Below, in pieces: positions 1 to 64,000 of a stretch of 64,000 nucleotides of DNA. Numbering within the stretch: the first letter of the stretch is position 1; the number at the start of each line of letters is the position of its first letter. The translations under genes and the position numbers were made by a program. This DNA comes from Bacillota bacterium. GTDB lineage: Bacteria; Bacillota_I; Bacilli_A; RF39; UBA660. Where the stretch lies: positions 66,724 through 130,723 of the forward strand of contig SVAH01000001.1 in the NCBI GenBank assembly GCA_015059485.1. Direction: 5' to 3'. The notes under the pieces were generated by a model that saw only the letters and a program-made list of their open reading frames with translations, was not told where the DNA came from and searched no databases.

Positions 1-465
1 TTTACAAAAAGAAATAATATTTATATATTTGATGAAACAGAACCAGATAGATTTAGAAATCTTAATATTGATTTGATATATGTTAGTGGTGGTAATACTT
101 TTGCAACTTTGGATAAAATGAGAAAATGTGGTTTTGATAAAGATATAATTAGTTATATAAAAAATGGTGTAATATATATTGGAGGTTCTTGTGGTGCTCA
201 CATAGCAAGTAAAAATATCAAACACTTGGAAAAGTTAGATGACAATTATTTAAATATTAAAGATTATGATGCTTTAGGATTATTTGACGGAATAATAATA
301 CCTCACTATAATGAAGAAGAATATAATCCAAAGTTGAGAAAGCAAATATATGATAATTTATTAATTGAAAATAAATATAAAGTATATGCTCTAACAAATG
401 ATGATTCATTAGTTATTATTGATGATACAATTATTGAATATAAAGGAGGTAATACTCATGAATGA
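1..465 (+). CDS. Peptidase S51 (PepE-like, class I glutamine amidotransferase fold), 5'-truncated by the window edge; cargo of cassette 0
   Basis: Frame is open from base 1. Motifs IYVSGGNTF, YIGGSCGA (nucleophile Ser) and IIPHY are typical of the S51 family. Confidence 0.8.
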   Translation, partial: FTKRNNIYIFDETEPDRFRNLNIDLIYVSGGNTFATLDKMRKCGFDKDIISYIKNGVIYIGGSCGAHIASKNIKHLEKLDDNYLNIKDYDALGLFDGIIIPHYNEEEYNPKLRKQIYDNLLIENKYKVYALTNDDSLVIIDDTIIEYKGGNTHE

Positions 466-469
466 AAAT

Positions 470-500
470 AAAACAAATATAAACTGGTTGGTGTTGATTT
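470..500. repeat. Recombination junction J1 (att-like quasi-palindrome, central TG at 485-486)
   Basis: AAAACAAATATAAAC-TG-GTTGGTGTTGATTT; the left half encodes KTNINW, as in rbgA 42410-42427. Confidence 0.85.
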
Positions 501-655
501 AGTATAACTATTCATGAAACTCCTATAAAATAAGGGAAAACTAATATTTAATAATTACATATTTTAATAAATAATTACTAAAAAATATTAAAAATAACAA
601 AGTATTTAATACTTGGTGTTTACAGTCAAACTTTTAATAAAAAGAGGTGACAACA

Positions 656-1612
656 ATGAAAGAAATGTTAAAATTATTGAATAATTATTTAGTTATAATA
701 AATAGTTCTGTTGAAATATGGCTAGTTTTCAGTTCTTTAGATGAAGATGTATCTATAAAAGATTCTGATTTATTTGAATATTATTCTGATTTTAAACATA
801 TTGATTTGGAACATATTTCAACACATTTAATAAATGCGTGTTTACCCAGTGACAAAATTGAAAGGTTAATTAATGCTTTAAAAATTTTAAAAGAGACTTA
901 TATTAAATATGGTGTTAATAATCTAGATGAGTTATCTTCAAAAATATTAAATGAGTGGAATAATTCTAAGGATTATAGTGATGAATTAATTAAAGATATT
1001 TTATTAATAGAATGCCGCAGTGGATGGGATAAATTACCTAAATCTAATACGTCCTTATTAAAAATATACAAAGATATGGTTGATGGTGATATGATTGTTA
1101 ACCCTAATATTCCAGTTGGTACTTCATCTGAAAGATTATATACAATGTTACCTGATGATGCATCATGTTATAGATATAATTTAAAAGTTATATCTAATCC
1201 AATGATAGATTGGAGTATATATAGAAATGGTAGAAATCCTTTAGAACAGTATTGCGCATTATATAATAATAGTAAAAATGAAGAAGAAAGAAAATATTAT
1301 CATGATTTAATAATAACAGCTATTTTTAGTTCATGTAGTTTATTTAATAATAAATTTGCATGGCATACTAAAGCTCATAAAACTGAAGAGATGATTAATT
1401 ATTATTTATTAGTAGAAAAAAATGAAATAAATAGTAGGCATCATTCTTTAAATGATATTAGTTTTATTAGTGAAATACATGAATTATTATTAAATGATGA
1501 ATTGTTTAATCATCAATTAGAATTATATACTGAAAAGAATGATGATGCTGAAGAAGTAATTAAGGAATTAAAATTATCAAGAGAAAGTGTACAACATAAA
1601 GTGTATTTATAA
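656..1612 (+). CDS. Hypothetical protein (~318 aa), cargo of cassette 1
   Basis: ORF 647-1612; RBS AGAGGTGA favours ATG at 656; no recognisable motif. Confidence 0.75.
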   Translation: MKEMLKLLNNYLVIINSSVEIWLVFSSLDEDVSIKDSDLFEYYSDFKHIDLEHISTHLINACLPSDKIERLINALKILKETYIKYGVNNLDELSSKILNEWNNSKDYSDELIKDILLIECRSGWDKLPKSNTSLLKIYKDMVDGDMIVNPNIPVGTSSERLYTMLPDDASCYRYNLKVISNPMIDWSIYRNGRNPLEQYCALYNNSKNEEERKYYHDLIITAIFSSCSLFNNKFAWHTKAHKTEEMINYYLLVEKNEINSRHHSLNDISFISEIHELLLNDELFNHQLELYTEKNDDAEEVIKELKLSRESVQHKVYL

Positions 1613-1616
1613 GATT

Positions 1617-1779
1617 GCCATATGACCAGGTAACTCTTATGGTTAACTTGGTATTGGATTAGTCTAACTACGATAAATGACTTAAAAATGGACGAAATAG
1701 TAATAAATTTCGTCTTTTTTATGCTATAATTGAATAGAAATGGAGTGATTCCTATGGATAATAAAACTAATATTAACTG
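1617..1779 (+). repeat. Promoter-type right arm, copy 1 (near-identical to 3541-3702)
   Basis: Imperfect inverted repeat, terminator GACGAAAT..ATTTCGTC-T6, extended -10 TGCTATAAT, RBS GGAGTGA, ATG GAT AAT AAA ACT AAT ATT AAC TG. Confidence 0.85.
1691..1720 (+). terminator. Intrinsic terminator in the cassette right arm
   Basis: gacgaaat-agtaataa-atttcgtc followed by a T-run. Confidence 0.65.
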
Positions 1780-1793
1780 GTTGATATTGATTT
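1763..1793. repeat. Recombination junction J2 (central TG at 1778-1779)
   Basis: AAAACTAATATTAAC-TG-GTTGATATTGATTT (preceded by T). Confidence 0.85.
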
Positions 1794-2422
1794 AGTCTGA
1801 GTTTCATTCAAACTCCTATAAAATAAGAAAAAAACAAATATATGCTTGTTACATAATATAATAAGAATATAAAAAATAATGATAAAAATAACTGAAAAAG
1901 TATCAAAAGTAGCATAGTATTTGATACTTGGTATTGACGGTTAAACTATTAAAAACGAGGTGAATGATTATGATTTTAGATGGAGCAGATATAGGATTAG
2001 GTAAAGTAGTTATAACAGACTCACATGCAACAATTAATAATGTTGAAATACCAATAAAATGTGTAGATATATATAGTGAAGATCATATTTATCGTTTCAC
2101 ATTTTGGACTCAACAAGAATATGAAAAATATAATGATTTAGAATTGAATAAAAAAACTAATATTTTAGATCTTATAGATGACTACGATATTGATTTTGGT
2201 ACTAAAGAATATGGTACTATTAATTCAAGAGAAAATACTGAGATGTATTTTACTAGAATAGATACTGATAAATATATTTTAACTGCAGAGATTAAAAATT
2301 TTGAAAATTGTGTGCTTGGAAATATGAAAAATCATAAGAATTTAAAATTAGAAGCTATTATAGATTTTAATGATATAAAAGGAGTTGATCCAAATGAATG
2401 AAAATAAAACTAATATCAATTG
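1780..2422 (+). mobile_element. Single-gene cassette 2 (643 bp)
   Basis: Bounded by J2 and J3; conserved left arm; the ORF stop overlaps the rbgA-like start (ATGAATGA). Confidence 0.75.
1964..2401 (+). CDS. Hypothetical protein (~145 aa), cargo of cassette 2
   Basis: ORF with GAGGTGA RBS (start may be 1970); no family recognised. Confidence 0.75.
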   Translation: MIMILDGADIGLGKVVITDSHATINNVEIPIKCVDIYSEDHIYRFTFWTQQEYEKYNDLELNKKTNILDLIDDYDIDFGTKEYGTINSRENTEMYFTRIDTDKYILTAEIKNFENCVLGNMKNHKNLKLEAIIDFNDIKGVDPNE

Positions 2423-2436
2423 GTTGATATTGATTT
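2406..2436. repeat. Recombination junction J3 (central TG at 2421-2422)
   Basis: AAAACTAATATCAAT-TG-GTTGATATTGATTT. Confidence 0.85.
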
Positions 2437-2601
2437 AGTCTAGCCATTCATTAAACTCCTATAAAATAAGGAAAAATTAATATTTAGTAATTACATATTT
2501 TAATAAATAATTACTAAAAAGTATAAAGAATAGATAAAAAAACTCCAAAAATACCATAGTATTTGATACTTGGTATTGACGGTTAATCTAATATAAAAGA
2601 G

Positions 2602-3540
2602 GTGATTGTTTTGAATTTAATAGATACATTAAATACAAGTTATGAATATGTTTGTGATAACTCCAGAAATGTAAAAATAAATTATGATAAAATTGATGAT
2701 TTAATTGATCAGATTAATAACTCAAAGGTTGATTATTGGTTAGATTCAAATCCATATGGTTTAATGGATATGGATGTAGAAGAAATAATTAATTTCTTAT
2801 TCATATATCATGCAATAGGAGATTATTGCTTTTGGGGAGATCCTAAATGGGAAGTAAAAACAGATCTAGGTGTTATGGATGGGTCTTATGCAATAATGTA
2901 CTTAATACTAAATAGATTTAAATCAAATAATAATTTTGAAATTAGTTTTGATGAATTTAAAGAATTATTAAAAGGAAATGTAACAATTCCATTGTTAAAA
3001 GATAGATATCAAAATTTATTAGAAATGAATAGATTTCTTAAATCTAAAAATAAGTCATTCTATGAATTAATTAAAGAATTAAACATTGATAGTGAATTAT
3101 TTGAATTTATAGTTAATAATTTAGATTATTTTAAAGATATATCTAATTATGGAGGGAAAGAAATACTATTTTATAAAAGAGCTCAATTATTAACTTCTGA
3201 TATTCTACATGTTAGAGAGAAGAAAGAAAATATTGAAGTAGATTATTCTCATTTAATTGGTTGTGCTGATTATAAAATACCTCAAGTTATGAGATGCTAT
3301 GGTATGTTAGAATTCAGTGATAGTTTAGGAGATAAAGTTGATTCTAAAATAGAATTAAAAGAAGGTACTGAAGAAGAAATAGAAATAAGAGCAAATACTT
3401 TAAAAGTAATAAACTATATATATGAAAGATTAGATAAAAAATATTCTCGCATGGATATAAATGATTTTATATGGTTACTAGGTCAAAATAAATCACAAAT
3501 GACTAAATCATATCATAGAACATTAACAAAACATTATTAA
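2602..3540 (+). CDS. Queuosine salvage protein (QNG1/DUF2419-like queuosine-nucleotide N-glycosylase)
   Basis: Motifs YCFW, FYKRAQLLTSD, ADYKIPQVMR, EIEIRA, D.FIW and YHRT match the Q_salvage family; the true start may be TTG 2611. Confidence 0.8.
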   Translation: MIVLNLIDTLNTSYEYVCDNSRNVKINYDKIDDLIDQINNSKVDYWLDSNPYGLMDMDVEEIINFLFIYHAIGDYCFWGDPKWEVKTDLGVMDGSYAIMYLILNRFKSNNNFEISFDEFKELLKGNVTIPLLKDRYQNLLEMNRFLKSKNKSFYELIKELNIDSELFEFIVNNLDYFKDISNYGGKEILFYKRAQLLTSDILHVREKKENIEVDYSHLIGCADYKIPQVMRCYGMLEFSDSLGDKVDSKIELKEGTEEEIEIRANTLKVINYIYERLDKKYSRMDINDFIWLLGQNKSQMTKSYHRTLTKHY

Positions 3541-3702
3541 GCCATATGACCAGGTAACTATTATGGTTAACTTGGTATTGGTTTAATCAAACACGATAAA
3601 TGATATAAAAATGGCCGAAATTGTAATAAATTTCGTCTTTTTTATGCTATAATTGAATAGAAATGGAGTGATTCCTATGGATAATAAAACTAATATTAAC
3701 TG
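3541..3702 (+). repeat. Promoter-type right arm, copy 2
   Basis: Near-identical to 1617-1779. Confidence 0.85.
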
Positions 3703-3720
3703 TTCGATAGGAAATTAGGC
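3686..3720. repeat. Junction J4 = attL of the ICE (central TG at 3701-3702)
   Basis: AAAACTAATATTAAC-TG-TTCGATAGGAAATTAG; similarity to rbgA ends exactly after TG. Confidence 0.8.
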
Positions 3721-3889
3721 AACATTTTTTGAAAACTCCCGTAAAATAAGGGTAAAACAGCCATCGAGTAATTACATTTTTTTAACAAAAGTTGTAAAAA
3801 ATAGCAAAAAATACCCAAAAATACCTCAAAAATGGCATAGCATTTAAGGGGTGGTGTTCGGACGCAACACTTTAAAAAAGCAATTAATA

Positions 3890-3915
3890 TCAGATAGTTT
3901 TATCTGATTTTTTTT
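3890..3915 (+). terminator. Terminator-like hairpin just inside the ICE left end
   Basis: atcagata-gttt-tatctgat followed by T7. Confidence 0.55.
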
Positions 3916-3939
3916 ATGCAAAAATATAGGAGGGTTTTT

Positions 3940-4818
3940 ATGAAAGAGGAAGTTGTTGAATTAAATGTTAAAGACATATCAGATTTTCCAAAACATCCAT
4001 TTAAAATAAATAATGATTTAAATTATGAAGAACTTAAAAATAGTATTATTGAAAGTGGTGTTCTCGTTCCTACAATTGTGAGAAAGAAAGAAGATGGAAA
4101 ATACGAAATGTTATCTGGACATAGAAGAAAGAAAATATGTGAAGAACAGGGTATAAAAAAAATACCATGCATTGTTAAAAATGTTTCTGATGAAGAAGCT
4201 ATCATATTAATGGTAGATTCAAATCTTCAAAGAGATAAAATATTACCTAGTGAAAAAGCACTAGCTTATAAAATGAAATATGAAGCAATAAAACATCAAG
4301 GTAAAACTTCCGACCCATTGGGTTCGAAGTTATCAATCGAAGATATTGTAAAAGACACAAATGATAGTGCAACTCAAATAAGAAGATATATAAGGTTAAA
4401 TTATTTAATTCCAGAATTATTACAGTTAGTTGATGATACAGTTTTAAAAGATAAACGTGCTACTTTAACAATGGGATTAAGACCTGCTGTAGAATTATCT
4501 TATTTATCTAAAGATGATCAAGAACTTGTTTATGAAGAAATAACATATGAAGATTTAACTCCAAGTCATGTTCAAGCAAAAAGAATAAGAGAACTTGGAG
4601 AAAAAGGCGAATTAGACTCAGATATACTTGAGTCTATTTTTTTGGAACAAAAACCTAATCAAGCTAAAAGATTATCTTTTAATGAAGAGAGAATAAGAAA
4701 AGTATTACCTAAAGATATTAAGGATTATAAGATTGAAGATTTTATAATAAAAGCAATTGAGAGTTATTCTAAGACACTCTCCAATGAAAGGGGTGATTCA
4801 TATGATTTAGATATTTAG
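3940..4818 (+). CDS. ParB/RepB/Spo0J family partition protein
   Basis: HPFK, YEMLSGHRR, MVDSNLQR and IRRYIRL motifs; RBS AGGAGG before ATG 3940. Confidence 0.85.
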   Translation: MKEEVVELNVKDISDFPKHPFKINNDLNYEELKNSIIESGVLVPTIVRKKEDGKYEMLSGHRRKKICEEQGIKKIPCIVKNVSDEEAIILMVDSNLQRDKILPSEKALAYKMKYEAIKHQGKTSDPLGSKLSIEDIVKDTNDSATQIRRYIRLNYLIPELLQLVDDTVLKDKRATLTMGLRPAVELSYLSKDDQELVYEEITYEDLTPSHVQAKRIRELGEKGELDSDILESIFLEQKPNQAKRLSFNEERIRKVLPKDIKDYKIEDFIIKAIESYSKTLSNERGDSYDLDI

Positions 4819-4873
4819 CACCCTACAATATTTATTTATTTTCTATTATTATTTTAGTAAGAGGTGAAGAAGA

Positions 4874-5497
4874 ATGAAAAAAGTTATAATTAGCTTTATC
4901 ATTTTGTTTCTTATTGCTTCAGGATTCTTAACTTATAAATATGTATTTATGAGAAATAAAGATGAGAAAAAGCCAGTAGTTAATACTACAGTTATTGAAT
5001 CAAAAGTTGATTCAGAAGAAATGGAGGAAGAAGAAAATGAACCTATTACAGAAAATAATAAAACTAATAATGATATTGTTAAAAACGACAGCATTAATGA
5101 CAATAATGCTAATTCGAACAATATGGAGAGCAATAATGTTCGTAACTCTAATGTCGTAAAAGAAAATTCAATAACTAATAATGTGAAAAAAGAAGAGCCA
5201 AAACAGGAATCTGCTCCAGTTCAACAACCAGTAGTACAACCTGAACCAGAACCACCAAAACATGAACCAACAGCATGGGAAAGCTTAGGAATAAGTGAAT
5301 ATGATTATTATCATTCACCAATGTGGAGTTGGGCTAGAGTTGATTATAAAATTGAAGATTATGGAACATTTGATGCTACACATCAAGCTTGTATTGATGC
5401 TGGATATCAATTAGAAGATATAATTAGTTTTTCTTGTACAAACATTAATAGTTATTCGGGTGCTTATTTAGGGGATATGCTCAGAATAAAAAAATAA
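4874..5497 (+). CDS. Membrane-anchored surface protein with N/E/P-rich linker
   Basis: N-terminal TM segment, low-complexity stalk, small C-terminal domain with two Cys. Confidence 0.7.
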   Translation: MKKVIISFIILFLIASGFLTYKYVFMRNKDEKKPVVNTTVIESKVDSEEMEEEENEPITENNKTNNDIVKNDSINDNNANSNNMESNNVRNSNVVKENSITNNVKKEEPKQESAPVQQPVVQPEPEPPKHEPTAWESLGISEYDYYHSPMWSWARVDYKIEDYGTFDATHQACIDAGYQLEDIISFSCTNINSYSGAYLGDMLRIKK

Positions 5498-5513
5498 TGA
5501 AAGGAAAAATGAT

Positions 5514-8297
5514 ATGAAATCAAAATTATTTAAGTATGCTATGATGAGCATGCTTTTTATTTTGTCTATTTTTGGCATAACAGAAGTACATGCTGAACAA
5601 TACACTGGACAAGCAATCTGGCCTAGTGAATATATTAGTAATATCTATATTAAAAAAGATAGAAATGATGGTTATTCAAAATGGCAACAAGCAAGATTTA
5701 TTAGAAGAAGTGAAGATAATAAATTCGTTTATTGTTTACAACCATATACTGATATAGATAATAACTTACCTTATTATGATGTAATAAGAGAAGACTATGA
5801 AAGAGTATTAGGGTTTAGTGAAGCACAATGGGAAAGAATATCTTTACTAGCTTATTATGGATATCAATATGACCAAAATGGATATAATCATAATGATCAA
5901 AAATGGTATGCTATTACTCAAGTTATGATTTGGAGAACAACAAATCCTGAATCAAATATCTATTTTACTGATACTTTAAATGGTAATTATACATCTAAAT
6001 TTGATGGTGAAATAGCTGAACTTGAAAGCTTAGTTGCAAATCATTATAAAAGGCCACAATTACAAAGTGGAGTTGTTGTACCAATTGGAAGTACAACTGA
6101 AATGAATGATACTAACGGTGTATTAAGTAATTTTAAAATTACTTCTACAGATAAAGTATCAGCAACTATTAATGGAAATACTTTATCAGTAACTGCAAAT
6201 AGTATTGGTGAAGGATCTATTACTTTTGAAAAGAAAGCTACTAAGTATGAAATACCACCAATTGTTTATTTTAGTAATCATTCACAAAATGTATTTAGAG
6301 TTGGTAATTTTGACCCTGTATTAAGTAAATTTACTTTAAAGGTTATAGGTGGAAGAGTAACACCAACTAAAGTTGATGTTGAAACAAAAACAAATACTCC
6401 TCAAGGTGAAGCTAAATTAGGTGGAGCTGTATATGGTATTTATAAAGTTGATGGAACTAGAGTTGGGTCTGTAACTACTAAAGATGATGGAACAAATACA
6501 TCAGATTATTTACCTGAACTTGGTAGATTCTATTTATTAGAAGAACAACCATCAGAAGGTTATTTATTAGATAGTAATAAATACTATTTTGAAATAACAG
6601 AGAATAATTTAAATCCTACTGTGCAAGTATTTGAGCAAGTAATCAAATTAGATTTTGAATTTACTAAAGTGTATGCTAGTGCTGAAACTCAAATAATGGA
6701 ACCAGAAGTAGGTATTAAATTTGGAATTTATAATAATAAGAATGAACTTGTAAAAGAAATAACTACAGATTCACAAGGTGTATTTAGATTTACTTTACCA
6801 TATGGTACTTATACTGTTAAACAATTAACAACAACTAAAGGTCATGAAAAAATTGACGACTTTAATGTTGAAGTAAAAACTACAGGAGAAGTAGTTAAAA
6901 AAGTTATTTCAAATGCTCCAATTACTGCCAAGTTAAGAGTTGTTAAAATTGATTCTGAAACTAAGGAAGTAATAAAGAGAAGTAATATTAAATTTAAAAT
7001 ATTTGATGTTAAAAACAATGAATATGTATGTCAAACAATTACATATCCAACTAAAGAAACTATCTGTGTTTGGGAAACAGACGAAGATGGTGAATTTACA
7101 ACAGCTTATCCTTTAATGACTGGAACTTATAGACTTGAAGAAGTTGATCAAGTAATTGATGGCTATTTATGGAATAGTCAATCTCATGAATTTACAATTG
7201 ATGAAGATTCTAATTTAAGAACTGACTCAGAGTATGGAATAATATTCGATACTGATTTTGAAAACACTAGAGTAAAAGGTGAAATCAAAATTGAAAAAAC
7301 TGGAGAGGTTGCTGAACTTACTGAAAATGGATTTGAATTTAAAAATCAACCATTAGAAGGAGTTAAATTTGGTTTATATGCTAAAGAAGATATAGTATGG
7401 AATGGTAATACAATTTATACAAAAGATTCTTTAGTAACAGAAAAACTTACTGATAGTGAAGGTAAAATAGTATTTGATGAATTATATCTTGGTAAGTATT
7501 ATGTAAAAGAAATTGAAACATTAGATAATTATGTTTTAGATGAAAATACATATGAAGCTGAACTAGTATATAAAGATCAATATACACCAACTATCTTCTA
7601 TTCAGAAGCTTTATTAAATGTATTAAAAACTGGTAAACTAGAATTTACTAAAACTGATATGTCTGAATCTAAAACTCTTCCAAATACACTAATCGAAATT
7701 TATACAGAAAATGATGAACTAGTATTTAGTGGAAGAACTGATGAAGAAGGTAAAATTGTTATTGAAAGACTTCCTCAAGGAAAGTATTATATTATTGAAA
7801 AGGAAGCACCAGAAGGATACAAACTTAATGAAGAAAAAATGCCATTTGAAATTAAAGAAAATGGTGAAGTAATTAAATCAACTATGAAAGATGAAGACAT
7901 AACTGGAACACTTGAATTTACAAAATTAGATTTTTCAAATGATAATCCACTTTCAAACACTTTAATTGAAATATATAATGCTGATACAGATGAATTAGTA
8001 TTCTCTGGAAGAACTGATGATAATGGAACAATTACTATAGAAAAATTAAAATATGGTAAATATTACATTTTAGAGAAAGAAGCACCAGAAGGATATGAAT
8101 TAAATCCTGAAAGAATGTATTTTGAAATCAAAGAAGATGGAGAAATTGTTAAATCTGTAATGAAAGATAAACAAATAGTTAAAGTACCTAATACTGAAGA
8201 AAATGATTATAAAGAATTATTATTTAGTGGAATTACTTTACTAGTTTGTGGAGCAGGTGTAATTATTTATGGAATCAAAAATAAAAAGAAAAAATAA
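5514..8297 (+). CDS. Cell-wall-anchored adhesin with Cys-Gln thioester (TED) domain and SpaA/Cna-B-type repeats
   Basis: Signal peptide; VYCLQP and YAITQVMIW (TQxxIW) motifs; repeated EKEAPEGY modules; VPNTE sorting motif followed by TM and basic tail. Confidence 0.8.
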   Translation: MKSKLFKYAMMSMLFILSIFGITEVHAEQYTGQAIWPSEYISNIYIKKDRNDGYSKWQQARFIRRSEDNKFVYCLQPYTDIDNNLPYYDVIREDYERVLGFSEAQWERISLLAYYGYQYDQNGYNHNDQKWYAITQVMIWRTTNPESNIYFTDTLNGNYTSKFDGEIAELESLVANHYKRPQLQSGVVVPIGSTTEMNDTNGVLSNFKITSTDKVSATINGNTLSVTANSIGEGSITFEKKATKYEIPPIVYFSNHSQNVFRVGNFDPVLSKFTLKVIGGRVTPTKVDVETKTNTPQGEAKLGGAVYGIYKVDGTRVGSVTTKDDGTNTSDYLPELGRFYLLEEQPSEGYLLDSNKYYFEITENNLNPTVQVFEQVIKLDFEFTKVYASAETQIMEPEVGIKFGIYNNKNELVKEITTDSQGVFRFTLPYGTYTVKQLTTTKGHEKIDDFNVEVKTTGEVVKKVISNAPITAKLRVVKIDSETKEVIKRSNIKFKIFDVKNNEYVCQTITYPTKETICVWETDEDGEFTTAYPLMTGTYRLEEVDQVIDGYLWNSQSHEFTIDEDSNLRTDSEYGIIFDTDFENTRVKGEIKIEKTGEVAELTENGFEFKNQPLEGVKFGLYAKEDIVWNGNTIYTKDSLVTEKLTDSEGKIVFDELYLGKYYVKEIETLDNYVLDENTYEAELVYKDQYTPTIFYSEALLNVLKTGKLEFTKTDMSESKTLPNTLIEIYTENDELVFSGRTDEEGKIVIERLPQGKYYIIEKEAPEGYKLNEEKMPFEIKENGEVIKSTMKDEDITGTLEFTKLDFSNDNPLSNTLIEIYNADTDELVFSGRTDDNGTITIEKLKYGKYYILEKEAPEGYELNPERMYFEIKEDGEIVKSVMKDKQIVKVPNTEENDYKELLFSGITLLVCGAGVIIYGIKNKKKK

Positions 8298-8880
8298 GAG
8301 CTGGTTAATTATAATCGGCTCTTTAATCTTTCTTAGTGGTGTTGGATTAATAACATATGATTATTTATCTAATAGCAAGGTAGATAAAAAAGAAACTGAA
8401 TTGTTAGAAGAATTCTATGAAATAGAAGAGGAAATTGAATCTATAGAAGAACCTCAAGTAGTAGAAGAAGTAAAAGAACAAATTAAAGTTAATTATATTG
8501 CTGTACTTAAAATTCCTAAAATTGGTTTAGAAAGAGGTTTAGTAGATCCAAATAATTATCTTAATAATGTTAATTATAATTTAGAATGGTTAGATGGCTC
8601 ATCTATGCCAGATGAAATAAATGGTAATGTAATAATTGCTGGTCACTCTGGTAGTGCAAGAATATCTTATTTTAGAAAATTGGATAGATTAGAAATAGGT
8701 GATGAAGCTTCTATCATCTATAATGGTAAAACCTATAATTATAAAGTAGTAGATATTTATGATGTTGAAAAAACTGGTAAAGCAGAAATAGTTAAAGAAA
8801 AAAATACTACAACTTTAACATTAATTACATGTAGGCATAATACTAATAGACAGATAGTTGTCATATTTAAACAATTCTAA
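8269..8880 (+). CDS. Sortase
   Basis: N-terminal TM, IIAGHS, TLITC..R catalytic motifs. Confidence 0.9.
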   Translation: MESKIKRKNKSWLIIIGSLIFLSGVGLITYDYLSNSKVDKKETELLEEFYEIEEEIESIEEPQVVEEVKEQIKVNYIAVLKIPKIGLERGLVDPNNYLNNVNYNLEWLDGSSMPDEINGNVIIAGHSGSARISYFRKLDRLEIGDEASIIYNGKTYNYKVVDIYDVEKTGKAEIVKEKNTTTLTLITCRHNTNRQIVVIFKQF

Positions 8881-8936
8881 TTTTGCACAATATTTATTTA
8901 TTTTTATAATGTTATAATCTTTAATGAGGTGGTTTT

Positions 8937-9398
8937 ATGCAACGATTCTTTGATTATTCAAAAGGTAAAGTAGATAAAAAGAATAAAGATAGAATTGTCT
9001 TTATAAATAGAATGGCTATGCTTATGCAAGAATTCGAAAGTTCTAGTCCTGAAATAAATGAATTAGTTAATTGGTTATTTTGTAAATCTGAAGGAGTTCC
9101 TTATCTTGATTCTGATATGCAATGTGTATGTAATATAAAATTAGAACCACTTAAATGGCTAGATAAAAAAAGAGTAATTAAAGAGGTATGGGAAAATGAT
9201 GTTCATTTATATTCTTATGCATTGATGTTGCATGATTTAAACTATTGGACAAATAATGATGTTCTAAACGAAATTATTACAGAAATGTATTTTAGATTAG
9301 ATTATTTAATACATCCTTATGAAGAAGAACAACACGATAGAGATTTAGAAGATATAAGATATTTTATAGAATTTGATTATGTAGATGAGGAGCAATAG
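8937..9398 (+). CDS. Hypothetical protein
   Basis: ORF with GAGGTGG RBS. Confidence 0.7.
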   Translation: MQRFFDYSKGKVDKKNKDRIVFINRMAMLMQEFESSSPEINELVNWLFCKSEGVPYLDSDMQCVCNIKLEPLKWLDKKRVIKEVWENDVHLYSYALMLHDLNYWTNNDVLNEIITEMYFRLDYLIHPYEEEQHDRDLEDIRYFIEFDYVDEEQ

Positions 9399-9426
9399 CT
9401 CTTTTTATTTTGAAAGGTGGTTTATT

Positions 9427-10227
9427 GTGAATGAAAACATAAGAGACTTCGAGATACATGGTATCACAGGATATACTGTAATGAGTAATTATCATTTACG
9501 AGATCCTAATTTATCATTTAAAGCAAAGGGACTTCTTTCTATGATGTTATCAATGCCTAAAGATTGGGATTATTCTATAAGTGGTTTAGAAAAGATATCT
9601 AATGAGGGTAAATATGCAGTTAGATCTACTCTAGAAGAATTAAAAAAGGCAGAATATGTGAATATAAGCCGATTTAGAGATGAAAAAGGATTATTTAGGT
9701 ATAAATATACCGTTTACTATTTACCTTATCCTATGTGGTTAAAAATGCATAATTATCCAGATATCAATTTTCCGTATATGGATAATCCGAATACGGATAA
9801 CTGCACACAAATAAAGAATAATAATAAAAAAGATAAAATAGATAAAACACCAGACGAAATTGGTGAGGAAATTAAACATAATATTTTTACTAAAGAATTA
9901 ATTAAAAGGAACTATATTTCAGAAGATGATAGTAGTTCTTTTTTATTTGATCAATTATTTGAAGAATTATTAAAGCAAGGGAATAACTATAAGGATTTAT
10001 TAATTATGACTAACTATGTTGTATCTAGAATTAAAGAAAGAAATTTTAGAGATGAAAATGGTAATGAAATTAAAAATAAATATGGTTATTTTAAAAATGC
10101 CATAATTGGAAATATCAGAAGATTTGAAAACCTTGAACATTTATATGAAGATGGAGAATTTAATTGGTTAGATGATGATTCAGATTATGATTGGTTAAAT
10201 GATAATGAGGAGGATTATGAATTATGA
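9427..10227 (+). CDS. Phage-replisome-organizer-like replication initiator (N-terminal HTH)
   Basis: GYTVMSNYHLRDPNLSFKAKGLLSMMLS..DWDYS motif; RBS AAAGGTGG suggests GTG start at 9427; internal short repeats 9770-9803. Confidence 0.7.
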   Translation: MNENIRDFEIHGITGYTVMSNYHLRDPNLSFKAKGLLSMMLSMPKDWDYSISGLEKISNEGKYAVRSTLEELKKAEYVNISRFRDEKGLFRYKYTVYYLPYPMWLKMHNYPDINFPYMDNPNTDNCTQIKNNNKKDKIDKTPDEIGEEIKHNIFTKELIKRNYISEDDSSSFLFDQLFEELLKQGNNYKDLLIMTNYVVSRIKERNFRDENGNEIKNKYGYFKNAIIGNIRRFENLEHLYEDGEFNWLDDDSDYDWLNDNEEDYEL

Positions 10228-10445
10228 AAAATATAGAAGAAATTAAACTGATGGAAATTGAAGCTTTAAGTGATTTTGAAGATCATATAGGAATAGTTTT
10301 ATCTGATATGGATATTTTTAGAGAATATCTAGATAAAAAAGAATTAAAAAAATTTAATAAATGTTATGACTATTTAGATAATCTTTGGGAAAAGGTAGAA
10401 AATATCATAGCAAAAATAAGTGATGCTGATGAAAGAGGTAAATAA
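10224..10445 (+). CDS. Hypothetical protein
   Basis: ATGA overlap with the upstream gene. Confidence 0.65.
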   Translation: MKNIEEIKLMEIEALSDFEDHIGIVLSDMDIFREYLDKKELKKFNKCYDYLDNLWEKVENIIAKISDADERGK

Positions 10446-10446
10446 T

Positions 10447-10731
10447 ATGGAAGACAAATTTACTTATGTAGGTAGAATGTATGATTGGTATGAAGTAAAA
10501 GAAGATTATTTAAGAGTTTTATTTCAAGTATATGATAAAGAAACTAAATCATTCTACTTTTATGAGTTACAAGTTTATGAACCTGAATTAATATCTAAGT
10601 TTATAAATTTAAAACCAAAACAAGTAATTGGTGTAGAAGGTCATTTTGAGGAACTTATAAGTCATCCAGATAGAGGACTTTCTCATATTGAATTAGAACA
10701 TGTAGTAGATAAAATCATTACTTCTGAATAG
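10447..10731 (+). CDS. Hypothetical protein (possible OB-fold)
   Basis: RBS AGAGGT before ATG 10447; FTYVGR and VIGVEG resemble SSB-like strands. Confidence 0.6.
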   Translation: MEDKFTYVGRMYDWYEVKEDYLRVLFQVYDKETKSFYFYELQVYEPELISKFINLKPKQVIGVEGHFEELISHPDRGLSHIELEHVVDKIITSE

Positions 10732-10845
10732 AAGTATTTTTTTTTATTGAAAGGTGGTGGTTCTATAGAGTAAAAAAATTCAGGAATAGTCAACTGAATT
10801 AAATAAAATGGCTAAATATTTGATTTATAGAGGGAGGAAATTTAA

Positions 10846-11217
10846 ATGTTGAATCAAATTGTTATTGTTGGAAGACTAACTAGTAATCCAGAAGTTGTAA
10901 AATCTGAAAACGGAGGTAGTGATAGATCACAAATAACTCTAGCTGTACCTAGAAGTTATAAAAATGCCGATGGAGCATATGATACTGATTTTGTTGATTG
11001 TGTTCTTTGGGGTGGTGTTGCTGAAAATACAGCAGAATACTGTAAAAAAGGCGACATAGTAGGAGTTAAAGGTAGAATCCAAACTAACACTTACGAAACT
11101 GAAGAAGGAGAAAAGAAAAAATCAACTCAAATTGTAGCTGAAAAAGTTACTTTTCTTTCATCAAAAAAAGAAAAAGAAGACGACATTGAAAAATCAGACG
11201 ATGAATTAGAGATGTAG
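10846..11217 (+). CDS. ssb: Single-stranded DNA-binding protein
   Basis: MLNQIVIVGRLT, TDFVDCVLW and VGVKGRIQT motifs. Confidence 0.9.
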   Translation: MLNQIVIVGRLTSNPEVVKSENGGSDRSQITLAVPRSYKNADGAYDTDFVDCVLWGGVAENTAEYCKKGDIVGVKGRIQTNTYETEEGEKKKSTQIVAEKVTFLSSKKEKEDDIEKSDDELEM

Positions 11218-11340
11218 TCATGTACGAGAATAAAGCAAAGAAAAAGAGTTAAATCGCCAGCCAGCAAAATAACTCTAGTGATATTATATCACTTCTTTGC
11301 TTTTTCTTTTTTATATTTTTACAAAAGAAAGGAAAAACAT

Positions 11341-11598
11341 ATGAATTTATTTTATGAATTAATCAGCGATGATGCTGGAAGAAAATTAAAAAAAGAAAGA
11401 CAAGCATGGGGAATGTCTAGAAGAAGATTAGCAAAATTAGTAAAGACAGATAAAGAAACAATTGAATATATCGAAAAAGGATATGTTTGTATGTTGGATT
11501 CTGAATTACTTAGAAGAATAAGTGAAACGTTAGATGTAAACATGTTTGATTTCTTTAAAAGAAAATTAACATTTAAAGAAATGTTAGCAATAGTATAA
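11341..11598 (+). CDS. XRE-family HTH protein
   Basis: LKKERQAWGMSRRRLAKLV..TIEYIEKG; RBS AAAGGA before ATG 11341. Confidence 0.8.
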   Translation: MNLFYELISDDAGRKLKKERQAWGMSRRRLAKLVKTDKETIEYIEKGYVCMLDSELLRRISETLDVNMFDFFKRKLTFKEMLAIV

Positions 11599-11610
11599 GG
11601 AGGAATATTT

Positions 11611-11889
11611 ATGGGTAATTATTTACAAATGTTAAAAATCGAACATCTTGAAGGTGGAGGATACAATGTAGATTCAATTATTAAAGCAATTCAAACATTT
11701 TCTACTTGGGCTTTAAGAGTTGGTATTGCAGCTGCAGGTGTTTCACTAATTGTTGGATTTATTTTGTATGCTGTTGTTGATGTAGATAGAAAAGCTCAAG
11801 TTAAACAAAGGATAATTCAAACTATGTTTGGTATAGTAGGAATTATTTTAGCAATATCAATTGTAAATCTAATCATTGATTTATTCTAG
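11611..11889 (+). CDS. VirB2/TrbC-like pilin
   Basis: 92 aa with two hydrophobic helices, first gene of the T4SS block. Confidence 0.6.
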   Translation: MGNYLQMLKIEHLEGGGYNVDSIIKAIQTFSTWALRVGIAAAGVSLIVGFILYAVVDVDRKAQVKQRIIQTMFGIVGIILAISIVNLIIDLF

Positions 11890-11901
11890 GAGGTGATTTG
11901 A

Positions 11902-13314
11902 ATGTTATTAAAAGCATTAGATTTATTAAGAACTCTTGGATGGGCATTAGTACATTTTATTTATAATCTAATTGATTCATTATTTGATATTTTAAAAGGA
12001 TTAAATGCTTTTGATATAATCAATTCTGTTTCTGGAGATAATAACTTTATTACATTCCAAAAAGGTGTAATAGCAATTGCAGTTACACTTTTAGGATTAT
12101 TTGCAATAAGTAGATTTGCTAAAAAGATAATAGATCCTGATGAGGGATTAAGTTCTAGTGGAATAGTAAAGGAAATTATTAAATGTGGTGTGCTTATAAT
12201 TATGAGTACATTTTTATTTGTTCAAGCATCGACTTTTTCAATTAAACTTGCTGGCTTTACTTCTAATATATTCACAAATAATAATTTAACTATTTCAGAT
12301 TCAATGCTTACAATGTTTATTGATTATTCTGAAGGTTATAAAGAATGTGATGACTTTAAAGGTGAAGATATTGCAAAGAATGTTTCAAATGGAAACTTCA
12401 ATGCGAAAGAAATGTATAACGATAAATATGTGACTTCTAAGAGATTTATCTTACCAGATAAAAAAGATTATAAGTATAAGATTAATTGGATAATGGCTGT
12501 AATAGTTGGAGGATTTTTCTTATATTCATTATTCTTCTGTGGAATGATGTTAGCAAGAAGACAAATAGAATTTTTATTCTTATTTGTAATTAGTCCAATT
12601 ATATTTGCTACTTCAATTGGAAATAAAGAAAGAAGAAGTGCTGTAGTACAACAACTTGTTTCATTAATGTTACAAGGTGCAGTCATAATGTTAATTATTT
12701 CTTTAACAGCTATTGTAATGGGTCAAATAAATAGTACAACTTTCTTCAATAATACTTTTAAAGATATTGTAATTAAATCAATTATGTATATTGGTTGTGG
12801 TTCATTCTTATTAACTGGTTCTCAAGTAGTCAATAAGTTTATTGGTGGAAATGTATCAGCTAATAGTGGTAGAGAACAATTAATGGCTATGATGGGATTT
12901 GGTCAAGCAATGGGAGGAATAGCTTCAACAGCTGGACTTGGAGTTGCAGGAGCAGGTCTTATGGGAGCTGGAGCTTTAGCAAAAGGTGGAGATGTAGTTG
13001 GATCTAAAGTTGGTAAAGCTGGAAATTCTGCTTTAGGAAAAGTAGGACAAGCAGTATCTAACTTTGGTTCTAAGATGGGAGGTAAAGATTATACCTCAGG
13101 AGGTATTGGAAGTAATCTTAAAATGATGGGGGATTATTTACAAGCATCTTCAATGTCTAAGAGTGGAAATGCAGGAAATCAAAGATCTAGTAGATTATCT
13201 AGATTTGGATCTGGAATGATGAATGCTGGAAAAGAATCAATGGCTCAAGCTATGTCTAATGTAATGCCATCAAGAAGTATGTATAGAAGAAGATACAGAG
13301 GGAGAGATGATTAA
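11902..13314 (+). CDS. VirB6-like polytopic conjugation membrane protein
   Basis: Multiple TM segments, RQIEFLFLFVISP motif, Gly-rich C-terminus. Confidence 0.7.
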   Translation: MLLKALDLLRTLGWALVHFIYNLIDSLFDILKGLNAFDIINSVSGDNNFITFQKGVIAIAVTLLGLFAISRFAKKIIDPDEGLSSSGIVKEIIKCGVLIIMSTFLFVQASTFSIKLAGFTSNIFTNNNLTISDSMLTMFIDYSEGYKECDDFKGEDIAKNVSNGNFNAKEMYNDKYVTSKRFILPDKKDYKYKINWIMAVIVGGFFLYSLFFCGMMLARRQIEFLFLFVISPIIFATSIGNKERRSAVVQQLVSLMLQGAVIMLIISLTAIVMGQINSTTFFNNTFKDIVIKSIMYIGCGSFLLTGSQVVNKFIGGNVSANSGREQLMAMMGFGQAMGGIASTAGLGVAGAGLMGAGALAKGGDVVGSKVGKAGNSALGKVGQAVSNFGSKMGGKDYTSGGIGSNLKMMGDYLQASSMSKSGNAGNQRSSRLSRFGSGMMNAGKESMAQAMSNVMPSRSMYRRRYRGRDD

Positions 13315-13625
13315 TGTATATAACAGTACCAAGTATTAAAAAGACTCTAGGAAAATATATAGAGATGAAAGATTTATACATAGGTCTTCCTATGCTATTT
13401 TCATTTTTACTATTATTTTCATTCTCGAGTCATAAATTATTTTCATTATTGTATTTAACAATTTGTGTTTTTCTTATGTTACCAGTTAAGGTGTCAAAGA
13501 AGAATAGAATGTATAAAGTTGTAGCTCTTTTCTTTAGATATATAACTAGATGTAAAGAGTTTGCTTATAAAAGAAATGGAGATGAGGTAGATTGGAAAGA
13601 AAAACTAAAGATGAAAAAAATCTAA
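13314..13625 (+). CDS. VirB3/PrgI-like small membrane protein
   Basis: Two TM helices immediately upstream of virB4. Confidence 0.55.
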   Translation: MYITVPSIKKTLGKYIEMKDLYIGLPMLFSFLLLFSFSSHKLFSLLYLTICVFLMLPVKVSKKNRMYKVVALFFRYITRCKEFAYKRNGDEVDWKEKLKMKKI

Positions 13626-16054
13626 AAAAAGCAAAAAAGATTGATTCCAAGACAAATAGAAAATATTCATCTAAAGGTCAAATGAAAAGAAGAATTAAAA
13701 ATTCTAAAACAGTTACCAATGTTAAAGAAATTGGTGATGATGGATTAATCTATTTAAAGTCTGGAGAAGTTGCTACATTAATTGAAGTCAAAGCTATCGA
13801 TTTGTCTCTAACAAGTAATCATGAAAAGAATCTTTTCTTTTCTATGCTAAAAGCATTATATCAGGTACCTAATTTGAATTTAAAATGTTATAAGTTGAAT
13901 GAAAAATTAAACTTAAATGCTAATAAAGTTAGTTTAGATAATAAGATAGAAAAATTTCAAGATGATGAAGGTAAGAAATTATTATTAGAGGAATCAAGAA
14001 ATTTAATTGATGATCTAGAAGAGAAAAACTTTACTGTATCAAGTAAATACTTTTGGGTATTAATAGCTAAAGATACAGCAGTATTAAATAAACAGTTAGA
14101 TGAAATAGAAGATATAACTTTAAATATAGTTCCAAGAATTTATATTGAAAGTGTAACTAATAAACTAGAAATATATAAATTTTTATCTAATTTATATTTA
14201 ACATCTAATTCACTAGATGAATTAGTATGGAGTGATTTACCAAGTTTGGTGAGTCCAATGAATATGTCTGAAAGAACAGATAGAATGAAATTTGATGATA
14301 AGGAATTTCAAATTTTAACTGTAAAAAATGTTCCACCATTTGTTAGCGAATTATTTTTTGAAGATATATTCAATTATCCAGATGTTAGAGCTTCAATAGG
14401 AATACAAGAATGTATCACTCAAGAAGAATTAATAAGATGGGTAAATTCACAATATCAGTTCTTATTAACTGATAGAAATACTACTAAAAAATTAAGCGAT
14501 GCTACAGAGTTAGATACTCAAAAAGAAAACTTTCAAGCTTTAATGCAAGATATTAAAAATGGTGATGAAAAGATAAAAGAAGTGTCACTTATTTTAATAG
14601 TAGAGGGAGATAAAAAACATAGAGAAGAAGTAATAAGAGATTTAAAAAGAATAGCTGATTCATATCAAATTAAATTAGATGTTCCTAGATTAAGACAAAT
14701 GGAAGCATGGCAAAGTTATGATTTATCAACTAAGACTTTTGAAGATTATTGCTTTTATCTACCAACACTAACATTAAGTGCTGGATTCCCATTTACTAAA
14801 ACTTATTTTAATGATTCAAATGGTTATATGTTTGGTGTAGATATTCATACATCTTTACCAATATTCTTTGATCCATTTGTTTTAAATAATTCTAGAACTT
14901 CTCATAACATGGCAATTATATCTTCAACAGGTGGAGGTAAATCTTATACTATGAAAAAGATGATTGTTAATGAATATGGTAGAGGAACTAAAATATTTAT
15001 ATTTGATGCTGAAAATGAATACAAAAGAATCGTTGAAGCTAATAAAGGAGAATATATAGATCTTTATTCAAAAACTGGTGGAATTATAAATCCATTACAA
15101 ATAAGATTTATTCCATCAGATGATGAAAATCATGATACTAAAGAAACAGATTGTCCACTAGCTAAACACTTAGGATTCTTAGAAGCATTCTTTAAAACAG
15201 CATTTGAAAGTATAACAGAAAAGGAACTTGTAATGTTACTTGCTATAGTTGAAAAACTATATAACAAAAAAGGTATATTTAAGAATACATCTATAAATAC
15301 ACTTCAAAATATGCAACCTGAAGAATTTCCTATATTCTCTGAATTATATGAATTCTTACCAGAATATAAGAAAGATGTAGATAGTAAAGAAAAAGAAAAG
15401 ATAATTGAACAATTAGATATTCTTTTATCCAGATTCTTAACTGGAACAGATTCATATTTATTTGATGGACATACTAATATAGATTTATCCAATGATTTAA
15501 TTGCATTTAACTTACAAGAACTTTTATATAGTGGTAATCAAAGATTAATTAATACTCAAACATTAAATCTATTAACTTATTTAAATAATAGTATTGTTGC
15601 TAATAAAATTAATAACGATAAAGTTAAATTAGACGATAGGAAGCATGTAATGATTATAGCTGATGAATTTCACTTATTCATTGATGAAAACAATTTTGAA
15701 GTATTAAGAAACTTTGGACAACTAGCTAGAAGAATTAGAAAGTATTCTGGTTCACTTGTAGTTGCGACTCAATCAGTTAAGGACTTTGTAGGTAGTCAAT
15801 CAATATTAAGACATTCAACAGCTATATTTAATAACTGTCAATATCAGATGATAGGAATGCTTAAGGAAGATGATTTACTTGCATATCTAGAATTATTTAA
15901 ACAAAATCCTTTAACAGATACTCAAAAGAATTTCTTAATGAGTGCAAGAAGAGGAGAATTCTTACTTAATATAGATTCTAAAAATAGATTAAGAATTTGG
16001 ATTAGAGCAACTGAACTTGAAAGAGAAATGATGGGAGAGGGTGATTCAAAATGA
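13592..16054 (+). CDS. virB4: VirB4-family T4SS ATPase
   Basis: Walker A STGGGKS, INPL, IIADEFH, ARRIRKY and ATQ motifs. Confidence 0.9.
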   Translation: MERKTKDEKNLKKAKKIDSKTNRKYSSKGQMKRRIKNSKTVTNVKEIGDDGLIYLKSGEVATLIEVKAIDLSLTSNHEKNLFFSMLKALYQVPNLNLKCYKLNEKLNLNANKVSLDNKIEKFQDDEGKKLLLEESRNLIDDLEEKNFTVSSKYFWVLIAKDTAVLNKQLDEIEDITLNIVPRIYIESVTNKLEIYKFLSNLYLTSNSLDELVWSDLPSLVSPMNMSERTDRMKFDDKEFQILTVKNVPPFVSELFFEDIFNYPDVRASIGIQECITQEELIRWVNSQYQFLLTDRNTTKKLSDATELDTQKENFQALMQDIKNGDEKIKEVSLILIVEGDKKHREEVIRDLKRIADSYQIKLDVPRLRQMEAWQSYDLSTKTFEDYCFYLPTLTLSAGFPFTKTYFNDSNGYMFGVDIHTSLPIFFDPFVLNNSRTSHNMAIISSTGGGKSYTMKKMIVNEYGRGTKIFIFDAENEYKRIVEANKGEYIDLYSKTGGIINPLQIRFIPSDDENHDTKETDCPLAKHLGFLEAFFKTAFESITEKELVMLLAIVEKLYNKKGIFKNTSINTLQNMQPEEFPIFSELYEFLPEYKKDVDSKEKEKIIEQLDILLSRFLTGTDSYLFDGHTNIDLSNDLIAFNLQELLYSGNQRLINTQTLNLLTYLNNSIVANKINNDKVKLDDRKHVMIIADEFHLFIDENNFEVLRNFGQLARRIRKYSGSLVVATQSVKDFVGSQSILRHSTAIFNNCQYQMIGMLKEDDLLAYLELFKQNPLTDTQKNFLMSARRGEFLLNIDSKNRLRIWIRATELEREMMGEGDSK

Positions 16055-16335
16055 TAGAAGAATTATCCACTAAAGTAACCGATTTTTACTATGACTATGA
16101 TCCATATGAATTTAAGGATAATTATGAAAACTATAATGAAGGTTTAGAGGCAACACAAGAAGTGTTGTCTTCTAAATCTGAAACAAAAAAACTTATATCT
16201 GATTTAGAACAAATTAATGATGATTTGTATGGAGATAACGATCCAATAATAAAAGAGTTTTATGATAGAAGTTATAGTTTGATAAATGATTTAAATGAAT
16301 ATCAAAAAACATTAAAAGAAGATTATGAATTATGA
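16051..16335 (+). CDS. Hypothetical acidic protein
   Basis: Translationally coupled ORF. Confidence 0.65.
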   Translation: MIEELSTKVTDFYYDYDPYEFKDNYENYNEGLEATQEVLSSKSETKKLISDLEQINDDLYGDNDPIIKEFYDRSYSLINDLNEYQKTLKEDYEL

Positions 16336-17258
16336 AGAAAAAAATATTAAAAATAGTATTGGGCAGTAGTACAGGAATAATTGTACTTGCTTTAGTAATA
16401 TTAATTCCAGTATTAATGGTATTAGACTTTTTTGGAGCTAATATAACTGACAACTATGTAGAGAATAACATGGATTATGCTGATAGATATAAAGAGGCAG
16501 TTAATATAGCAATGAAAAATAAGAAAGGTTATGTACCTTTAACAAGAATTCTTTACTTCTTTTTGGAAGATGAGAATCAATCATTTTATCAAATTTATGT
16601 AGATAATTTAGATAAAGAAACAAATAGATTATTGCCAATTAGTGAAGTATGTGAACTTCAAAAATATAAGAATTTTGATGGGTGTAAAGATTATGAATCT
16701 GGAGACCAAATTGATGAGGAACAAAATAAACCGTTCTCACCACCAATTGATTTTTCAAAAGTAACTGTTACATCTTTTTTTATGGAAGAAAGAATAGTTT
16801 TTGGAAAATCTGATGTACATGGTGGATGGGATTTAGCATGTGGTAATAAAACTCCAGTTAAAGCTGTATGTGATGGTAAAGTAACAAAAGTTAGTTTTCC
16901 TTATAAAGAAAATGTAACTAATACAAGTGGAGGTGGAGGTAATCAAATTTACCTTGAATGTGAAGTAGATGAAGATGTAACTTACACAGTTATATATGCT
17001 CACCTTTATCCAGATACAGCAAAAGTTAAAACTGGAGATACTGTTAAAGCAGGAGATGAACTTGCTGGAGTTGGAACTACAGGGTATTCAACTGGACCAC
17101 ATTTACATTATCAAGTTGAACTAAATGGAAATAAAGTTGATGGTATGAGTTTAATAGATTTTGCTGATAATACACCAAACTTTAATCAATATCCAGATTT
17201 AACACCTGACCATAATTATAATTTTAATAATAATTATGATAATCAATTCAGACCATAG
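16332..17258 (+). CDS. M23 peptidase (conjugation cell-wall hydrolase)
   Basis: HGGWD, YAHL and STGPHLH motifs; N-terminal TM. Confidence 0.9.
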   Translation: MKKKILKIVLGSSTGIIVLALVILIPVLMVLDFFGANITDNYVENNMDYADRYKEAVNIAMKNKKGYVPLTRILYFFLEDENQSFYQIYVDNLDKETNRLLPISEVCELQKYKNFDGCKDYESGDQIDEEQNKPFSPPIDFSKVTVTSFFMEERIVFGKSDVHGGWDLACGNKTPVKAVCDGKVTKVSFPYKENVTNTSGGGGNQIYLECEVDEDVTYTVIYAHLYPDTAKVKTGDTVKAGDELAGVGTTGYSTGPHLHYQVELNGNKVDGMSLIDFADNTPNFNQYPDLTPDHNYNFNNNYDNQFRP

Positions 17259-17494
17259 TTAAGACCATAAAATATAGTTATAAAATAAGGAATTATTTAA
17301 TCCTTAAGACCATAAATATGGTTGAATTTTGCAAGTGCAAAATAAGTTTGATATCACACAATTTCTAGATTTTATCTAGGAATAAATAGTGTTGTGATAT
17401 CAATCTCTTATGCTCTTAAATTATTTGCCAAAATAATTATATATTTTATGGTCTGAATTGAACCATAGTATGTACATATAAGGAGGGATAAGTT
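17259..17494. other. Putative oriT
   Basis: Intergenic region upstream of RHH and relaxase genes; GACCATA repeats; IR AGACCATAAAATAT (17262-17275 / 17441-17454); IR TTGATATCACA (17348-17358 / 17393-17403). Confidence 0.55.
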
Positions 17495-17677
17495 ATGCAT
17501 GAATATCCGTTAAGAATTTCAGAAGTATTATGGAAAAGGATAGAAATAGAAGCAGAAGCTAGAGGTCTTTTAATTAGTGATATGTTAAGAGAGATAATTG
17601 AAAAAGGTTTATTAAAAATTTATGAAGAGGAGGCAAAGTATGGAAAAATTAAATTTGAACAAACTGATAGCGAATGA
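17495..17677 (+). CDS. Ribbon-helix-helix protein (relaxosome accessory)
   Basis: YPLRISEVLWKRIEIEAEARGLLISDMLREIIE RHH pattern. Confidence 0.65.
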   Translation: MHEYPLRISEVLWKRIEIEAEARGLLISDMLREIIEKGLLKIYEEEAKYGKIKFEQTDSE

Positions 17678-18062
17678 CATAGTTAACTATGGAATGGATA
17701 AGACTACCAGTTTTAATTACATTGTTAGTTTAAATGATTTTTTAGATGATTATGATGAAGAATCTATAATATATATTAAATCTCATATTAATGACATAAT
17801 TGATGCTGTACATCAAAATGAGAATGTTGCTCAGTTAGATTATGATGAAGCTAGACAAGAATTCAATATGGTTTTTTATTTTGATGGATTATTTAGTAAG
17901 TTAGATAAAAAAATCTACAATTTATCTCAAGAGATGGGAATAGATTTTGAACCTGAAGAAGTATGGGAGATATCTTATGATATAGAAAATTCTGAAGAAT
18001 ATAATGATTTAATCACAAGTGCAATTAAAGAAAATTCTAAAACTAAAGGAAGGGAGATTTAA
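17640..18062 (+). CDS. Hypothetical protein
   Basis: RBS GAGGAGG before ATG 17640. Confidence 0.65.
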   Translation: MEKLNLNKLIANDIVNYGMDKTTSFNYIVSLNDFLDDYDEESIIYIKSHINDIIDAVHQNENVAQLDYDEARQEFNMVFYFDGLFSKLDKKIYNLSQEMGIDFEPEEVWEISYDIENSEEYNDLITSAIKENSKTKGREI

Positions 18063-18064
18063 TT

Positions 18065-18379
18065 ATGGCTGATCCACATATATATTTAACTCAAGATATT
18101 AAAGATAGAGTTAAAGAATATGCAAATAATAATGGATTAAATTTTTCTCAATCAATTAGAACATTAATAGAAATTGGATTGAATTCAAGTGAAGAAAATA
18201 TACTATTAAAACAGAATAGTGTTTTATTAGAAAAGATATTTTCTAGACAGTTATATTTAAGAGATTTAATAGAACAGTTCTATTCTGATATGGAAATAGA
18301 AAAATTAAGTAATCCTAGAAATAATAAAGCATTACAGAAGTTTAAAACTAATAAGGATAAATTAAAATACGATGAGTAG
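18065..18379 (+). CDS. RHH-type relaxosome accessory protein
   Basis: HIYLTQDIKDRVKEYANNNGLNFSQSIRTLIE; directly upstream of the relaxase. Confidence 0.6.
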   Translation: MADPHIYLTQDIKDRVKEYANNNGLNFSQSIRTLIEIGLNSSEENILLKQNSVLLEKIFSRQLYLRDLIEQFYSDMEIEKLSNPRNNKALQKFKTNKDKLKYDE

Positions 18380-19649
18380 TCCTAATGTAGTAGTAAAAAA
18401 TATGTTTACTCCTAGTTTTAAGAATCTTAATCATATTTATAAAACTCAAAATCAAGTACATAATTCAACTATGAATATGTTTGATTATTATGCTAATGAA
18501 AAAAAGAAAGCTTTTTTTATGTTAGATTACTTTAGTGGAAAAATTGGTAAGGATAAAGAAATGAATATCATGTTTGAAAATGGAGAATATGCTACTAAAG
18601 ATGAAATAGAAAAAAGAAAAAAACAATATGCTAAGTATATAGAAAATTCTAATATTTATAAACTTGTTATTTCTTTTCCAGAAAACTATTTAGAAGAAAA
18701 TGTAGATATAAAGAAATTTGAGAAAGATTTAGCAAAACATATTATTCCAATGTTTTTAAAAAAATGTGGATTTGATGATATTAATAATATGAGTTATCAA
18801 TTTTCGCTTCATACTAATACAGATAATCTCCACTTTCATTTATCATTTGCTGAAAAGAAACCTAATTATAAAAGAACTATGAGTAAAGAACTGGTATATA
18901 GACATGCTGGTAAGTTAGAACAAAAAGAACTTGGATTTTTAAAAAATGAAATAGAACATTATATTCATAAAGAACAAGTTTTTACACCTTTGTTAAAAGA
19001 AACTAATAAAGAGATAGAAGAATTAAAAAAATATTTTAATCCTAAAGAAAAAAACTTTTTACTTAATGATAAATCAGATATTTTAATTGAAGAAAAAATA
19101 AATATATTAGGAAAACTTTTAGAAGAAAAAAGAGATTCTAAAAATCAAAAAACAAAATTTAATTCAATTAAAAATAAAGAAATAAGAGATTTAACTAAAG
19201 AAATAAAAAGTAACATTTTTTCTAAAAAAGATACAGAGCTATATAATGATTATCAAAAATTTAAAACTAGTTTAAAAGAAATTAACAAATATTTTAATGA
19301 AGTGGCTAAAAAGAATCATTCCAAAGAAGTGGATGATTCTTTTATTGAGTCTAAACAAAAATACTTAGATAATTATGTTTTAAATGCAATTGTTAATTAT
19401 GCTCAATATAAAAAAATAACGGATTCTAAAATAATACAAGAAGCTGTTTATAAAGAATATAAGAAGAACAAAAAAAGAAATAAGTTTGATATTTTAACAA
19501 GTTATTTATCTTCAAATAATAGAAAATCTCAATTTGTAAGTAAATACAAAATTAAAGAAGCTGTTAGAAATATAAATGATGAGTTAGAGCAAGCTGAAAA
19601 AGAATTTGAGAATTTATTTAAGGAGGACAAAGAACATGTATATGAGTGA
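18372..19649 (+). CDS. Relaxase (MobL-like)
   Basis: FDYY, KLVISF and SLHTNTDNLHFHLSF (HUH-type 3-His motif). Confidence 0.85.
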   Translation: MSSPNVVVKNMFTPSFKNLNHIYKTQNQVHNSTMNMFDYYANEKKKAFFMLDYFSGKIGKDKEMNIMFENGEYATKDEIEKRKKQYAKYIENSNIYKLVISFPENYLEENVDIKKFEKDLAKHIIPMFLKKCGFDDINNMSYQFSLHTNTDNLHFHLSFAEKKPNYKRTMSKELVYRHAGKLEQKELGFLKNEIEHYIHKEQVFTPLLKETNKEIEELKKYFNPKEKNFLLNDKSDILIEEKINILGKLLEEKRDSKNQKTKFNSIKNKEIRDLTKEIKSNIFSKKDTELYNDYQKFKTSLKEINKYFNEVAKKNHSKEVDDSFIESKQKYLDNYVLNAIVNYAQYKKITDSKIIQEAVYKEYKKNKKRNKFDILTSYLSSNNRKSQFVSKYKIKEAVRNINDELEQAEKEFENLFKEDKEHVYE

Positions 19650-19872
19650 AGAAGATGAGAAAAAAATCTATCATATTTTTTGTGATATTTCAAAAGTATG
19701 TAGAGATTATTTTTGGTTTAGGTTACATATGCCAAATGATGGGTGGAGTATAGATGGAGAAGTGAATGAAATGATTGATTCACTTGAATATCTTAGACAA
19801 ACTCATAAAGAACTTAGAGCAAAATATCCAGAGGAGGAAGAAGTATGGGATACAGATCAGATGTCAGAATAA
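19642..19872 (+). CDS. Hypothetical protein
   Basis: ORF overlapping the relaxase end; start uncertain. Confidence 0.55.
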   Translation: MSEEDEKKIYHIFCDISKVCRDYFWFRLHMPNDGWSIDGEVNEMIDSLEYLRQTHKELRAKYPEEEEVWDTDQMSE

Positions 19873-20276
19873 TGACTTCAAAAAAAGGATTTGATGAATT
19901 AAAAAAATTTACAGATCAATATTTAAAAGAAAAGAATTATACATATGGTAATTTACTTGATCAATTAGATATAAATCATGAAACAAAATATGCTAAATAT
20001 ATCGGCTGGAATTCTATTAAATGGTATGAATATTCGAGTTCGGATTATGATGATGTTAATGCAATTATGGATGGATTAAGTCATTTAAAAGATAAAGATT
20101 TATCTTATAGATATGCAAGGATCGGAGAATCATATGATGATTATGATGAACATTATTATGAAAGTGAAAAAGAAGAAGAACAGGATTTAGAATATCCATC
20201 AATGGAAAGATATTTTGATGATGATTATGTAATTGATAATATGAAACTTGATGCTAAAGAACCAGAGTTAACATAG
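19845..20276 (+). CDS. Hypothetical protein (MGYRSDV-type, phage/ICE-associated)
   Basis: GAGGAGG RBS; WNSIKWY and RIGESYDD motifs. Confidence 0.7.
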   Translation: MGYRSDVRIMTSKKGFDELKKFTDQYLKEKNYTYGNLLDQLDINHETKYAKYIGWNSIKWYEYSSSDYDDVNAIMDGLSHLKDKDLSYRYARIGESYDDYDEHYYESEKEEEQDLEYPSMERYFDDDYVIDNMKLDAKEPELT

Positions 20277-20285
20277 AGGTATATT

Positions 20286-20735
20286 ATGTATGATGATATT
20301 TTAAAAGACTTAGAAACTAATTTAAGTTTTACATATGGAAATAATATAACTCAATATGATAGTGGATATATATGCGATGTATTTTCTGAAATAGCTGATA
20401 GTAATGTAGATATTTATACTTCTGATTTATTTGAATGGGGGAAAAGTAATATGTACTATATTGATGAAGCTACTAAAGAATTTGGTAATCCTAATGATAT
20501 ATTAAGGCAAATTCAACAAGGACAATACTATGCATATGAACAAGAATTATATGAGAATCAAGATGATATTATTAAGTATTTTGCATATTCATATTTAAAA
20601 GATAATAATATTAAATTAAATATTGATCAAGAAGAAGATTTAGATGATTATTTATCAAGTGTAGATTCAAATGATAAATTAGAAGATATAATTGATTATT
20701 GTAGAAATATTAATAAGGATTATGAATTAGCATGA
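20286..20735 (+). CDS. Hypothetical acidic protein
   Basis: Highly acidic; EIADSNVDIYTSDL loosely recalls Ocr-like DNA mimics (unverified). Confidence 0.65.
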   Translation: MYDDILKDLETNLSFTYGNNITQYDSGYICDVFSEIADSNVDIYTSDLFEWGKSNMYYIDEATKEFGNPNDILRQIQQGQYYAYEQELYENQDDIIKYFAYSYLKDNNIKLNIDQEEDLDDYLSSVDSNDKLEDIIDYCRNINKDYELA

Positions 20736-22729
20736 ATATAGGATTAATTGTTTTACTTGTAGTAATGATTATTTTTATTATTGGATTTATGTATATTGAA
20801 CCTATTTTAATGAAACATAAAGTAAAGAATGATAATGAGTATGGCTCTGCTAGATTTAGTACAAATAAAGAGATTAAAAAGAACTTTAAAAAAGAAAGTA
20901 TTTATCATATAAAGGAAGCTGGGTTTCCAGTTTCTTTTAGTAAGAATTTAAAAAGTATTTATTTTGATAGAGAAACACCTCATTATGTTTATTTAGGATC
21001 AACTGGATCTGGTAAATCAGTAACAGCAGTAATACCAACTTGTACTTTTATTTCAAAAGCAAAGAAAAAAAGAAGTGTTTTTATTACCGACCCAAAAGGG
21101 GAGATTTATCAATCAACATCGAAGATGTTTCAACATCAAGGGTATAGAATATTAACTATAGATTTTAGGAATCCAGAAAAATCAAATAAAATAAATATAC
21201 TAGAACCAGTAATAAAAGAATATGAAGAATACATAAACTATGAAAAATTATCACTTGAATCAGATAATGAAAATGATAAATTAAATTACAATAATAAATC
21301 TATGAGTTGTTTAGCTGAAACAAATAGATTAATATCTTCACTTGCAACAATGGTTATGCAAGATAAAGTAGAACAGAAAGATCCATTTTGGAATGAATCT
21401 GCTAAGAACTTATTAGAAGGTCTAATTGGATTCTTCTTAGAAGAATATAAAATTGGTAATATTACTAGAGAAAAAATAACTATGACTTCTATTAGAAAGT
21501 TTCAAAATAGTTCTATGGAAGAAAATAACTTTAAAAAATTTAAAGATTATATTAATACTAAATCATATGGAAGTAAGTCTAAAGATGCTTTAGTAAGTAT
21601 ATTAAGTGCTAGTGAAAATACATATAAATCAATTACAGCAGTATTTGGTCAAAAAATGAATATATTTGACGATATTAATGTAGCAAATGTTACTAGTACA
21701 AGTGATTTTGATTTTAATATATTAGGAAGTGAACCAGTAGCTTTGTATGTAATTGTTCCAGATGAAGATAAAACATACTTTACTTTAGTAACAATTATAG
21801 TAGGATTACTATATAGAGATTTAGTAAAACTTGCTAATAGTAATGATAAAAAGAAATTACCTTATGAAATTGATTTTATACTAGATGAGTTTGCTAACTG
21901 TCCACCACTTGCTGATATAGAAGCAATAGTTTCAGTAGCAAGATCTAGAGGTATGCATTTTCATTTCTTTATACAATCATTTTCTCAATTAGATAATGTA
22001 TATGGAAAAGAAGTAGCACAAATTATTTTGGATAACTGTGGTCTTGTTTATTTAAAGACAAATACACAAGAAACAGCAGAAGCCATTTCCAAAAGATTAG
22101 GTAAGAAAACTATTGAATCTAATAGTATGAGGCAATCTGTTTCTCTTATGAATTATAACGGAGATAAAACAACTAATTTAATTGGTAGAGATTTAATGAC
22201 TCCAGAAGAAGTAAAACAACTTCATTATAAAACTATAATATTTCCTATAATTGGTTTTCCAATTTTTAGGGATACTGTTTTGTATAATAAATTTAGTTGT
22301 TATGAATCTGGTAGAGTAGAAAGGGAATCTAATCCATTAAAAGATTTATCTTATACATACTTTACTGTAGAACAAATAAAACATGAGATTAAAGAAAAAA
22401 GAAAACCTAATCCAAGAGAAATTAAAGAAATGAATCAATCTTTAGAACAAGCTGATAAAGATAATTTAAAACCTGTAGAAGAGATAATTGATAAAATTTT
22501 CAAAAAAGGATATCAATTAAAATATCTATCTAGCCCTAATCATAGAATATATATGAAAGTAACTATAAATAAATTATTAGTTCAAAAAGAAAAATCACTA
22601 TTGAGTAAAAAAATCAAAGAAGAATATTATCATTTTCAAATTATTGAAAAAGATAATAAAACTGTAATAGAAGTTCATAATGAAAATCCTGATATGAGTT
22701 TATTAAATAATATAAATAATGCGAGGTAG
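20732..22729 (+). CDS. virD4: VirD4/TraG type IV coupling protein
   Basis: YGSARF, GSTGSGKS, TDPKGE, DPFW, ILDEFAN, QSFSQL..VYG and GRDLMTPEE motifs. Confidence 0.92.
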   Translation: MNIGLIVLLVVMIIFIIGFMYIEPILMKHKVKNDNEYGSARFSTNKEIKKNFKKESIYHIKEAGFPVSFSKNLKSIYFDRETPHYVYLGSTGSGKSVTAVIPTCTFISKAKKKRSVFITDPKGEIYQSTSKMFQHQGYRILTIDFRNPEKSNKINILEPVIKEYEEYINYEKLSLESDNENDKLNYNNKSMSCLAETNRLISSLATMVMQDKVEQKDPFWNESAKNLLEGLIGFFLEEYKIGNITREKITMTSIRKFQNSSMEENNFKKFKDYINTKSYGSKSKDALVSILSASENTYKSITAVFGQKMNIFDDINVANVTSTSDFDFNILGSEPVALYVIVPDEDKTYFTLVTIIVGLLYRDLVKLANSNDKKKLPYEIDFILDEFANCPPLADIEAIVSVARSRGMHFHFFIQSFSQLDNVYGKEVAQIILDNCGLVYLKTNTQETAEAISKRLGKKTIESNSMRQSVSLMNYNGDKTTNLIGRDLMTPEEVKQLHYKTIIFPIIGFPIFRDTVLYNKFSCYESGRVERESNPLKDLSYTYFTVEQIKHEIKEKRKPNPREIKEMNQSLEQADKDNLKPVEEIIDKIFKKGYQLKYLSSPNHRIYMKVTINKLLVQKEKSLLSKKIKEEYYHFQIIEKDNKTVIEVHNENPDMSLLNNINNAR

Positions 22730-22753
22730 CCCCATTCGGACTACCTCTTTTTT
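22723..22753 (+). terminator. Intrinsic terminator ending the conjugation block
   Basis: gaggtag...ctacctc followed by a T-run. Confidence 0.7.
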
Positions 22754-22829
22754 CTTGCAAAAAATTCTTGTATATTTTAAACTAATTATAGTAACAATCC
22801 TATTTTATCGTTAACAGCTTTACGTATAT

Positions 22830-22858
22830 TTGACAAAATAACGTTTTTGTGCTATTAT
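22830..22858 (+). promoter_or_regulatory. Sigma-A promoter
   Basis: TTGACA-17 bp-TATTAT with TG extension. Confidence 0.7.
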
Positions 22859-22901
22859 ATACAGCCAAACAAAGGGATTGGTTTGATTGTGAGGGGTTTA
22901 T

Positions 22902-24623
22902 ATGAAAAATATTAATGAAACCAAATATAATTATATGCTTGAACAAAACAAAGATTATATGGATTTAACAGCTTTGTCTTTTGGTGATAGAAAAATAACT
23001 TATGAAGAAATGCATGATAGAATAGAAAAATATGTTAGATTATTATATTCAAAAGGAGTAAGACAAGGAGATGTTATAGGTATTTGTGCATATAATACTC
23101 CAGAGTCTGTATATTTACTTTACGCTTTAGATATCATTGGAGCTATAGTTGTAGGATATAGCCCATTTGATAATAAAGAAAAAACTAAATTAGACATAGA
23201 AATGACTAAGCCTAAAATGGTTATTAGTGTTGATATGTGCTACAGTAATTTTAAAGATTGGGAAAAAGCTTTAAACTTTTCTACAATATTATATTCACCA
23301 GTTGATTCGTTAGATGATATGAAAATCAAAGTTGGATACAAATTATTACAATTAAAAAATGGTAATTTTAAGTTATCAAAAAATAGTAATTTAAAATCAT
23401 TATTAAAGAAAAATTATAGTGATGTTGATTATGTAAAAGCTCCATTTGAACAAGATGGATTAAGAGACATTTTATTTACAGGTGGATCAACAGGAGTTCA
23501 TAAGGGTGTTGAATTATCAGATAATGGATTAAATTCAGTAGTTGAGGGTATGAATTCTATATTTTCAGCTGAACCAGGTATGATTCATTTAGGTAATATT
23601 CCATTTGGTCATATGGCTTATGGTCGTTCAATATTACATTATGCCTTATGTAATAATATGGAATATGCTTTAACACTTAAAGCTATGCCAAGTGATCTAT
23701 ATGATGAAATTGTTAGAACTCATGCGAATGCTGCTGTTGGTGGTCCTCCACATTGGGTTTCTTTAATTGAACAACAAGGAGATAAATTTGTTCCTAGTAG
23801 CAGATTAAAACCTGGTTCGCTTAGTGAATTACATTATGCTACTTCTGGTGGTGAAGCTAAAAAAGAATCAACAGAAAATGCTATAAATGAAGCTTTAAAA
23901 TATTGTGGTAGCGATGCTAAATTAGGTGATGGATTAGGAGCAACTGAAACTTGGGCTTCTATGATGATTAATAATGGTAAAATTCATCATAGTGGAACAG
24001 TGGGTGAACCTATATCTACATTAGAAGTTAAATTAGTAGATCCTGATACTGGAAAAGAAGTAAAAGACGGAGAAAAAGGATTGCTTTATGTTTCTGGACC
24101 TTCTGTTATGATTGGATATCATAATAATCCAGAAGAAACTGAAAAAGTAATATCTTATGATGAAAACGGTAAAAGATGGATTAATATAGGAGATTTCTTA
24201 ATGAAGACACCTGATGGTGAGTTTAAATATGTTGGAAGACAAAAAAGAAACTTCGTATCAGGTTGTGATAATATCTATCCAGAAGAATTAGAAAATTTAT
24301 TATTAACCATTCCAGAAATAAGAGAAGTTGTTGTTACACCTATATCTGATGAAATGGTTCAATATATTCCTAGATATCATATATCATTATATGATACAGA
24401 TATTGATTATAAAGATTTAGAAGAAAGAATAAATGCATTAGTTATGTCAAAATTAAATGAAAACTGGTTACCTGGTTCAATTGCATACTATGATAAACCA
24501 CTTGAAAGAATGCAAAATTCTAAAGTTAATATTTCATATTATAAGGAATTAGATCAAAAAGCATTAGAAAATAATGAAATTGATAACACTAGTGCTAAAC
24601 AATTAAGATTAAGAAAAATATAA
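22902..24623 (+). CDS. Class I adenylate-forming enzyme (acyl-CoA synthetase-like)
   Basis: FTGGSTGVHKG, GLGATE, GPSVMIGY, IGD, GR..R and IYPEELE motifs. Confidence 0.85.
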   Translation: MKNINETKYNYMLEQNKDYMDLTALSFGDRKITYEEMHDRIEKYVRLLYSKGVRQGDVIGICAYNTPESVYLLYALDIIGAIVVGYSPFDNKEKTKLDIEMTKPKMVISVDMCYSNFKDWEKALNFSTILYSPVDSLDDMKIKVGYKLLQLKNGNFKLSKNSNLKSLLKKNYSDVDYVKAPFEQDGLRDILFTGGSTGVHKGVELSDNGLNSVVEGMNSIFSAEPGMIHLGNIPFGHMAYGRSILHYALCNNMEYALTLKAMPSDLYDEIVRTHANAAVGGPPHWVSLIEQQGDKFVPSSRLKPGSLSELHYATSGGEAKKESTENAINEALKYCGSDAKLGDGLGATETWASMMINNGKIHHSGTVGEPISTLEVKLVDPDTGKEVKDGEKGLLYVSGPSVMIGYHNNPEETEKVISYDENGKRWINIGDFLMKTPDGEFKYVGRQKRNFVSGCDNIYPEELENLLLTIPEIREVVVTPISDEMVQYIPRYHISLYDTDIDYKDLEERINALVMSKLNENWLPGSIAYYDKPLERMQNSKVNISYYKELDQKALENNEIDNTSAKQLRLRKI

Positions 24624-24697
24624 GAAATTGCTTCTTATATTTTTTTTGTAAAAAAATGTAAAAATGTGGTATAATTATTATAGTATGGGGTGAAATC

Positions 24698-26848
24698 ATG
24701 GGAATAGGTGTTTATTTTTCAACAAGTTCATTTATAATAATAACCATTTTAACATATATATTTTATTCTAAAAAAAGGGTAGAAAATGTTGAAACAAAAA
24801 CATATGGTAAAATATTATTCTTGACTTTATTTGGATTATTTATGGAAGTTGCTACATGTATTTGGTTTGTAACTGGTGTTAGTTTGGATAATGTTCTTTA
24901 TCAATTTGCTTCTAAATTAACTTCTTCATATTATATGATGTGGAGTGGATTATTTGTAAATTATTTAATTGATATATGTAATATTAATAAAACTTTTAAA
25001 AAAGGATTTAATATATTTAATATAATTGGATTTGTAGCAATATTAATCCTTCCAATATCTTATAATACAGCTAAAATGGGTGTCCTTCCTATAGGACCTG
25101 CAATATATTTAACATATCTAATATGCTTAATTTATGCTATTCTTGATTTAGTTATTTGCTTAAAATACAGAAAGAAAATAGCAAGTTCTAAATTTACCCC
25201 AGTATATACTTTATTGCTTTTAGGTGGTATTGATATTGTGTTAGGTGTATTCTTCCCATCACTTTTCTTAATCGGTTATGTATATTCATTAATTGTAATT
25301 ATAATGTATTTTACAATTGAAAATCCTGATATTAAATTAGTAAAACAAATGCAACTTGCTAAAGATCAAGCTGAGAGAGCTAACAATGCAAAAAGTGATT
25401 TCTTATCAAGTATGAGTCACGAAATAAGAACACCTTTAAATGCAATTGTTGGATTTAGCGAAGATATACAAAGTCATAAAGACACAGCTGATCCTGAAAT
25501 TGTTGAAGACGCTGATTATATTTTAGAAGCATCTAAAACATTACTTGAAATAGTTGGAAATATACTTGATATTAATAAAATTGAAAGCAATAAGATGGAA
25601 ATTACAGAAGTTGAATATAATTATAGAGAAGAAATTGAACAACTTGCTAAAATAGATGCTACAAGAATTGGTGAGAAAAATATTAATTTTAAAGTTACTT
25701 TTGCACCAGATATTCCTTATAAATTAATAGGTGATAAAACACATATTAAAGAAATAATAAATAATTTACTTACTAATGCAATTAAATATACAGATCAAGG
25801 TGAAATTGAGTTAAATACAAAATGTATTAATAAAGATAATAATTGTAATTTAATTATAAGTGTAAGAGATACTGGTAAAGGTATCAAAGCTGAAAATATA
25901 AATAAATTATTTACGAAATTTGAAAGATTAGATGCAGAAAAAAATTCCACTACAGAAGGAACAGGGTTAGGTTTAGCTATAACAAAAGCACTTGTTGAAA
26001 TGATGGGTGGAAAAATTAATGTTCAATCACAATTTGGAAAAGGTTCAATATTTATGGTACAAATTCCTCAAAAAATTAGTCAAATGGTTAATCCAGATCA
26101 AACAGTTCAAATTGATATTACATCTATTAAACAAAATATGGATCAACAGCCAGTAGTATCATCAACACCTGAAGTTGCTCAGCCAACAAGTCCTGTTATT
26201 CAACAAGTTCAATCAGTACAACCTGAAGAACCTGTTGCAACAGTTACACCTATTGAAGAATCTACAACAACTTCACAAACAGGAAAGAAGATATTAATTG
26301 TTGATGATAATAAATTAAATATTAAGGTTGCTCGTAGAGCTTTAGATGGATTTGGTTTTGAAATAGATGAATGTTATGACGGACAAGAATGTTTGGATAA
26401 AGTAGTAAATGGAAATGAATATGATTTAATTCTAATGGATATAATGATGCCAAATATGAGTGGTGAAACAGCAATAGCAAAATTAAAAGAAAAACCTAAC
26501 TTTAATATTCCTACTATAGCTTTAACAGCTGATGCTGTAGCAGGAGCTAGAGAGAAATATCTAGGTGAAGGATTTGTAGATTATATTGCTAAACCATTTA
26601 GCAAAGATCAAATAAAAGAAAAATTAGATGTAGTTTTTGGTGAAAGTTCAGAACCTAAAATCGAACAACAAGATAATAATACAGATGAAGTTGTAAAAGC
26701 TCTTTCAGATATGTCTAAACCAGTTAATGAAATAGATGTTCCAAATCAAATTGAATCAGAACCTAAATATGATCCAAATGTAGATAGATTCAAAGATGTT
26801 GAACCTCATGTGTTTGGTGGAAAAGAAGATAATAAAGGTAATGAGTAA
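24698..26848 (+). CDS. Membrane-bound hybrid sensor histidine kinase (HisKA-HATPase-REC)
   Basis: About 6-7 N-terminal TMs; [14 protein letters not shown]; NAIKYT; GTGLGL; receiver IVDD...LMDIMMP...KP. Confidence 0.9.
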
Positions 26849-26894
26849 TCATTCCTTTTTTTGTGCTATAATATAAATATAAGAGGGTGAGAGT

Positions 26895-27128
26895 ATGAAC
26901 ATAGAAAAGTTAAAAGATAAACTAGCTAAAAATAATAAAGTTATGTTTAAATTATATAGCTTAGAATATGTAATTGAATTAGTAGATAATAACTATGTTC
27001 AAATTTATTCTCCTACTTACTCAAACGATATTAGAAAATATAATAATATTAATGAACTTTTAAATAACTTTAGAGTATATAATGAAACATTGTTAGAATC
27101 AGAAAATAGAATAGTTGTATATGAATAA
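26895..27128 (+). CDS. Hypothetical protein
   Basis: RBS GAGGGTGA; upstream TGCTATAAT. Confidence 0.6.
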   Translation: MNIEKLKDKLAKNNKVMFKLYSLEYVIELVDNNYVQIYSPTYSNDIRKYNNINELLNNFRVYNETLLESENRIVVYE

Positions 27129-27145
27129 ATAAAAGAAAGGAATGA

Positions 27146-27391
27146 TTGTTGGTGGGATTATTTGATGATTTATTTGGTAATGATAAAAAGAAGAGTCAGC
27201 AAGCTTTTGGATTGTTTTCTTTTATGAATGAACAGCAAGATGAAAATAATAGTGAATATACAGATGAAGAACTAGATGCTTATGGATTAGAAGAATGGCA
27301 AAAAGAAGAAGTGAAAAAAGGTAATTATGATCCATGGAATTTCGAAGAGGAAGATTTAGAAGAAGATGATTATTATAGTGAGGATGATTAA
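27146..27391 (+). CDS. Small, very acidic hypothetical protein
   Basis: ORF with AAAGGA RBS and D/E-rich C-terminus. Confidence 0.55.
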   Translation: MLVGLFDDLFGNDKKKSQQAFGLFSFMNEQQDENNSEYTDEELDAYGLEEWQKEEVKKGNYDPWNFEEEDLEEDDYYSEDD

Positions 27392-27474
27392 TAATCATCT
27401 TTTTAAATGGAAATCGTGTGTAAATTGACAATTTTATGGTATAATTGTATTTGAGATATTTAGGTGGTGAAAAG

Positions 27475-30225
27475 ATGGGTACATATGAGAGTGAATCTAA
27501 ATTAGAAGATAGAATGATAGACCAATTAAGAAAACAAGGATATCAATATATTGAAATAAATGATGTAACCGAATTAGAAAGAAATTTTAGGGAACAAGTA
27601 AACCTACATAATAGAGCAGAATTAAAGTTTAAAGACTTATCTGATAAAGAATTTGAAAGACTAATGGTAAAAATATCTGGTAAAGGTGTTTTTCAGTCTG
27701 CAAAAGAATTAAGACAAAAGCAAGATATACAAAGAGATGATGGTTCAATTGTTTATATTGAATTGTTTAATACAAAAGATTGGTGTAGAAATAACTTTCA
27801 AGTAACTCATCAAACTACTGTTGAAGGTAAATATACTAATAGATACGATGTAACTATTTTAATTAATGGACTTCCTCTTGTTCAAATTGAATTAAAACGA
27901 AGAGGAATAGATATGAAAGAAGCTTTTAATCAAATTAAAAGATATAAAAGACATTCATATTTTGGATTATATAAATTTATTCAATTATTCGTTATAAGTA
28001 ATGGTGTAGATACAAAGTATTTTGCTAATGGAGATCAAGAACTTAATTATGGATTTACATTCTATTGGACTGATGTAGATAACAATAGAATAACTAATCT
28101 AGAACAATTCTGTGTATTCTTCTTAGATAGATGTCATATTGGTAAAATGATAGCTAGATACATGATTATAAATGAAACTGAAAAAATGTTAATGGTTATG
28201 AGACCATATCAAGTATATGCTGTAGAAAATATTGTATCTCGTGCTTTAGATACAAATAATAATGGTTATGTATGGCATACAACAGGTTCAGGTAAAACTA
28301 TAACTTCATTTAAAACAAGCCAAATTTTATCTTTAGAGCCATCTATTAATCAGGTATTTTTCTTAGTTGATAGAAAAGACTTAGACAAACAAACCTTAGA
28401 TGAATTTAATAAATTCGATCCAGGTTGTGTTGATATGACAAATCAAACTGATAAATTAATACAACAAATTAAAGATAGTACAAAACCATTAATAATTACT
28501 ACAATTCAAAAAATGGCTAATGCATGTTCAAATCCTAAATATGCGAGTGTTATGGAAAAATATAAAGATTTAAAAACTATCTTTATAATTGATGAATGTC
28601 ATAGATCTCAATTTGGGGATATGCATAGACAAATATCTAAAACATTTAGTAAAGCTCAATATTTTGGATTTACTGGTACTCCAAGATTTAAAGAAAATCC
28701 ATCACAAGATGGTAGAAGTACAGCAGATATTTTTGAAAAATGTTTACATACATATTTAATTAAAGATGCTATTAAAGATGAGAATGTTTTAGGATTCTCA
28801 GTTGATTATATGAAGTTTGTTGAATTCAACGGACAAACAGAAGAAGATTTAATGGTAGAAGGAATAGATACTGATGAAGTATTTATGGCTGATGATAGAG
28901 TAAGACTTATTGCACAAGATATTATTGATCATCATAATGTTAAAACTAGAGATAGAAAATATAATGCTTTATTTACTGTTTCATCAATACCTTTATTAAT
29001 TAAGTATTATGATATGTTTAAATCATTAAATCATGATTTAAAGATTGGTGCTATATTTACTTATGGTGCTAATGAAGATTTAGATAAGAATCCAGAACAT
29101 TCAAGAGAAGCACTTGATAGATGTATGAAAGATTATAACAAGATGTTCAAAACTAATTTTAGTACTCATACATTTGATTCTTATTTTAGAGATATATGTA
29201 AGAGAATTAAAAATACTGAAATTGATATTGTTATAGTAGTTAATATGTTATTGACAGGATTTGATGCTAAGAGATTAAATACTTTATATGTAGATAAACC
29301 ATTAAAGTATCATGATCTTATTCAAGCATTCTCAAGAACTAATAGAGTAGAATCTGATACTAAACCATTTGGTAATATAGTATGTTATAGAACTACTAAA
29401 GCTAGAGTAGATGAAGCTGTTAAATTATTCTCACAAACAAATAGTGTAGATACAGTTATTATGGCTCCATATGAAACATACTTAGAAAAATTCAATAATG
29501 CAGTAAATAAATTATTAGAAATTACTCCAGTAGTTGAAAGTGTAGATTCACTTGAAAGTGAAGATGATATAAAAGAATTTATAGTCGCATTTAGAGAAGT
29601 AGCTAAAATATTAGTTAGTTTAAAAACATTTAATCAATTTGATTTAGATAATACTGATTCAATGATTAATACTCAAATGTTTGAAGATTATAAATCTAAG
29701 TATTATGAATTATATAGAAAACTATCAAATGATAAAGAAAAGAGTTCTATTTTGAATGATGTAACATTCTCGCTAGAACTAATACAAACTGATAAAATTA
29801 ATGTTTCTTATATTTTAAATTTAATTAGAAATGTTGATTTATCTAATGAAGAACAAAAACAAAAAGATATAGCTGATATTCAAAGTAAATTAGTTAATAT
29901 TACAGATGATGAATTATTCTTAAAAGCTGAATTAATTAAGAGTTTCTTATCTTCAATTTTACCAGCATTAAAAGAAGAAGATTCAATAGATGAAGCTTTC
30001 GATAAGCATATGAATAAAGAAAGACAAAAAGAAATTGAAAAATTTGCTACTGAAAATAATATTAACTTAGAAACACTTGAAACAATAATAAACGAATTTG
30101 AATATAGTGGTATTTTCCCAGATGGATTAATAGGACAATCTATTGAAGCTCCATTCTTGAAGAAAATATCAATTATTGAGAATATTAAAGGATTCGTTAA
30201 GAATCTATTAAAGAAATATATGTAG
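27475..30225 (+). CDS. hsdR: Type I restriction endonuclease subunit R
   Basis: DVTILINGLPLVQIELK, HTTGSGKT, DECHR, FTGTP, MLLTGFD and QAFSRTNR motifs. Confidence 0.95.
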   Translation: MGTYESESKLEDRMIDQLRKQGYQYIEINDVTELERNFREQVNLHNRAELKFKDLSDKEFERLMVKISGKGVFQSAKELRQKQDIQRDDGSIVYIELFNTKDWCRNNFQVTHQTTVEGKYTNRYDVTILINGLPLVQIELKRRGIDMKEAFNQIKRYKRHSYFGLYKFIQLFVISNGVDTKYFANGDQELNYGFTFYWTDVDNNRITNLEQFCVFFLDRCHIGKMIARYMIINETEKMLMVMRPYQVYAVENIVSRALDTNNNGYVWHTTGSGKTITSFKTSQILSLEPSINQVFFLVDRKDLDKQTLDEFNKFDPGCVDMTNQTDKLIQQIKDSTKPLIITTIQKMANACSNPKYASVMEKYKDLKTIFIIDECHRSQFGDMHRQISKTFSKAQYFGFTGTPRFKENPSQDGRSTADIFEKCLHTYLIKDAIKDENVLGFSVDYMKFVEFNGQTEEDLMVEGIDTDEVFMADDRVRLIAQDIIDHHNVKTRDRKYNALFTVSSIPLLIKYYDMFKSLNHDLKIGAIFTYGANEDLDKNPEHSREALDRCMKDYNKMFKTNFSTHTFDSYFRDICKRIKNTEIDIVIVVNMLLTGFDAKRLNTLYVDKPLKYHDLIQAFSRTNRVESDTKPFGNIVCYRTTKARVDEAVKLFSQTNSVDTVIMAPYETYLEKFNNAVNKLLEITPVVESVDSLESEDDIKEFIVAFREVAKILVSLKTFNQFDLDNTDSMINTQMFEDYKSKYYELYRKLSNDKEKSSILNDVTFSLELIQTDKINVSYILNLIRNVDLSNEEQKQKDIADIQSKLVNITDDELFLKAELIKSFLSSILPALKEEDSIDEAFDKHMNKERQKEIEKFATENNINLETLETIINEFEYSGIFPDGLIGQSIEAPFLKKISIIENIKGFVKNLLKKYM

Positions 30226-30236
30226 GAGGTTAAAAT

Positions 30237-31799
30237 ATGTCTAGAGAAGAAAAACAACAATCACAACAAGCAGAACTTCAAAAACAATTATGGAGTATTG
30301 CTAATACCCTAAGGGGTAATATGGATGCGAATGATTTTAAAAACTATATTCTTGGATTAATCTTCTACAGATATTTATCTGAAAATCTAGTTAATTATGT
30401 TAATTCAACATATTTAAAAGATGATGAAATAGATTATGAAGAAGCTTGGAATAAAGAAGAATATAGAGAAGCATTAAAATCACAATTAATTAATGATTCA
30501 AATATGGGATATTTCTTAGAAGCTGATTATTTATGGAGTACATTAATTAAGAAAATTAAGACTGGTAAATTTGATATTTCAATGTTAGCTAAAGCAGTTA
30601 ATACAATATCTGAATCAACTTTAGGAAATGAATCTGAAGATGATTTTGAAAATCTATTTGAAGATATGGATTTAAATAACTCTAAATTAGGTAGAGGAGA
30701 AGCTGAAAGAACTAAATTAATATCTACTATTATGCTTAAGATAGATGATATTGATTTCCATCATGAAGATGCTGAAATTGATGTATTAGGTGATGCATAT
30801 GAATATTTGATTTCAAATTTCGCTGCATCAGCTGGTAAAAAAGCAGGAGAGTTCTATACTCCACAACAAGTATCAAGAATACTTGCTAAATTAGTAACTT
30901 TAAATAAATCAAAATTACAAAGTGTTTATGATCCAACTTGTGGATCTGGTTCATTACTATTAAGAGTAGGTAAAGAAACTAAAGTTACATCATATTATGG
31001 TCAAGAGTTCAATTCAACTACTTACAACTTAGCTCGAATGAATATGTTATTACATGGTATTTCATTTAAACATTTTGATATTAAAAATGATGATACACTT
31101 GAAAGACCAAGACATATTGATATGAAGTTTGATGCCATCGTTGCAAATCCTCCATATTCAGCTCAATGGAGTGCAGATCCTAAATTTATTGAAGATGAGA
31201 GATTTAGTGCCTATGGTAAGTTGGCTCCTAAATCAAAAGCTGATTTTGCATTTATTCAACATATGATTTATCAATTATCTGATAATGGAACTATGGCTGT
31301 AGTTTTACCACATGGAGTTCTATTTAGAGGTGCTTCTGAAGGAACTATAAGAGAATACTTAATTAAAGAAAAGAATTATTTAGATGCTGTAATTGGATTA
31401 CCAGCAAATATATTCTATGGAACAAGTATTCCAACTTGTATTCTTGTATTTAAAAAATGTAGAGAAAATGAAGAAAATATTTTATTTATAGATGCATCTA
31501 AAGATTTTGAAGCTGGAAAGAATCAAAACAGATTAAGAGATGAAGATGTAGATAAGATTATAGAAACATACAAAAATAGAGTAGAAGTAGAAAAATATTG
31601 TCATGTTGCTCCTATGTCAGAAGTAGCAGAAAATGATTATAATCTTAATATTCCTAGATATGTAGATACATTTGAAGAGGAAGAAGAAATTGATATTAAA
31701 GCTGTACAACAAGATTTAAAACAAATTGATAAAGAAATAGCAGAAGTAGATAAAGAATTAAATGTATATCTAAAAGAATTAGGATTAGATGAAATATAA
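30237..31799 (+). CDS. hsdM: Type I R-M methyltransferase subunit M
   Basis: GEFYTP, YDPTCGSGSLL, ANPPY and YNLNIPRY motifs. Confidence 0.95.
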   Translation: MSREEKQQSQQAELQKQLWSIANTLRGNMDANDFKNYILGLIFYRYLSENLVNYVNSTYLKDDEIDYEEAWNKEEYREALKSQLINDSNMGYFLEADYLWSTLIKKIKTGKFDISMLAKAVNTISESTLGNESEDDFENLFEDMDLNNSKLGRGEAERTKLISTIMLKIDDIDFHHEDAEIDVLGDAYEYLISNFAASAGKKAGEFYTPQQVSRILAKLVTLNKSKLQSVYDPTCGSGSLLLRVGKETKVTSYYGQEFNSTTYNLARMNMLLHGISFKHFDIKNDDTLERPRHIDMKFDAIVANPPYSAQWSADPKFIEDERFSAYGKLAPKSKADFAFIQHMIYQLSDNGTMAVVLPHGVLFRGASEGTIREYLIKEKNYLDAVIGLPANIFYGTSIPTCILVFKKCRENEENILFIDASKDFEAGKNQNRLRDEDVDKIIETYKNRVEVEKYCHVAPMSEVAENDYNLNIPRYVDTFEEEEEIDIKAVQQDLKQIDKEIAEVDKELNVYLKELGLDEI

Positions 31800-31810
31800 T
31801 ATAAAAAGGA

Positions 31811-32404
31811 CTATACAAACATATCTTGCATAAGTCCTTTTTTTAGTTCTGATAATTTATCTAATTTTTGTGTTTCGCATAATATTTTTTTATCAATTAA
31901 TTCAATATTATTTACAATTTTATTTTGAATATCTAAAGATGGAAGTTTTATGTTAAATTTTAAGAAATCTTCAGGTGAAACAGCCATTCTTTCATATACT
32001 GTTCCTTGTTCATATTTTCTAACTGCATTAATGAAATTATTTCTTGTTGTATAGTATTTTATGTATTTTGGATTAACTGTTGTATTTATTTCAAATGTTA
32101 CATATATTGGTGAGAATATTGCAGATCCATACTCATTTAGACAAATAACTCCAAATTTTAAATTTGCTGGATTATAACATAAATCATTTAACTTTGTGAT
32201 TTTGTATTGTTTGTCTTCAGATTTTACTAAAAAATCTCTATTATATCTTTCACCTTTATCATATATACCATCTTTAGATAAAGTTACATGAGGGTATTCT
32301 AATCCTTTTTCTGAATATAACTTTCTTTCCTTTAATATTTTTTTAAGACTAATTTCTGGATAATCTTCTCTAAATACATCTTCCAAAAGTCCTTTTTTAA
32401 ATAA
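31811..32404 (-). pseudogene. hsdS: Silent hsdS half-gene (C-terminal TRD donor)
   Basis: One TRD ending KKGLMQDMFV; starts at a 15-bp repeat matching 35306-35320; no RBS. Confidence 0.8.
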
Positions 32405-32422
32405 AGAAGATACTAAAAAGGA

Positions 32423-33589
32423 CTATACAAACATATCTTGCATAAGTCCTTTTTTTAACTCACTTAATTTACTATATTTACTTTCTTCTAATGAAATCTT
32501 GCTATCAATAAGTGATAAAATTCTACCTATTTTATTTTGTTCATTCATATTTGGTACACTTATTGTTATTTCACCAAATAAATCCATATTAAGATTTCTT
32601 CTTACTATACTTGCACCTTGCTCTGAGGAAATCATATATTCATATAATGCTCTTGGTGATTTAATCCAATTTTTAAAATAATCGATGTTAACGATATCTG
32701 TTTTAATATCAAATATTTTATAAGATGGAGAAACAATACCAATTTCGTATTTGTTATTAATATTTATATTCCCCATCCATAGATTTTGTGGACTTAATAC
32801 TAATTGATTTCTCTTTAATATTTTGTATCCTATATTATTTTCACTGGCAGCTTGTTTATTAAAATATTCGCTTTGCAAAAATATACCTTTGGCAGTAGAT
32901 GATAATATTTCATATTGATTATTAACTGTTGTTTTTTCATTACATTCCATTAAAATGTCTTTAAGGGGTATTTTTTTATACGAATCATCATTTTTAATTT
33001 GATTTATTTGACTTAACTTAAATAACTTAAGGTCTTCAATTTTCTTAGATTGTAATTCTATTTTTTTATCTATAAGTGATAGAAAATTGGAGATCTTATT
33101 TTCCTCATCTATGTTAGTTATTGAAAACTTATAACTTCCATATTCTTGAGAATTTATACCAGGTTGTCCAGATCTCATGGACATAATCCTTATCCAATTA
33201 TTATATTTATTTAATTTAGTTTGTTGAAAAATAAAATTTGAATTATGATTTATAATACTTGCTTTAATTAAGAATCCAGCATAATAAAGCTTTCCATCAT
33301 TTGAATTATATAAATAAGTTTTTCCTGTACTTGCACCTGTTCTCGCAAATAATATATCATTTTCTTTAACTAAAAATTTATCTTCTAAGATTCCATCTGG
33401 TGATACCACATCTTTATTTGAATACCTATTTGAATTTTCATCTATATCAGTTATTCTAATATATTTATTTTCTCCATCATATTCTTTGGAAGCAGAATTC
33501 ATTCCATATGCTATTTCAGATGTAATATTTTTCAACTCAGTTTCTTCCCATTCGTTGTTAAAATTTTTGAATCTCAATTTAGGTTTCAT
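32423..33589 (-). CDS. hsdS: Type I R-M specificity subunit S (allele A)
   Basis: MKPKLRF start, two TRDs, conserved central and C-terminal repeats. Confidence 0.9.
   Translation of the reverse strand: MKPKLRFKNFNNEWEETELKNITSEIAYGMNSASKEYDGENKYIRITDIDENSNRYSNKDVVSPDGILEDKFLVKENDILFARTGASTGKTYLYNSNDGKLYYAGFLIKASIINHNSNFIFQQTKLNKYNNWIRIMSMRSGQPGINSQEYGSYKFSITNIDEENKISNFLSLIDKKIELQSKKIEDLKLFKLSQINQIKNDDSYKKIPLKDILMECNEKTTVNNQYEILSSTAKGIFLQSEYFNKQAASENNIGYKILKRNQLVLSPQNLWMGNININNKYEIGIVSPSYKIFDIKTDIVNIDYFKNWIKSPRALYEYMISSEQGASIVRRNLNMDLFGEITISVPNMNEQNKIGRILSLIDSKISLEESKYSKLSELKKGLMQDMFV
33018..33091. repeat. 74-bp inverted repeat (partner 35240-35313), between TRDs
   Basis: Perfect reverse complement by eye. 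Confidence 0.9.
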
Positions 33590-33619
33590 TATCTCACCAC
33601 CAGTCCTTAAGTTTAATAA
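33585..33619. repeat. 35-bp inverted repeat (partner 34703-34737) spanning the hsdS RBS and start codon
   Basis: TTATTAAACTTAAGGACTGGTGGTGAGATAATGAA present in both orientations. Confidence 0.9.
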
Positions 33620-33688
33620 AAAGTTACTAACTTAACTAATAATAATTATATCACACTTTTATCGATTTTGAACATTATAAAAAGTATT

Positions 33689-34654
33689 TCAAATACTTTC
33701 TTGAAATACTTTGCATATCATATCAATACATTTTTTCTTTTGAGATAATCTAGGATGTACATATAGGTTTAATGTTATATTAACATTAGCATGACCTAAT
33801 AACTCACTTACAGTCTTATAATCCACACCTAAAGAGATACAATTTGTGGCAAATGTGTGTCTTAATGAATGAAAATTAAATTGTTTTATTTTGACTTGTT
33901 TTAATACTTTGTTAAAGTATTTTCTATATGTTCTTGGTTCAAGATATTTACTTGAACCAGTAATTATATAATCGTCACCTTTAGTTTTAAGTTTTTTTAA
34001 TAATTCTAAAAATTCTTTGTTAATAGGTATTTCTCTATTAGCATTTTTTGTTTTTGGAGTTGTTATTATCACTTTAGAAACATTATTATCTTTATCTTTA
34101 ATATAAACTCTTTGGATTGTTTTATTTACAGATAATATATTCTTTTTGAAGTCTATATCATTCCATTGTAATGCACATAATTCACCAATTCTAAGACCTG
34201 AATATAAGGATATTAATAATCCTATATTTCTATTAGTTAAGTTTTCTAAAACATAATTTGTAAGTTTGTTTTGTTCATGTTTTGATAGGATATATATTTT
34301 TGAATCTTTATTATCTTTTGGATAATTAAAAGTCAATTCAAAATGTCTTATTTTTTCTTCATTTATTGCTTTTCTCAAACTTCCTTTAATAATGATTGTT
34401 ATATCCTTAATTGTTTTTTCAGATAATCCACCAGATCCATCTTTTCTTCCATTTTTAAATAGATTTAAAAGAAAATCTTGAATAGTTTTATGATTTAAAT
34501 CTTGAATATAGATATTTCCTAGATTAGGAATTATATGATTGAAAATATTATTTGAATAATTAGCATATGTTGATTCTTTTATATATTCTTTCTTATCAAT
34601 CAACCATTCATAAATCCAATCACTATATAAAATCTTATTTTTTTTAGCAAACAT
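33689..34654 (-). CDS. Tyrosine recombinase (hsdS invertase)
   Basis: SGLRIGE, PKT, HSLRHTFAT and LLGHANVNITLNLY motifs. Confidence 0.92.
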   Translation of the reverse strand: MFAKKNKILYSDWIYEWLIDKKEYIKESTYANYSNNIFNHIIPNLGNIYIQDLNHKTIQDFLLNLFKNGRKDGSGGLSEKTIKDITIIIKGSLRKAINEEKIRHFELTFNYPKDNKDSKIYILSKHEQNKLTNYVLENLTNRNIGLLISLYSGLRIGELCALQWNDIDFKKNILSVNKTIQRVYIKDKDNNVSKVIITTPKTKNANREIPINKEFLELLKKLKTKGDDYIITGSSKYLEPRTYRKYFNKVLKQVKIKQFNFHSLRHTFATNCISLGVDYKTVSELLGHANVNITLNLYVHPRLSQKKKCIDMICKVFQESI

Positions 34655-34732
34655 ATAATATTCCTCCTTTCCAAAGAAATATTATAGTTGTTCATTATCT
34701 CATTATTAAACTTAAGGACTGGTGGTGAGATA

Positions 34733-35878
34733 ATGAATGTTCCCAAAATAAGATTTAGCGAATTTACTTCTGAATATAAAAAATATAAATTTAAAGATGT
34801 AGCTACATTGTATAGAGGAAGTTCACCAAGACCAATTATTAATTTTATAACTAAGTCTGATGATGGAGTTAATTGGATAAAGATTGGTGATGTTAATGAA
34901 AATGATACATATATAAATAAAACAAGTGAAAAAATCACAGTTGAAGGTTCAAAAAAATCTAGAAAAGTTTATAAGAACGATATTATTTTATCTAACTCAA
35001 TGAGTTTTGGAAGACCGTATATTTTAAATATTGATGGATGTATTCATGATGGTTGGTTCGTAGTTAGAGATTATAATGAAAAATTAGTTCAAAAATATTT
35101 ATATCATTTTATGTCTTCTCCAGTTATTCAAAAACAATATAAAAAATTATCTGCTGGTGGAGTTGTAAGTAATATAAGTAGTGATTTAGTTTATAGCGTT
35201 GATATAAATATTCCTTCAAAAGAAGAACAAATTAAGGTTTCCAATTTTCTATCACTTATAGATAAAAAAATAGAATTACAATCTAAGAAAATTGAAGACC
35301 TTAAGTTATTTAAAAAAGGATTAATTCATCAAATGAAGAAGAATAGTAATAACTGGTCTGAATATAAAATATCTGAAATATTTAAAATTACTAGAGGAGT
35401 AGTAATTCCTAAAACTGACTTATTAGATAATAAAACTACAAAATATCAATATCCAGTTTATTCATCTCAAACATCTAATAATGGAATTCTAGGTTATGAT
35501 ACAAAGTATGATTTTGATGGAAAATATTTAACGTGGACTACAGATGGAGCTAATGCTGGGAAAGTGTTTTATCGTAATGGAAAATTTAGATGTACTAATG
35601 TTTGTGGTGTTTTGTACAATGATAATAACAAATATGTTGATGAGTTAACAGCTGAACTCTTAAACTATGAAACACCAAAACATGTGTCTTATGTAGGTAA
35701 CCCTAAATTAATGAATAATGTTATGGGAGATATTAAAATTTTTCTACCTGATAGTAATGAATCTCATAGGGTAAGTAATATATTATTAGTAATAAATAAT
35801 AAAGTTTTATTAGAAACTGATAAGTTAAATAAATTAAATAAACTAAAAAAAGGACTTATGCAAAATATGTTTGTATAG
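34733..35878 (+). CDS. hsdS: Type I R-M specificity subunit S (allele B)
   Basis: MNVPKIRF start with GGTGGTGA RBS; two TRDs; ends KKGLMQNMFV. Confidence 0.9.
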   Translation: MNVPKIRFSEFTSEYKKYKFKDVATLYRGSSPRPIINFITKSDDGVNWIKIGDVNENDTYINKTSEKITVEGSKKSRKVYKNDIILSNSMSFGRPYILNIDGCIHDGWFVVRDYNEKLVQKYLYHFMSSPVIQKQYKKLSAGGVVSNISSDLVYSVDINIPSKEEQIKVSNFLSLIDKKIELQSKKIEDLKLFKKGLIHQMKKNSNNWSEYKISEIFKITRGVVIPKTDLLDNKTTKYQYPVYSSQTSNNGILGYDTKYDFDGKYLTWTTDGANAGKVFYRNGKFRCTNVCGVLYNDNNKYVDELTAELLNYETPKHVSYVGNPKLMNNVMGDIKIFLPDSNESHRVSNILLVINNKVLLETDKLNKLNKLKKGLMQNMFV

Positions 35879-35887
35879 TCCTTTTTA
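35844..35887. repeat. 44-bp hsdS 3'-end repeat (inverted copies at 31802-31845 and 32414-32457)
   Basis: One mismatch between copies; the repeat is itself bounded by AAAAAGGACT/AGTCCTTTTT. Confidence 0.85.
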
Positions 35888-36310
35888 TTTTAATATATCG
35901 TATATTGATAGTTTGTGATTATAACAAATGGTGTATAATGTAAGTGAGGTTACTAAAAATTTACCAGACTCATATCCACTATAAGTAGGTTGAGTAATCA
36001 TACATTCATCAGCAATTTGTTGTTGAGTTAAACCAAGTTTGTTTCTAATTTTCTTTAAATTAGAGCCGACTTGTTTTTTATTAAGTTTGTTTATTTCTGT
36101 GTAATTGTCATTTTTTCTTCTTAATCCCATTACATAGTCTATAGAATATTTATACAGATTAGAGAACTTTATCATTTTAGGTAGTGGCATTGGATCTTGA
36201 TTTGTTTCCCAACCAGTAACAGTTTTTCTTGATACCCCAAAAACAAATCCAAGTTCTTCTTGAGTCATCTCTAATTCTTCTCTACAATATTTTAAATTGT
36301 TATTTAGCAT
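35885..36310 (-). CDS. Tandem XRE HTH regulator
   Basis: Two HTH_3-like repeats (LKYCREELEMTQEELG; LKKIRNKLGLTQQQIA). Confidence 0.85.
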   Translation of the reverse strand: MLNNNLKYCREELEMTQEELGFVFGVSRKTVTGWETNQDPMPLPKMIKFSNLYKYSIDYVMGLRRKNDNYTEINKLNKKQVGSNLKKIRNKLGLTQQQIADECMITQPTYSGYESGKFLVTSLTLYTICYNHKLSIYDILK

Positions 36311-36403
36311 TTATCTCACCCATATTAATTTTCCCATTAAATATTAGAATATTAATAAATTGCTGGGTCATTTTATAAAAGTATGATATAATTAGAAAGA
36401 CAG

Positions 36404-37120
36404 GTGATACTATTGAAAAATAAAAAAAGAAAAGAAGATTTAAAACAATTAGCACTTAAAAAAATGGATAATGGTGGAAGAATATATCAATTAATAAATA
36501 GTAACAAATTAGATAAAATAATAGATTTAATAACAGATGAGAAAACTCCTGCTATTAAAACTACTTTAGTAGAAAAAGGTTACTTAACTGCAAATGAGCA
36601 GTTTATAGATATGTTGAGTAACTTTTTATATTATTTTGATATGAATTTCCCATCTGTAGGTCATAAAGATTTAATGATTCAATTTATTCTTGAATCTCAA
36701 ATTCCTGAATTTCTTCTATGTAAGAAGTACTGGGGAGATAATAACAATATACCATATTTTACAAAAGAGATGGATAAAGCAATAGTTAATAATTTTTATA
36801 ATAATGTTATATTTACTGATGATTATAAAACTTTTCAAAAATATAAAATATTTCCTCATAAGATGAATCTAGAAGATAGAAAAGATCTTGATACTTTAAT
36901 TAAATTTATGAAAGATATAGCATGGACTAATTATAATGATTATTCTTTAGTATATCTATTTGATGAATTTGGTGAGAAAGAAAGAGCTTTTAGCAAAACA
37001 TATAAGAATAAAGGTAAACTTGAAATATATAGATTATTAATGGACGATTATAGAATGCATTTTGATATTTTAATAAGCCATTATGAAGATAAAAAAGAAT
37101 TATTGAAAATTATCGATTAA
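36404..37120 (+). CDS. Hypothetical protein
   Basis: 238-aa ORF; upstream TGATATAAT. Confidence 0.65.
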   Translation: MILLKNKKRKEDLKQLALKKMDNGGRIYQLINSNKLDKIIDLITDEKTPAIKTTLVEKGYLTANEQFIDMLSNFLYYFDMNFPSVGHKDLMIQFILESQIPEFLLCKKYWGDNNNIPYFTKEMDKAIVNNFYNNVIFTDDYKTFQKYKIFPHKMNLEDRKDLDTLIKFMKDIAWTNYNDYSLVYLFDEFGEKERAFSKTYKNKGKLEIYRLLMDDYRMHFDILISHYEDKKELLKIID

Positions 37121-37229
37121 GTTATACAATTTTAAAAAAATAAGTATAATATTAGTAAGTAGTTAATTTTAATTACACATTATTAAAAATCTGTTATAAT
37201 ACTAAATACGTTGCGAATGAGGTGGAAGC

Positions 37230-37553
37230 ATGAAATTAGATGCGATTATTGATGAACTACAGGAATATTGCTTCGAAGATAAAGAATCAATTAACGATAG
37301 AAAAGATTTATTTGATAATTATCAAATAGAGTTTTTAGATGGATGGATAGGATTATTACTTAATCAATATCTTCATAAAGAAAAATATGAAGTATATATA
37401 AGTATTAAGACTAAAGATAAAATTGCTTGTCCTTTATTATATAAATCATTCGGCAATGTAATGGATGCTAAAATGTACTATAATGAGTTAAAAAATTTAA
37501 TTGATAATAATGATGAAAAATTTATCATGAACCGTTGTAAAACAAGGGACTAA
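37230..37553 (+). CDS. Hypothetical protein
   Basis: GAGGTGG RBS; upstream TGTTATAAT. Confidence 0.65.
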   Translation: MKLDAIIDELQEYCFEDKESINDRKDLFDNYQIEFLDGWIGLLLNQYLHKEKYEVYISIKTKDKIACPLLYKSFGNVMDAKMYYNELKNLIDNNDEKFIMNRCKTRD

Positions 37554-37670
37554 AGCGAAAATTGTACCCCCTAACGTACCTATCGAAAGCGTCTTGTAAA
37601 TATATTTGAGTATGATAAAATATAGTAAAATGAAATAATTATGTAGAGATACAAGTATTTCATTTTTTTT

Positions 37671-37717
37671 AATTGTTATTGACTTTTTCCAAAAAAACTA
37701 TATAATAAATAACAATT
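37671..37717 (+). promoter_or_regulatory. Promoter flanked by a 10-bp inverted repeat
   Basis: TTGACT-16 bp-TATAAT between AATTGTTATT and AATAACAATT. Confidence 0.55.
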
Positions 37718-37921
37718 TATATGTAGTGGTTTGCAGAGATTGGAAGTGGTCTTTATGGAACTAATTGTATATATGAAGATGATGTATTTATCATCGATAC
37801 AAAAATCTATAGAGTCCTTCGACCCTCTAAAACCGAGTTTAAGAATTAAAATAGAAGAGAAGTAGTAGCTTTTATTAATTGGCCATTATTTCTCTTCTTT
37901 TTAATTTAATGGGGGATGCAT

Positions 37922-38353
37922 ATGAAATTATTGAGTTTAAAAGAACTAGATATGTTCGACTATGTGAAGACTAAAGAAAAGGTAGAAGCATACATCGGTG
38001 ATTTAAACATGATAAAGTACAAATATAGGAATGTTCTGCCCCCTCCAATCGCTTCACGACTATTTGATATTAAAGTTCAATCTTCGCCAACAAATAGATC
38101 TGGTATTGAATCTTATGTTGAGAAAAGGGATGAATACAATAGAGAATATAAGCAAAAACTCAACGAGATATATGAAATAATTGAAGATTTTTCATATTAC
38201 GAAAAAAGATTCTTTAAAGACTATTTTATTAATGGGGTCAAATTGCGTAATTTTGAGAAAGAATTTGCTTGTGGTGAAAGAATGGTCGATCATATAAAAG
38301 AAAGCTCAATAATCAAATTTGCACTTGCTACAGATTTAGCAGTATATAAATAA
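37922..38353 (+). CDS. ArpU-like (phage-type) transcriptional regulator
   Basis: KTKEKVE N-terminus, ESYVEKR, C-terminal HTH ending KESSIIKFALA. Confidence 0.6.
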   Translation: MKLLSLKELDMFDYVKTKEKVEAYIGDLNMIKYKYRNVLPPPIASRLFDIKVQSSPTNRSGIESYVEKRDEYNREYKQKLNEIYEIIEDFSYYEKRFFKDYFINGVKLRNFEKEFACGERMVDHIKESSIIKFALATDLAVYK

Positions 38354-38374
38354 AATCACTTCGGTGATTTTTTT
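38352..38374 (+). terminator. Intrinsic terminator
   Basis: aaatcac-ttcg-gtgattt followed by a T-run. Confidence 0.75.
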
Positions 38375-38415
38375 TATTAGGAAAAAGTTAATTGTTGTAA
38401 GAAAGGAATATATTT

Positions 38416-38559
38416 ATGATAGGTAAAATTTTAGGAATCATATTTTTAATATTAATAGGATTATTTACTATATGTTCTTGTAAAGTAGCTGATTGGGCTG
38501 ACCAAGAAATGGAAGAAGAATTAAAAAGGAGAGAGCAAGATGAAAAAGAAAACATATAG
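38416..38559 (+). CDS. Small membrane protein (47 aa), not in the ORF track
   Basis: AAAGGA RBS; MIGKILGIIFLILIGLFTICSCKVADWADQEMEEELKRREQDEKENI. Confidence 0.6.
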   Translation: MIGKILGIIFLILIGLFTICSCKVADWADQEMEEELKRREQDEKENI

Positions 38560-38743
38560 AGCGATAATAGATAATGATGGACATATTACAACAATGATTG
38601 TTGGTGGTGAGAGTAAGAAATCAGTTACAAAAGAGTTAACTGATTTTTTTATTAAAACGAAACAAATAAAAGATTATAGAAGATTTGATATTCATCTAAA
38701 AGAAGTAATGTATATAAATGGTGAATACAAAACTATTGAATAG
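38540..38743 (+). CDS. Hypothetical protein
   Basis: AGGAG RBS. Confidence 0.6.
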   Translation: MKKKTYRAIIDNDGHITTMIVGGESKKSVTKELTDFFIKTKQIKDYRRFDIHLKEVMYINGEYKTIE

Positions 38744-38751
38744 GTGATTTT

Positions 38752-39018
38752 ATGAAGATAGCAAAATTAAAAGAAAAACTTAAGAAGTATGAAAATATAC
38801 CATTATCAGAAATTAATATTAATGATGTTGATGAAATAACGGATATAAAGATCAATAAAAGAAAATCAAGTAATGATAGAATACTTGATTTTTTAAATAC
38901 AGTAAAAAATCCATATGTTTTTAAACATAATGGGAGATTAGTTCGAATTGGTTTTGCTGATACAAATATAACAGCAGATGAATGTATAACTAATGTACTT
39001 AAAAATCTATATAGATAA
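38752..39018 (+). CDS. DUF6870-like small protein preceding the serine recombinases
   Basis: RILDFLNTVKNPYVFK..VRIGFA pattern and position. Confidence 0.65.
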   Translation: MKIAKLKEKLKKYENIPLSEININDVDEITDIKINKRKSSNDRILDFLNTVKNPYVFKHNGRLVRIGFADTNITADECITNVLKNLYR

Positions 39019-39083
39019 TTTTGCACCTTAGTACTTTTTTATATTTTTATTTATCATTTTCATAAAGTGAAAGGAGAATATCT

Positions 39084-40784
39084 ATGGCTGGTAGAGGTAA
39101 GAAAAAACTTAGTACAAATTCTACTGTTGCTAATTGGCTAGTAGGTATTTATACAAGAAGATCTTTTGATGATAATGAAGATAAAGAATCTAATACTATT
39201 ACAAATCAAAAAGAAATGATTAATAGTTTTATATCAAAAGAAAAGAATATGACAATAGTCGATTATTATGTTGACGATGGATATACTGGTACTACATTTG
39301 ATAGACCAGGATTTCAAGAGATGATGAAAGATATATCTGATGGAAGAATTAATACTATTATAGTAAAAGATTTATCTAGATTAGGAAGAAATAGTCTAGA
39401 AGTAGGTAAATATATTGAAGAGATATTTCCTATATATAATATAAGGATAATAGCTATTAATGATAATGTGGATTCGTTTAAAAGGCCAGAATCTATAAAT
39501 GATTTAATGGTTCCAATTAAAAATTTAATAAATGAAAGTTATGCCAGAGACATATCTAAAAAAGTTTCTTCTGCTTATTATACGATGGCTAGCAATGGTA
39601 AGTATGTAGCTGGTACTTCTCCTTATGGTTATACATTTGATGAGAATGATAAACATCATCTTGTAGTTGATCCAGATGAAGTTGAAATTGTTAGATTAAT
39701 ATTTAATATGGCATTAAAAGGTGATGGCAGAGTTAAGATAACAAAATATCTAAATGATCATAATATTTTATGTAGAAAAGAAATACAGCGAAGAAAAAAG
39801 TATAAATTATCATTAGAACCATTAGAAGAAACAATTAAGTATAAATGGTCAACTTCTACAATAGGAAGAATGTTAACAAGTGAAATATATATAGGTAATT
39901 TAACTCAATTGAAAACGAAAAGAGAAAGTTTTAAAAATCATAAAGTAATAAATGTAGCAAAAGAGGATTGGGTAAGATTTGAAAAAACACATGAACCTAT
40001 TATAACAAAAGCTGATTTTGATAAAATACAAGGCTTAATTAAAGTAAATGCTAAAAGATTATCAAATACTGGAGAAAGAACATATTCAATATATAATGGT
40101 GTTTTAAAATGTGCTGATTGTGGTAGAGCAATGTATAAACAAGAAGACAAAAGAGGAAATCGCCAGCTATCAAATTATTTCTGTAATACATATTTATATA
40201 TAAGCAAAACTTCTTGTAGCTCACACAAGATAAAAACGGATGATTTAAATGATATTGTTTTAGAATCCGTGCAATTACAAGTAAAGTTAGTAATTGAATT
40301 AGATAGAAGTTTAAAAAGACTGTTTTTTAAAAATAATAGAGAAACAGTTGAAAGCGAATATAAAAACAATACTAGAATAGCAGAAATAAAGATAAATAAT
40401 TTAAAGAATAAAAAAATTCAATTATATGAAGATTGGAAATTCAATAATATAGATAAAGATGAATTTATAAATCAATCTAAACTTATTGAAGAAGACATTA
40501 AATTAGTTGAAGAAAAGCTAGAATTAATAACTAAAACATATAGGGATAATATAAAAATGATTAAAAGAAATGATTATTGGATAAATCATTATAGAAGAAA
40601 TAAAAAAATAAAAAAACTAACTAGAGAAGTTATAAAAGAATTAATTGATGTTATTTATATAACTGCTGATGGTAATGTAGATATTCGTTTCAAGTATAGC
40701 AATGAATATAAAGAGTTAGTAACATACTTAGAGAATGAAGGAGCTGTTAAGAAATGTCAAAATGGAGAGTTGGTATTTACTTAA
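39084..40784 (+). CDS. Large serine recombinase 1
   Basis: YTRRS (catalytic Ser), DDGYTGTTFDRP, KDLSRLGR, recombinase domain, Zn ribbon CADC, coiled coil. Confidence 0.93.
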   Translation: MAGRGKKKLSTNSTVANWLVGIYTRRSFDDNEDKESNTITNQKEMINSFISKEKNMTIVDYYVDDGYTGTTFDRPGFQEMMKDISDGRINTIIVKDLSRLGRNSLEVGKYIEEIFPIYNIRIIAINDNVDSFKRPESINDLMVPIKNLINESYARDISKKVSSAYYTMASNGKYVAGTSPYGYTFDENDKHHLVVDPDEVEIVRLIFNMALKGDGRVKITKYLNDHNILCRKEIQRRKKYKLSLEPLEETIKYKWSTSTIGRMLTSEIYIGNLTQLKTKRESFKNHKVINVAKEDWVRFEKTHEPIITKADFDKIQGLIKVNAKRLSNTGERTYSIYNGVLKCADCGRAMYKQEDKRGNRQLSNYFCNTYLYISKTSCSSHKIKTDDLNDIVLESVQLQVKLVIELDRSLKRLFFKNNRETVESEYKNNTRIAEIKINNLKNKKIQLYEDWKFNNIDKDEFINQSKLIEEDIKLVEEKLELITKTYRDNIKMIKRNDYWINHYRRNKKIKKLTREVIKELIDVIYITADGNVDIRFKYSNEYKELVTYLENEGAVKKCQNGELVFT

Positions 40785-42322
40785 GACTATCATCTGATGA
40801 CGATGATGATAAATTAGAATCAAATAGTATTACAAACCAAAGAAGTTTAATTAACTATTATTTAGTTGATAAAAAAGATATAACTGTATATAAATGTTAT
40901 GCAGATGATGGATATACAGGAACTGATTTTGATAGACCAGGATTTCAAGAGATGATGGACGATATTAGAAATAGAAAAATAAATTGTGTAATTGTAAAAG
41001 ATTTATCTAGACTAGGAAGGAATTATATTAGTGTAGGTCATTTTATAGATGATACACTACCAAGATATAAAATTAGATTTATTGCAATAAACGATAATGT
41101 GGATTCGTTTAAAAGGCCAGAGTCTATGAATTCATTGGAAGTATATTTTAAAAATCTAATGAATGAAAGTTTTGCTAAAGATATATCAAAAAAAGTTAGA
41201 ACATCATTTGAAATAAGTAAGAAGAATGGAAACTTTATAGGAGTAGTAGCTCCATTTGGGTATTTAAAAGATCCTTATGATTGTCATAAATTTATTATAG
41301 ATAAAGAAGCCGAAAAAATTGTAAAGAAAATATTTAAACTTGCTTTAAACGGAATTAGTAGGCAGGATATAGCTAATGAATTAAATAATAGTCATATTCC
41401 AACTCCAAGTAAATATATGAAAAGTTTTTGTAAAAAAAAGTCATCAATAATTTTAGAAGAATGGAATGTTGATTCAATTGATAATATACTAAAAAATAGA
41501 ACTTATATTGGAAATTTAATTCAAGGTAAAACAACTAGAATAAGTCATAAAAAACATAACATTGTAACTGTTCCAGAAGATGAATGGATAGTTGTTCCAG
41601 ATCATCATAAAGCTATTATAGAAGAAGAAATATTTGAGCAAGTTCAAAATATCATATATAATCGTAATTCAAGAGTTAGTTCAAATGGTAAGTTCTATAA
41701 ATATACAGGTTATTTAAAATGTGCTGATTGTAATTCTACTATGAAAAAATTCAGTCGACCAAATAGCAATAGTATATTCTTTTATTGTAGTACATATATA
41801 AAAAATAAAGAATGTCATAAACATTACATTACTGAAAATGATTTGGATAATACATTGTTAGAAATTATTAATAAGTATATCGAAGTAATAACAAATCTAT
41901 CTGAAAAGATAAATAATAATATATCTATGTCATATATGGAATACGAAAAAGAGAATAAAGAATTTAAATTAATTGAATTAGATAAAGAAGAACAAAAATA
42001 TAGAAAGCTAATTAATGAGGTAAAAGATGATTATAAGAATGATTATATATCTAAGGGTGATTATGAATTATTTAAAGATAAATATATGTTTCAATTAAAT
42101 AAAATTTTGTTAGAAATAGAAGAATTAAATAATAGTAAATCAAATCAAGAAAATATTGATCGAATCAATAAAATCAAAAAGATAGGAAAGATAGATTATA
42201 TAGATAGAAATATAATTATAGAATTAATTGATAGAATTCTAATACATGAATGTGGAGACATAGAAGTTATTTTTAAATATAAAAATTTATACGAAGATGC
42301 TCTTAGGTATCTCAAATCATAG
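40754..42322 (+). CDS. Large serine recombinase 2
   Basis: YLRLS, DDGYTGTDFDRP, KDLSRLGR and Zn ribbon CADC. Confidence 0.93.
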   Translation: MSKWRVGIYLRLSSDDDDDKLESNSITNQRSLINYYLVDKKDITVYKCYADDGYTGTDFDRPGFQEMMDDIRNRKINCVIVKDLSRLGRNYISVGHFIDDTLPRYKIRFIAINDNVDSFKRPESMNSLEVYFKNLMNESFAKDISKKVRTSFEISKKNGNFIGVVAPFGYLKDPYDCHKFIIDKEAEKIVKKIFKLALNGISRQDIANELNNSHIPTPSKYMKSFCKKKSSIILEEWNVDSIDNILKNRTYIGNLIQGKTTRISHKKHNIVTVPEDEWIVVPDHHKAIIEEEIFEQVQNIIYNRNSRVSSNGKFYKYTGYLKCADCNSTMKKFSRPNSNSIFFYCSTYIKNKECHKHYITENDLDNTLLEIINKYIEVITNLSEKINNNISMSYMEYEKENKEFKLIELDKEEQKYRKLINEVKDDYKNDYISKGDYELFKDKYMFQLNKILLEIEELNNSKSNQENIDRINKIKKIGKIDYIDRNIIIELIDRILIHECGDIEVIFKYKNLYEDALRYLKS

Positions 42323-42328
42323 AAATTA

Positions 42329-42426
42329 TGGTATAATTGATTAGTAAAGTTACTTACAAAAAAGGGAGTGATTTCTATGAGTAATACAAACGAAAATCAA
42401 AGTGTTGCTAAAACCAATATCAACTG
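42329..42426 (+). promoter_or_regulatory. ICE right end supplying the rbgA promoter, RBS and N-terminus; attR at TG 42425-42426
   Basis: TGGTATAATTGA, GGAGTGATTTCT-ATG..AAAACCAATATCAAC-TG; parallels the cassette right arm (TGCTATAATTGA..GGAGTGATTCCT-ATG). Confidence 0.8.
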
Positions 42427-43252
42427 GTATCCAGGCCATATGGCTAAGACAAGAAGACTAATAGCTGAAAAATTTAAATTAATAGATATAGTATATGAAT
42501 TAGTAGATGCTAGAATACCTTATTCTTCTAAAATAAAAGATATTTATAAAATAATAATGGATAAGCCTAGAATAGTTATTATGACAAAAAAAGATTTATG
42601 TGATATGAAGATAACTAATTATTGGGTATCTTATTATGAAAATTTAGGTGCTAAGGTTATTTTAGTTGATCTTAATAATAATGAAGATTATAAAAAAATA
42701 ATTGAAGTAACTCATGAGCTTATGGATAATTTAAATATTAAAAGAGCAGAAAAAGGAATGCAAAAAAGAAATATTAGGGCGTTAGTAGTTGGTATACCAA
42801 ATGTAGGTAAATCTACATTAATTAATAAAATGGTTGGAAGAAAAGTAGTTGATACAGGAAATAGACCTGGAATTACTAAAAGTTTAACATGGTTAAAAAC
42901 TAATAGTGATATTGAATTACTTGATACACCAGGTATTTTATGGCCTAAATTAGATGATGGTAATGTTGCACTTAATCTAGCTGCAATGACTGCAATTAAA
43001 GAAGAAATACTTCCAATAGATGAAGTGGCTATTCATATACTTAAAATGTTACATGATTTTTATCCAAATATATTATTTGAAAGATATGGTATAAAAAAAC
43101 TTGACGATTTAGAGGAAGTTTATGATATAATTGGAAAGAAAATTGGTGCTTATAGGAATAATGAAACAGATTATGAAAGGGTTTCTACCTATATTGTAAA
43201 CGATATGAAGCAAGAATATATTAAAGGAGTAACATTTGATAGAAAGATATGA
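42377..43252 (+). CDS. rbgA: Ribosome biogenesis GTPase RbgA/YlqF
   Basis: INWYPGHMAK, DARIP, GIPNVGKS and DTPGILWP motifs. Confidence 0.97.
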   Translation: MSNTNENQSVAKTNINWYPGHMAKTRRLIAEKFKLIDIVYELVDARIPYSSKIKDIYKIIMDKPRIVIMTKKDLCDMKITNYWVSYYENLGAKVILVDLNNNEDYKKIIEVTHELMDNLNIKRAEKGMQKRNIRALVVGIPNVGKSTLINKMVGRKVVDTGNRPGITKSLTWLKTNSDIELLDTPGILWPKLDDGNVALNLAAMTAIKEEILPIDEVAIHILKMLHDFYPNILFERYGIKKLDDLEEVYDIIGKKIGAYRNNETDYERVSTYIVNDMKQEYIKGVTFDRKI

Positions 43253-43893
43253 AAAAAGATAGTAAAGATGTTGTAGATTTATTAAAATATGAGAAAAAAT
43301 TATATAAAGATGGCATAGAATTAATAGCAGGAGTAGACGAAGTAGGAAGAGGGCCACTTGTTGGACCAGTAGTTGCTGCTGCTGTTATTTTGCCTAAAAA
43401 ATATAAATTAGAAGGTTTAACTGATTCTAAAAAATTATCTGAAAAGAAAAGAGATTTATTTTATGAGATAATCATGAAAGACGCAGTTAGTGTAGGTATA
43501 GGGGTTATATCTGCTAAAAAGATAGATGAAGTAAATATTTATCAAGCTAGTAAACTTGCAATGTATGAAGCATTAAATAATTTAGATGTTAAACCAGAGC
43601 ATGTTTTAATAGATGCTATGCCTCTTGATTTAGAAATGTCTTCAACTAGTATAATTCATGGTGATGCATTATCTTTATCTATAGCTGCAGCTTCAGTTAT
43701 AGCAAAAGTTACAAGAGATAAAATGATGTATGAATTAGATGAAAAATATCCAATGTATGGATTTGCAAAACATAAAGGATATCCAACTAAGCTTCATATA
43801 GAAAATTTGAAAAAATATGGTGTTTTAGAAAATTATAGGTTTACATATAAGCCAGTTAGTGATTTAATTAAAGAGGTGGCTGATTTAAAATGA
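43249..43893 (+). CDS. rnhB: Ribonuclease HII
   Basis: GVDEVGRGPL, DSKKL, SIAAASVIAKVTRD and HKGY motifs. Confidence 0.97.
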   Translation: MKKDSKDVVDLLKYEKKLYKDGIELIAGVDEVGRGPLVGPVVAAAVILPKKYKLEGLTDSKKLSEKKRDLFYEIIMKDAVSVGIGVISAKKIDEVNIYQASKLAMYEALNNLDVKPEHVLIDAMPLDLEMSSTSIIHGDALSLSIAAASVIAKVTRDKMMYELDEKYPMYGFAKHKGYPTKLHIENLKKYGVLENYRFTYKPVSDLIKEVADLK

Positions 43894-45929
43894 GAAGATT
43901 TTTTACAAATAAAGTATTAAAAAATTATTTAATATTAATTGTTTCATTATTTGGAATAGAAATGATATTTAAAGCTGTAGAGGGTATGCCAATACTTAAT
44001 TGGTCAACTCTTAGAATTTTTACAGGACTTTCAATAATATCATTATTTTTAAGTGTTATTATGTCATATTGTAAGAAGTGGATATCTAACATAATATTAT
44101 TTATTGTAATTATAGTATCCACTATTTATTCTATAGCTCAAGCAGGATTTGAAAATTTTTTAGGAGTATACATATCAATAAATACATCTAGTCAACTTGG
44201 TGCTGTTAAAGAATATATAGGAGATTATTTATCATCTTTTAATAAAACTTTTTATATAATTTCAATTCCACTTATAATACTAATAATTTATACTATATTA
44301 GATGGTATTCTATTAAAAAATAAAAAAATAACAATGCACACTAAGCACGAAAATACAGTTGCAAGAGTTGTTGCAATAGTTACAGCTATAATATTGAGTA
44401 TATTTTATTATCAAACATTGTCATTAAAATTTATGCAGAACGAAATTCAATTAATAGATAATAAAACATTATTTAAAAATCCTAGTAATCCAAATATTGC
44501 TGTAAATCAATTTGGATCATTAATGTTTGGAATATTAGATGTTAAAACTGCAATTGCGCCAGTTGAAGAAGTTAATGCTGAGGTTATATTTGAAAAGCCA
44601 AATAAGCCTAGTGAACCAACAAAAGCAGATTATACTCGTGTAATTGATGATTATACTTGGAGTAAGGTTGCAGAAAATGAAAAAGATATTAATTATAAAA
44701 ATTTGAATAACTATTTTATGTCTAGACCTATTACTAATAAAAATGATTATACAGGTATGTTTGAAGGTAAAAATTTAATTGTTGTAATGATGGAATCTGT
44801 TAATAATATTATTTTAGATGAAGAGTATTATCCAAACTTTGCTAAGATATATAAAAATGGATGGTATTGGGAAAACTCTTATTCGCCAAGAAATTCATGT
44901 TCAACAGGTAATAACGAAATGACAGGTATGATAAGCCTTTATAGCATTTATCGTTCATGTACAGCAAATGTTTATATGAAAAATAAATATGAAGAGAGTA
45001 TATTCGGACTATTTAATAAAGCAAATTATTCTACTACATCATATCATAATTATACTGAAAAATATTATTATAGATCTACAATTCATAAAAATATGGGTAG
45101 TGGTAAATACTATGGTGTTGATGATCTTGAGATACCATGGAATGCAGAATATAAAGAATGGCCAAGTGATGTAACATTGATGGATAAATCAAGTGAAATA
45201 TTTACTCAAGATAGTCCATTTATGGCATGGGTAACAACAGTTTCTCCTCATCAACCATATTATTCTGATAGTGAACTTTCAAAGATGTATTATGATTATT
45301 TTAGTGATACTAATTATCCATCTAATGTAAAAAGATATATGTCAAAATTAAAAGTATTAGATGATTCTTTAGGTGAATTATTAGATATATTAGAGAAAAA
45401 AGGTATATTAGATGATACAGTGATTGTATTATATGCCGACCATTATCCTTATGGACTTTCAAATGCAGAATTATCTAAAGTACTAGGTAATGAAATAAAT
45501 ACAAATAACGAAGTAGATAGAACACCATTTGTTATTTATAATCCTAGTTTAGAACCAAGAGTATTTAGTGAATATACATCATATGCAAATATAGTTCCAA
45601 CAATTGCAAACTTATTTAATTTAGATTATGATCCAAGACTTTATATTGGCACAGATCTTTTATCAGAAGATTATGAAAATAAAGTAGTTTTTGCTGATGG
45701 CTCATGGCAAACTCCAACTGGATTCTATCACGCTTCTAATGGTAAAATGAATTATTTTGGTAATGAAACATATACAAATGAAGAAATCGTTAATATAAAT
45801 ACTAATGTAAGTAATATGATTAAATATAGTAATTTAGCAATTAAAACAGATTATTTTAATCATCTATTTACAGAAATGAATAAATATTCTAAAATAGATG
45901 ACAAAGGAGAATTAGAAAAAGAAAATTAA
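43890..45929 (+). CDS. LTA synthase family (membrane sulfatase-like) protein
   Basis: 5 TMs; NLIVVMMES, HQPY and YADHYP motifs. Confidence 0.8.
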   Translation: MRRFFTNKVLKNYLILIVSLFGIEMIFKAVEGMPILNWSTLRIFTGLSIISLFLSVIMSYCKKWISNIILFIVIIVSTIYSIAQAGFENFLGVYISINTSSQLGAVKEYIGDYLSSFNKTFYIISIPLIILIIYTILDGILLKNKKITMHTKHENTVARVVAIVTAIILSIFYYQTLSLKFMQNEIQLIDNKTLFKNPSNPNIAVNQFGSLMFGILDVKTAIAPVEEVNAEVIFEKPNKPSEPTKADYTRVIDDYTWSKVAENEKDINYKNLNNYFMSRPITNKNDYTGMFEGKNLIVVMMESVNNIILDEEYYPNFAKIYKNGWYWENSYSPRNSCSTGNNEMTGMISLYSIYRSCTANVYMKNKYEESIFGLFNKANYSTTSYHNYTEKYYYRSTIHKNMGSGKYYGVDDLEIPWNAEYKEWPSDVTLMDKSSEIFTQDSPFMAWVTTVSPHQPYYSDSELSKMYYDYFSDTNYPSNVKRYMSKLKVLDDSLGELLDILEKKGILDDTVIVLYADHYPYGLSNAELSKVLGNEINTNNEVDRTPFVIYNPSLEPRVFSEYTSYANIVPTIANLFNLDYDPRLYIGTDLLSEDYENKVVFADGSWQTPTGFYHASNGKMNYFGNETYTNEEIVNINTNVSNMIKYSNLAIKTDYFNHLFTEMNKYSKIDDKGELEKEN

Positions 45930-45962
45930 AAATAGCTAATGCATGAATAGAAAAGGTGAAAA

Positions 45963-47981
45963 ATGAAAAACTTAGTTATAGTGGAATCTCCACATAAAAG
46001 TCATACAATTGGTGCTTATTTAGGAAGTGATTATAAAGTAGTAGCTTCAGTAGGACATATAAGAGATTTAGCAACTTCTGGAAAGTTTGGGCTAGGAGTA
46101 GATGTAGAAAATAATTTTACTCCTAGTTATATTCCTATTAAGGGTAAGAAAAAACTGATAAACGATTTAGTAAAAGATGTTAAAAATAGTGATAAAATTT
46201 ATCTTGCAACAGACCCAGACCGTGAAGGGGAAGCTATATCTTGGCATTTAAAAGAAGCTTTAGATATAAATGATAAGGACTATGAGAGAATAGTATTTAA
46301 CGAAATTACCAAAAATGTAGTATTAGATTCATTCAATAATGCTAGAAAAATTGATATGGACTTGGTTAAAAGTCAAGAAACAAGAAGAATACTTGATAGA
46401 ATTATTGGATTTAGATTATCCAAGTTAATGCAATCTAAAACAGGTGGAAAGAGCGCTGGACGTGTTCAAAGTGCAGTGTTAAAACTTATTGTTGATCGTG
46501 AACGCGAAATAGAGGCATTTAAAGAAGAAGAATACTATACAATAGAAGCTGATTTTAATGAATTTAGTGCTGATCTTGAAAAATATAATGGTAAAAAAGT
46601 AGAAATTAAATCGAAAGAAGAAGCTGATAATATTTTAAATGCATTATCAGATACTTTTAAAATTGAATCTTGTGAAACTAAAGAAAAATTAAAAGCTTCT
46701 AAACCAGTGTTTAAAACATCAACTATGCAGCAAGCTGCGGTTAATAAACTTGGTTTTGCTTCATCCAAAACTATGAGTGTTGCGCAAAAGCTATATGAAG
46801 GAATTGATTTAAAAAGTGAGACAGTTGGTCTTATTACATACATGAGAACTGATTCTGAAAGAATGTCTCCAGTATTTATTGATGAAACATTCAAATTTAT
46901 TGAAGAAAACTATGGTAAAGAATATGTTGGTGTTGTCAAAAAAACAAAGAAAAAAGAAACGGATCAAGATGCTCATGAAGGTATAAGACCAACAAGCATC
47001 AAAAGAACTCCAGAAAGTATTAAGAGTTTTTTAACTCAAGATGAGTACAAATTATATAGTTTGATATATTATAGAGCGCTTGCTGCATTAATGGCAAATG
47101 CTAAAACTAATGCAACTACATTAATTTTAGAAAATAATGGATATACATTTAAATCGACTGGTAGTGTTATAACATTTGATGGATACTTGAAAGTATTTAA
47201 GGATTATGAAGATACTAAAGATACTGTTTTACCAGATCTTACTGATAAAAATGAACTTAAATCTGATAAAATTGAAGAAACACAACACTTTACAAAACCT
47301 CTTCCAAGATATACTGAAAGTTCTTTGATTAAGGAAATGGAATCATTAGGTATAGGTAGACCATCTACATATGCAAATACACTTAAAACACTAAAAGATA
47401 GAGCTTATGTAACATTAATTGAAAAGAAATTCCATCCAACTGAGATGGGTATTCAAACAAATGATAAATTACAAGAAGGCTTCTCATCAATAATAAATGT
47501 AGAATATACTGCTAAAATGGAAGAAGATTTAGATGAAATAGCTGAAAATAATAAAGATAATATTAAAGTTTTAAGAGAATTCTATGATGAATTTGAACCA
47601 ATGGTTGAAGATGCTTTTAAAACAATGGAAAAAGTTGAAGCCGAAAAAACTGGAGAATTATGTCCAGAGTGTGGTAATGAATTAGTTATTAGAAATGGAC
47701 GTTATGGTAAATTTACAGCTTGTAGTAATTATCCAGAGTGTAAATATATAAAAAAAGAAGAAAAAGAAGTTGTGAATCTAGCTACTTGTCCAAAATGTGG
47801 TGGAAATATTATAGAAAGAAAAACTAGAAGAGGTAAAGTATTCTATGGATGTAGTAATTTTCCTAAATGTGATTATGCATCTTGGTATAAACCTACTGGC
47901 GAGGCTTGTCCTGAATGTGGCGATTTACTAGTTGAAAAGAAAGACGAGATAACTTGCAATAAATGTGAATTTAAGAAATAG
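45963..47981 (+). CDS. topA: DNA topoisomerase I
   Basis: LVIVESP, ATDPDREGE, SAGRVQ, LITYMRTD and C-terminal Zn ribbons. Confidence 0.97.
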   Translation: MKNLVIVESPHKSHTIGAYLGSDYKVVASVGHIRDLATSGKFGLGVDVENNFTPSYIPIKGKKKLINDLVKDVKNSDKIYLATDPDREGEAISWHLKEALDINDKDYERIVFNEITKNVVLDSFNNARKIDMDLVKSQETRRILDRIIGFRLSKLMQSKTGGKSAGRVQSAVLKLIVDREREIEAFKEEEYYTIEADFNEFSADLEKYNGKKVEIKSKEEADNILNALSDTFKIESCETKEKLKASKPVFKTSTMQQAAVNKLGFASSKTMSVAQKLYEGIDLKSETVGLITYMRTDSERMSPVFIDETFKFIEENYGKEYVGVVKKTKKKETDQDAHEGIRPTSIKRTPESIKSFLTQDEYKLYSLIYYRALAALMANAKTNATTLILENNGYTFKSTGSVITFDGYLKVFKDYEDTKDTVLPDLTDKNELKSDKIEETQHFTKPLPRYTESSLIKEMESLGIGRPSTYANTLKTLKDRAYVTLIEKKFHPTEMGIQTNDKLQEGFSSIINVEYTAKMEEDLDEIAENNKDNIKVLREFYDEFEPMVEDAFKTMEKVEAEKTGELCPECGNELVIRNGRYGKFTACSNYPECKYIKKEEKEVVNLATCPKCGGNIIERKTRRGKVFYGCSNFPKCDYASWYKPTGEACPECGDLLVEKKDEITCNKCEFKK

Positions 47982-48001
47982 AAAATAATCTATTTCTTTT
48001 T
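47973..48001 (+). terminator. Intrinsic terminator after topA
   Basis: aagaaatag..ctatttctt followed by a T-run. Confidence 0.6.
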
Positions 48002-48050
48002 CTTTACAAATGTATGTTCGTGCTATATAATTAATATGGAGGTAATGATA

Positions 48051-48651
48051 ATGGCTAAATTATATTTTAGATATGGTGCAATGAACTGCGGTAAAACAAC
48101 AAATTTGCTTCAAGTTGCACATAACTATGAAGAAAAAAGGGATGAGTATTTTACTAGTAAAGCCTGCAATAGATACAAAAGGAGACAGTAAAGTAGTAAG
48201 TAGGCTTGGAGTTGAAAGAAAGGTTAATATATTATTAAATTCAGATGAAATTTTAACTAATTATTTAGATTTTGAAAATCTTCCAAATGCTATTATAGTA
48301 GACGAAGCACAGTTTTTAACTGAAGAACAGGTAGATGATTTATGGAAGATATCAAAAATTTTAGAAATACCAGTTTTAACTTATGGACTTAGAACAGATT
48401 TTTTGACAAATACATTTGTAGGATCTGCAAGATTACTCGCACTTGCTGATACTATTGAAGAGTTAAAAACCATATGCAAATGCGGAAAGAAGGCTACTCA
48501 AAATATGAGACTACTAAACGGAGAACCAATATTTAAAGGAGAATCGGTTTTAATAGATGAAAATAGCGGACTTGATAGTGAAAAGAAAATAGATTATGAT
48601 TATGAATCTGTATGTGGATCATGTTATCTTAAAATTAGGAAAAAATATTGA
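48051..48651 (+). pseudogene. tdk: Thymidine kinase with a 1-nt insertion (frameshift or sequencing error)
   Basis: [16 protein letters not shown] starts at 48051 in a different frame from VDEAQF, YGLRTDF and CKCG; extra A in the run 48133-48138; span 601 nt = 3n+1. Confidence 0.85.
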
Positions 48652-48699
48652 TTTTTAATAGCTTTTGTGATAACATATTTCTCTTAGGGAGGAATTATT

Positions 48700-49254
48700 A
48701 TGAATTTATCACTAAAAATTAACAACAATAATTATTATTATTTAGCAAAAGAATATTTAGATATAGCTAGCGGGTACGATTTTCAAACATTAGAGGGAAT
48801 TGATGAATTTTTATTTGCTTACCCTAAAAAAGATATCATTGAAGCAATTAGAAGAAGCAATATAATTGCAAATGAAAAAATATTAGAGAATAGTGAACTA
48901 GTAATTACTTATTTTGAAAATAAAAAAATAAGAGAGTTACCAGTATATACTTTTGATGATATTGAATATATATCATTTGATGTGATGGATTTCATAATGA
49001 GAAATATAGCAAAAAAGAACATAATAAATCAAATAAATAATTATTTTATTAGTAAAAGCTATTTGCCAAAAGATTTGATCGAATTTGCGAAGACATTAAA
49101 AATAGAAAGCATAAACGTAATAATTAATCAATATATAACACTTGGTTATGGTTCTAGAAGAATTTTAAAGGATTATATTTTTGGAGAAATTATTCCAAAA
49201 TTAGACGAAAAAATGTTAACTAGAGATAATAAAGTAGTTAAAAATGAAGCATAA
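48700..49254 (+). CDS. Hypothetical protein
   Basis: GGGAGG RBS. Confidence 0.7.
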   Translation: MNLSLKINNNNYYYLAKEYLDIASGYDFQTLEGIDEFLFAYPKKDIIEAIRRSNIIANEKILENSELVITYFENKKIRELPVYTFDDIEYISFDVMDFIMRNIAKKNIINQINNYFISKSYLPKDLIEFAKTLKIESINVIINQYITLGYGSRRILKDYIFGEIIPKLDEKMLTRDNKVVKNEA

Positions 49255-49266
49255 TAGTTTTAAAGA

Positions 49267-49295
49267 TTGACAATATTAATAAAAAATAATAAAAT
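49267..49295 (+). promoter_or_regulatory. Sigma-A promoter of the T-box leader
   Basis: TTGACA-17 bp-TAAAAT. Confidence 0.75.
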
Positions 49296-49304
49296 ATATA
49301 TATG

Positions 49305-49515
49305 ATTTTTATAGAAAAGAACGAGTAGTTTATATAATATGTTTAAAAGAGAGGGCTAGATGGTGAAAATGCCTATTCTAAAAATAAATGAATAACAACT
49401 TTTCATATATAAAACGTAATTAATGCGATAAATTAAAATTAAGAGTACCTAAGGTAAAGTAAGGTGGCACCGCGGAAATTTATTTCGTCCTTACAAAACT
49501 TTTGGTACTTTTTTA
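49305..49515 (+). promoter_or_regulatory. T-box riboswitch, probable Asn (AAC) specifier
   Basis: AGTA and GAGAG..GGTGAAA stem-I motifs; GAATAACAAC specifier region; T-box AAGGTGGCACCGCG at 49461-49474 with antiterminator partner CGTCCTTAC. Confidence 0.85.
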
Positions 49516-49536
49516 TATTTATAAGGAGGAAATAAT

Positions 49537-51285
49537 ATGGAAAAGATAAAAAATAATTCAATAACAATAAAAAATGTTGGTGAAGAGATAACTGTATATG
49601 GTTGGGCTTCAAAAGTACGTAACTTAGGAGGATTAATATTTATTGATTTAAGAGATAAATATGGAATAGTTCAATTAGTGATAAGACCAGAAAATGAATT
49701 TTATGAAGTTGCTAATACTATTAAGAATGAATACGTACTTAAGGCTAGTGGAAAAGTAGTAGAAAGAGAAAGTAAAAATACTAATATTGAAACCGGTGAA
49801 ATAGAGATTGAAGTAAGTAATTTGGAGGTTTTAAATACTTGTGAAGAACTTCCATTCATGGTAGTAGATGACCCTAAAACATCTGATGACAATAGATTAA
49901 AATATAGATACATTGATATTAGAAGAGATAAATTAAAGAAAAATTTAATGCTTAGATCAGATGTATTACATTTCTTAAGGAATAAAATGTATGATAACGG
50001 ATTTACTGAAGTACAAACTCCAATACTTACAGCATCATCTCCTGAAGGAGCAAGAGACTTTGTAGTGCCATCAAGATTATTTAAAGGTAAATTCTATGCA
50101 CTTCCTCAAGCTCCTCAAATATATAAAGAACTTTTAATGGTTGGAGGATTTGAAAAATATTTTCAAATAGCACCATGCTTTAGAGATGAAGATGCTCGTG
50201 CAGACAGAACATTAGAATTCTATCAATTAGACCTTGAAATGTCTTTCATAGAAGAAGATGATATCTTAAATGTCGGAGAAGAAATTTTCTATGATACATT
50301 TACTAAGTTTTCAAATAAAAAAGTATCTCCAAGACCTTTTAGAAGAATAGCATATAAAGACGCTATTGATATATATGGTTCAGATAAACCAGATTTAAGA
50401 TTTGAAATGGAAATAAATGATATAACAAATATATTTGAAAATACAGATTTCACAGTATTTAAAAATGTTATTGAAAATAAAGGTATTATAAATGCGATAG
50501 TTGCTAAAAATGCATCTGATAAATATTCACGTAAACAATTAGATGAATTAACTGAATTTGTTAAAAGTAAAAAAGCATCAGGACTTGCTTATTTAAAAAT
50601 AAATGAAGAAGTTACTGGTTCAATTGCTAAAGTAGTTTCTAGTGATGAAATAACTAAATTAAAAGAGCAATTAAAATTAGAAAATAATGATTTAGTATTT
50701 ATTGTTTCTGGTGCAAGAAAGATTGTCAAAAATGCTTTAGGACAATTAAGGCTTAAAGTGGCAAATGATTTAGATTTAATTGATAAAGATAGATTAGAAT
50801 TATGTATTATCAATGATTTCCCAATGTTTGAATACGATGAACAAAAAGAAAAATGGGATTTTTGTCATAATCCATTTAGTTTACCTCATGATGGAATACA
50901 TGCATATGAAAATACAGACGATTTAGAAAGTATTTTAGCTTATCAATTTGACTTTGTATGTAATGGTAATGAAATGGCATCTGGAGCAATTCGTAATCAT
51001 GATTTAGATAGTCTAGCTAAAGGATTTGAAATAGTTGGATATACAAGAGAAGAAGTAGAAAATAGATTTAAATCAATATTTACAGCATTTAAATATGGAT
51101 GCCCACCACATGGAGGAATGGCTCCTGGGATTGATAGAATACTAATGCTAATTCAAGATGAACCAAACTTAAGAGAAGTTCAAGCATTCCCACCAAGTGC
51201 ATCAGGTGCTGATTTAATGATGGGTTCACCATCAACGTTAACAGAAGAGCAACTAGAAGAATTAGGAATTGAAATAAAAGAGTAA
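49537..51285 (+). CDS. aspS: Aspartyl-tRNA synthetase 1 (probably discriminating)
   Basis: RNLGG, PEGARDF, FRDED and PPHGG motifs. Confidence 0.95.
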   Translation: MEKIKNNSITIKNVGEEITVYGWASKVRNLGGLIFIDLRDKYGIVQLVIRPENEFYEVANTIKNEYVLKASGKVVERESKNTNIETGEIEIEVSNLEVLNTCEELPFMVVDDPKTSDDNRLKYRYIDIRRDKLKKNLMLRSDVLHFLRNKMYDNGFTEVQTPILTASSPEGARDFVVPSRLFKGKFYALPQAPQIYKELLMVGGFEKYFQIAPCFRDEDARADRTLEFYQLDLEMSFIEEDDILNVGEEIFYDTFTKFSNKKVSPRPFRRIAYKDAIDIYGSDKPDLRFEMEINDITNIFENTDFTVFKNVIENKGIINAIVAKNASDKYSRKQLDELTEFVKSKKASGLAYLKINEEVTGSIAKVVSSDEITKLKEQLKLENNDLVFIVSGARKIVKNALGQLRLKVANDLDLIDKDRLELCIINDFPMFEYDEQKEKWDFCHNPFSLPHDGIHAYENTDDLESILAYQFDFVCNGNEMASGAIRNHDLDSLAKGFEIVGYTREEVENRFKSIFTAFKYGCPPHGGMAPGIDRILMLIQDEPNLREVQAFPPSASGADLMMGSPSTLTEEQLEELGIEIKE

Positions 51286-51335
51286 ATCATTAAATTTAGA
51301 AATCCAAGTAAATTGGAAACATAAGGAGAATAATT

Positions 51336-52706
51336 ATGGATATTAAAGATTTAATAAAAGATATAGAAAAATATTTAAATAAAGAAGTTACACTTTTTGG
51401 CTGGATGAAAAATCATAGACCACAAAAAGATTTTGGCTTTATTGGCTTTAATGATGGAACATGTCAAAATGGTATTCAAGTTGTTTATGATTCAATTCTT
51501 TCTAACTTTGATGAAATATCTAAATTACTTATTGGAAGTGCCATCAAAGTAGAAGGTATCGTAGTTAAATCAGAAGGATCTGGACAAGACTATGAAATTA
51601 AAGCAGAATCTATTTCACTTGAAGGCGATTGTCCTTCAGATTATCCTTTACAAGCTAAAGGAAGACCAACTAGAGAATTTCTTCGTGAAATAGCTTACCT
51701 TAGACCTAGAACTAACCTTTTTAACGCAGTATTTAGAGTTAGAAGTGTTGCAGCTTATGCAATACATAAATATTTTCAAGAGAGAAACTATGTATATTTC
51801 CATGCACCACTTATAACAGCTAGTGATTGCGAAGGTGCTGGTGAAATGTTTAAAGTAACTACACTTGACTTAGATAATATTAAAGGAAAAGTTGATTATT
51901 CTAAAGATTTCTTTGGTAAACAAGCAAATCTTACAGTTAGTGGTCAACTTGAAGCTGAAACATTTGCAATGGCTTATAAAAAAACATATACATTTGGGCC
52001 AACATTCAGAGCAGAAAATTCTAATACTAAAACACATGCTAATGAATTCTGGATGATTGAACCTGAAATGGCTTTCTGCGATTTAGAAGAAGACATGAAT
52101 GTAATGGAAGATATGTTAAAATATGTAGTAAAATATGTAATAGATAATTGTCCAAATGAATTAGATTTATTTGATAAATTTGTGGAAAAAGGATTAAAAG
52201 ATAAATTGAATAAATTAGTTACTAGCAAGTTTACTAGAATAGATCATGAAGAAGTAATTAAAATTCTTAAAGAAGCAGATGTTAAATGGGAATTTGAACC
52301 TGAATATGGTGAAGATATTGCTAAAGAACACGAAAAATATATTACTGAATACTTTAATGGACCAGTATTTATTAAAAATTGGCCTAAAGATATTAAAGCA
52401 TTCTATATGAAACAAAATGAAGACGGTAAAACAGTTGCTGCTGTTGACCTTGAAGTACCAGGAGCTGGTGAATTAATGGGTGGATCTCAAAGAGAAGAAA
52501 ACCTTGATAAACTAGTCACTAGAATGAAAGAATTAGATATGGATCAAGAATCATTGGATTGGTATTTAAATCTTCGTAAATTTGGAGGATGTTTCCATTC
52601 TGGATTTGGAATGGGATTTGAAAGATTGCTTATTTATCTAACAGGAGTAGATAATATAAGAGATGTAATTCCTTATCCAAGAACTCCTGGAAACTGTGAA
52701 TACTAA
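51336..52706 (+). CDS. asnS: Asparaginyl-tRNA synthetase
   Basis: LTVSGQL, FRAENSNT, EFWMIEPE and GFGMGFER motifs. Confidence 0.95.
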   Translation: MDIKDLIKDIEKYLNKEVTLFGWMKNHRPQKDFGFIGFNDGTCQNGIQVVYDSILSNFDEISKLLIGSAIKVEGIVVKSEGSGQDYEIKAESISLEGDCPSDYPLQAKGRPTREFLREIAYLRPRTNLFNAVFRVRSVAAYAIHKYFQERNYVYFHAPLITASDCEGAGEMFKVTTLDLDNIKGKVDYSKDFFGKQANLTVSGQLEAETFAMAYKKTYTFGPTFRAENSNTKTHANEFWMIEPEMAFCDLEEDMNVMEDMLKYVVKYVIDNCPNELDLFDKFVEKGLKDKLNKLVTSKFTRIDHEEVIKILKEADVKWEFEPEYGEDIAKEHEKYITEYFNGPVFIKNWPKDIKAFYMKQNEDGKTVAAVDLEVPGAGELMGGSQREENLDKLVTRMKELDMDQESLDWYLNLRKFGGCFHSGFGMGFERLLIYLTGVDNIRDVIPYPRTPGNCEY

Positions 52707-52733
52707 TATTAAAACAAGAAAAGAGTTGATAAA

Positions 52734-54491
52734 ATGAAAGTAAATAAATATCATACACATCAAATCAAAGATATAGATGAAAAACTAGTTGGTGAAATCA
52801 TAACTGTATCTGGGTGGGTTGAAAATATAAGAGACCATGGAGGAGTATTATTTTTAGACTTAAGAGATAATACAGATATTTTACAAACTGTTTCTAATGA
52901 TGATGATATGTTTAAAGGAATAGCTAAAGAATCAGTTGTTAAATTATCTGGCAAAGTGCGAAAAAGAGATGAAGAAACTTACAATAATAAATTAAAGACT
53001 GGTAAATTAGAATTATTAGTTGATGAGTTAGAAATACTTGGTAAATCAAAAAGTGAATTACCATTTGAAATAATTACTAGTAAAAATACTAAAGAAGATG
53101 TAAGACTTAAATATCGTTATTTAGATATGAGAAATAAAAAAGTTAAAGATAATTTATTACTTAGATCTGAAGTATTACATTTTTTAAGAAATAAAATGTA
53201 TGATAATGAGTTTACTGAAGTACAAACTCCAATACTTACAGCATCATCTCCTGAAGGAGCAAGAGACTTTGTAGTGCCATCAAGATTATTTAAAGGTAAA
53301 TTCTATGCACTTCCTCAAGCTCCTCAAATATATAAAGAACTTTTAATGGTTGGAGGATTTGAAAAATATTTTCAAATAGCACCATGCTTTAGAGATGAAG
53401 ATGCTCGTGCAGACAGAACATTAGAATTCTATCAATTAGACCTTGAAATGTCTTTCATAGAAGAAGATGATATCTTAAATGTCGGAGAAGAAATTTTCTA
53501 TGATACATTTACTAAGTTTTCAAATAAAAAAGTATCTCCAAGACCTTTTAGAAGAATTAAATATACTGATGCAATGGAAGATTATGGTACAGATAAACCA
53601 GATCTTAGAAACCCATTAATTATTAAAGATGCGTCAATTGTATTAAAAAATACTACTTTTGGACCATTTAAAGGTTCTAATATAAAAGTTATCGTAGTAG
53701 ACAACATTGGGCAAAATTCAAACTCTTGGTTTAATGAAATAGTTGATTATGCATCAAGTATTGGCATGCCTGGTATTGGATATATTACATTAATGGAAGA
53801 TGGCTCCTTAAAGGGACCTATAGACAAGTTTTTATCTGAAACTGAAAGAGAATCATTAATAAAAGATTTTGATATGAAAACTAATTCAGTTATGTTCTTT
53901 ATAGCTAATAAAAATAAGAAACTAGCTCAAAAGTTTGCAGGACTTATAAGAAATGAATTAGGACGTAAATGTGAACTTATAGATAATGATAGATTAGAAT
54001 TATGTATTATTAATGATTTCCCTATGTTTGAAAGAGATGAAAATACTAAAAAGTTAGAGTTCTGTCATAATCCATTCAGTTTACCTCATGGTGGTATTAA
54101 AGATTATGAAGAAAAAGATCCAGAAGATATTTTAGCTTACCAATTTGACTTTGTATGTAATGGTAATGAAATGGCATCTGGGGCAATTAGAAACCATGAT
54201 TTAGATAGTTTAGCTAAAGGCTTTGAAATAGTTGGCTATACAAGAGAAGAAGTAGAAAAAAGATTTAAGTCAATATTTACAGCATTTAAATATGGTTGTC
54301 CACCACATGGAGGAATGGCACCAGGTATTGATAGAATCTTAATGCTTATTCAAGATGAACCAAACTTAAGAGAAGTTCAAGCATTCCCAACTGCAGCATC
54401 AGGACAAGATTTAATGATGGGTTCTCCATCAACATTAACTGATGAACAACTTGAAGAGTTAGGAATTGAAATAAAAAAAGATGAAGAATAA
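52734..54491 (+). CDS. aspS: Aspartyl-tRNA synthetase 2 (probably non-discriminating)
   Basis: RDHGG (His) in the anticodon-binding domain; same catalytic motifs as aspS1. Confidence 0.93.
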   Translation: MKVNKYHTHQIKDIDEKLVGEIITVSGWVENIRDHGGVLFLDLRDNTDILQTVSNDDDMFKGIAKESVVKLSGKVRKRDEETYNNKLKTGKLELLVDELEILGKSKSELPFEIITSKNTKEDVRLKYRYLDMRNKKVKDNLLLRSEVLHFLRNKMYDNEFTEVQTPILTASSPEGARDFVVPSRLFKGKFYALPQAPQIYKELLMVGGFEKYFQIAPCFRDEDARADRTLEFYQLDLEMSFIEEDDILNVGEEIFYDTFTKFSNKKVSPRPFRRIKYTDAMEDYGTDKPDLRNPLIIKDASIVLKNTTFGPFKGSNIKVIVVDNIGQNSNSWFNEIVDYASSIGMPGIGYITLMEDGSLKGPIDKFLSETERESLIKDFDMKTNSVMFFIANKNKKLAQKFAGLIRNELGRKCELIDNDRLELCIINDFPMFERDENTKKLEFCHNPFSLPHGGIKDYEEKDPEDILAYQFDFVCNGNEMASGAIRNHDLDSLAKGFEIVGYTREEVEKRFKSIFTAFKYGCPPHGGMAPGIDRILMLIQDEPNLREVQAFPTAASGQDLMMGSPSTLTDEQLEELGIEIKKDEE

Positions 54492-54514
54492 ATAAAAGAA
54501 AAGAGGCTGGTATT

Positions 54515-55051
54515 ATGGAATTATTCTTAAGAGAACCTTCGTTAGAAGATAAAGATGAAATTATTAAAATGTGTGAAGAATTAGAATCATGTGATGATGA
54601 AATAAAATTTGAAGGATTATCTGATTTAAAAACTGTTTTAGATTCTAGTTTTGAAGATTTTATAAATCGAATTGAAGGTAATAAACATATTGAGGATTCT
54701 AAACCTCAATATGTTAACCAAACTACATATGTGTTAGCAGACGAAACTGGACATATATATGGTGGAGTAAATATCAGACATAAACTAAATGATGCATTAA
54801 TGAATCATGGAGGTCATATTGGATATTTAATTAGACCTAGTGAAAGAAGAAAAGGGTATTCCTTGATTCAATTAAAAGAAGCACTTGATATTGCTAAGAA
54901 AGTTTTTAATATAGATAAAGTATTTATATCATGTAGAGAAAAAAATATTGGTTCAAAGAAAACTATTGAAAAAACAGGCGGTTATTCAGCTGGAGATAAT
55001 TATATTGATACTGATGGAACTGTATTTTTAAGATATTGGATAAATAATTAA
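54515..55051 (+). CDS. GNAT family acetyltransferase
   Basis: NIRHKLN..L..HGGHIGYLIRPSERRKGY and N.GS.KTIEK.GG motifs. Confidence 0.88.
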   Translation: MELFLREPSLEDKDEIIKMCEELESCDDEIKFEGLSDLKTVLDSSFEDFINRIEGNKHIEDSKPQYVNQTTYVLADETGHIYGGVNIRHKLNDALMNHGGHIGYLIRPSERRKGYSLIQLKEALDIAKKVFNIDKVFISCREKNIGSKKTIEKTGGYSAGDNYIDTDGTVFLRYWINN

Positions 55052-55063
55052 GAAGGTGATAAA

Positions 55064-55867
55064 ATGACTAAAAAGATAGTAGCTATAGGTGGAGGAGAAA
55101 ACGGAAGAATCAATAGTAAGGGTGAACAAAAACCATATGAAACTAGAGAAATAGATCAAGAAATAGTCAAATTAGCTAATAAAGAACATCCTAACTTTCT
55201 TTTCCTAGCTCATTCACAAATTGCTTTCGGAGAAAGTGCTGAAGAAAACTATTATAATGTTATAAAAAAAATATATGAGAATCTTGGATGCGAAGTTAGA
55301 TGGTTAAAAATATCAGAACTAAAAGATGATTTAAATAAAACAAAACAAGATGTTGAATGGGCTGATATTATTTATGAAGGCGGCGGAGCTACGGAACTTA
55401 TGATTAAACTTTGGAAAGAAACAGGGTTTGATAGTTTTTTAAAAAAAGCTTATGAATCTGGTAAAGTAATGTGTGGTATTTCTGCTGGAGCTATTTGTTG
55501 GTTTAATAGTGGATTTACTGATGATCCAAAATTAAAAGATGTTGAAGGAAATAGAATATATGCTTTAGATTTAGTTGATGCATACTTTTCACCGCATTGT
55601 CAAATAGAAGGTAAATTAGATAGAGTTAGAACTAGCTTAAAACATATAGATAAAGTCGGTATATTATTATCTAATTGTGCTGCGATAGAAATAATTGATG
55701 ATGAATATAGAATAATTAAAACTAAACCAATTGAAGAAATTTTTGAACCATTTGCTTATAAAACATATTGGGAAAATGAAGAATTGTTTGAAGAAGAATT
55801 AAATAATACTGAATTTAAACCATTAGATGAATTATTGAGTAAAAATATAAATACTAAGAAATTATAA
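55064..55867 (+). CDS. Peptidase S51 / PepE family protein
   Basis: IVAIGGG, DIIYEGGG, CGISAGAICWF and SPH motifs. Confidence 0.85.
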   Translation: MTKKIVAIGGGENGRINSKGEQKPYETREIDQEIVKLANKEHPNFLFLAHSQIAFGESAEENYYNVIKKIYENLGCEVRWLKISELKDDLNKTKQDVEWADIIYEGGGATELMIKLWKETGFDSFLKKAYESGKVMCGISAGAICWFNSGFTDDPKLKDVEGNRIYALDLVDAYFSPHCQIEGKLDRVRTSLKHIDKVGILLSNCAAIEIIDDEYRIIKTKPIEEIFEPFAYKTYWENEELFEEELNNTEFKPLDELLSKNINTKKL

Positions 55868-55880
55868 AGGAGGAAATAAT

Positions 55881-56177
55881 ATGGCAAAATTTACAAAAGA
55901 AATGATCAATGACTATGCTAATAAATTATATATTGGCTTAACTGAAGAAGAAAATAAAATGGTATTAGATGAATTTGAGATTATAGATAAAACTTGTGAT
56001 GCTGTTACTGAAATACCTGGTATTGAAAAAGTAACACCAATGACGCATGCACTTTTAGATTTTAATGCAGAATTAAGAGAAGATGTTGCAGAAGAATCTA
56101 TTGATATAAATGATGCTCTTTCTAACTGTGATAATGTAGATGATAGAGAAGTAGAACTTCCTAAGGTGGTGGGATAA
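55881..56177 (+). CDS. gatC: Asp/Glu-tRNA amidotransferase subunit C
   Basis: LRED motif, ends LPKVV; upstream of gatA. Confidence 0.88.
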   Translation: MAKFTKEMINDYANKLYIGLTEEENKMVLDEFEIIDKTCDAVTEIPGIEKVTPMTHALLDFNAELREDVAEESIDINDALSNCDNVDDREVELPKVVG

Positions 56178-57640
56178 TGAAATATATGAATTTAGGTATT
56201 GAAGAACTTCATGAAAAATTAAAAAACAAAGAAGTAACTTCTAAAGAATTAATTGAAGAATCTTTAAAGCTTTCGCATGAAGTAGAGGATAAATGCAATG
56301 CTTTTGTAACTATTTTAGATGATGCAAAAGAAGTAGAAGTTTCAGATAATTTACTATCTGGTATACCTTTTGGTGTTAAAGATAATTATTCTACTAAAGG
56401 AGTATTATCTACTGGATCATCTAATACTTTAAAAGATTATGTACCTTTTTTTGATGCTACTGCATATAGTCATTTAAAAGATGCAGGTGCTATTATGGTA
56501 AACAAAACTGCTATGGATGAATTTGGTATGGGCGGTACTGGTACAACATGCCATACAGGTACAGTTAAAAATCCATGGGATAATACACGTTTATGCGCCG
56601 GTTCATCTGCAGGTAGTGCGGCTGCTGTTGCAGCAGGAGTTTATCCATATGCATTAGGTTCAGATACAGGTGATTCTATAAGAAAACCTGCTGCTTATTG
56701 TGGTATTGTTGGTTATAAACCAACTTATGGTCTTATTTCAAGATATGGTTTATTCGCTTTTGCATCAAGCTTAGATCACTGTGGAGTTTTAACTCGTAGT
56801 GTTAAAGATGCAGCAATTGTTGTAGACACTATGAAAGGCAAAGATGAAAATGATATGACTACTTGGGATAGTTCCAAAATGCATTTAAAAGAAGCATTAA
56901 CAGGTGATATTAAAGATAAAAAACTATGTTATATAAAAGAATTATGTGATATAGAAAATTACGAAAATCCAAGTGATGAATTAAAAAAACATTTAGAAAA
57001 TTTTAAAGAAAAGATTGAACTTATTAGAAAAAATGGAGTAACAGTAGAAGAAGTATCAGTAGATAGGAAACTACTTAATACTATTGCATCAGTTTATGTA
57101 ATTATTTCTTGTGCTGAGGCAACTTCAAACATGAGTAACTTAACAGGTATTATTTTTGGACCTCGTGGTGAAGGCAATACTTGGGAAGAACAAATTAAAG
57201 ATCATAGAACTAAAGGATTCTCTACATTAATTAAAAGACGTTTTGTAATTGGTTCATATGTTCTTCAAAAAGAAAATCAAGAAAGATACTTTAAAAATGC
57301 AGGGCGTGTAAGAAGACTTTTAGTTGATACATGGAAAGAATTATATAAAACTTATGATGCTGTTATTCTTCCAGTTGGAACTGGTACTGCTAAACATATT
57401 GATGGTACTCTTGATGTACTTTCTGATTCACAAAATCTAGGCGCTTTAGAAGAACACTTACAAGTAGGTAACTTTGGTGGATTCCCATCAATAACTATTC
57501 CAGATGGATTTATAGATGGATTACCAGTAGCATTAAATATAACTGGAAATAATTATGATGATGAAAATGTATTAAATATTGCTTATGCAATTGAATCAAT
57601 GATGGATTATAAGAATCAAATAGCAAAGGAGGTTAAGTAA
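56177..57640 (+). CDS. gatA: Asp/Glu-tRNA amidotransferase subunit A
   Basis: GVKDN, MDEFGMG, GSSAGS and GSDTGDSIRKPA amidase signature. Confidence 0.93.
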   Translation: MKYMNLGIEELHEKLKNKEVTSKELIEESLKLSHEVEDKCNAFVTILDDAKEVEVSDNLLSGIPFGVKDNYSTKGVLSTGSSNTLKDYVPFFDATAYSHLKDAGAIMVNKTAMDEFGMGGTGTTCHTGTVKNPWDNTRLCAGSSAGSAAAVAAGVYPYALGSDTGDSIRKPAAYCGIVGYKPTYGLISRYGLFAFASSLDHCGVLTRSVKDAAIVVDTMKGKDENDMTTWDSSKMHLKEALTGDIKDKKLCYIKELCDIENYENPSDELKKHLENFKEKIELIRKNGVTVEEVSVDRKLLNTIASVYVIISCAEATSNMSNLTGIIFGPRGEGNTWEEQIKDHRTKGFSTLIKRRFVIGSYVLQKENQERYFKNAGRVRRLLVDTWKELYKTYDAVILPVGTGTAKHIDGTLDVLSDSQNLGALEEHLQVGNFGGFPSITIPDGFIDGLPVALNITGNNYDDENVLNIAYAIESMMDYKNQIAKEVK

Positions 57641-59076
57641 TGAGTAAATATTATGTAACAATCGGACTTGAAATGCACTGCGAAGGTTCAACAACTAACT
57701 CAAAAGTTTTTTCAAAGTCTCGTGTAAAATATTCTGAGGTTGCAAACGAAAACATTTCAGCAGTAGATATGGGATTTCCTGGAATTTTACCAGTAGTTAA
57801 TAAAGAAGCTGTTAAACAAGCTGTTAAAATGGCAACAGTTCTTCATACAAGAATACCTGAATATATGTATTTTGAAAGAAAGAACTACTACTACCCAGAT
57901 TTACCTAAAGGATACCAAATTACTCAAAATCCTCCAGAAGAATGTGTAGGTAATGGTGGATATATTGATATAGAAAGAGAAGATGGGACAACATTTAGAG
58001 TTGAAATTGATAACTTTCACTTAGAAGAAGATGCAGCTCAATTAACACACTTATATGACACATCAATAATTAACTATAATAGAGCTGGAGTTCCACTATT
58101 TGAACTTGTTACAAAACCATGTTTACATTCAGCAGAAGATGCAGTTTCATTCCTTGAATATGTAAGATCTATTTATAAATATTTAGATATATCTGAAGCT
58201 GATAGTAAAAAAGGTCAAATAAGATGTGATGTAAACGTATCTATTAGTGATTCAGAAAATAGTCTTGGTACAAAAGTAGAAACTAAGAATGTTAACTCAT
58301 TTTCAGCAGTTAGAGATTGTATAAACTACGAAATAAAAAGACAATCTAAATTAAAAGATGAGGGCAGATATGATGAAGTAGTCCAACAAACAAGAAGATG
58401 GGATGAAGAAAGTGGTACTACTATGCCAATGCGTGGTAAAGTAGATGCTGAAGACTATAAATACTTTGTTGATCCAAATATTCCTAGATTCAAACTTGAT
58501 AGTGAATGGGTTAAAGAAATACAAAGTACAATACCAGAACTCCCATATGAAAGAAAAGCTAAATATATTAATGAATTTGGACTTTCTGAATATGATGCAA
58601 CAGTATTAATTAAAGAAAAAGGTATATCTGATTATTTTGAAGAATGCCTTAAACTTGATATAGATGCAAAACAAGCTGCAAACTGGGTATCTGTAAATAT
58701 AGTAGGGTATTTAAATAAGTATGAAGAAACAATAGATGACTTCTACTTGACACCTGTTATGTTAAGTGATATAATAAATAATGTGTCAAATGGGACAATA
58801 TCTTCTAAACAAGCAAAAGAAATATTCTTTAAAGCATTAGAAGAAAAGAAAGAACCTAAAAATTATATTAGCAAAGATAATGCTCAACTTTCTGATAGAG
58901 GAGAACTTGAAAAAATAATTGATGAAATACTTGCTAATAATGAGACACAAATACAAGAATATAAAAATGGTAAAACAAATTTATTTGATTATTTCGTTGG
59001 ACAAGTTATGAAAAATACACGTGGAAAAGCAAATCCAGTAATAACAAAAGAAATATTACGTGAAAAGCTTGACTAA
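57640..59076 (+). CDS. gatB: Asp/Glu-tRNA amidotransferase subunit B
   Basis: IGLEMH, RKNYYYPDLPKGYQITQ, HLEEDA and RCDVNVS motifs. Confidence 0.96.
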   Translation: MSKYYVTIGLEMHCEGSTTNSKVFSKSRVKYSEVANENISAVDMGFPGILPVVNKEAVKQAVKMATVLHTRIPEYMYFERKNYYYPDLPKGYQITQNPPEECVGNGGYIDIEREDGTTFRVEIDNFHLEEDAAQLTHLYDTSIINYNRAGVPLFELVTKPCLHSAEDAVSFLEYVRSIYKYLDISEADSKKGQIRCDVNVSISDSENSLGTKVETKNVNSFSAVRDCINYEIKRQSKLKDEGRYDEVVQQTRRWDEESGTTMPMRGKVDAEDYKYFVDPNIPRFKLDSEWVKEIQSTIPELPYERKAKYINEFGLSEYDATVLIKEKGISDYFEECLKLDIDAKQAANWVSVNIVGYLNKYEETIDDFYLTPVMLSDIINNVSNGTISSKQAKEIFFKALEEKKEPKNYISKDNAQLSDRGELEKIIDEILANNETQIQEYKNGKTNLFDYFVGQVMKNTRGKANPVITKEILREKLD

Positions 59077-59096
59077 TAAAAAAGGGGGATGGTTAT

Positions 59097-59807
59097 ATGC
59101 CATATAATATAAACACATATGATATTGAGGATACTATTGAATATATAAATGATAATTATGAAAAAGTATTAAACGGAATCAAAAAAAATGACCCTGAATA
59201 CTCAGAGGAAGCATTATCATGTTATAAAAAATTACAAGAAAAATTAGAAATGCAGACAGGAAACCGTACTGAAAATCATTTTCCTATATGTACTGCGTAT
59301 TCTAAAACATCATTAGTTGATACAATATCAACAATGCGTTATGTGCATGATTATTACAAAAAAGTTTCATTGGATTTAAAAGAGAGTAATCCTAAATATT
59401 TAGAAGGAACATTATCCGCTTATAAAAAATTACAAGAAAAATTAGAAAAACAATGTGAAAAACGTGATAAAAATCATGTGCCGGTAGTTTTAGGCTATTC
59501 TAAGACTATGCTAAAAACAATTGAAAATGATGCAAAACCTATAGTATATAAAAGATGTTTATTGTGTGGTAAAAAAATTGATTTTACTGATGAATTATAT
59601 AATTCTATTGAAAATCAAATAGATGCTTCAAAATATTTGGAACAATTATATAGCGATAGAGATATTGATACAAAATATTTTATTACTCAACAACTTTTTT
59701 TAGAAATGTGTAAAGGTATCGAAACTGATGACTATTTAAATTGTTTAGATTTATTTAAAGAATATGTTGAAGCACAGAACAAAGAATCAAATTATCTAAG
59801 AAAATAG
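59097..59807 (+). CDS. Hypothetical protein with internal duplication and a CxxC motif
   Basis: LS.YKKLQEKLE.Q...R..NH.P occurs twice; RCLLCG. Confidence 0.7.
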   Translation: MPYNINTYDIEDTIEYINDNYEKVLNGIKKNDPEYSEEALSCYKKLQEKLEMQTGNRTENHFPICTAYSKTSLVDTISTMRYVHDYYKKVSLDLKESNPKYLEGTLSAYKKLQEKLEKQCEKRDKNHVPVVLGYSKTMLKTIENDAKPIVYKRCLLCGKKIDFTDELYNSIENQIDASKYLEQLYSDRDIDTKYFITQQLFLEMCKGIETDDYLNCLDLFKEYVEAQNKESNYLRK

Positions 59808-59886
59808 AACCGATTATTGATAAAAAATAATTGGTTTTTATTTTTGTTTATGTTATACTTATATTATCATAAAGAGGTGTTTGACT

Positions 59887-61875
59887 ATGTTTGGAAAAAT
59901 ATTATATATAAGCGAAAATATTGCTCATGTTCAAAATCTTGGAAATGGAAATGCTTCATCGGATTTAATGAATGTTAACGTAATATTTGAAGCTAATGAT
60001 CAAAGAATTTTAGGAGAAATAACAGAGGTTAACCCTGATTTTTATAAAATTAGATTTTTAGGAGAATATGTCAATAATAAATATGTTAATGGTGTACTTA
60101 GAAAACCATTGCTATCATCTAGAATAAGAATTATAAATAATGAAGAATTAATGGAAATAGTTGGTAGATTGTCTGAAAAAACTTTTGTATTGGGTAAAAG
60201 TGCAATCTACAAGAATTTTACTATTTGCCCAACAATAAATGATTTATTTTCAAATCATTTAGCTATTTTTGGTAATACTGGTAGTGGTAAATCACATGGT
60301 GTTGCAAGAGTGATACAAAATCTATTTTCAAATCCACATTTAGTTTCTACTAACGCCAATATATTTATATTTGATGCTTATGGCGAATATAAAAATGCCT
60401 TTAGAAGTATTAATAATATAAATCAAAATTATGCATATAAATTTGTAACTACTAACCCTGTAGATTCAGATGATACACTTCTTCAAATACCGGTTAATTT
60501 ACTTAATAATGATGATTTTGCATTACTTCTTCAAGCTTCAACCCATAGCCAACTTCCAATAATCGAAAGAACATTAAGACTTGCAAAAATATTTTCGCAA
60601 AAGAGTGAAGAAGCAAAAAAATATAAGAATCACTTAATAGCAAAAGCATTGCTTTCAGTACTATTTTCTAACCAAACAACATCAGCTAAAAAGAATCAAA
60701 TATTTACTATTATTGAGGTTTGCAATACAGAAGATTTCAATTTTGATACGCAGATACCTGGGCTTGGATATTCTAGAACTTTCTCTGAATGCTTCGAAAT
60801 AGATTCAAATGGATATTTTGGTGAAAGTGTATTAATAACTGAATATATCCTTAAAAATATTGAAGATAGATATGAAGAGATGGAAGAACCAACAGAGTAT
60901 TCATTCTCACTAAAAGAATTTGCACAAGCACTAGAATTTACACTTATTAGCGAAGGATTTCAAAATAATGCCAACTTATATGACGATGCTGTAATTTTAA
61001 AAGTTAGAATTAATTCAATTATAAATAGCAAAGTAGGTGCATATTTTGTAGATAATGGATATACAACATTAGATAATTTTGTATCGGATTTAGTTCTTAA
61101 AAATGGAAAAAAAGCTCAAATTATTAATATTAATTTAGAAGATATAGATGATGTTTATGCCAAAGTTATGGTTAAAGTAATGGCTAGAATATTATATGAA
61201 TTTACAAAAACTAGAAAAGAAAGAGCTTCTGTTCCATTCCATTTATTCTTAGAAGAAGCCCATAGATATATTCAAAAAGATGCAGATACATTCTTAATTG
61301 GATATAATATATTTGAACGTATAGCAAAAGAAGGACGTAAATATGGTACTTTACTTGGAATAATATCACAAAGACCAGTTGAATTATCTGACACAGTTAT
61401 ATCACAAGTTTCAAATTTCTTAATATTTAAAATGACACACCCAAAAGATATAAAATATATTGAAGAAATGCTTCCAAATATTTCATCAGATGTCATCGAA
61501 AAGCAAAAAACTTTGCAGCCAGGTACTTGTGTAGGATTTGGTGGAGGATTTAAGATACCAATGATTATTAAGCTCGAAATGCCTAACCCAACACCATATT
61601 CATCAAATGCTGATGTTTCATCATGTTGGGGTAAAAAAGTTAATTTAATTAACCCAAATGCTTCAATACAAAATAATAATATTCCTCCTTTAATGCCACA
61701 AGTCGGAGTATCTGCAGTACAGCCTACAAATCAGATGATGCAACAAAGCAATAATCAACCACAGACCATGACTTCAAATATGAATGTGCCTCAAATGCAG
61801 GCTAACCCAATGAGTAATCAAATGCCTAAAACTATAAGCATTATGCCAGATTTAGTTAAGAATATCGAAGAATAA
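59887..61875 (+). CDS. HerA-like (DUF87) P-loop ATPase with Q/N/P/M-rich tail
   Basis: HLAIFGNTGSGKS, FDAYGEY, LEEAHRY, RIAKEGRKYG and SQRP motifs. Confidence 0.88.
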   Translation: MFGKILYISENIAHVQNLGNGNASSDLMNVNVIFEANDQRILGEITEVNPDFYKIRFLGEYVNNKYVNGVLRKPLLSSRIRIINNEELMEIVGRLSEKTFVLGKSAIYKNFTICPTINDLFSNHLAIFGNTGSGKSHGVARVIQNLFSNPHLVSTNANIFIFDAYGEYKNAFRSINNINQNYAYKFVTTNPVDSDDTLLQIPVNLLNNDDFALLLQASTHSQLPIIERTLRLAKIFSQKSEEAKKYKNHLIAKALLSVLFSNQTTSAKKNQIFTIIEVCNTEDFNFDTQIPGLGYSRTFSECFEIDSNGYFGESVLITEYILKNIEDRYEEMEEPTEYSFSLKEFAQALEFTLISEGFQNNANLYDDAVILKVRINSIINSKVGAYFVDNGYTTLDNFVSDLVLKNGKKAQIININLEDIDDVYAKVMVKVMARILYEFTKTRKERASVPFHLFLEEAHRYIQKDADTFLIGYNIFERIAKEGRKYGTLLGIISQRPVELSDTVISQVSNFLIFKMTHPKDIKYIEEMLPNISSDVIEKQKTLQPGTCVGFGGGFKIPMIIKLEMPNPTPYSSNADVSSCWGKKVNLINPNASIQNNNIPPLMPQVGVSAVQPTNQMMQQSNNQPQTMTSNMNVPQMQANPMSNQMPKTISIMPDLVKNIEE

Positions 61876-62001
61876 TTTGATATTCTTTTTAATTTATGAT
61901 ATGCTGAATATGATTTCAATTATTTAGAGATTAGCATATACAAAAAAGAATCGAAATATAAACACAAATTTAAAAAAAATAGAAAGAAATGAAATAAAGA
62001 T

Positions 62002-62796
62002 ATGACGAAAGCAAATTTACATATACATACAACATATTCAGATGGAGTAGAAACATTAGATGAAATAATAGAAAAAGCTAAATACTATAATTTTGATTAT
62101 ATAGCTATAACAGATCATGATACACTTGAAAATATGGATGAAATTAAAACTAAAGATTTTAAAATAATACAAGGAATAGAAATGAGTGCTAAGTATAATA
62201 GTGAAACAATACATATACTTGGATATTTTAAAGATAAACCATCAGATGAGCTTAGGAATTATTTAAAAAACGAAAGTATAAAAAGAGAAGAAAGAGCTAA
62301 AAAAATAATAGAGGGCTTAAAAGAATATTATAATATAGAAATTGATTATGAAGATGTAAAAAAAGAAGCAGATGGAATAATAGCAAGACCTCATATCGCA
62401 AAAGTAATATGTAAGAAATACGGTCGTACTTTTGATGAAGCTTTTGATTTATATATTGGGGATAATTCTAAAGCATACGTTCCATATGATGTTATTTCTT
62501 TAGATGCTGCAATAAAAAGATTAAAAGAAAATAATGCGTTAGTAGTACTTGCACATCCAATATTAATAAAAAAATCTAATTATATTGATATAATAGATAA
62601 ATTTGATGGCGTAGAGGTATATCATCCAGATCAACCACAAAATTTTAGAAAAGAGCTTTTAAATATTGCTAAAGAAAAGAATCTAATAGTTACTGGTGGT
62701 TCAGATTATCATGGTAATATTATAGAAAATAAGTTTGAAGAGGCGTATATAGAAAATGATGATTTACAAAATTTTTTAAAAAGTGTAAACTTATAA
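62002..62796 (+). CDS. PHP-domain phosphoesterase
   Basis: LHIHTTYSDG, AITDHD, HILGY, LAHP and GGSDYHG motifs. Confidence 0.9.
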   Translation: MTKANLHIHTTYSDGVETLDEIIEKAKYYNFDYIAITDHDTLENMDEIKTKDFKIIQGIEMSAKYNSETIHILGYFKDKPSDELRNYLKNESIKREERAKKIIEGLKEYYNIEIDYEDVKKEADGIIARPHIAKVICKKYGRTFDEAFDLYIGDNSKAYVPYDVISLDAAIKRLKENNALVVLAHPILIKKSNYIDIIDKFDGVEVYHPDQPQNFRKELLNIAKEKNLIVTGGSDYHGNIIENKFEEAYIENDDLQNFLKSVNL

Positions 62797-62839
62797 AAAA
62801 TAACTTGATATTTAAAAAAAACTATGATATAAATAAATT

Positions 62840-63008
62840 ACCCGAATAAATAGTTTGTCTTTCATAAAACCGACTATTGTGATATATTGGGAATCTAATT
62901 GGGCTGTGGTGTTGAATAACGGTTCATTGAACCGGGCTCCTAAAGCAGTTCATGTGATGCCCACCTGCTGCGAGCGGGCTTTTATCACTGGCAAGCTATC
63001 ATTCGGGT
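62840..63008 (+). ncRNA. ssrS: 6S RNA
   Basis: GC-richer ~170-nt rod with terminal pairing ACCCGAAT..TAGTTTGTC / GGCAAGCTA..ATTCGGGT and internal CCCACCTG..AGCGGG; upstream promoter; located directly before tcdA/yrvM as in B. subtilis bsrA. Confidence 0.75.
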
Positions 63009-63026
63009 TTTATTGTGGAGGAAAAA

Positions 63027-63698
63027 ATGAAAGAAAGATTAAGTTTAATATTTAATGAAAATATACTAAATAAATTTAAAACATCAAAAATACTTATAAT
63101 AGGTATTGGTGGTGTTGGTGGATATGCTTTAGAATGCTTAGTTAGAAGTGGCTTTGAAAATATTACCATTGTTGATAAAGATATTGTTGATGAAACTAAT
63201 TTAAATAGACAAATAATATCTCTAAAAAGCAATATAGGGTTATCTAAAGTAGAAGTAGCTAAAAAAAGAATATTAGATATAAATCCAAATGCAAATATTA
63301 ATATAATTAATGAATTTATTTTGGAAGATAATATAGATTTACTAAATATAAAATCTTTCGATTACATAATAGATGCCTGTGATACAATTACAACTAAAAT
63401 ATTATTGATAGAGTATTGTAATAAAAATAATATTAAACTAATTAGTTGTATGGGTACAGGTAATAGAATTGATTCTACAAAACTTAGTATTACTAAATTA
63501 AATAAAACTTATAATGACCCGCTTGCTAAAAATATGAGAAGAATATTAAGAGAAAAAAATATAAAAGCAAATCCTAATGTTGTTTGGAGTAGTGAATTAC
63601 CAGTAAAAAACAAATCTAGAACACCAGGAAGTATTGTTTTAGTACCGATGCAAGCAGGTAATTTATGTGCTAGTTTTATAATTAATGATATTATCTAA
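63027..63698 (+). CDS. tcdA: tRNA threonylcarbamoyladenosine dehydratase (ThiF family)
   Basis: GIGGVG, TNLNRQ, IIDACD, SCMGTG and DPLAK motifs; GGAGG RBS before ATG 63027. Confidence 0.85.
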   Translation: MKERLSLIFNENILNKFKTSKILIIGIGGVGGYALECLVRSGFENITIVDKDIVDETNLNRQIISLKSNIGLSKVEVAKKRILDINPNANINIINEFILEDNIDLLNIKSFDYIIDACDTITTKILLIEYCNKNNIKLISCMGTGNRIDSTKLSITKLNKTYNDPLAKNMRRILREKNIKANPNVVWSSELPVKNKSRTPGSIVLVPMQAGNLCASFIINDII

Positions 63699-63774
63699 AA
63701 ATATAAATTCTAAAATTGGAATATGATTAAAGATTTTAGCACTTGTGTATTTTATTTTTTTAAAAACAAAAGAA

Positions 63775-63999
63775 CTATTTAAGTAGTTCTTTTTCAATTT
63801 CTTTTTTATCCATATTTGCAAATACTATATCATGAATTATATAAAGTAGGGGAGCTTTAATTTTCTTTTTCTTCAAAAGATTATAAATTGTTTCTAATAC
63901 AGTATATCCTTCAACTGTATTGTTTTTAAGAAACTTATCAGCTTCTTTTTTACTTTTAGCTATCTTTGTTCCATATGTATAATTTCTACTTTTACTATC
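63775..63999 (-). CDS. gpsA: NAD(P)H-dependent glycerol-3-phosphate dehydrogenase, C-terminal part (truncated by the window edge)
   Basis: Manual translation DSKSRNYTYGTKI...NNTVEGYT...KAPLL contains the SRN and VEG motifs. Confidence 0.75.
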   Translation of the reverse strand, partial: DSKSRNYTYGTKIAKSKKEADKFLKNNTVEGYTVLETIYNLLKKKKIKAPLLYIIHDIVFANMDKKEIEKELLK

Positions 64000-64000
64000 T

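Follow-up and report, generated by a model that had tools for sequence, protein, structure and literature searches.

Small, mostly one-gene mobile cassettes swapped between distant species at the start of rbgA, in integron-like fashion and apparently with another family of recombinase

To our knowledge, no established system other than integrons collects and shuffles single-gene cassettes, and integrons depend on one family of tyrosine recombinases. The locus described here raises the question of what has placed a row of unrelated short genes at the start of an essential gene, rbgA, and whether these genes move as units. The DNA that was analysed, referred to as the window, is a stretch of 64,000 nucleotides (G000:C4:66724-130723) from a Bacillota genome, and the original prediction had singled out its left end as an array of cassettes stacked at a single integration site.

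The four junctions predicted at 485, 1778, 2421 and 3701 are real. A 17-nt core, AAAACNAAYATNAAYTG, is found at window positions 470-486, 1763-1779, 2406-2422 and 3686-3702, with its central TG at 485/486, 1778/1779, 2421/2422 and 3701/3702, and it recurs at 42410-42426 inside the intact rbgA gene. The expected RBS-ATG-KTNIN form was also recovered (RBS, ATG and MNEN or MDN ahead of each core, then KTNIN), as were the sizes of the complete cassettes (643-1293 bp predicted; 1293, 643 and 1280 bp found), the identities of the four ORFs (Peptidase_S51, E 3e-26; Q_salvage, E 1.3e-36; two orphans), and the location of intact rbgA (42368-43252) far to the right, after two large serine recombinases (LSRs, 39084-42322). 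The features of the window are as follows.

1..486, + strand: right part of cassette 14 of 17, with the S51 peptidase ORF and a short P arm
1-465, + strand: S51 peptidase ORF of cassette 14 (Peptidase_S51); the full ORF starts upstream at C4:66403
470..486, + strand: junction core between cassettes 14 and 15, central TG at 485-486
487..1779, + strand: cassette 15 (1293 bp), with a left arm of ~160 nt, a 321-aa orphan ORF at 647-1612 and a type 2 right arm
1617..1668, + strand: start of the type 2 right arm of cassette 15, comprising an 18-mer reverse-complementary to the WYPGHMA codons of rbgA, then a P'-like segment
1690..1715, + strand: terminator-like hairpin of cassette 15, then a copy of the rbgA promoter and RBS at 1716-1762
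1763..1779, + strand: junction core between cassettes 15 and 16
1780..2422, + strand: cassette 16 (643 bp), with a 145-aa orphan ORF at 1964-2401
2406..2422, + strand: junction core between cassettes 16 and 17
2423..3702, + strand: cassette 17 (1280 bp), with a queuosine-salvage ORF at 2602-3540 and a type 2 right arm at 3541-3702
3686..3702, + strand: attL junction core of the integrative conjugative element (cassette 17 P arm, TG, ICE P' arm)
3703..42409, + strand: integrative conjugative element (ICE), 38.7 kb
39084..40784, + strand: LSR1, 566 aa, with Resolvase, Recombinase and Zn_ribbon_recom domains
40754..42322, + strand: LSR2, 522 aa
42368..43252, + strand: intact rbgA, 294 aa; residues 17-291 align to 2-278 of B. 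subtilis YlqF (1PUJ)
42410..42426, + strand: attR core inside rbgA, central TG in the Trp codon of INWYPGHM

Three parts make up a cassette: a P' half-site of ~25 nt, which a 150-nt leader often follows; as a rule a single ORF in the same orientation as rbgA; and a P arm of ~45 nt that reproduces the RBS, start codon and KTNIN codons of rbgA. The P arm rebuilds the RBS, start codon and first residues, in line with the earlier claim that each unit regenerates both the site and a usable rbgA 5' end. For example, the P arm of cassette 14 consists of an RBS and ATG-AAT-GAA-AAT, and the stop codon of the S51 ORF overlaps the rebuilt rbgA start, as does the stop codon of the orphan ORF in cassette 16. 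The promoter copy in cassette 15 was matched to the native rbgA promoter by eye.

The array was expected to continue to the left of the window, and it does: 14 further junction cores lie at C4:56009-66333, and the four in the window (1-3720) are the last of 18. Counting leftward, as had been suggested, the junctions run up to a promoter-like rbgA leader, after which the first of them stands. The contig thus carries 18 co-oriented junctions plus attR, which bound 17 cassettes of 431-1872 bp each (14.4 kb in total), none with a recombinase. The array begins at the native rbgA promoter and reaches as far as the ICE's left end, and rbgA resumes at the right end of the ICE, which provides the rbgA promoter, RBS and first 14 codons. 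All of this lies within a contig of 205 kb, with unique flanks on either side; the two ORFs immediately upstream of the array encode a GDSL lipase and a 176-aa protein without assignment on the opposite strand. The junction pattern is not due to chance, because the genome contains 16 exact matches to AAAACNAAYATNAAYTGGTTG, on a single strand of a single contig, versus 0 in the reversed-pattern control. Over the whole array, Rfam returned nothing at E<=1, and a promoter scan of this AT-rich DNA was uninformative (116 sites, 142 expected).

The ICE encodes ParB, a VirB4-like ATPase, an M23 peptidase, a MobL relaxase, a VirD4 coupling protein, a type I R-M system and the two LSRs. It is inserted at the same TG as the cassettes, and attL, attR and all cassette junctions have this dinucleotide in common. 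At another locus (L060), a near-identical ICE left end stands behind a different cassette.

The alignment of RbgA to YlqF shows that the part encoded 5' of the crossover is a dispensable N-terminal extension. The site itself has the form of an LSR attachment site, being ~50 bp long with an imperfect dyad and a 2-nt TG centre common to both partners. Built from 266 junctions, the consensus matches itself across the dyad around TG at 11.4 of 25 positions, compared with 8.1 for shuffled arms and 6.6 for 23 rbgA junctions, part of this consensus being predetermined by the search pattern itself; it is symmetric with AAC/GTT at positions 1-3 and AAA/TTT at 12-14, and the symmetry is only partial. 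An ungapped 24-mer search for a second P' copy gave no signal (self 13.3, cross 12.7), and such a signal appears only with the outer 12-mer. Canonical LSRs recombine a distinct attP and attB into hybrid attL and attR sites, with direction set by a coiled-coil subdomain and an RDF. This canonical feature is not seen here: the left half-sites of the native site and the cassettes are identical in sequence, and the products would therefore again be attP-like and attB-like.

At least 118 contig stretches contain the junction pattern; they come from at least 96 other assemblies (an approximate count, made by hand) of species-level gut and rumen genomes, and a sample of the family shows it in 28 of 399 genomes and 21 of 145 genera, with 0 in the reversed-pattern control. 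Cassette content varies among these relatives, a comparison that the original prediction had called for. The 171 cassettes extracted have a median length of 849 bp; the longest ORF lies on the rbgA strand in 168 of 169, and exactly one ORF of >=60 aa is present in 132 of 170. Their cargo is mostly GNAT acetyltransferases and small unknown proteins, together with NUDIX and HAD hydrolases, peptidases and many unknowns. No cassette was duplicated within an assembly, and none of 20 whole small contigs was circular. Viral contigs gave 0 matches to the junction pattern, and a phage origin is therefore unsupported. The data are drawn entirely from MAGs assembled from short reads, and their contigs break at junction repeats (G017:C5, for example, begins exactly at a junction), so that cassette order and array length may be mis-assembled. 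Two DNA sequencing runs contain 0.95 of the sampled words and 16 further non-RNA runs 0.22-0.34, shares that are not evidence of anything.

Evidence for mobility comes from 27 pairs of cassettes from different assemblies that are at least 90% identical (range 91-99%), while the rbgA genes adjoining shared cassettes show an identity of only 68-75% (median 68.4% over 222 pairs). In all 12 pairs that can be compared the left neighbours are different, as are the right neighbours in all 15; in eight of these 15 one copy stands at rbgA and the other at a cassette. On the right side, similarity is lost 0-14 nt beyond the TG in 25 of 27 pairs (0-3 nt from TG in 18 of 27), and on the left side 3-43 nt beyond the TG in all 27. 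Such high identity in diverged hosts, with different neighbours and with similarity ending near TG, argues that the cassettes are discrete, horizontally mobile units, as the prediction of discrete one-gene cassettes at a single rbgA site implied. Its further idea that newer units push older ones leftward found no support, since recently shared cassettes are not enriched beside rbgA, the only attB-like position (6 of 22, versus 9 of 36 farther off).

As to the enzyme, seven of the 118 loci listed have LSR genes immediately downstream of the last cassette junction that was detected. Four of these LSRs, examined whole (L038, L060, L093 and L126), are 400-417 aa long and have no coiled-coil subdomain; they stop ~37 residues past the position matching residue 375 of the SPbeta integrase, the coiled coil of which spans about residues 380-479 according to the available part of one report (PMC11722253). 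At L038, L093 and L126, the short-LSR elements have a cassette-type P' arm at their left end and lie within arrays or terminate them. The best solved-structure match of a short LSR is the catalytic domain of TnpX (2mhc, E 2.7e-30), and LSR2 of the ICE is the closest relative of these proteins in its own genome, at 41-44% identity. No short LSR was found in that assembly, which is 74% complete, and a search at E<=1e-30 found no LSR in eight of 10 array-bearing genomes, including a one-contig genome. Tyrosine recombinases were absent beside the array and among the array ORFs scanned for domains. The prediction that ICE recombinases serve the cassettes was not established: the array directly adjoins rbgA without an ICE at about 22 of the 118 related loci listed, 8 of the 21 positions of the ICE P' arm depart from the consensus of the cassettes (counted by hand), and short LSRs occur elsewhere. 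Both the ICE LSR pair and the 400-417-aa array LSRs are candidates for the responsible recombinase.

We consider it likely that the locus is a tandem array of small, non-autonomous mobile cassettes that insert site-specifically at the TG in the Trp codon opening the conserved RbgA core. Since the P arm imitates the left half of the native site, each insertion would create an attB-like site beside rbgA and, at the far boundary, an attP-like one, so that further cassettes could insert and rbgA expression would be kept. The enzyme would be an LSR acting in trans, either a coiled-coil-less LSR of 400-417 aa on a sister cassette or the LSR pair of a same-TG ICE such as the one in the window. Transfer between hosts could proceed by co-excision with, or mobilisation by, same-TG ICEs. 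Several observations run against the scheme. At internal junctions both sides are attP-like, and canonical LSRs do not recombine such a pair; shared cassettes are not enriched at the attB-like position; most array genomes searched lack an LSR, and the assembly studied here lacks a short one; the ICE P' arm departs from the cassette consensus; and no circular form, empty site or recombination product was seen.

Three other readings deserve attention. The cassettes might be relics of accretion, that is, decayed ICE or IME stumps serially integrated at rbgA and reduced to one gene, in the manner of CIMEs or pseudo-SCC elements, and immobile as units. ICEs and small LSR elements do use the rbgA site, some cassette P arms (MNNEEKN.QKTNINW, at C4:61035 and 62675) resemble those of short-LSR elements, and most array genomes searched lack an LSR. 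Random decay would hardly yield the uniform size, the predominance of single ORFs and the uniform orientation described above, and immobile stumps are difficult to reconcile with single cassettes 91-99% identical in hosts whose rbgA is ~70% identical, with different neighbours in every comparable pair and breakpoints at TG, or with one cassette that lies mid-array in L071 and beside rbgA in L139. We therefore regard decay as unlikely.

The same scarcity of LSRs would suit shuffling by DNA uptake and ordinary recombination between the conserved junction repeats of 45-200 bp, with no dedicated site-specific enzyme; over 25-45 nt the junctions are nearly identical to one another, left arms form families, and left breakpoints can be placed only to within the conserved stretch. 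The right breakpoints, however, are tightly clustered at TG and never fall within a cassette, the first insertion into native rbgA requires a non-homologous event, the dyad symmetry and length of the site are those of an LSR site, and LSR-bearing elements open with the cassettes' P' arm and are inserted at this core as well, all of which makes this reading quite improbable. Finally, the assembler could have used the repeated junction to join different strain variants into one long, chimeric array. Several MAGs have contigs that end at junctions, and one has at least 26 junctions over five contigs; the array studied here is embedded between unique flanks and contains no cassette twice, and arrays are present in at least 96 independent assemblies, in some cases on contigs as long as 0.95 and 1.26 Mb. 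An artefact of this kind, which could alter the order or count of cassettes and not create them, is very improbable as an explanation of the array.

Site-specific insertion, the reading that we prefer, invites comparison with known systems. Like integrons and CALINs, the rbgA arrays are long series of small cassettes that point the same way, mostly contain one ORF and have a recombination site at their boundaries, with cargo dominated by GNAT acetyltransferases and small unknown proteins, and like CALINs many of them reside in genomes without a recombinase. Unlike integrons, with their IntI, attI and attC, they showed no tyrosine recombinase beside the array or among the array ORFs scanned, no fixed attI, and a candidate recombinase carried on a cassette or an ICE; their platform is the 5' end of an essential gene, rebuilt by every cassette. 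Whereas attC is a folded single strand, the rbgA site seems to be a ~50-bp double-strand dyad with a 2-nt centre; only one of the four window junctions folds better than its shuffles as a single strand (z -3.55; the others +0.46, -1.10 and -1.91), a weak signal that is not consistent among junctions. The structural match to TnpX recalls the clostridial LSRs TnpX and TndX (Tn4451, Tn5397). TnpX alone performs both excision and insertion, with a 2-nt core; it is much larger than the short array LSRs and moves its own multi-gene transposon, and we know of no cassette arrays associated with it.

Staphylococcal SCC and pseudo-SCC elements (CcrA/CcrB/CcrC) likewise have LSRs at the site, sometimes paired, target and regenerate the end of a housekeeping gene, and form tandems, some members without a recombinase, each between site repeats, as in the 17 cassettes, 18 junctions and intact rbgA seen here; this likeness is drawn in part from two sources (10.1101/336396; PMC13739063). 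SCC elements are multi-gene islands, one composite of three elements measuring 40 kb in the accessible text (10.1101/336396), and sit at the 3' end of rlmH/orfX, whereas the rbgA units are 0.4-1.9 kb, number up to 17 or more per array in unrelated hosts, and sit in a Trp codon near the 5' end of the gene, bringing an RBS and start codon. The stacking of non-autonomous, att-flanked elements beside a same-site ICE resembles accretion and cis-mobilisation in CIMEs and ICESt1/ICESt3, although only a few CIMEs share a site and they are no one-gene cassettes. In the portions of the literature available, the rbgA 5' end is a known target of streptococcal ICEs, which preserve the N-terminus on integration (PMC4701971; PMC7168690; PMC6079316) and use tyrosine integrases (PMC4701971). 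The tycheposons of Prochlorococcus also integrate repeatedly at one site, pushing older elements inward and leaving partial site copies and degenerate remnants, and, as far as the accessible text describes them, mostly target tRNA genes, with a tyrosine recombinase in 910 of 937 and an LSR in a minority (10.1101/2020.12.28.424599). Unlike the rbgA cassettes, tycheposons carry their own integrase, many have replication genes, and they are not minimal one-gene units.

The array type had been suspected to be undescribed, and a search of the published literature at the level of the articles themselves likewise found no description of rbgA cassette arrays or serine-recombinase cassette arrays. If the proposal is true, cassette capture has evolved again, on a serine-recombinase scaffold, and rebuilding the 5' end of an essential gene is a way to keep every insertion harmless and expressed. 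The arrays would also represent a horizontally shared pool of small accessory genes in uncultured, streamlined 1-Mb gut and rumen bacteria, and natural LSRs without a direction-control subdomain, with ~50-bp sites and hundreds of natural variants, could interest genome engineers. More tentatively, and as a real possibility that we stop short of favouring, the arrays may amount to a "serine integron": a second, independently evolved cassette platform in the start of an essential gene, spread in a family of uncultured small-genome gut Bacillota, whose own coiled-coil-less LSRs move about as cassettes and recombine like sites with no control of direction. The conserved additional half-site copies within the arms may then be accessory sites, and ORF-less leader and terminator-promoter modules might keep rbgA and the cassettes expressed. 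As to the individual cargo, a metagenome scan with the 321-aa orphan of cassette 15 returned only two relatives, at 54-55% identity, one without any junction and the other upstream of four junctions.

A 17-nt core, AAAACNAAYATNAAYTG, occurs 19 times on contig C4 of the window's own genome, always on the plus strand, with 18 copies within C4:56009-C4:70409 and one in rbgA at C4:109133. The 18 cores delimit 17 cassettes of 431-1872 bp each (14.4 kb in total), that is, small and mostly one-ORF units, numbered here 1-17 toward rbgA. The window, G000:C4:66724-130723, holds the last three cassettes and a portion of a fourth, and a pattern search placed its cores as follows (window coordinates, plus strand):

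470-486, cassette junction core
1763-1779, cassette junction core
2406-2422, cassette junction core
3686-3702, cassette junction core
42410-42426, core AAAACNAAYATNAAYTG inside intact rbgA

The sequence leading into each of the first four comprises an RBS, ATG, MNEN or MDN, and then KTNIN. A longer pattern ending in GTTG gave 16 exact matches in this genome versus none for its reversed control. The four junctions of the original prediction (window 1-3720) were thus found at all four reported places, and its further claim that the array goes on to the left of the window was borne out when all 18 junctions were counted back along the contig. Before the first come a T-run resembling a terminator, a box resembling TATAAT and then ATG-AAT-GAA-AAT, read here as the probable native rbgA leader; the two genes upstream of it, a GDSL lipase and an ORF without assignment, are both on the minus strand.

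The central TG of the core falls within the Trp codon of the RbgA motif INW(Y/F)PGHM. B. subtilis YlqF (1PUJ) starts just four residues ahead of this Trp, and the RbgA of the window aligns to it from residue 17; all rbgA sequence 5' of the crossover is therefore replaceable. The consensus of 266 distinct cassette junctions, part of which was set by the search pattern itself, has dyad symmetry around TG (AAC/GTT at positions 1-3, AAA/TTT at positions 12-14), with a mean of 11.4 symmetric matches out of 25, compared with 8.1 for shuffled right arms and 6.6 in 23 rbgA junctions. Because the right end of a cassette (the P arm, with the RBS, ATG and KTNIN codons of rbgA) is identical in sequence to the native left half-site of rbgA, integration of a cassette would leave the site adjoining rbgA attB-like and the one at the far end attP-like.

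The mobility of these units was examined in 171 extracted cassettes (median 849 bp). Twenty-seven pairs from different assemblies share at least 90% identity over at least 70% of their length, the highest value being 99%, compared with 68-75% (median 68.4%, 222 pairs) for the array-adjacent rbgA genes; between the window's genome and locus L085, the respective values are 97.3% for the cassette and 68.5% for rbgA. On the right, similarity stops 0-14 nt beyond the TG in 25 of the 27 pairs (0-3 nt in 18); on the left, it runs 3-43 nt past the TG before it stops, in all 27 pairs within the arm common to all junctions. Cassette content and order vary between related genomes, in keeping with the separately integrated units originally predicted: the left neighbour was unlike in 12/12 comparable shared pairs and the right neighbour in 15/15 (in eight of these, one copy lies beside rbgA and the other beside a cassette), and locus L141 carries cassettes 10 and 11 of the window's genome in reverse order. 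Pairs with neighbours beyond the 8-kb tiles were left out of this comparison; in one of them (L079_2/L130_3), similarity runs 137 nt into the next unit, which may represent a shared two-cassette block. No duplicate cassettes were found within one assembly. The reading of cassettes as discrete mobile units is well supported by these alignments.

The P' arm lies directly to the right of the central TG, begins with GTTG (CTTG in one case) and has an ATTTA-like box about 11 nt in. Left arms are either short, with an RBS at once and the ORF 25-49 nt from the cassette start (21/168 measured plus-strand cassettes), or of a leader type, the distance from cassette start to ORF start being most often 175-224 nt (81/168). 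The longest ORF lies on the rbgA strand in 168/169 cassettes, and in 132/170 just one ORF reaches 60 aa. P arms are mostly short, with the ORF ending less than 70 nt ahead of the core end in 120/168. In some cassettes, window 1-486 and 1780-2422 among them, the ORF stop overlaps the rebuilt rbgA ATG. The window also contains longer arms:

487-646, 1780-1963, 2423-2601 and 3703-3900, long left arms with a second P' copy (also seen in related loci)
1617-1779 and 3541-3702, type 2 right arms, a longer second form of the P arm
1617-1668 and 3541-3592, reverse-complement 18-mer followed by a P'-like segment
1690-1715, terminator-like hairpin in a type 2 right arm

In long left arms, including that of the integrative conjugative element (ICE) described below, the outer P' segment recurs 25-45 nt ahead of the first ORF, as a second copy specific to the element; among 94 left arms of 150-240 nt gathered for alignment, 23 had such a copy with at least 10/12 matches, versus 0.3% of 6362 cross-comparisons. 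Short-arm cassettes resemble a long arm minus the stretch between its two P' copies. Type 2 right arms all begin with an 18-mer, the rbgA WYPGHMA codons in reverse complement, and then a P'-like segment; behind the hairpin, the promoter and RBS of rbgA are repeated (compared by eye). The 18-mer has 26 plus-strand copies in this and related arrays, 20 of them 142-158 nt before the next core. The second P' copies and reverse-complement 18-mers could serve as accessory binding sites whose spacing is altered, for which the res sites of resolvases offer a comparison, or be fused modules that lack an ORF.

An ICE occupies the same TG:

3703-42409, ICE with ParB, VirB4-like ATPase, M23 peptidase, MobL relaxase, VirD4-type coupling protein and type I restriction-modification

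Its right end encodes two large serine recombinases (LSRs) of 566 and 522 aa and provides a promoter-like box, an RBS and MSNTNENQSVAKTNIN, and its P' arm is identical to the cassette consensus at 13/21 positions (manual count). At locus L060, a near-identical ICE left end with ParB follows a different cassette. The cargo at window 22902-31799 comprises an AMP-binding enzyme, a hybrid histidine kinase/response regulator and the type I restriction-modification genes (HsdR, HsdM).

In 7/118 loci, among the matches listed, LSR genes are situated downstream of the final cassette junction detected, and no LSR was detected at E<=1e-30 in 8 of the 10 array genomes searched, a single-contig genome among them; the recombinase that acts on the cassettes is therefore one that we infer, with the ICE pair, put forward in the original prediction, as a candidate. 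In the window's own assembly (74% complete), the ICE pair is joined only by a more distant LSR on contig C5, along with weak partial matches on C14, C16 and C26. The C5 gene (G000:C5:1884-3416) is full-length and 31-34% identical to the ICE pair. At loci L093 and L126, an LSR of 400-411 aa closes an element that has a cassette-type P' arm at its left and rebuilds rbgA at its right end; elements with a short LSR also occur in mid-array (L038) and just ahead of the ICE (L060). The short LSRs (Resolvase, Recombinase and Zn_ribbon_recom domains) are 41-44% identical to the second ICE enzyme, with a gap of about 110 residues in the alignment, and likewise align with SPbeta integrase residues 15-375, ending about 37 residues further. 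The SPbeta coiled coil is reported to have hinges at 379/380 and 479/480 and to govern direction (PMC11722253). Because the alignment stops near that hinge and the gap is present, the short LSRs probably lack the coiled coil and, with it, the direction-control subdomain. Under the cassette model, such an enzyme would be expected to recombine like sites both ways, with no further factor required.

The original prediction had the stack growing at its rbgA end, with older units pushed leftward. If the attB-like site were the sole place of insertion, cassettes shared recently would be expected beside rbgA, and this was not the case (6/22 adjacent versus 9/36 non-adjacent), so that this part of the prediction gained no support. 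Either recombination takes place between like sites or the arrays have a fast turnover; the direction of array growth and its present-day activity are likewise features that we infer.

A scan of species-representative genomes returned the junction pattern in at least 118 stretches from at least 96 assemblies (hand count by accession prefix), nearly all gut or rumen MAGs labelled Bacilli, Erysipelotrichaceae, Tenericutes or similar. Within the window's family, 28/399 sampled genomes and 21/145 genera were positive, mostly with 1-5 copies and 12 in one, and the reversed control gave none in any genome; the pattern was found in none of four congeners searched. At about 22 loci or more, the array runs directly into rbgA with no ICE between. 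One MAG has at least 26 junctions over five contigs (L036, L058, L066, L067, L082, L083), possibly a larger array than that of the window, fragmented by the assembler; assemblers do break at junctions, as one G017 contig, which starts exactly at one, shows. In two congeners without cassette junctions (L023, G002:C127; L024, G003:C17), an LSR-bearing element lies directly before rbgA, and the rebuilt N-termini differ (…KVFHKTSINW and …NKIDINW), so that the site is a hotspot for several LSR lineages.

The original observation is thus confirmed and extended. ICEs known at rbgA in streptococci use tyrosine integrases (PMC4701971; PMC7168690; PMC6079316), and tandem accretion of recombinase-less elements is described for CIMEs, SCC composite islands (10.1101/336396; PMC13739063) and tycheposons (10.1101/2020.12.28.424599); a 2026 genomic-island survey covers only att-delimited units >2 kb, with serine recombinases in <1% (10.64898/2026.01.13.699239). 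Neither one-gene cassette arrays with serine-recombinase sites nor cassette arrays at rbgA were found described in the literature, where supplementary lists may hold such loci unremarked. We file the rbgA array as a case of tandem accretion that uses a serine-recombinase site and works in the manner of an integron; the chance that it merits the name of a new kind of cassette platform is substantial.

The 17 cargoes of the window's array comprise eight proteins without a Pfam family (a count that takes in the partner-free orphans of the S51 cassette), three GNAT acetyltransferases, and one each of DUF3841, HAD hydrolase, SAM methyltransferase, ADP-ribosylglycohydrolase, S51 peptidase and queuosine-salvage enzyme; the sole two-gene cassette encodes an HTH regulator and a CPBP protease. 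Across arrays, 150 cassette ORFs were compared with Pfam.

Pfam families among 150 cassette ORFs
GNAT (Acetyltransf_1), 19
NUDIX, 7
Peptidase_S51, 6
HAD, 4
NADAR, 3
Methyltransferase, 3
CPBP (Rce1-like), 3
UDG, 3

A relative of the 321-aa orphan (54% identical) lies on a metagenome contig (L153, 4001-4936), about 0.6 kb upstream of four junctions, and itself bears no recognisable one. A second S51 peptidase gene, outside the window at G000:C4:147061-147478 (minus strand), has 75% DNA identity to the cassette S51 gene (window 1-465).

Follow-up and report, generated by a model that had tools for sequence, protein, structure and literature searches.

The rbgA locus raises the question of how an essential gene stays expressed when mobile DNA is inserted into its first codons. 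The answer that we consider probable is a serial insertion hotspot at a single site in rbgA, at which the inserted units carry portable rbgA 5' ends of two builds. The analysis covered a stretch of 64,000 nucleotides (the window), the upstream DNA of the same genome, and 301 genomes of the family.

A tandem array at the start of rbgA

At least 17 cassettes without a recombinase (431-1,872 bp each) form an array whose rbgA-proximal end occupies positions 441-3702 of the window. The array reaches 11 kb upstream of the window and has as its left border an intergenic region next to a minus-strand gene. The 17 recombinase-less units and a conjugative element are delimited by 19 junction copies, which are direct repeats of the target-gene end; 18 junctions precede the element (G000:C4:56026-70426), and those in the window lie at 487, 1780, 2423 and 3702, with the right end of the element at 42427. 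Recurrence of the junction motif is greater than chance, with 16 copies in this genome and occurrences in 22 of the 301 family genomes, against none for the reversed motif in either search. The leftmost unit of the window, called cassette 0 in an earlier note on this DNA (k13; 3' part at 1-487, whole unit at G000:C4:66351-67210, plus strand), is a true cassette and a member of the array, and carries a 261-aa peptidase S51; the possibility that it is the chromosomal neighbour of rbgA was rejected, since the array of junctions continues upstream and k13 is one of its units. It is followed on the same strand by cassette 1 (k14, 488-1780, 1,293 bp), with a left end of 159 nt and a 321-aa cargo (647-1612) that has no Pfam family above threshold; by cassette 2 (k15, 1781-2423, 643 bp), with a left end of 183 nt containing a duplicated half-site and a 145-aa cargo (1964-2401); and by cassette 3 (k16, 2424-3702, 1,279-1,280 bp), which encodes a queuosine-salvage protein (2602-3540; Pfam Q_salvage, 1.3e-36). 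Rfam at gathering thresholds gave zero family matches in the whole window.

The conjugative element (3703-42427, plus strand, 38.7 kb, with att-bounded ends at 3702 and 42427) encodes a ParB-like protein, an SpaA/thioester adhesin, a VirB4-like protein, an M23 peptidase, a MobL relaxase, a VirD4-type coupling protein and a type I restriction-modification (R-M) system, and its profile matches include T4SS-DNA_transf (6.6e-65), the TraG P-loop/DUF87, MobL (6.6e-11) and two serine recombinases. It thus has the make-up of an integrative conjugative element (ICE), combining a coupling protein, a VirB4-type ATPase, a relaxase and an integrase within att-bounded DNA. The two large serine recombinases are encoded in tandem near its right end (39084-42322, plus strand; 566 and 522 aa), both with Resolvase, Recombinase, Zn_ribbon_recom and DUF4368 domains, and are presumed to be the enzyme of the element and, in trans, of the cassettes. 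No tyrosine recombinase was found at either end of the array, and the only one in the window (33689-34654) lies inside a shufflon of type I R-M specificity genes.

The gene itself (42377-43252, plus strand) matches the YlqF equivalog TIGR03596 with 323 bits vs a cutoff of 208, residues 14-288 of its product align with residues 2-278 of PDB 1puj (B. subtilis YlqF), and the GTPase core starts with the conserved WxPGHM motif. Its first 17 codons derive from the element, and the host part takes over with the third base of the Trp codon (42427/42428). It had been proposed in the earlier note that whichever unit abuts rbgA sets its N-terminus, to be checked by comparing N-termini across relatives, and this is borne out: N-termini are variable, not invariant, with tails of 4-32 residues before the Trp in 40 family rbgA starts vs 4-5 in five outgroup genomes, and in three inter-genus pairs identity breaks at the crossover, from 100% over the 100 nt upstream to 72-74% over the next 600 nt of rbgA. 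The N-terminus of B. subtilis YlqF (PDB 1puj) reads MTIQW. Insertion has replaced the N-terminus of RbgA, and the range of tails within one family shows that this part of the protein is free to be rewritten. The units adjoining rbgA in these 40 cases comprise 15 with promoter-type ends, 15 with compact ends and 10 others.

Cassettes and element have a common attachment site, centred on the TG of the rbgA Trp codon, where dyad symmetry reaches its maximum (6.8 of 12 complementary pairs vs 3.74, sd 1.21, over all centres). The dyad is short, with about 9 bp on each side of the TG, as expected for a double-strand serine-recombinase site, and one of its arms consists of the best-conserved junction bases, the ~20 nt that immediately precede the crossover. 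With a zinc-ribbon recombinase encoded at the end of the element, a non-palindromic central dinucleotide and imperfect inverted repeats, the site has the features of a large serine recombinase element, with catalysis predicted. Relatives of the recombinases at least 53% identical form tandem pairs in 11 of the 301 genomes, and 10 of 12 relatives' loci (one of the 12 being only 39% identical) end directly at rbgA, each of these 10 bringing a TGnTATAAT box or ribosome-binding site of its own together with a private N-terminus.

Two recurrent kinds of unit end

Every unit terminates in a portable rbgA 5' end, consisting of a ribosome-binding site, an ATG and 8-16 codons. As the earlier note had suggested from four cassettes, there are two end architectures; they recur across genera, and the distance between cargo stop and ATG has a bimodal distribution. 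Compact ends are about 46 nt long, with the cargo stop at most 25 nt from the ATG or slightly beyond it. Long ends contain a hairpin and T-run fused to a TGnTAnAAT box, and this box stands 10-45 nt before the ATG in 35 of the 36 ends with a gap of at least 61 nt vs 8 of the 84 compact ends.

Cassettes 1 and 3 do end in the arm of about 165 bp that had been described for them, in copies 94% identical; a third copy sits directly upstream of the window, and 6 genomes together contain 8 conserved copies of this 165-bp end. The long end of cassette 1 (1617-1780, plus strand) starts with the rbgA B' half-site in inverted orientation (GCCATATGACCAGG) and a left-end-like half-site, followed by the hairpin (1690-1715) and T-run, the box TGCTATAAT (1722-1730), GGAGTGA and an ATG at 1755 (MDNKTNINW). 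In the long end of cassette 3 (3541-3702) the box lies at 3645-3653, and in both arms GGAGTGA is succeeded by ATG GAT AAT AAA ACT AAT ATT AAC (MDNKTNIN); the hairpins with T-run of cassettes 1 and 3 have a dG of -11.4 and -9.8 (z -3.9 and -3.4). The rbgA-restoring end of the element (42328-42427, plus strand) is laid out as TGGTATAAT (42328-42336), GGGAGTGA, the ATG at 42377 and MSNTNENQSVAKTNINW, and shares GGAGTGATTxCTATG with the cassette arms. Hairpin sequences vary between long ends while the order of hairpin, T-run and TGnTAnAAT is kept, and the same layout precedes a short-tailed rbgA (MNINW) in the genome L022.

Cassettes 0 and 2 lack the arm, and have AAAGGAG inside their last codons (...KGGNTHE* and ...KGVDPNE*), also as first described. 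The stop-start overlap reported for them exists, but it is not a classical ATGA overlap; it spans 8 nt, the stop being the second TGA of ATGAATGA, at bases +6 to +8 of the rbgA-type start. The decoy start of cassette 0 is ATGAATGAAAAT, and in both units it would encode MNENKTNINW.

The rbgA-like starts might be kept solely as a recombinase half-site, in which case their signals would be irrelevant to rbgA expression and the two designs would be accidents of joining. The last ~20 nt before the crossover, as the best-conserved bases and an arm of the dyad-symmetric site, fit this well, and some internal starts have decayed; the ribosome-binding site or ATG is decayed at ~14% of true junctions, so internal decoy starts are not strictly maintained. 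The half-site of a large serine recombinase is, however, typically ~25 bp long, and the ribosome-binding site and ATG lie outside that span, 30-45 nt from the crossover, yet 130-132 of about 154 true junctions have kept them intact. Moreover, the start of the abutting unit is the sole start available to the essential rbgA, and the near-confinement of TGnTAnAAT to long gaps would not follow from accidents of joining. We regard this explanation as improbable, and prefer the reading in which the ends restore rbgA.

Movement of the units and putative signals for expression

Cassettes have a median size of 830 bp (56 of 60 are at most 2 kb), mostly with one ORF apiece, and in 60 of 60 the longest ORF is on the rbgA strand. 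They have moved horizontally as units, being 94-98% identical end to end between genera in which their order or neighbours are not the same: k9 and k10 occur in reverse order in the genome L042, and cassette 3 recurs in another genus (L045:7482-8764) with 95% identity over its full length. A suspected recurrence of the 145-aa cargo of cassette 2 beside this cassette-3 homologue was rejected, as BLAST gave no match. Neither an excised circle nor an empty site was observed.

CIMEs are cis-mobilisable, att-flanked elements without integrase or transfer genes, which lie beside ICEs such as ICESt1/ICESt3; they are described as having arisen by deletion and as substrates of tyrosine integrases, and are found singly or a few at a time. 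The cassettes could likewise be decayed remnants of larger elements, stuck in the chromosome and not independently mobile, in an array grown solely by repeated insertion of full elements and internal deletion. Their left ends are homologous to the left end of the conjugative element, the long end is similar to its right end, and the recombinase is missing from most array-bearing genomes: of the 22 genomes with the motif, just 6 gave a serine recombinase match at E <= 1e-80 and just 3 contain the close tandem pair, so that most arrays are without a cognate enzyme in the same, incomplete, assembly. Decay of this kind is nevertheless an unlikely origin for units that recur in different genera with other neighbours and in reversed order, that hold a single co-oriented ORF within a median of 830 bp, and whose cargos are unrelated accessory genes, including GNAT acetyltransferases, a methyltransferase and unknowns, rather than fragments of conjugation genes. 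We infer instead that the cassettes are mobilised in trans by the tandem serine recombinases, and that the array grows by additions beside rbgA.

A long left end is present in 5 of the 6 compact-ended cassettes adjoining rbgA. Duplication of its half-site is indicated by a word-sharing test (23/40 self vs 138/1,270 cross-family), an earlier local-alignment test having been weak (self 8.9 vs cross-family 6.7; best in 10/40). The left-end leaders may act as promoters; their candidate promoter has a 19-nt spacer between TTGCAT-like and TAAAAT-like boxes, which is poor for sigma-A. A structured RNA in this leader was considered and rejected, the consensus fold of 35 leaders having an energy of 0.0 on either strand.

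From their motif and architecture, the TGnTAnAAT boxes are likely promoters. A generic sigma-70 scan, which requires a -35 box that the cassette ends lack, returned 30 sites vs 40.4 expected and is uninformative in such AT-rich DNA. Among 24 sequencing runs, two DNA runs contain 0.96-0.97 of the sampled words and the RNA runs only 0.06-0.17. True translational coupling, in which cargo termination within ATGAATGA re-initiates rbgA and the overlap is a selected feature, was put forward in the earlier note as one of the designs and is very unlikely: the 8-nt overlap of cassettes 0 and 2 recurs in 11 of 130 wide-set junctions, but amounts to a minority of compact ends (11/84, plus a few read-throughs), at ~13% rarer than the one third expected from random frames; it is one of three frame outcomes and follows from the cargo frame alone, because the end itself provides stops in the other two frames (TAA or TGA, 5-21 nt before the ATG); and the strong consensus AAAGGAG, 9 nt before the ATG, permits direct initiation, so that independent initiation on a read-through transcript would suffice. 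The further proposal that arm promoters feed downstream cassettes, as Pc does in integrons, was not supported either, since the left end that comes next is short and promoterless after 2 of 13 promoter ends and after 7 of 47 compact ends (Fisher p = 1.0).

The insertion model and its relation to known systems

In the hotspot model, recombinase-less single-gene cassettes and the conjugative element would have been inserted successively at one serine-recombinase site, with its dyad centred on the TG of the Trp codon, some ten codons from the start of rbgA. Each insertion would sever the gene from its promoter, ribosome-binding site and first codons, for which reason the right end of each unit would carry a portable rbgA 5' end, doubling as the left half-site of the recombinase. 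The compact build (~46 nt, (TA)AAGGAGTTGATnnnnATGAATGAAAATAAAACTAATATAAAYTG) begins at or inside the last codons of the cargo and has no terminator, so rbgA or the next cassette would be the distal gene of a transcript whose start lies farther upstream, the ~150-nt leader of the cassette left end being the likeliest place. In the insulated build (110-165 nt), the hairpin and T-run would end cargo transcription, and this putative terminator is fused straight to an extended -10 (TGnTAnAAT) 23-32 nt before the ATG, apparently copying the terminator-promoter layout found before unmodified rbgA.

More tentatively, and short of an even chance in our estimation, these uncultured gut Bacilli with small genomes may have a serine-recombinase gene-capture platform set in the opening codons of an essential gene, in which recombinase-mobile expression modules rewire both cargo and RbgA. 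The modules would be the ~150-nt leader between two half-site copies and the terminator-promoter end, which opens with an inverted rbgA half-site copy; the recombinase itself might add them, remove them and perhaps invert them, and every insertion would rewire the expression of the cargo together with the promoter and N-terminus of RbgA. Should the ends function as we propose, this would be integron-like gene capture with another class of enzyme, anchored in an essential gene and belonging to a poorly known lineage of animal-gut bacteria. A portable promoter, ribosome-binding site and start would then let mobile DNA settle in the 5' end of an essential gene while the host survives, and the ~46-nt compact and ~165-nt insulated ends would be ready natural parts with which to test how cassettes can be stacked site-specifically by large serine recombinases. 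A search of the literature outside subscription journals found no account of serine-recombinase cassette arrays at rbgA.

The cassettes resemble CIMEs in being att-flanked, in having no integrase or transfer genes, and in standing in tandem with an ICE that targets the same site; unlike CIMEs, up to 17 single-gene units are found here, common to several genera and with modular expression ends. Streptococcal ICEs use the identical target gene and gene end; the upstream region including the promoter is replaced in some of these elements, their integrases are tyrosine enzymes, and insertion leaves the protein N-terminus unmodified (PMC4701971). The present locus differs from these elements in its serine recombinase pair, its rewritten N-terminus and its accumulation of recombinase-less cassettes.

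With integrons the locus shares arrays of compact, co-oriented, mostly single-ORF cassettes, some with promoters (predicted here; ORF-less cassettes with promoter activity are known in integrons, PMC6557892), as well as cargo stops at or inside the recombination site and similar cargo such as GNAT acetyltransferases, a methyltransferase and unknowns. Unlike integrons, it has no IntI tyrosine recombinase beside an attI with Pc and no single Pc-like promoter that we could identify, promoter ends showing no preference for promoterless neighbours; moreover, its site is inside an essential gene and not next to the integrase gene. It presumably also differs from integrons in its site type, since integron cassettes end in attC sites, imperfect palindromes that fold as single-strand hairpins, and the junctions here have the short dyad described above.

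The SCC/SCCmec composite islands of staphylococci contain tandem recombinase-less SCC-like cassettes mobilised by CcrAB (PMC11470126), and the rbgA array is like them in its large serine recombinases, here also paired, in its use of one fixed site, at an end of a conserved gene related to translation, and in its tandem units, which have a copy of the target-gene end on either side, in many cases lack a recombinase, and carry accessory cargo. The recombinases share the Resolvase, Recombinase and Zn_ribbon_recom architecture of the Ccr enzymes and are not Ccr orthologues (NCBIfam CcrB 94.2 and 91.6 bits, cutoff 900; CcrA 69.1 and 56.4, cutoff 700). Unlike SCC, the units described here are far smaller (median 830 bp, one gene) and their hosts are uncultured small-genome Bacilli of animal guts. 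Finally, the target of SCC is the 3' end of rlmH (orfX), whereas here it is the 5' end of rbgA, at the Trp codon, so that each unit must restore a promoter, a ribosome-binding site, a start and an N-terminus.

The cassette array in front of rbgA

Re-inspection of the window bore out the earlier note's sequence statements on 441..3702, where the four junctions (487, 1780, 2423 and 3702) share the core AAAACnAAyATnAAyTG. A fifth junction lies at 42427, where rbgA proper starts (tatccaggccatatg, YPGHM), and the intervening DNA is an integrative conjugative element (ICE; 3703-42427, 38.7 kb) encoding a VirD4-type coupling protein, a VirB4-like ATPase, a MobL relaxase, an M23 peptidase, a SpaA/thioester adhesin and a type I restriction-modification system, and terminated by two tandem large serine recombinases. 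The restriction-modification region (hsdR, hsdM) spans 27445-35878; within it a tyrosine recombinase (33689-34654) is surrounded by hsdS genes, two or three in number and oppositely oriented, an arrangement resembling a phase-variable specificity shufflon. Elsewhere in the window, two ~3.2-kb direct repeats at 49537-54491 (blocks 74-91% identical) contain paralogous ORFs (582 and 585 aa) separated by an ORF of 456 aa.

The same junction occurs on the contig (C4) at 56026, 56547, 56978, 57716, 58481, 59006, 59641, 60396, 61052 and 61844, and further at 62692, 63470, ~64478, 66350, 67210, 68503, 69146 and 70426, the first window base being C4:66724; no fewer than 17 cassettes, sized 431-1,872 bp and all devoid of a recombinase, precede the ICE. 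Upstream of the window, G000:C4:56026-66723 (equal to L061:1026-11723) extends this array by 13 more cassettes and the 5' portion of a fourteenth. Cassette 0, whose cargo is a 261-aa peptidase S51, is this fourteenth unit from the left border (k13, counting from 0), which rules it out as the chromosomal neighbour of rbgA. Before the leftmost junction lie a hairpin with a T-run, TGTTATAAT and MNENKTNINW, adjoined by a minus-strand gene; this DNA may be original chromosome or a fossil end. Array cargos with a recognized family comprise three GNAT acetyltransferases (all in C4:56026-66723), a HAD hydrolase, a SAM methyltransferase, an ADP-ribosylglycohydrolase, an HTH regulator with a CAAX protease, the peptidase S51, a DUF3841 protein and a queuosine-salvage protein, and seven cargo proteins had no Pfam family above threshold.

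The exact motif AAAACNAAYATNAAYTGGTTG was present in 22 of the 301 family genomes sampled, with no matches for the reversed control. From 20 loci plus this genome (G000) we delimited 60 cassettes, and in 60/60 the longest ORF lay on the rbgA strand (median 830 bp). Several are 94-98% identical over their full length across genera, e.g. k9 of the array and L042:4199-5047 (97.8% over 849 nt), or window cassette 3 (2424..3702) and L045:7482-8764 (95% over 1,284 nt); such near-identical cassettes have different neighbours in different genera, and the order of k9 and k10 is inverted in L042. Judged from sequence, the cassettes evidently move as independent units. Among the matches listed in a one-genome-per-species scan, the motif was found chiefly in uncultured Bacilli and in Erysipelotrichaceae- and Mycoplasmatota-labelled assemblies, with ruminant, rabbit and human gut sources, alongside ~28 chance matches in unrelated taxa. 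One relative (G059) carries a 4.9-kb array unit (L041:3961-8877) with other genes and a shorter serine recombinase (open frame of 419 aa, with 45% identity across residues 1-373); this unit is a form midway from cassette to complete element.

Two builds of right end and the RbgA N-terminus

Cassettes 1 (488..1780) and 3 share a ~165-bp terminal arm (copies 94% identical) containing a hairpin with a T-run, TGCTATAAT, GGAGTGA and MDNKTNIN. This end belongs to one conserved family of 8 copies in 6 genomes, and a third copy is borne by the two-gene unit (HTH regulator and CAAX protease) upstream of the window. In cassettes 0 (3' part, 1..487) and 2 (1781..2423) the RBS lies within the last codons, and the cargo frame closes with the second TGA of ATGAATGA, bases +6 to +8 counted from the decoy start, our name for the rbgA-type start ending each unit. 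The gap between cargo stop and decoy ATG was bimodal both in 53 measured cassettes and in a larger collection (130 junctions whose decoy start is intact), where TGnTAnAAT occurred 10-45 nt before the ATG in 35 of the 36 junctions with a gap of at least 61 nt, vs 8 of the 84 compact ones (-25 to +40) and 3 of 10 intermediates (-60 to -26). The dichotomy is therefore real, as the earlier note had proposed from the window. In long ends the box is commonest at 23 or 32 nt upstream of the ATG, directly preceded by a T-run in 17 of 35; hairpin sequence varies among end families, and the layout of hairpin, T-run, box and RBS is kept, including at the short-tailed (MNINW) gene of L022. The insulated end combines a terminator with a promoter-like box, and the compact end has room for neither.

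It had further been suggested that compact units drive rbgA by translational coupling. Compact-end cargo stops occur in all three frames: a TAA at the T of TAAAGGAG (-14, 17 cases), a TGA in GTTGAT (-5, 11 cases), the second TGA of ATGAATGA (+8, 11 cases) or, in the rbgA frame, the cargo's own stop (-12 to -21). The overlap is therefore one frame outcome, found in ~13% of compact ends, and with a consensus AAAGGAG 9 nt upstream of the ATG we read the compact end as a probable operon-type read-through design, not a coupling device. The companion idea that arm promoters feed downstream cassettes found no support, as promoterless cassettes with short left ends follow promoter ends in 2/13 cases vs 7/47 for compact ends (Fisher p = 1.0). 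At 40 rbgA starts the adjoining unit was promoter-type in 15, compact in 15 and other in 10. The RBS or ATG is decayed in ~14% of true junctions; at internal junctions in L106, L108, L132, L179, L223 and L240 the decoy ATG has become ATA or ATT, or the RBS is lost, which suggests relaxed selection on starts away from rbgA.

The N-terminal tail before the conserved Trp measures 4-5 residues in five outgroup genomes (MATIHW, MKQIQW, MTVQW, MNIQW, MSIQW), and B. subtilis YlqF starts with MTIQW. Across the 40 rbgA starts of the family it ranges from 4 to 32 residues, only one being short (MNINW, L022). Tails include MNENKTNINW, MNNENKTNINW, MNNEEKNLQKTNINW (L045) and MDNKTNINW, the last where the long end adjoins rbgA (L034 and L056), and recombinase-bearing elements each have a private tail (e.g. 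MSNTNENQSVAKTNINW, MNNTNENARLDKTVINW, MNNNETQGGLHKSVINW). Three pairs of sequences from different genera show 100% identity over the 100 nt before the crossover and 72-74% over the following 600 nt of rbgA; for the long-end pair L034/L056 the values are 87% and 71%. As tails vary with the abutting unit and identity breaks at the crossover, invariance of the N-terminus is clearly contradicted, and the proposal that the abutting unit sets it stands. Long basic extensions of 28-32 residues (MDMYQKRK... type) were seen at the rbgA loci L013, L016, L018, L026, L030 and L033 of related genera, presumably written by another element family; the end of a serine recombinase gene lies a short way upstream in L013/L072.

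Half-sites, leaders and recombinases

Dyad symmetry over the 130 junctions was maximal on the TG of the Trp codon (6.8/12 complementary pairs; the average for all centres was 3.74, sd 1.21). The third base of this codon follows the right-hand partner, being G before most cassettes and before rbgA, T before the ICE left end and C before one left-end family. We infer from these patterns that TG is the crossover dinucleotide. The long right end opens with GCCATATGACCAGG (window 1617-1632 and 3541-3556; C4:66188), and CCATATG[AG]CCNGG (given as 14-nt) has just 4 occurrences across the 1.4-Mb genome, on the plus strand in three long ends and on the minus strand in rbgA. The long end therefore begins with an inverted copy of the rbgA-side (YPGHM-coding) half-site, after which comes a left-end-like half-site; the inverted copy could be a fossil of origin, an accessory binding site or an inversion partner.

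Short left ends (35-52 nt) hold a single half-site copy, and long ones (140-210 nt; in the window 488-646, 1781-1963 and 2424-2601) hold a ~22-nt half-site at the junction and a diverged copy just before the cargo RBS; in the window these two copies bracket a conserved leader at a spacing of ~150 nt. Own-copy pairs had an exact match of at least 7 nt in common in 23/40 arms vs 138/1,270 cross-family pairs. Where the same cargo occurs with and without a leader (G000:1549-1979 vs L048:4403-4708; G000:2718-3482 vs L053:5291-6212), identity begins at the second half-site copy. Leaders are homologous across families (CCTTATAAAATAAGG; ATCTTGCAT...TAAAAT), with no conserved RNA fold found in them. 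Since five of the six compact-ended cassettes adjoining rbgA have a long left end, the leader is most likely their source of transcription.

Relatives of the rbgA-adjacent recombinase (at least 53% identity) form tandem pairs in 11 of 301 genomes, and 10 of 12 recombinase loci, one of the 12 only 39% identical, end directly at rbgA. Among the 22 motif-bearing genomes, only 6 have a recombinase match at E <= 1e-80 and only 3 a close tandem pair. CcrAB is reported to mobilise tandem recombinase-less SCC-like cassettes (PMC11470126), and we infer by this analogy that the tandem recombinases would act in trans on the cassettes.

Comparison with known systems

No account of rbgA cassette arrays based on serine recombinases was found in the literature searched. 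Streptococcal elements at the rbgA 5' end use tyrosine integrases and are reported to leave the N-terminus unchanged (PMC4701971). Integrons resemble these arrays in cassette economy but differ in enzyme and site type. The two ICE recombinases are large serine recombinases rather than Ccr orthologues; SCC islands are alike in enzyme class, tandem stacking and recombinase-less units, but they occupy the 3' end of a gene and greatly exceed these cassettes in size.

Follow-up and report, generated by a model that had tools for sequence, protein, structure and literature searches.

The rbgA locus and its insertion site

The window analyzed here is a stretch of 64,000 nt (positions 66,724–130,723 of the + strand of contig SVAH01000001.1, assembly GCA_015059485.1) from a Bacillota bacterium of the RF39/UBA660 lineage. 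This genome is labeled G000; other G-numbers denote genomes of the family, while L102 and L103 are metagenome contigs. A 38.7-kb conjugative element (ICE) and a series of small one-gene cassettes were found to have a single insertion spot in common, the TG of a Trp codon near the start of rbgA (ylqF; 42377–43252, + strand). The rbgA product matches TIGR03596 with 323 bits (cut-off 208), with model positions 1–276 aligned on residues 15–288; its conserved core starts at residue 15, and the junction TG belongs to the codon of Trp17, which the ICE abuts.

Five aligned junctions had been listed in the first-pass annotation, and all of them are present in the window on the + strand: J1 (470–486; AAAACAAATATAAACTG, TG at 485–486), J2 (1763–1779; AAAACTAATATTAACTG, TG at 1778–1779), J3 (2406–2422; AAAACTAATATCAATTG, TG at 2421–2422), J4, which is the attL of the ICE (3686–3702; AAAACTAATATTAACTG, TG at 3701–3702), and attR (42410–42426; AAAACCAATATCAACTG, TG at 42425–42426). 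With up to two mismatches allowed, the 17-nt junction motif gave six matches in the window vs. 0.95 expected from shuffled sequences, none of which reached six. The sixth match, at 1449–1465 of the minus strand, was regarded as a chance occurrence. A 31-mer proposed in the first-pass annotation was recovered exactly at J2 and with two mismatches at J3 when three mismatches were permitted; J1 was absent from this search because, by direct reading, it carries four. The description of J1–J3 as quasi-palindromes around the TG agrees with our direct reading, in which the arms of J2 pair at 11 of 14 positions. Downstream of the TG, J4 continues as TTCGATAGG and rbgA as GTATCCAGG, and positions −4 and −10 are the sole differences between the left arm of J4 and the right arm of the ICE itself.

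The junctions first recognized form only the tail of an array that reaches 10.7 kb upstream of the window, in which 18 co-oriented junctions bound 17 small cassettes, with attR in addition. All 17 units are co-oriented and 16 have a single main ORF; they measure 0.4–1.9 kb and their contents include GNATs, small unknown proteins and methyltransferases. The flanking genes at the start of the array encode a GDSL lipase and unknown proteins. The end of cassette 14 (1–486, + strand), a unit that starts upstream at G000:C4:66350, carries a Peptidase_S51 ORF open at its 5′ side (1–465) and ends in J1. Cassette 15 (487–1779, + strand) has a cassette-type left end, an ORF of 321 aa without a family match (647–1612) and a long-type right end, in which a hairpin with a T-run (1690–1715) is followed by TGcTATAAT, an RBS and ATGGATAAT; it ends in J2. 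Cassette 16 (1780–2422, + strand), with an ORF of 145 aa that likewise has no family match (1964–2401) and a short-type right end, ends in J3, and cassette 17 (2423–3702, + strand), with a Q_salvage ORF (2602–3540) and a long-type right end, ends in J4. A search for defense genes with PADLOC among 21 cassette ORFs detected no more than one methyltransferase and one HTH domain, and no Rfam match at E ≤ 0.01 was obtained in L011, a sequence that includes the upstream flank together with 13 of the 17 cassettes. Promoter scans carried no information, as they returned fewer promoter-like sites than in shuffled sequence, the DNA being AT-rich; the extended −10 boxes given here are direct readings, and the scans did not flag the ICE right end.

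Boundaries and gene content of the ICE

The ICE spans 3703–42426 (+ strand, 38,724 bp), with the left arm TTCGATAGGAAATTAGG starting at 3703 and the right arm AAAACCAATATCAAC plus TG ending at 42426. Comparison with other copies of the ICE and with the right ends of related ICEs places its ends at 3702/3703 and 42426/42427, as had been proposed. The non-coding module at the left end (3703–3915, + strand) is shown by alignment to be homologous to the ~150–200-bp left-end module of the cassettes (AAACTCCnnTAAAATAAGG ... TAATTACAT ...). RNAalifold found no consensus structure in this module, and a hairpin scan gave a weak signal there (mean score 5.85 vs. 5.22 in shuffles).

Maintenance and conjugation genes follow at 3916–22729 (+ strand) and encode a ParB_N protein, a thioester/SpaA adhesin, a sortase, an SSB, a T4SS pilin-like protein and an M23 hydrolase, together with the conjugation proteins VirB4-type ATPase (13592–16054, + strand), MobL relaxase (18372–19649, + strand) and coupling protein (T4SS-DNA_transf; 20732–22729, + strand). 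We classify the element as an ICE on the presence of this ATPase, coupling protein and relaxase and of an integration module between attL and attR. Its cargo is a type I restriction-modification locus on both strands (27445–35878; hsdR, hsdM and hsdS copies), within which a tyrosine recombinase gene (33689–34654) is located between inverted hsdS copies. The right end (42323–42426, + strand) comprises TGgTATAAT (42329–42337), a GGGAG RBS, the start ATG (42377–42379), 16 replacement codons, the arm (42410–42424) and the TG (42425–42426). With this arrangement, the ICE supplies rbgA with a new 5′ end, including a predicted promoter.

The ICE left end was found behind three different neighbors. 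When window positions 1–10000 were used as query, 18 sequencing runs contained ~0.63 of it, which equals the ICE fraction of that query and no more. Runs from 10 further studies contain ICE sequence that is nearly identical, which suggests recent spread of the element.

Two tandem genes at the rbgA side of the ICE encode large serine recombinases, SR1 (39084–40784, + strand; 566 aa; Resolvase, Recombinase and Zn_ribbon_recom) and SR2 (40754–42322, + strand; 522 aa; 38% identical to SR1). Both proteins match PF00239, PF07508 and PF13408 above the cut-offs, in the domain order of TnpX/TndX-like enzymes, and the best solved match to both is the catalytic domain of TnpX. The SR2 motif YLRLSSDDD aligns with YERLSRDDD of TnpX, and SR1 has YTRRSFDD in the same place; the aligned serine of RLS corresponds to the TnpX nucleophile. 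All 13 of 13 genes with 53% or more identity to SR2 are located at that end of an element which faces rbgA. According to PMC2475636, neither TnpX nor TndX needs accessory factors for integration or excision, and a title cited in the same paper likens the TnpX target to the circular form's joint.

Proposed integration at the start of rbgA

We think it likely that a clade of TnpX-like recombinases uses the start of rbgA, and that the ICE and the cassettes integrate at the TG, rebuild rbgA and stack. The site consists of a left arm formed by codons K-T-N-I-N (AAAACnAAYATnAAY), a probable 2-bp crossover at the TG of the Trp codon and a right arm corresponding to the conserved G-TAT-CCA-GGn-CAT-ATG. 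At its rbgA-side end each unit has a left-arm copy preceded by an RBS and a start codon, and some units have a promoter too. Integration at the TG would then rebuild rbgA and regenerate an attB-form site beside it, the far junction taking the attP form, in which the left arm and TG are followed by the left end of the element. Because each unit brings a replacement gene start, the rbgA site could be reused again and again, and such repeated use would stack the units head to tail. An essential gene would thus serve as a reusable landing site that receives a new start from every incoming unit. We infer that SR1 and SR2 catalyze the recombination and that cassettes devoid of a recombinase are moved in trans; by analogy with TnpX and TndX, the reaction would be reversible without a helper protein.

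Excision is predicted to give an ICE circle with the junction AAAACCAATATCAAC-TG-TTCGATAGG and to leave the end of cassette 17 joined to rbgA as AATATTAAC-TG-GTATCCAGG. Besides the array sites and attR, a search of the assembly for the arm motif returned a single match outside the array, which has one mismatch; there was no contig of attP form or with an empty site, and nothing was found when viral contigs were scanned with the ICE left end for a circle junction. Mobilization in cis of the J1–J3 cassettes together with the ICE, as envisaged in the first-pass annotation, is possible on paper. A plasmid recombination assay can make direct use of the predicted attP and attB sites and of the central dinucleotide, and large serine recombinases that act site-specifically at known sequences have practical value as integration tools.

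Cassette arrays in the family

Of 401 genomes of the family, 32 contain the junction motif, and in these an array may lie directly against rbgA with no ICE present; tandem ICEs are found in G181, and in G059 a recombinase element is followed by cassettes. The earlier proposal that attR has the form of attB, and inter-unit junctions that of attP, holds in these two genomes as well, where such sites lie between the stacked elements. The site used by ICEs is identical to that of mini-elements which carry a recombinase. Scanning of the 401 genomes for the ICE left end with up to three mismatches gave only G143, in which an ICE-type left end is present on a small unit, and one match in G326. The latter (20/23) falls inside a coding region and was discarded as chance.

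Among 63 informative junction pairs between species, 25 share the left unit only, 37 the right unit only and 1 both, so that in 62 of 63 pairs a single side is shared and cassettes are common to species one at a time. The right arm travels with the right-hand unit (identity 0.96 vs. 0.66 background), and one cassette is 96% identical across two genera. What the sequence comparisons demonstrate is where the site and the boundaries lie, that the units are stacked, and that species have cassettes in common one at a time.

On balance we incline, if only slightly, to regard the start of rbgA in these small-genome, uncultured Bacilli of the gut as an integron-like gene-capture platform run by serine recombinases, in which single cassettes would be inserted, excised and exchanged between genera at one Trp TG, with recombinases provided in trans by visiting ICEs or mini-elements. 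The attB form of attR and the attP form of attL imply that such a platform would have no built-in direction and that its essential target would never be disabled. The locus points to a means by which genes pass from one genus of these bacteria to another.

The small units could instead be remnants of past ICE or IME traffic, similar to CIMEs, that do not move singly, the arrays being reshuffled mainly by homologous recombination, slippage or gene conversion at the ~45–60-bp repeated junctions. We consider this unlikely, yet several observations fit it. RBS-to-start spacer variants swap independently of cassette bodies (identity 0.81 in left-shared pairs and 0.67 in right-shared pairs, background 0.63), and a single rare spacer is common to four neighboring cassettes of G000. 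At position −1, which is C or T, the agreement is 0.40 when the left unit is shared and 0.35 when the right unit is shared, with a background of 0.50. Since neither position −1 nor the spacer is strictly tied to either neighboring cassette, a second process must reshuffle the 45 bp to the left of the TG. Arrays are also present in G062 and G330 (both 93% complete) in which no Resolvase-domain or serine recombinase match was obtained, cassette and ICE left ends are homologous over ~200 bp, and decayed junctions exist, e.g., with a TA core in G336. Against remnants speak the break of sharing at the junction in all pairs except one, with the right arm following the right-hand unit, the uniform orientation and mostly single main ORF of the G000 units, and the mini-elements with their own recombinases that occupy the very site of the ICEs.

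Position of the crossover

The first-pass annotation had read a TG crossover from the five junctions, on the ground that shared identity stops at the TG. This stands in part. J4 does set the right-hand limit at the TG, whereas J1–J3 share TGGT with rbgA, and hence only J4 puts the limit there. On the left, J4 vs. attR within the window confines the crossover no more closely than to AACTG; its restriction to TG comes from other copies. An identical ICE left end is preceded by CCATTTCG-TG (...TCG-TG) in L102 and by ATATAAAT-TG (...AAT-TG) in L103, both unlike the ICE's own right arm, which ends in ATCAAC-TG; as these contigs lack ICE right ends, the argument for the left limit assumes that these would match the right end of G000 and G047.

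Further comparisons point to the same dinucleotide. The base following the TG is T in the ICE, A in the related ICE of G240 and, in cassettes, G in 49, C in 3 and T in 1 (n = 53), with T at +2 in all 53 cassette junctions; the TG itself is retained in 52 of 53 junctions anchored solely on left-hand sequence. Dyad symmetry over 58 junctions peaks (0.62) for a 2-nt gap exactly on the TG, other axes reaching at most 0.51. Eight pairs of related ICE right ends from different host genera are 92–100% identical over the 300 bp before the TG and 66–72% over the 300 bp past it. These comparisons indicate that recombining sites have to match only in the non-palindromic dinucleotide at their center, where the dyad axis lies.

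A cut off the TG, a few bases to the left within the shared arm or, for cassettes, at GG or GT within the TGGT shared with rbgA, appears improbable. It would be compatible with the AACTG limit given by the window alone, with the G at +1 and T at +2 that most cassette junctions share with rbgA, and with the lack of linkage of position −1 to either neighboring cassette. Yet L102 and L103 depart from the ICE right arm at −1, four cassettes and two ICE types depart from rbgA at +1, the dyad axis falls on the TG, and a single enzyme clade is unlikely to cut ICEs and cassettes at different positions. A crossover upstream of the RBS was rejected, as the spacer does not move along with the unit on its right (identity 0.67 vs. 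0.63 background).

Comparison with known systems

A literature search found no paper on rbgA serine-recombinase cassette arrays or on integron-like serine-recombinase arrays, and the system seems to be undescribed in print. An intact ICE with a likely recombinase pair on a 17-cassette array, its att sites defined to the base, supplies the missing piece. The closest enzymes are those of clostridial Tn4451/Tn4453 (TnpX) and Tn5397 (TndX), with which the rbgA elements share large serine recombinases, the TnpX domain being the best solved match. A TnpX target resembling the circle joint, as the cited title puts it, would parallel the attB-like attR and attP-like attL described here. Unlike the clostridial elements, the rbgA elements carry two tandem paralogous recombinases and use one fixed site in an essential gene, where the start is replaced and long arrays accumulate. 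The dinucleotide of the known elements is GA.

SCC and SCCmec (CcrAB at rlmH) and the Enterococcus cassette chromosome have a pair of large serine recombinases and integrate at the end of a conserved housekeeping gene, each carrying a copy of that end; their tandem stacks combine elements that have recombinase genes with others that lack them. The rbgA elements resemble them in the recombinase pair, the gene-end copy and the tandem stacking. In contrast, SR1 and SR2 are not Ccr proteins (94 and 92 bits against CcrB, cut-off 900; 69 and 56 bits against CcrA, cut-off 700), and the target is Trp17 of rbgA rather than the 3′ end of rlmH. Since the 5′ end of the gene is targeted, the promoter, RBS and start codon are replaced, unlike in SCC. 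The units here are also mostly single-gene (0.4–1.9 kb) and their carrier is a predicted self-transmissible ICE.

Features reminiscent of integrons are the co-oriented, mostly single-ORF cassettes, the very diverse pool, the single sharing between species and contents that resemble those of integron cassettes (GNATs, small unknown proteins, methyltransferases). There is, however, no IntI beside the array, no attI and no attC-type site; the junctions consist of a mimic of the rbgA start and an inverted copy. The recombinase is of another class and not resident beside the array, and the insertion point lies within a coding sequence. In CIMEs and accretion, known from ICESt1/ICESt3 of Streptococcus thermophilus, non-autonomous att-flanked elements lie beside an ICE with which they share sites; these systems have tyrosine integrases and one or few elements. 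The rbgA array is similar in its att-sharing units beside an ICE, which on paper are mobilizable in cis, and differs in its 17 single-gene units and serine recombinases.

The same target gene is used by Tn5253/Tn5252-type ICEs of streptococci and enterococci, which, as passages of PMC8571831 and PMC4701971 describe, insert near the rbgA start with a duplicated segment that restores the coding sequence. According to PMC4701971, in its passage on these elements, they have tyrosine integrases and attB duplications of 17–84 nt, whereas the rbgA elements studied here have serine enzymes and an obligatory identity that would be 2 bp, which places them outside that type; the passages of both papers on Tn5253-type elements describe no cassette arrays, unlike the locus in G000. 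Despite this common target, the likewise restored coding sequence and the one tyrosine recombinase gene in the ICE, integration by a tyrosine recombinase is scarcely credible, because that gene sits between inverted hsdS copies in the restriction-modification locus, away from the element ends, the identity between the L102 left junction and the ICE right arm may be as short as TG, and the recombinases at the element ends are serine enzymes in every relative examined.

Junctions and the Probable Point of Exchange

A search with the 17-nt junction motif (≤2 mismatches) placed J1 (470–486), J2 (1763–1779), J3 (2406–2422), J4 (3686–3702; attL of the ICE) and attR (42410–42426; the ICE/rbgA junction) on the + strand, each with a terminal TG, exactly where the first-pass annotation had positioned its five junctions. 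Six matches were obtained in the window vs. 0.95 expected, a number reached in no shuffle; the sixth, on the minus strand (1449–1465), was rejected as a chance match and not a junction. The 31-mer used in that annotation matched J2 exactly and J3 with 2 mismatches, while J1, by direct reading, differs from it at 4 positions. The accompanying claim that shared identity stops at the TG was borne out for J4 vs. rbgA, but not for J1–J3. Downstream of the TG, J1–J3 continue with GTTG..., J4 with TTCGATAGG and rbgA with GTATCCAGG; because TGGT is common to J1–J3 and rbgA, the right-hand limit of identity at the TG is set by J4 only.

We compared 53 junctions, anchored on left-side sequence only. The TG was kept in 52 of them; position −1 was C in 34 and T in 19, and position +1 was G in 49, C in 3 and T in 1. 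The base at +1, which bears on the right limit of the crossover, is T in the ICE of G000 (the genome of the window), A in the related ICE of G240, and G, C or T in cassettes. Dyad symmetry, computed for 58 junctions drawn from nine arrays, was maximal (0.62) at a 2-nt gap exactly on the TG, with other axes at ≤0.51. For the right boundary of the ICE, we aligned related right ends from different host genera; in all eight pairs, identity was 92–100% over the 300 bp before the TG and 66–72% over the 300 bp after it.

A metagenome scan revealed the ICE left end in two more contexts, ...CCATTTCG-TG-TTCGATAGG (contig L102) and ...ATATAAAT-TG-TTCGATAGG (contig L103), and the ICE was found behind three different left neighbours. 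The right arm of the G000 ICE itself terminates ...ATCAAC-TG. Both metagenome contigs end before the ICE right end; on the assumption that their copies carry the same right arm, −1 would be the left limit and exchange must have occurred beyond it, on its right. As to the left boundary of the ICE, 18 runs belonging to 10 studies (excluding two at 0.97) contained 0.53–0.64 of window positions 1–10000, where the ICE share is 0.63, and we infer that the portion present in them is the ICE part. No attP-form or empty-site contig was found in the G000 assembly, a scan of viral contigs for the ICE left end, as in a circle junction, gave no match, and no instance of cassette loss was seen. Mobilisation of the J1–J3 cassettes in cis with the ICE, as proposed in the first-pass annotation, stands as a prediction on paper.

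Gene Content of the ICE

The 38,724-bp region 3703–42426 is an integrative conjugative element with genes for a ParB_N protein, a thioester/SpaA adhesin, a sortase and SSB, together with conjugation genes for a T4SS pilin-like protein, a VirB4-type ATPase, an M23 hydrolase, a MobL relaxase and a coupling protein. As cargo it carries an AMP-binding enzyme (573 aa) and a hybrid sensor histidine kinase with a receiver domain (716 aa), both encoded within 22902–26848, and a type I R-M system (27445–35878). In the R-M locus, inverted hsdS copies lie on both strands around a tyrosine recombinase gene (33689–34654), an arrangement resembling a phase-variable specificity switch. The final 104 bp of the ICE supply TGgTATAAT, an RBS, ATG and 16 codons reading into rbgA; the junction TG falls within Trp17, and the RbgA family model starts at residue 15. 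At one locus (L068, G118:C21), TGT (Cys) replaces TGG (Trp) just after the ICE right end in an otherwise normal rbgA; either a polymorphism or a sequencing error could account for this.

Serine Recombinases at the rbgA Site

Large serine recombinases are encoded at the rbgA-side end of the ICE by two genes that overlap, SR1 (39084–40784) and SR2 (40754–42322). Their products share 38% identity, and the best solved match of both is the TnpX catalytic domain, with the serine motif aligned; Ccr family models showed that neither is a Ccr protein. Among the 401 family genomes, 206 contained SR2 matches at E ≤1e-60. Each of the 13 genes at least 53% identical to SR2 was located in the element end that faces rbgA: 12 adjoin the rbgA Trp codon, and the 13th (G181) borders another ICE at its left end, this second ICE itself adjoining rbgA. 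The SR1–SR2 pair is present in nine further family genomes. More distant, shorter relatives (39–46% identical, ~410–530 aa) adjoin this Trp codon in G202, G083 and G097, and in G059 one of this kind is situated within an array. Directly upstream of SR1, small ORFs at 37916–39018 (a 145-aa product with a weak, below-cut-off ArpU-like match, E 6e-4, and an 88-aa DUF6870 protein) are possible recombination regulators or helpers.

In architecture the locus resembles SCC composite islands, and in array form integrons, although the defining parts of integrons are absent here. The mechanism resembles that of TnpX and TndX, naturally bidirectional large serine recombinases (PMC2475636). The target is that of the Tn5253-type rbgA ICEs, for which PMC4701971 assigns tyrosine integrases and gives duplications of 17–84 nt. 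Literature searches turned up no account of rbgA cassette arrays that involve serine recombinases; the window contributes an intact ICE with a recombinase pair on such an array, plus the att sites at base level.

Cassettes as Separately Shared Units

We compared 188 junction-centred records in all 17,578 pairs and excluded 2,475 ambiguous ones. The left unit only was shared in 25 pairs, the right only in 37, both in 1 and neither in 15,040. The right arm goes with the right-hand unit (0.96 identity vs. 0.66 background), and one cassette recurs in two genera at 96% identity over 665 bp, flanked on either side by unrelated neighbours. The 45-bp stretch to the left of the TG is not cleanly linked to the left-hand unit (spacer identity 0.81 vs. 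0.63 background), and position −1 is linked to neither unit. Variants of the RBS-to-start spacer (GATCCAA, GACTCTC, GAGTGGG, GATAGGG and TAATACT; loci L107–L298, −45 to −19 from the TG) swap independently of both flanking cassette bodies, even at the host-side first junction of related genomes, and the rare spacer GTTGATAGGG is common to four consecutive G000 junctions (C4:57699, 58464, 58989 and 59624). Conversion or slippage of some kind between repeated junctions must therefore also be at work.

Arrays in G000 and Other Genomes

The unmismatched motif occurred in 32 of 401 family genomes and 26 of 214 genera (reversed control, 0 matches), with up to 12 copies per genome, co-oriented within each contig without exception. 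In G054, G062, G330 and G336 the array adjoins rbgA without an ICE, and no Resolvase domain was found in G062 or G330 (both 93% complete). A scan of species-representative genomes yielded at least 192 matching stretches; among the matches listed, MAGs were titled Bacilli, Erysipelotrichaceae, Tenericutes or Bacillales bacterium and came mostly from ruminant guts, some from human.

The window corresponds to G000:C4:66724–130723, and the array extends upstream of it, well beyond the part open to the first-pass annotation. In addition to attR, G000 carries 18 co-oriented junctions (C4:56009 to C4:70425), delimiting 17 units of 431–1872 bp whose main ORF lies on the rbgA strand in every case. Thirteen of these cassettes lie upstream of the window (L011, G000:C4:56009–66723), as does the native region preceding rbgA, which runs through the start MNENKTNINW into the first junction. 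Cassette genes encode three GNATs, a HAD hydrolase, a SAM methyltransferase, an ADP-ribosylglycohydrolase, DUF3841, an HTH protein with a CAAX protease, Peptidase_S51, Q_salvage and several products without known function. Cassette and ICE left ends align as homologous over ~200 bp. This conserved non-coding module covers ICE positions 3703–3915 and the first 150–200 bp of many cassettes (e.g., 487–646, 1780–1963 and 2423–2601) and is absent from some. It holds a short palindrome, CCTTAT-aaa-ATAAGG, and variants, with a weakly enriched hairpin score (5.85 vs. 5.22 in shuffles). A 20/23 match to the ICE left arm at L300 (G326:C7:66202) lies in an unrelated coding region without a junction arm on its left and was dismissed as chance. 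A small unit at L299 (G143:C1:831055), coming straight after a serine recombinase gene fragment and a junction, bears a left end of the ICE type (TG-TTTGATAGGAAATTATGCAAC).

Follow-up and report, generated by a model that had tools for sequence, protein, structure and literature searches.

A putative attL-like pseudo-attachment site at the seam between cargo genes and promoter modules in serine-recombinase cassettes stacked at rbgA

Our analysis of a 64,000-nt stretch of bacterial DNA (hereafter the window) suggests that a 47-bp sequence at 3538-3584, which mimics the rbgA target of integrating elements in inverted form, may be a composite pseudo-attachment site (attL-like, non-crossover and operating at the DNA level) or a fused junction, a reading in which we place middling confidence and whose functional side we infer. 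Most likely, the mimic is a non-cutting docking site for recombinase or a fused old junction rather than an RNA. From the viewpoint of a large serine recombinase (LSR), its two halves (beta and pi2) have, judged by their letters, the half-site make-up of attL. This best explanation comes without an account of how the inverted host half entered the cassette.

The mimic belongs to an array in which 17 one-gene cassettes and an ICE, whose two LSRs are paralogues, sit one behind the other at the 5' codons of rbgA, with 18 junctions in the genome of the window (G000); cassette arrays also occur in five other genomes. Both LSR genes lie in tandem at the ICE right end (39084-42322, plus strand; 39084-40784 and 40754-42322) and abut rbgA, carry Pfam domains Resolvase, Recombinase and Zn_ribbon_recom, share 38% identity with each other and have TnpX and SPbeta SprA as their best solved relatives. 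The real rbgA target, which is attR of the ICE (42411-42447, plus strand), consists of a P arm, the TG core (42425-42426) and then the host-side B' half. With recombinase-less tandem units at one essential-gene site, each of which regenerates the target, and with paired LSR genes nearby, the array has the features of an SCC-like LSR cassette stack.

Within this array, the mimic forms the upstream edge of a portable 3' module of ~165 bp that restores rbgA and runs from the mimic via terminator, TGnTATAAT promoter, RBS, ATG and rbgA codons to the TG crossover. Its cassette carries a cargo gene of the queuosine-salvage family (2602-3540, plus strand; Pfam Q_salvage, 1.3e-36), and the mimic is indeed flanked, as originally predicted, by the cargo stop (3538-3540) and a U-run terminator hairpin. 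By folding, this intrinsic terminator and its T-run, which end the cargo transcript, span 3613-3643 on the plus strand; a sister (1690-1715) was found by terminator scan. Downstream on the same strand come an extended -10 promoter recognised by sequence (TGcTATAAT, 3645-3653), which re-drives rbgA, and a segment (3665-3702) with RBS, ATG (3677) and the copied first rbgA codons, including a P arm (3686-3700) and the TG crossover (3701-3702), directly after which the ICE left end starts. The same -10 box recurs in 80 homologous loci and, at the ICE right end, ahead of rbgA. The remainder of a second module (1690-1779, plus strand) comprises the sister terminator, a -10 box (1725-1730), an ATG (1754) and a 3' end (1763-1779) made of P arm (1763-1777) and TG (1778-1779); the cargo gene of that cassette (647-1612, plus strand) matched no family. 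Further cassette junctions were located by sequence on the plus strand at 470-486 (P arm and TG, no mimic) and at 2406-2422. Contigs from four sequencing runs were fragmented, their joints reflecting repeated modules. Over seven arrays, only about one quarter of cassette units carry the mimic, on their 3' end (15 sites versus 62 junctions), and there is none at the ICE's own right end. Cassettes come in two grades: those that keep rbgA alive by translational coupling and those with a complete, insulated promoter module that has the mimic at its seam.

A mechanical search re-found the two-part look-alike of the rbgA target on the minus strand of 3538-3584, with 12 of 14 matches to AAACCAATATCAAC and 16 of 21 to GTATCCAGGCCATATGGCTAA, part of the latter holding in either orientation with the palindrome CCATATGG in the host-side half. 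That the host half is nevertheless inverted is settled by homologues L088, L105 and L197, which extend the match to ...CCTGGATAC(CA); L105 and L197 read ...CCTGGATAC, and the inverted rbgA copy retained by L088 is longer, its core being the 2 nt CA. The halves are separated by 12 nt, compared with 2 nt in the rbgA target, which is the only other two-part match in the window (42411-42447). None of 300 dinucleotide-preserving shuffles, with spacers of 0-30 nt allowed on both strands, gave such a match. A second copy, predicted at 1617-1660, is present but weaker (11/14 and 15/21 by manual count), its scores falling below the thresholds of the mechanical search, and a third (G000:C4:66187) lies just upstream of the window, bringing the genome total to three; the mimic core GCCATATGACCAGGTAAC has no further occurrence in the 1.4-Mb assembly with up to three mismatches allowed.

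Dissected further, the mimic begins with beta, an inverted host-side (B'-type) half-site on the minus strand (3541-3558; GCCATATGACCAGG plus TAAC), which reads as rbgA codons (Y)PGHMA in reverse complement. There follow a 12-nt spacer (3559-3570; TATTATGGTTAA), which has no conserved TG core and is hypervariable among modules, and pi2, an element-side (P'-type) half-site in direct orientation on the plus strand (3571-3592; CTTGGTATTGGTTTAATCAAAC), whose reverse complement is the AAACCAATACCAAG of the original prediction. In the second copy of the pseudo-site (1617-1668), beta, spacer and pi2 occupy 1617-1634, 1635-1646 and 1647-1668.

For an unbiased set of homologues, other gut or rumen metagenome-assembled genomes were scanned with the promoter and rbgA-5' part only; of at least 140 stretches found, 80 were taken and 79 modules had enough upstream DNA. 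With up to five mismatches, GCCATATGNCCWGG, the reverse complement of rbgA codons P-G-H-M-A, recurred at a fixed position, 101-104 nt before TATGNTATAAT, in 41 of the 79. The original prediction had named lack of the motif in other cassettes as the outcome that would speak against it; we found the opposite, a layout kept in many unrelated cassettes, and beta together with these modules also supports its claim that the host-side half (PGHMA codons) is present on the element as an inverted copy. Beta is the reverse complement of CCW GGN CAT ATG GC, and conservation within its core is lowest at two positions (A in 21/40 and 20/40) that correspond to the third letters of the Gly and Pro codons, letters that also vary among 91 rbgA sites. 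Mean information across homologous modules is 1.39 bit for beta versus 0.52 bit for the spacer, an apparent conservation of beta that is inflated by the mismatch threshold with which its set was selected. Moreover, when closely related modules of one family are compared, beta fares no better than the DNA around it (variable sites by manual count: 3 of 14 in beta, about 5 of 38 in the flank), hence mosaicism instead of selection may explain why, across families, beta looks conserved and the spacer variable. Sequence to the right of beta is family-specific and that to the left cargo-specific, and no pair of empty and filled sites was found.

Similarity searches by other routes reached less far. 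Among 61 relatives, BLAST with the whole module matched only the terminator-promoter part elsewhere (G020 90%, G034 71%) and the mimic part in G000 alone, yet G034 has GGCCATATGACCAGGG at the equivalent place. A metagenome scan with pi1 plus beta (ATTACGATTTGCCATATGNCCWGG) gave six stretches, too few for statistics albeit useful for locus L204, and a strict gapped pattern matched 5 of 401 genomes of the window's family, one match being rbgA itself, a pattern which fitted only one of the three G000 copies and is too narrow for a prevalence figure.

As for the other half, we built a P' weight matrix from 75 real P' arms, and in 38 of 40 modules its best hit fell on pi2, 16-18 nt past CCWGG, with scores above the 95th percentile of shuffles in 27 of the 40. 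The CCWGG-to-TTGAT offset is thus 16-18 nt in mimic modules versus 7 in a canonical attL arrangement, which agrees with the prediction that the gap between the halves exceeds that of the real target by about one helical turn (~10 bp). Of 12 array cassettes, four have a pi2 to which the P' arm at the cassette's own left end is a better match than nearly all other arms (20/20, 18/20, 18/20 and 13/20), at most 2 of 61 other arms matching equally well; in the other eight, the own arm is matched no better than other arms. So while the halves resemble those of an LSR attachment site (beta the reverse complement of B', pi2 a P' arm), they do not flank the shared 2-bp core of a functional crossover site, a conserved TG before pi2 being absent. 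Whether the spacer might be a decayed P arm was considered and rejected, consensus matches (~9/17, manual count) being not above AT-rich expectation. Mimic and TG core are 140-157 bp apart, in two groups of modules, 20 with 140-144 bp and 26 with 151-157 bp; this ~12-bp step follows two lengths of the start region and proves nothing about helical phasing.

Part of the account by Rutherford et al. (2013, PMC3783163) describes the half-site types of LSRs and attL/attR as complexes auto-inhibited via coiled-coil motifs. On the mimic, recombinase subunits may dock on both halves and yet assemble no cutting dimer, which would render the joint between cargo and promoter module recombinationally inert and let both travel as a single unit; recombinase would also be held 140-157 bp away from the true crossover site of the cassette. 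Historically, the mimic would be a fused (fossil) junction beside an inverted copy of the rbgA target. L080 is a promoter-only mini-cassette whose left boundary is a normal junction, and L197 has one beta-pi site between two cargo ORFs without a promoter module. These arrangements fit a junction-like nature and their sequences suggest products of exchange at the mimic. More tentatively, and we hold this to be rather doubtful, the non-autonomous cassettes of this serine-recombinase 'integron' could carry a built-in, cis-regulatory attL mimic, expanded by one helical turn, that traps recombinase in an auto-inhibited attL-type complex, locks cargo to promoter module and tunes integration and excision ~150 bp away.

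An accessory recombinase-binding site had been the first of three options in the original prediction, and it is the one favoured here in so far as the offset of pi2, a P'-type half-site, is fixed (38/40). The part that does not stand is an essential role: since the ICE is without the mimic and sites are far outnumbered by junctions, it is dispensable for recombination and not an essential accessory site. Neither is it adjacent to the crossover and needed for synapsis, as a resolvase-type accessory site is, being 140-157 bp off and mostly absent. Counting against docking, too, LSRs are described in part of the above account (PMC3783163) as needing no auxiliary DNA sequences.

Dispensability also feeds the strongest alternative, namely that the mimic is a pure scar, functionless today: a piece of the rbgA target, inverted and set beside a cassette junction by some past rearrangement, which hitchhikes with the useful terminator-promoter module. 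We regard this as unlikely albeit in no way far-fetched. Consistent with a scar, the mimic is missing from the ICE and about three quarters of cassette units, beta is as variable as its flanks within the module family counted manually above, and there are decay series: the array-start module of G000 reads CTATATGACAAATC, degradation is seen in L108 and L103, the module of L064 and L096 is the same but for a missing beta-to-pi2 stretch, and L069 has lost pi2. Harder to square with it are the fixed position and 12 near-invariant core positions, although spacer and pi2 are otherwise unalignable across modules, and retention of the +10 bp offset in 38 of 40 modules. Moreover, in four of the 12 cassettes pi2 tracks the P' arm of its own cassette, which calls for selection or a process that is still under way.

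Next to be weighed is an RNA role, in which beta, as part of the cargo 3' UTR or of read-through, pairs in cis or trans with the P-G-H-M-A codons of rbgA and damps translation or triggers cleavage of read-through mRNA. Beta always lies between cargo stop and terminator, is complementary over 14 nt to an invariant rbgA stretch and, in this genome, folds far better on the plus than on the minus strand through three G-U pairs; even so, we consider the idea improbable. Covariation with synonymous positions of rbgA, the check that the original prediction had proposed, was not seen between modules and their adjacent rbgA alleles (20 pairs, 15/40 matches versus 15.8 when permuted, P = 0.69), and over 18 nt beta is identical to the adjacent rbgA at only 10-17 positions. 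The second half, which pairs with the 5' arm of rbgA in this genome, has no general complementarity to that arm (mean 8.3/14 versus 7.5/14 in controls), and these two results weaken the predicted antisense or guide RNA. What is more, the target would be ~35-50 nt inside the ORF, the majority of mimic copies do not adjoin rbgA and a permissive Rfam search (E-values) of the array and three homologous loci returned no matches. Among assembled contigs of RNA run X21, one covers 1675-1781 and none 3538-3600, a coverage that speaks neither for nor against a stable RNA.

Geometry alone would allow another scenario, an invertible promoter switch in which, on a cassette next to rbgA, recombinase flips the terminator-promoter-start segment by using beta and the true B' half as its inverted repeats: inverted B'-type halves 140-157 bp apart flank the promoter, and the CA core of L088 has the polarity required for inversion against a TG site. 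We think this highly improbable as inversion would strip an essential gene of promoter, RBS and start codon, cores mismatch in most copies and none of 40 distinct modules has rbgA coding sequence continuing upstream of beta. All 40 show a single orientation, as judged from assembled contigs, which are blind to minority orientations.

Least probable of all to our minds is an attC-like folded single-strand substrate or a structural RNA hairpin. The imperfect hairpin that had been predicted is there (plus-strand RNA -19.8 kcal/mol, z -4.7; minus strand -8.9 kcal/mol, z -0.4), and the three G000 copies all fold well on the plus strand (-19.8, -16.4 and about -21 kcal/mol), but it is lineage-specific: 40 homologous segments have mean z of -0.21 (plus) and -0.26 (minus), none falls below -2 on the plus strand or is better there than shuffles, and the plus strand is the more stable in only 15 of the 40. 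Serine recombinases, moreover, act on double-stranded sites, which is established knowledge (see also part of PMC3783163), and neither the conserved hairpin nor the IntI tyrosine integrase that define an integron attC are found, the window being without integron integrase; so the attC-like option is unsupported. Finally, a reading of the rbgA-restoring module (module B) as no more than the native rbgA leader would suit L204, where it is found downstream of rplS-lepB, with a chromosomal hsp20 terminator on one side and rbgA on the other, and four arrays with a visible left edge, whose left-most unit is module B, but unoccupied loci G009 (lepB-rbgA), G005 and G036 have terminator and promoter yet no beta. 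A second cassette docking site upstream of the promoter was not adopted: L197 and L080 fit as its products, but the core is not TG.

Among known systems, SCC/SCCmec elements at rlmH (CcrA/CcrB) likewise have two paralogous LSR genes, an essential-gene end as target with restored frame and tandem stacks of recombinase-less elements. Unlike SCC, the target here is the 5' end of rbgA, so units have to bring an RBS and a start codon, frequently with a promoter as well, and they are single genes as in integrons; we know of no internal attL-like pseudo-site in SCC. Subsites II and III of Tn3/gamma-delta resolvase res sites are dimer-type sites that are bound uncut and whose half-site spacing is unlike that of the crossover site. 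The mimic shares this difference in spacing, but res subsites serve small resolvases, lie directly beside site I and are obligatory, whereas the mimic goes with LSRs, is 140-157 bp away and optional. Like integron attC, it occupies the 3' end of one-gene array cassettes and is, in this genome, an imperfect inverted repeat; in contrast to attC, its fold is unconserved, it is not the crossover site (true junctions are P-TG-P') and the enzyme class is another.

Also comparable are attL/attR of LSRs on the A118/LI, phiC31 and Bxb1 model, as part of Rutherford et al. (2013, PMC3783163) presents it: one host-type and one element-type half in the mutual orientation of attL are shared, and the recombinases next to the mimic are LSRs as well (TnpX- or SprA-like). 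The mimic differs in that its halves are ~10 bp wider apart and have no conserved 2-bp core between them, in its place within the element instead of at an end and in the inversion of its host-type half relative to the host gene. For CcrAB, relaxed site pairing (attP x attP) is reported in that account (PMC3783163). A literature search on rbgA as target found streptococcal ICEs, and parts of Ambroset et al. (2016, PMC4701971) describe these as inserted in the rbgA 5' end with the N-terminus preserved and, in some, the promoter replaced. They use the same gene end but tyrosine integrases, and neither cassette stacks nor internal target mimics are described in those parts (PMC4701971). Among the papers listed by searches for serine-recombinase cassette arrays, none dealt with such arrays at rbgA.

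If it were true that the attL mimic exerts control, LSRs, enzymes prized for genome engineering, for which short attP and attB sites are thought sufficient, would have in it their first accessory DNA site on record. Should the mimic bind LSRs, it would represent a new kind of control element, a natural and conserved attL-like site with expanded centre, and a ready handle for tuning directionality. If only a scar, it still marks how cassettes fuse with promoter modules. The picture sharpened here is that of an integron-like system with which uncultured Bacilli of gut and rumen capture genes, built on an essential gene at its 5' end. The sole tyrosine recombinase in the window lies within a type I RM shufflon.

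Searching mechanically for both halves of the rbgA target on both strands, with spacers of 0-30 nt allowed, we find matches at two places in the window: the rbgA target itself (42411-42447, spacer 2) and the minus strand at 3538-3584 (12/14 and 16/21 matches around a spacer of 12). No such two-half match occurs in 300 dinucleotide-preserving shuffles, and the source genome (G000) holds a second, slightly weaker copy at 1617-1660 and a third just upstream of the window (G000:C4:66187), so the original prediction, which saw here an inverted mimic of the rbgA target with a lengthened spacer, stands; its description was correct, and the search together with a scan of homologues (see below) identifies the feature as real and conserved. 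The plus strand of 3538-3592 reads TAA GCCATATGACCAGGTAAC TATTATGGTTAA CTTGGTATTGGTTTAATCAAAC, where an inverted host-side (B'-type) half-site, beta (3541-3558), and an element-side (P'-type) half-site, pi2 (3571-3592), flank the spacer (3559-3570). With up to three mismatches permitted, the 18-nt core has no further occurrence in the 1.4-Mb assembly.

The window corresponds to G000:C4:66724-130723. In it the target falls in the opening codons of rbgA (ATG at 42377), preceded by a conjugative element (ICE) of ~38.7 kb that starts at 3703 and reaches as far as the TG core (42425-42426). This element encodes ParB, type IV secretion components, a MobL relaxase and a coupling protein, as well as a type I restriction system with a tyrosine-recombinase shufflon, and ends at its right with two tandem large serine recombinase (LSR) genes whose products share 38% identity and have TnpX and SPbeta SprA as nearest solved relatives. 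Upstream of the ICE is a stack of 17 one-gene cassettes with 18 junctions (C4:56009-70425), the right part of which occupies window 1-3702. Each junction consists of a P arm, the dinucleotide TG and an element-side P' arm of the form GTTGATnnnnATTTAnnnAAC; since the P arm duplicates a short piece of the start of rbgA (RBS, ATG and codons ...K-T-N-I-N), the target is regenerated at every insertion, and the stack is integron-like. Similar rbgA arrays are present in five other genomes (G061-G065), and many MAG contigs end within about 1.5 kb upstream of rbgA, as fits repeats at that locus. In streptococci, according to PMC4701971, the 5' end of rbgA is a known ICE target, used via tyrosine integrases.

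For the homologue scan of species-representative genomes the pattern was limited to the promoter box plus the 5' codons of rbgA, the mimic being kept out of it to avoid circularity. It yielded at least 140 stretches, of which 80 were fetched with 400-nt flanks; every one comes from a MAG of gut or rumen origin that bears the label Bacilli, Erysipelotrichaceae, Clostridia or Tenericutes. Of the 79 loci with sufficient upstream DNA, 41 match GCCATATGACCAGG with up to five mismatches at a point 101-104 nt ahead of the box; these gave 40 distinct sequences, a set defined by the mismatch threshold and in which related modules are each counted separately. At most other loci the cargo stop is less than 60 nt from the promoter, which leaves no space for a mimic. 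Deletion variants exist, two loci (L064, L096) lacking exactly the beta-to-pi2 stretch and another (L069) pi2, and seven arrays hold 15 beta-pi sites versus 62 junctions. One locus (L093) has a tandem pair of beta-pi units, AACCATATGACTAG...TTGGTATTGGATTAGTC followed by a decayed second unit.

Among the 40 distinct modules the beta core (G34 C31 C38 A39 T39 A39 T40 G36 A21 C38 C38 A20 G28 G31) is the exact reverse complement of CCW GGN CAT ATG GC, the codons P-G-H-M-A, and its two soft positions (A21, A20) are third positions of the Gly and Pro codons, which also vary among 91 rbgA sites. A longer inverted copy, GTCATATGTCCTGGATAC-CA-ATTGATGTTAC, is kept at L088, and L105 and L197 read ...CCTGGATAC. 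The ~13 nt after beta are hypervariable (0.52 bit per position versus 1.39 in beta). With a weight matrix built from 75 distinct real P' arms, the best match falls 16-18 nt after CCWGG in 38/40 modules and scores above the 95th percentile of shuffles in 27/40; as the canonical attL offset would be 7 (ATAC + core + G), the halves are 9-11 bp, or about one helical turn, further apart, and the bases ahead of pi2 hold no conserved TG in the 40 modules. At the DNA level the mimic combines one half-site of host type with one of element type, in a conserved geometry widened by about 10 bp and without a conserved core. In 4 of 12 array cassettes pi2 is closer to the cassette's own left-end P' arm than to nearly all others (20/20, 18/20, 18/20 and 13/20, equalled by at most 2 of 61 other arms), this identity ending exactly where the 21-nt half-site ends; the remaining eight show no better match to their own arm. 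Many modules also have a conserved block, AAGATTAAGATATTACGATTT, upstream of beta, part of which (ATTACGATTT) again resembles a P' arm.

As for its position, the mimic occupies the seam where cargo meets a terminator-promoter-start module. In 14/17 cassettes the cargo is translationally coupled, at the cassette end, to the copied rbgA start; the other three (c13, c15, c17) have in place of this a tail of 162-191 nt, in the order mimic, intrinsic terminator, TGnTATAAT box, RBS, ATG and P arm. Two loci suggest that this seam resembles a junction: a promoter-only mini-cassette (L080: P' arm, terminator, promoter, start, P arm) with an ordinary junction at its left, and a beta-pi site that parts two cargo ORFs without any promoter module (L197). 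The cargo ahead of mimics consists of varied accessory genes: queuosine salvage, CAAX protease, TIR-domain protein, peptidase S51 (recurring in two genomes), Ham1-like NTPase and an adenylosuccinate-synthetase-like gene. In the four arrays with a visible left edge the left-most unit is such a module, that of G000 with a decayed beta. On one metagenome contig (L204) a single module without cassettes lies in a chromosome, downstream of rplS and lepB, with an hsp20 terminator on one side and rbgA on the other; at this locus the crossover codon reads TAT (Tyr) instead of TGG (Trp; L204:3660-3700), so that the TG core is gone and this rbgA may be a target immune to further insertion. Unoccupied rbgA loci of other genera have terminator and promoter and lack beta, and the module may descend either from a fixed mini-element or from a native leader.

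We class the mimic as derived from an LSR attachment site, within a cassette system that is SCC-like or integron-like. Rutherford et al. describe an LSR model in which attL and attR each combine a B-type with a P-type half, and the two subunits bound there lock each other via coiled-coil motifs (PMC3783163). Recombinases are predicted to dock likewise on beta and pi2, where no cutting dimer would be assembled over the widened centre, so that the seam would be inert and cargo and promoter module would travel as one unit; the recombinase may also be kept 140-157 bp from the true crossover, the distance at which the mimic lies. Among the roles originally proposed, an accessory recombinase-binding site comes closest, and the mimic would be of greater interest if recombinase binding were shown. 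The main rival is a functionless scar, as four observations speak against the mimic being necessary: it is missing from the ICE, it is missing from three quarters of cassette units, decayed and deleted variants occur, and among modules of one closely related family beta is as variable as its flanks (counted by hand from aligned rows).

A 3'-UTR antisense or guide RNA against rbgA fares less well. Over 20 modules abutting rbgA, beta matches the adjacent allele at 15/40 synonymous positions (permutation 15.8, P = 0.69), so the predicted covariation is not borne out, and identity to the neighbouring rbgA ranges from 10 to 17 across 18 nt; agreement of pi2 with the rbgA 5' arm of its own module averages 8.3/14 (reversed control 7.5), and the 12/14 in the window reflects a near-palindromic attP, of which the ICE-supplied arm and this P' family each represent an arm. 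Rfam matched no RNA family. An attC-like folded substrate is not supported, as the hairpin is no family trait: the three G000 copies fold well on the plus and poorly on the minus strand, the hairpin here stemming from a local inverted repeat (CCAGGTAAC / GTTAACTTGG), and 40 homologous segments give mean z-scores of -0.21 (plus) and -0.26 (minus), with none below -2 on the plus strand and that strand more stable in only 15/40.

Long cassette 5' leaders (window 2540-2600 and 1900-1960; L197, L195) contain another P'-like motif immediately upstream of the RBS of the cargo (TTGGTATTGACGGTTAA in the window, TTGATTACGACAAAGTAACC in L197); as the same motif serves as P' arm in short-leader cassettes, long leaders look like a fused upstream mini-unit. 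One cassette (L199:174-760), with a class II aminoacyl-tRNA-synthetase-like gene as cargo, has a leader of ~550 nt that includes a promoter box of its own. Within the ICE, the type I restriction-modification system (hsdR, hsdM; 27445-35878) includes two opposed hsdS genes, between which lie an hsdS fragment and a tyrosine recombinase, arranged as in a specificity-shuffling (phase-variable) system. A surface protein of 927 aa that combines a thioester domain with six SpaA-type repeats and adjoins a sortase (5514-8880) is likely an adhesin or pilin for mating-pair contact. At 3698, one contig of the DNA sequencing run that best represents the window (X1) departs exactly at the TG crossover before the ICE into different DNA, which suggests that in part of the cells or strains sampled this junction is followed by another unit or lacks the ICE.
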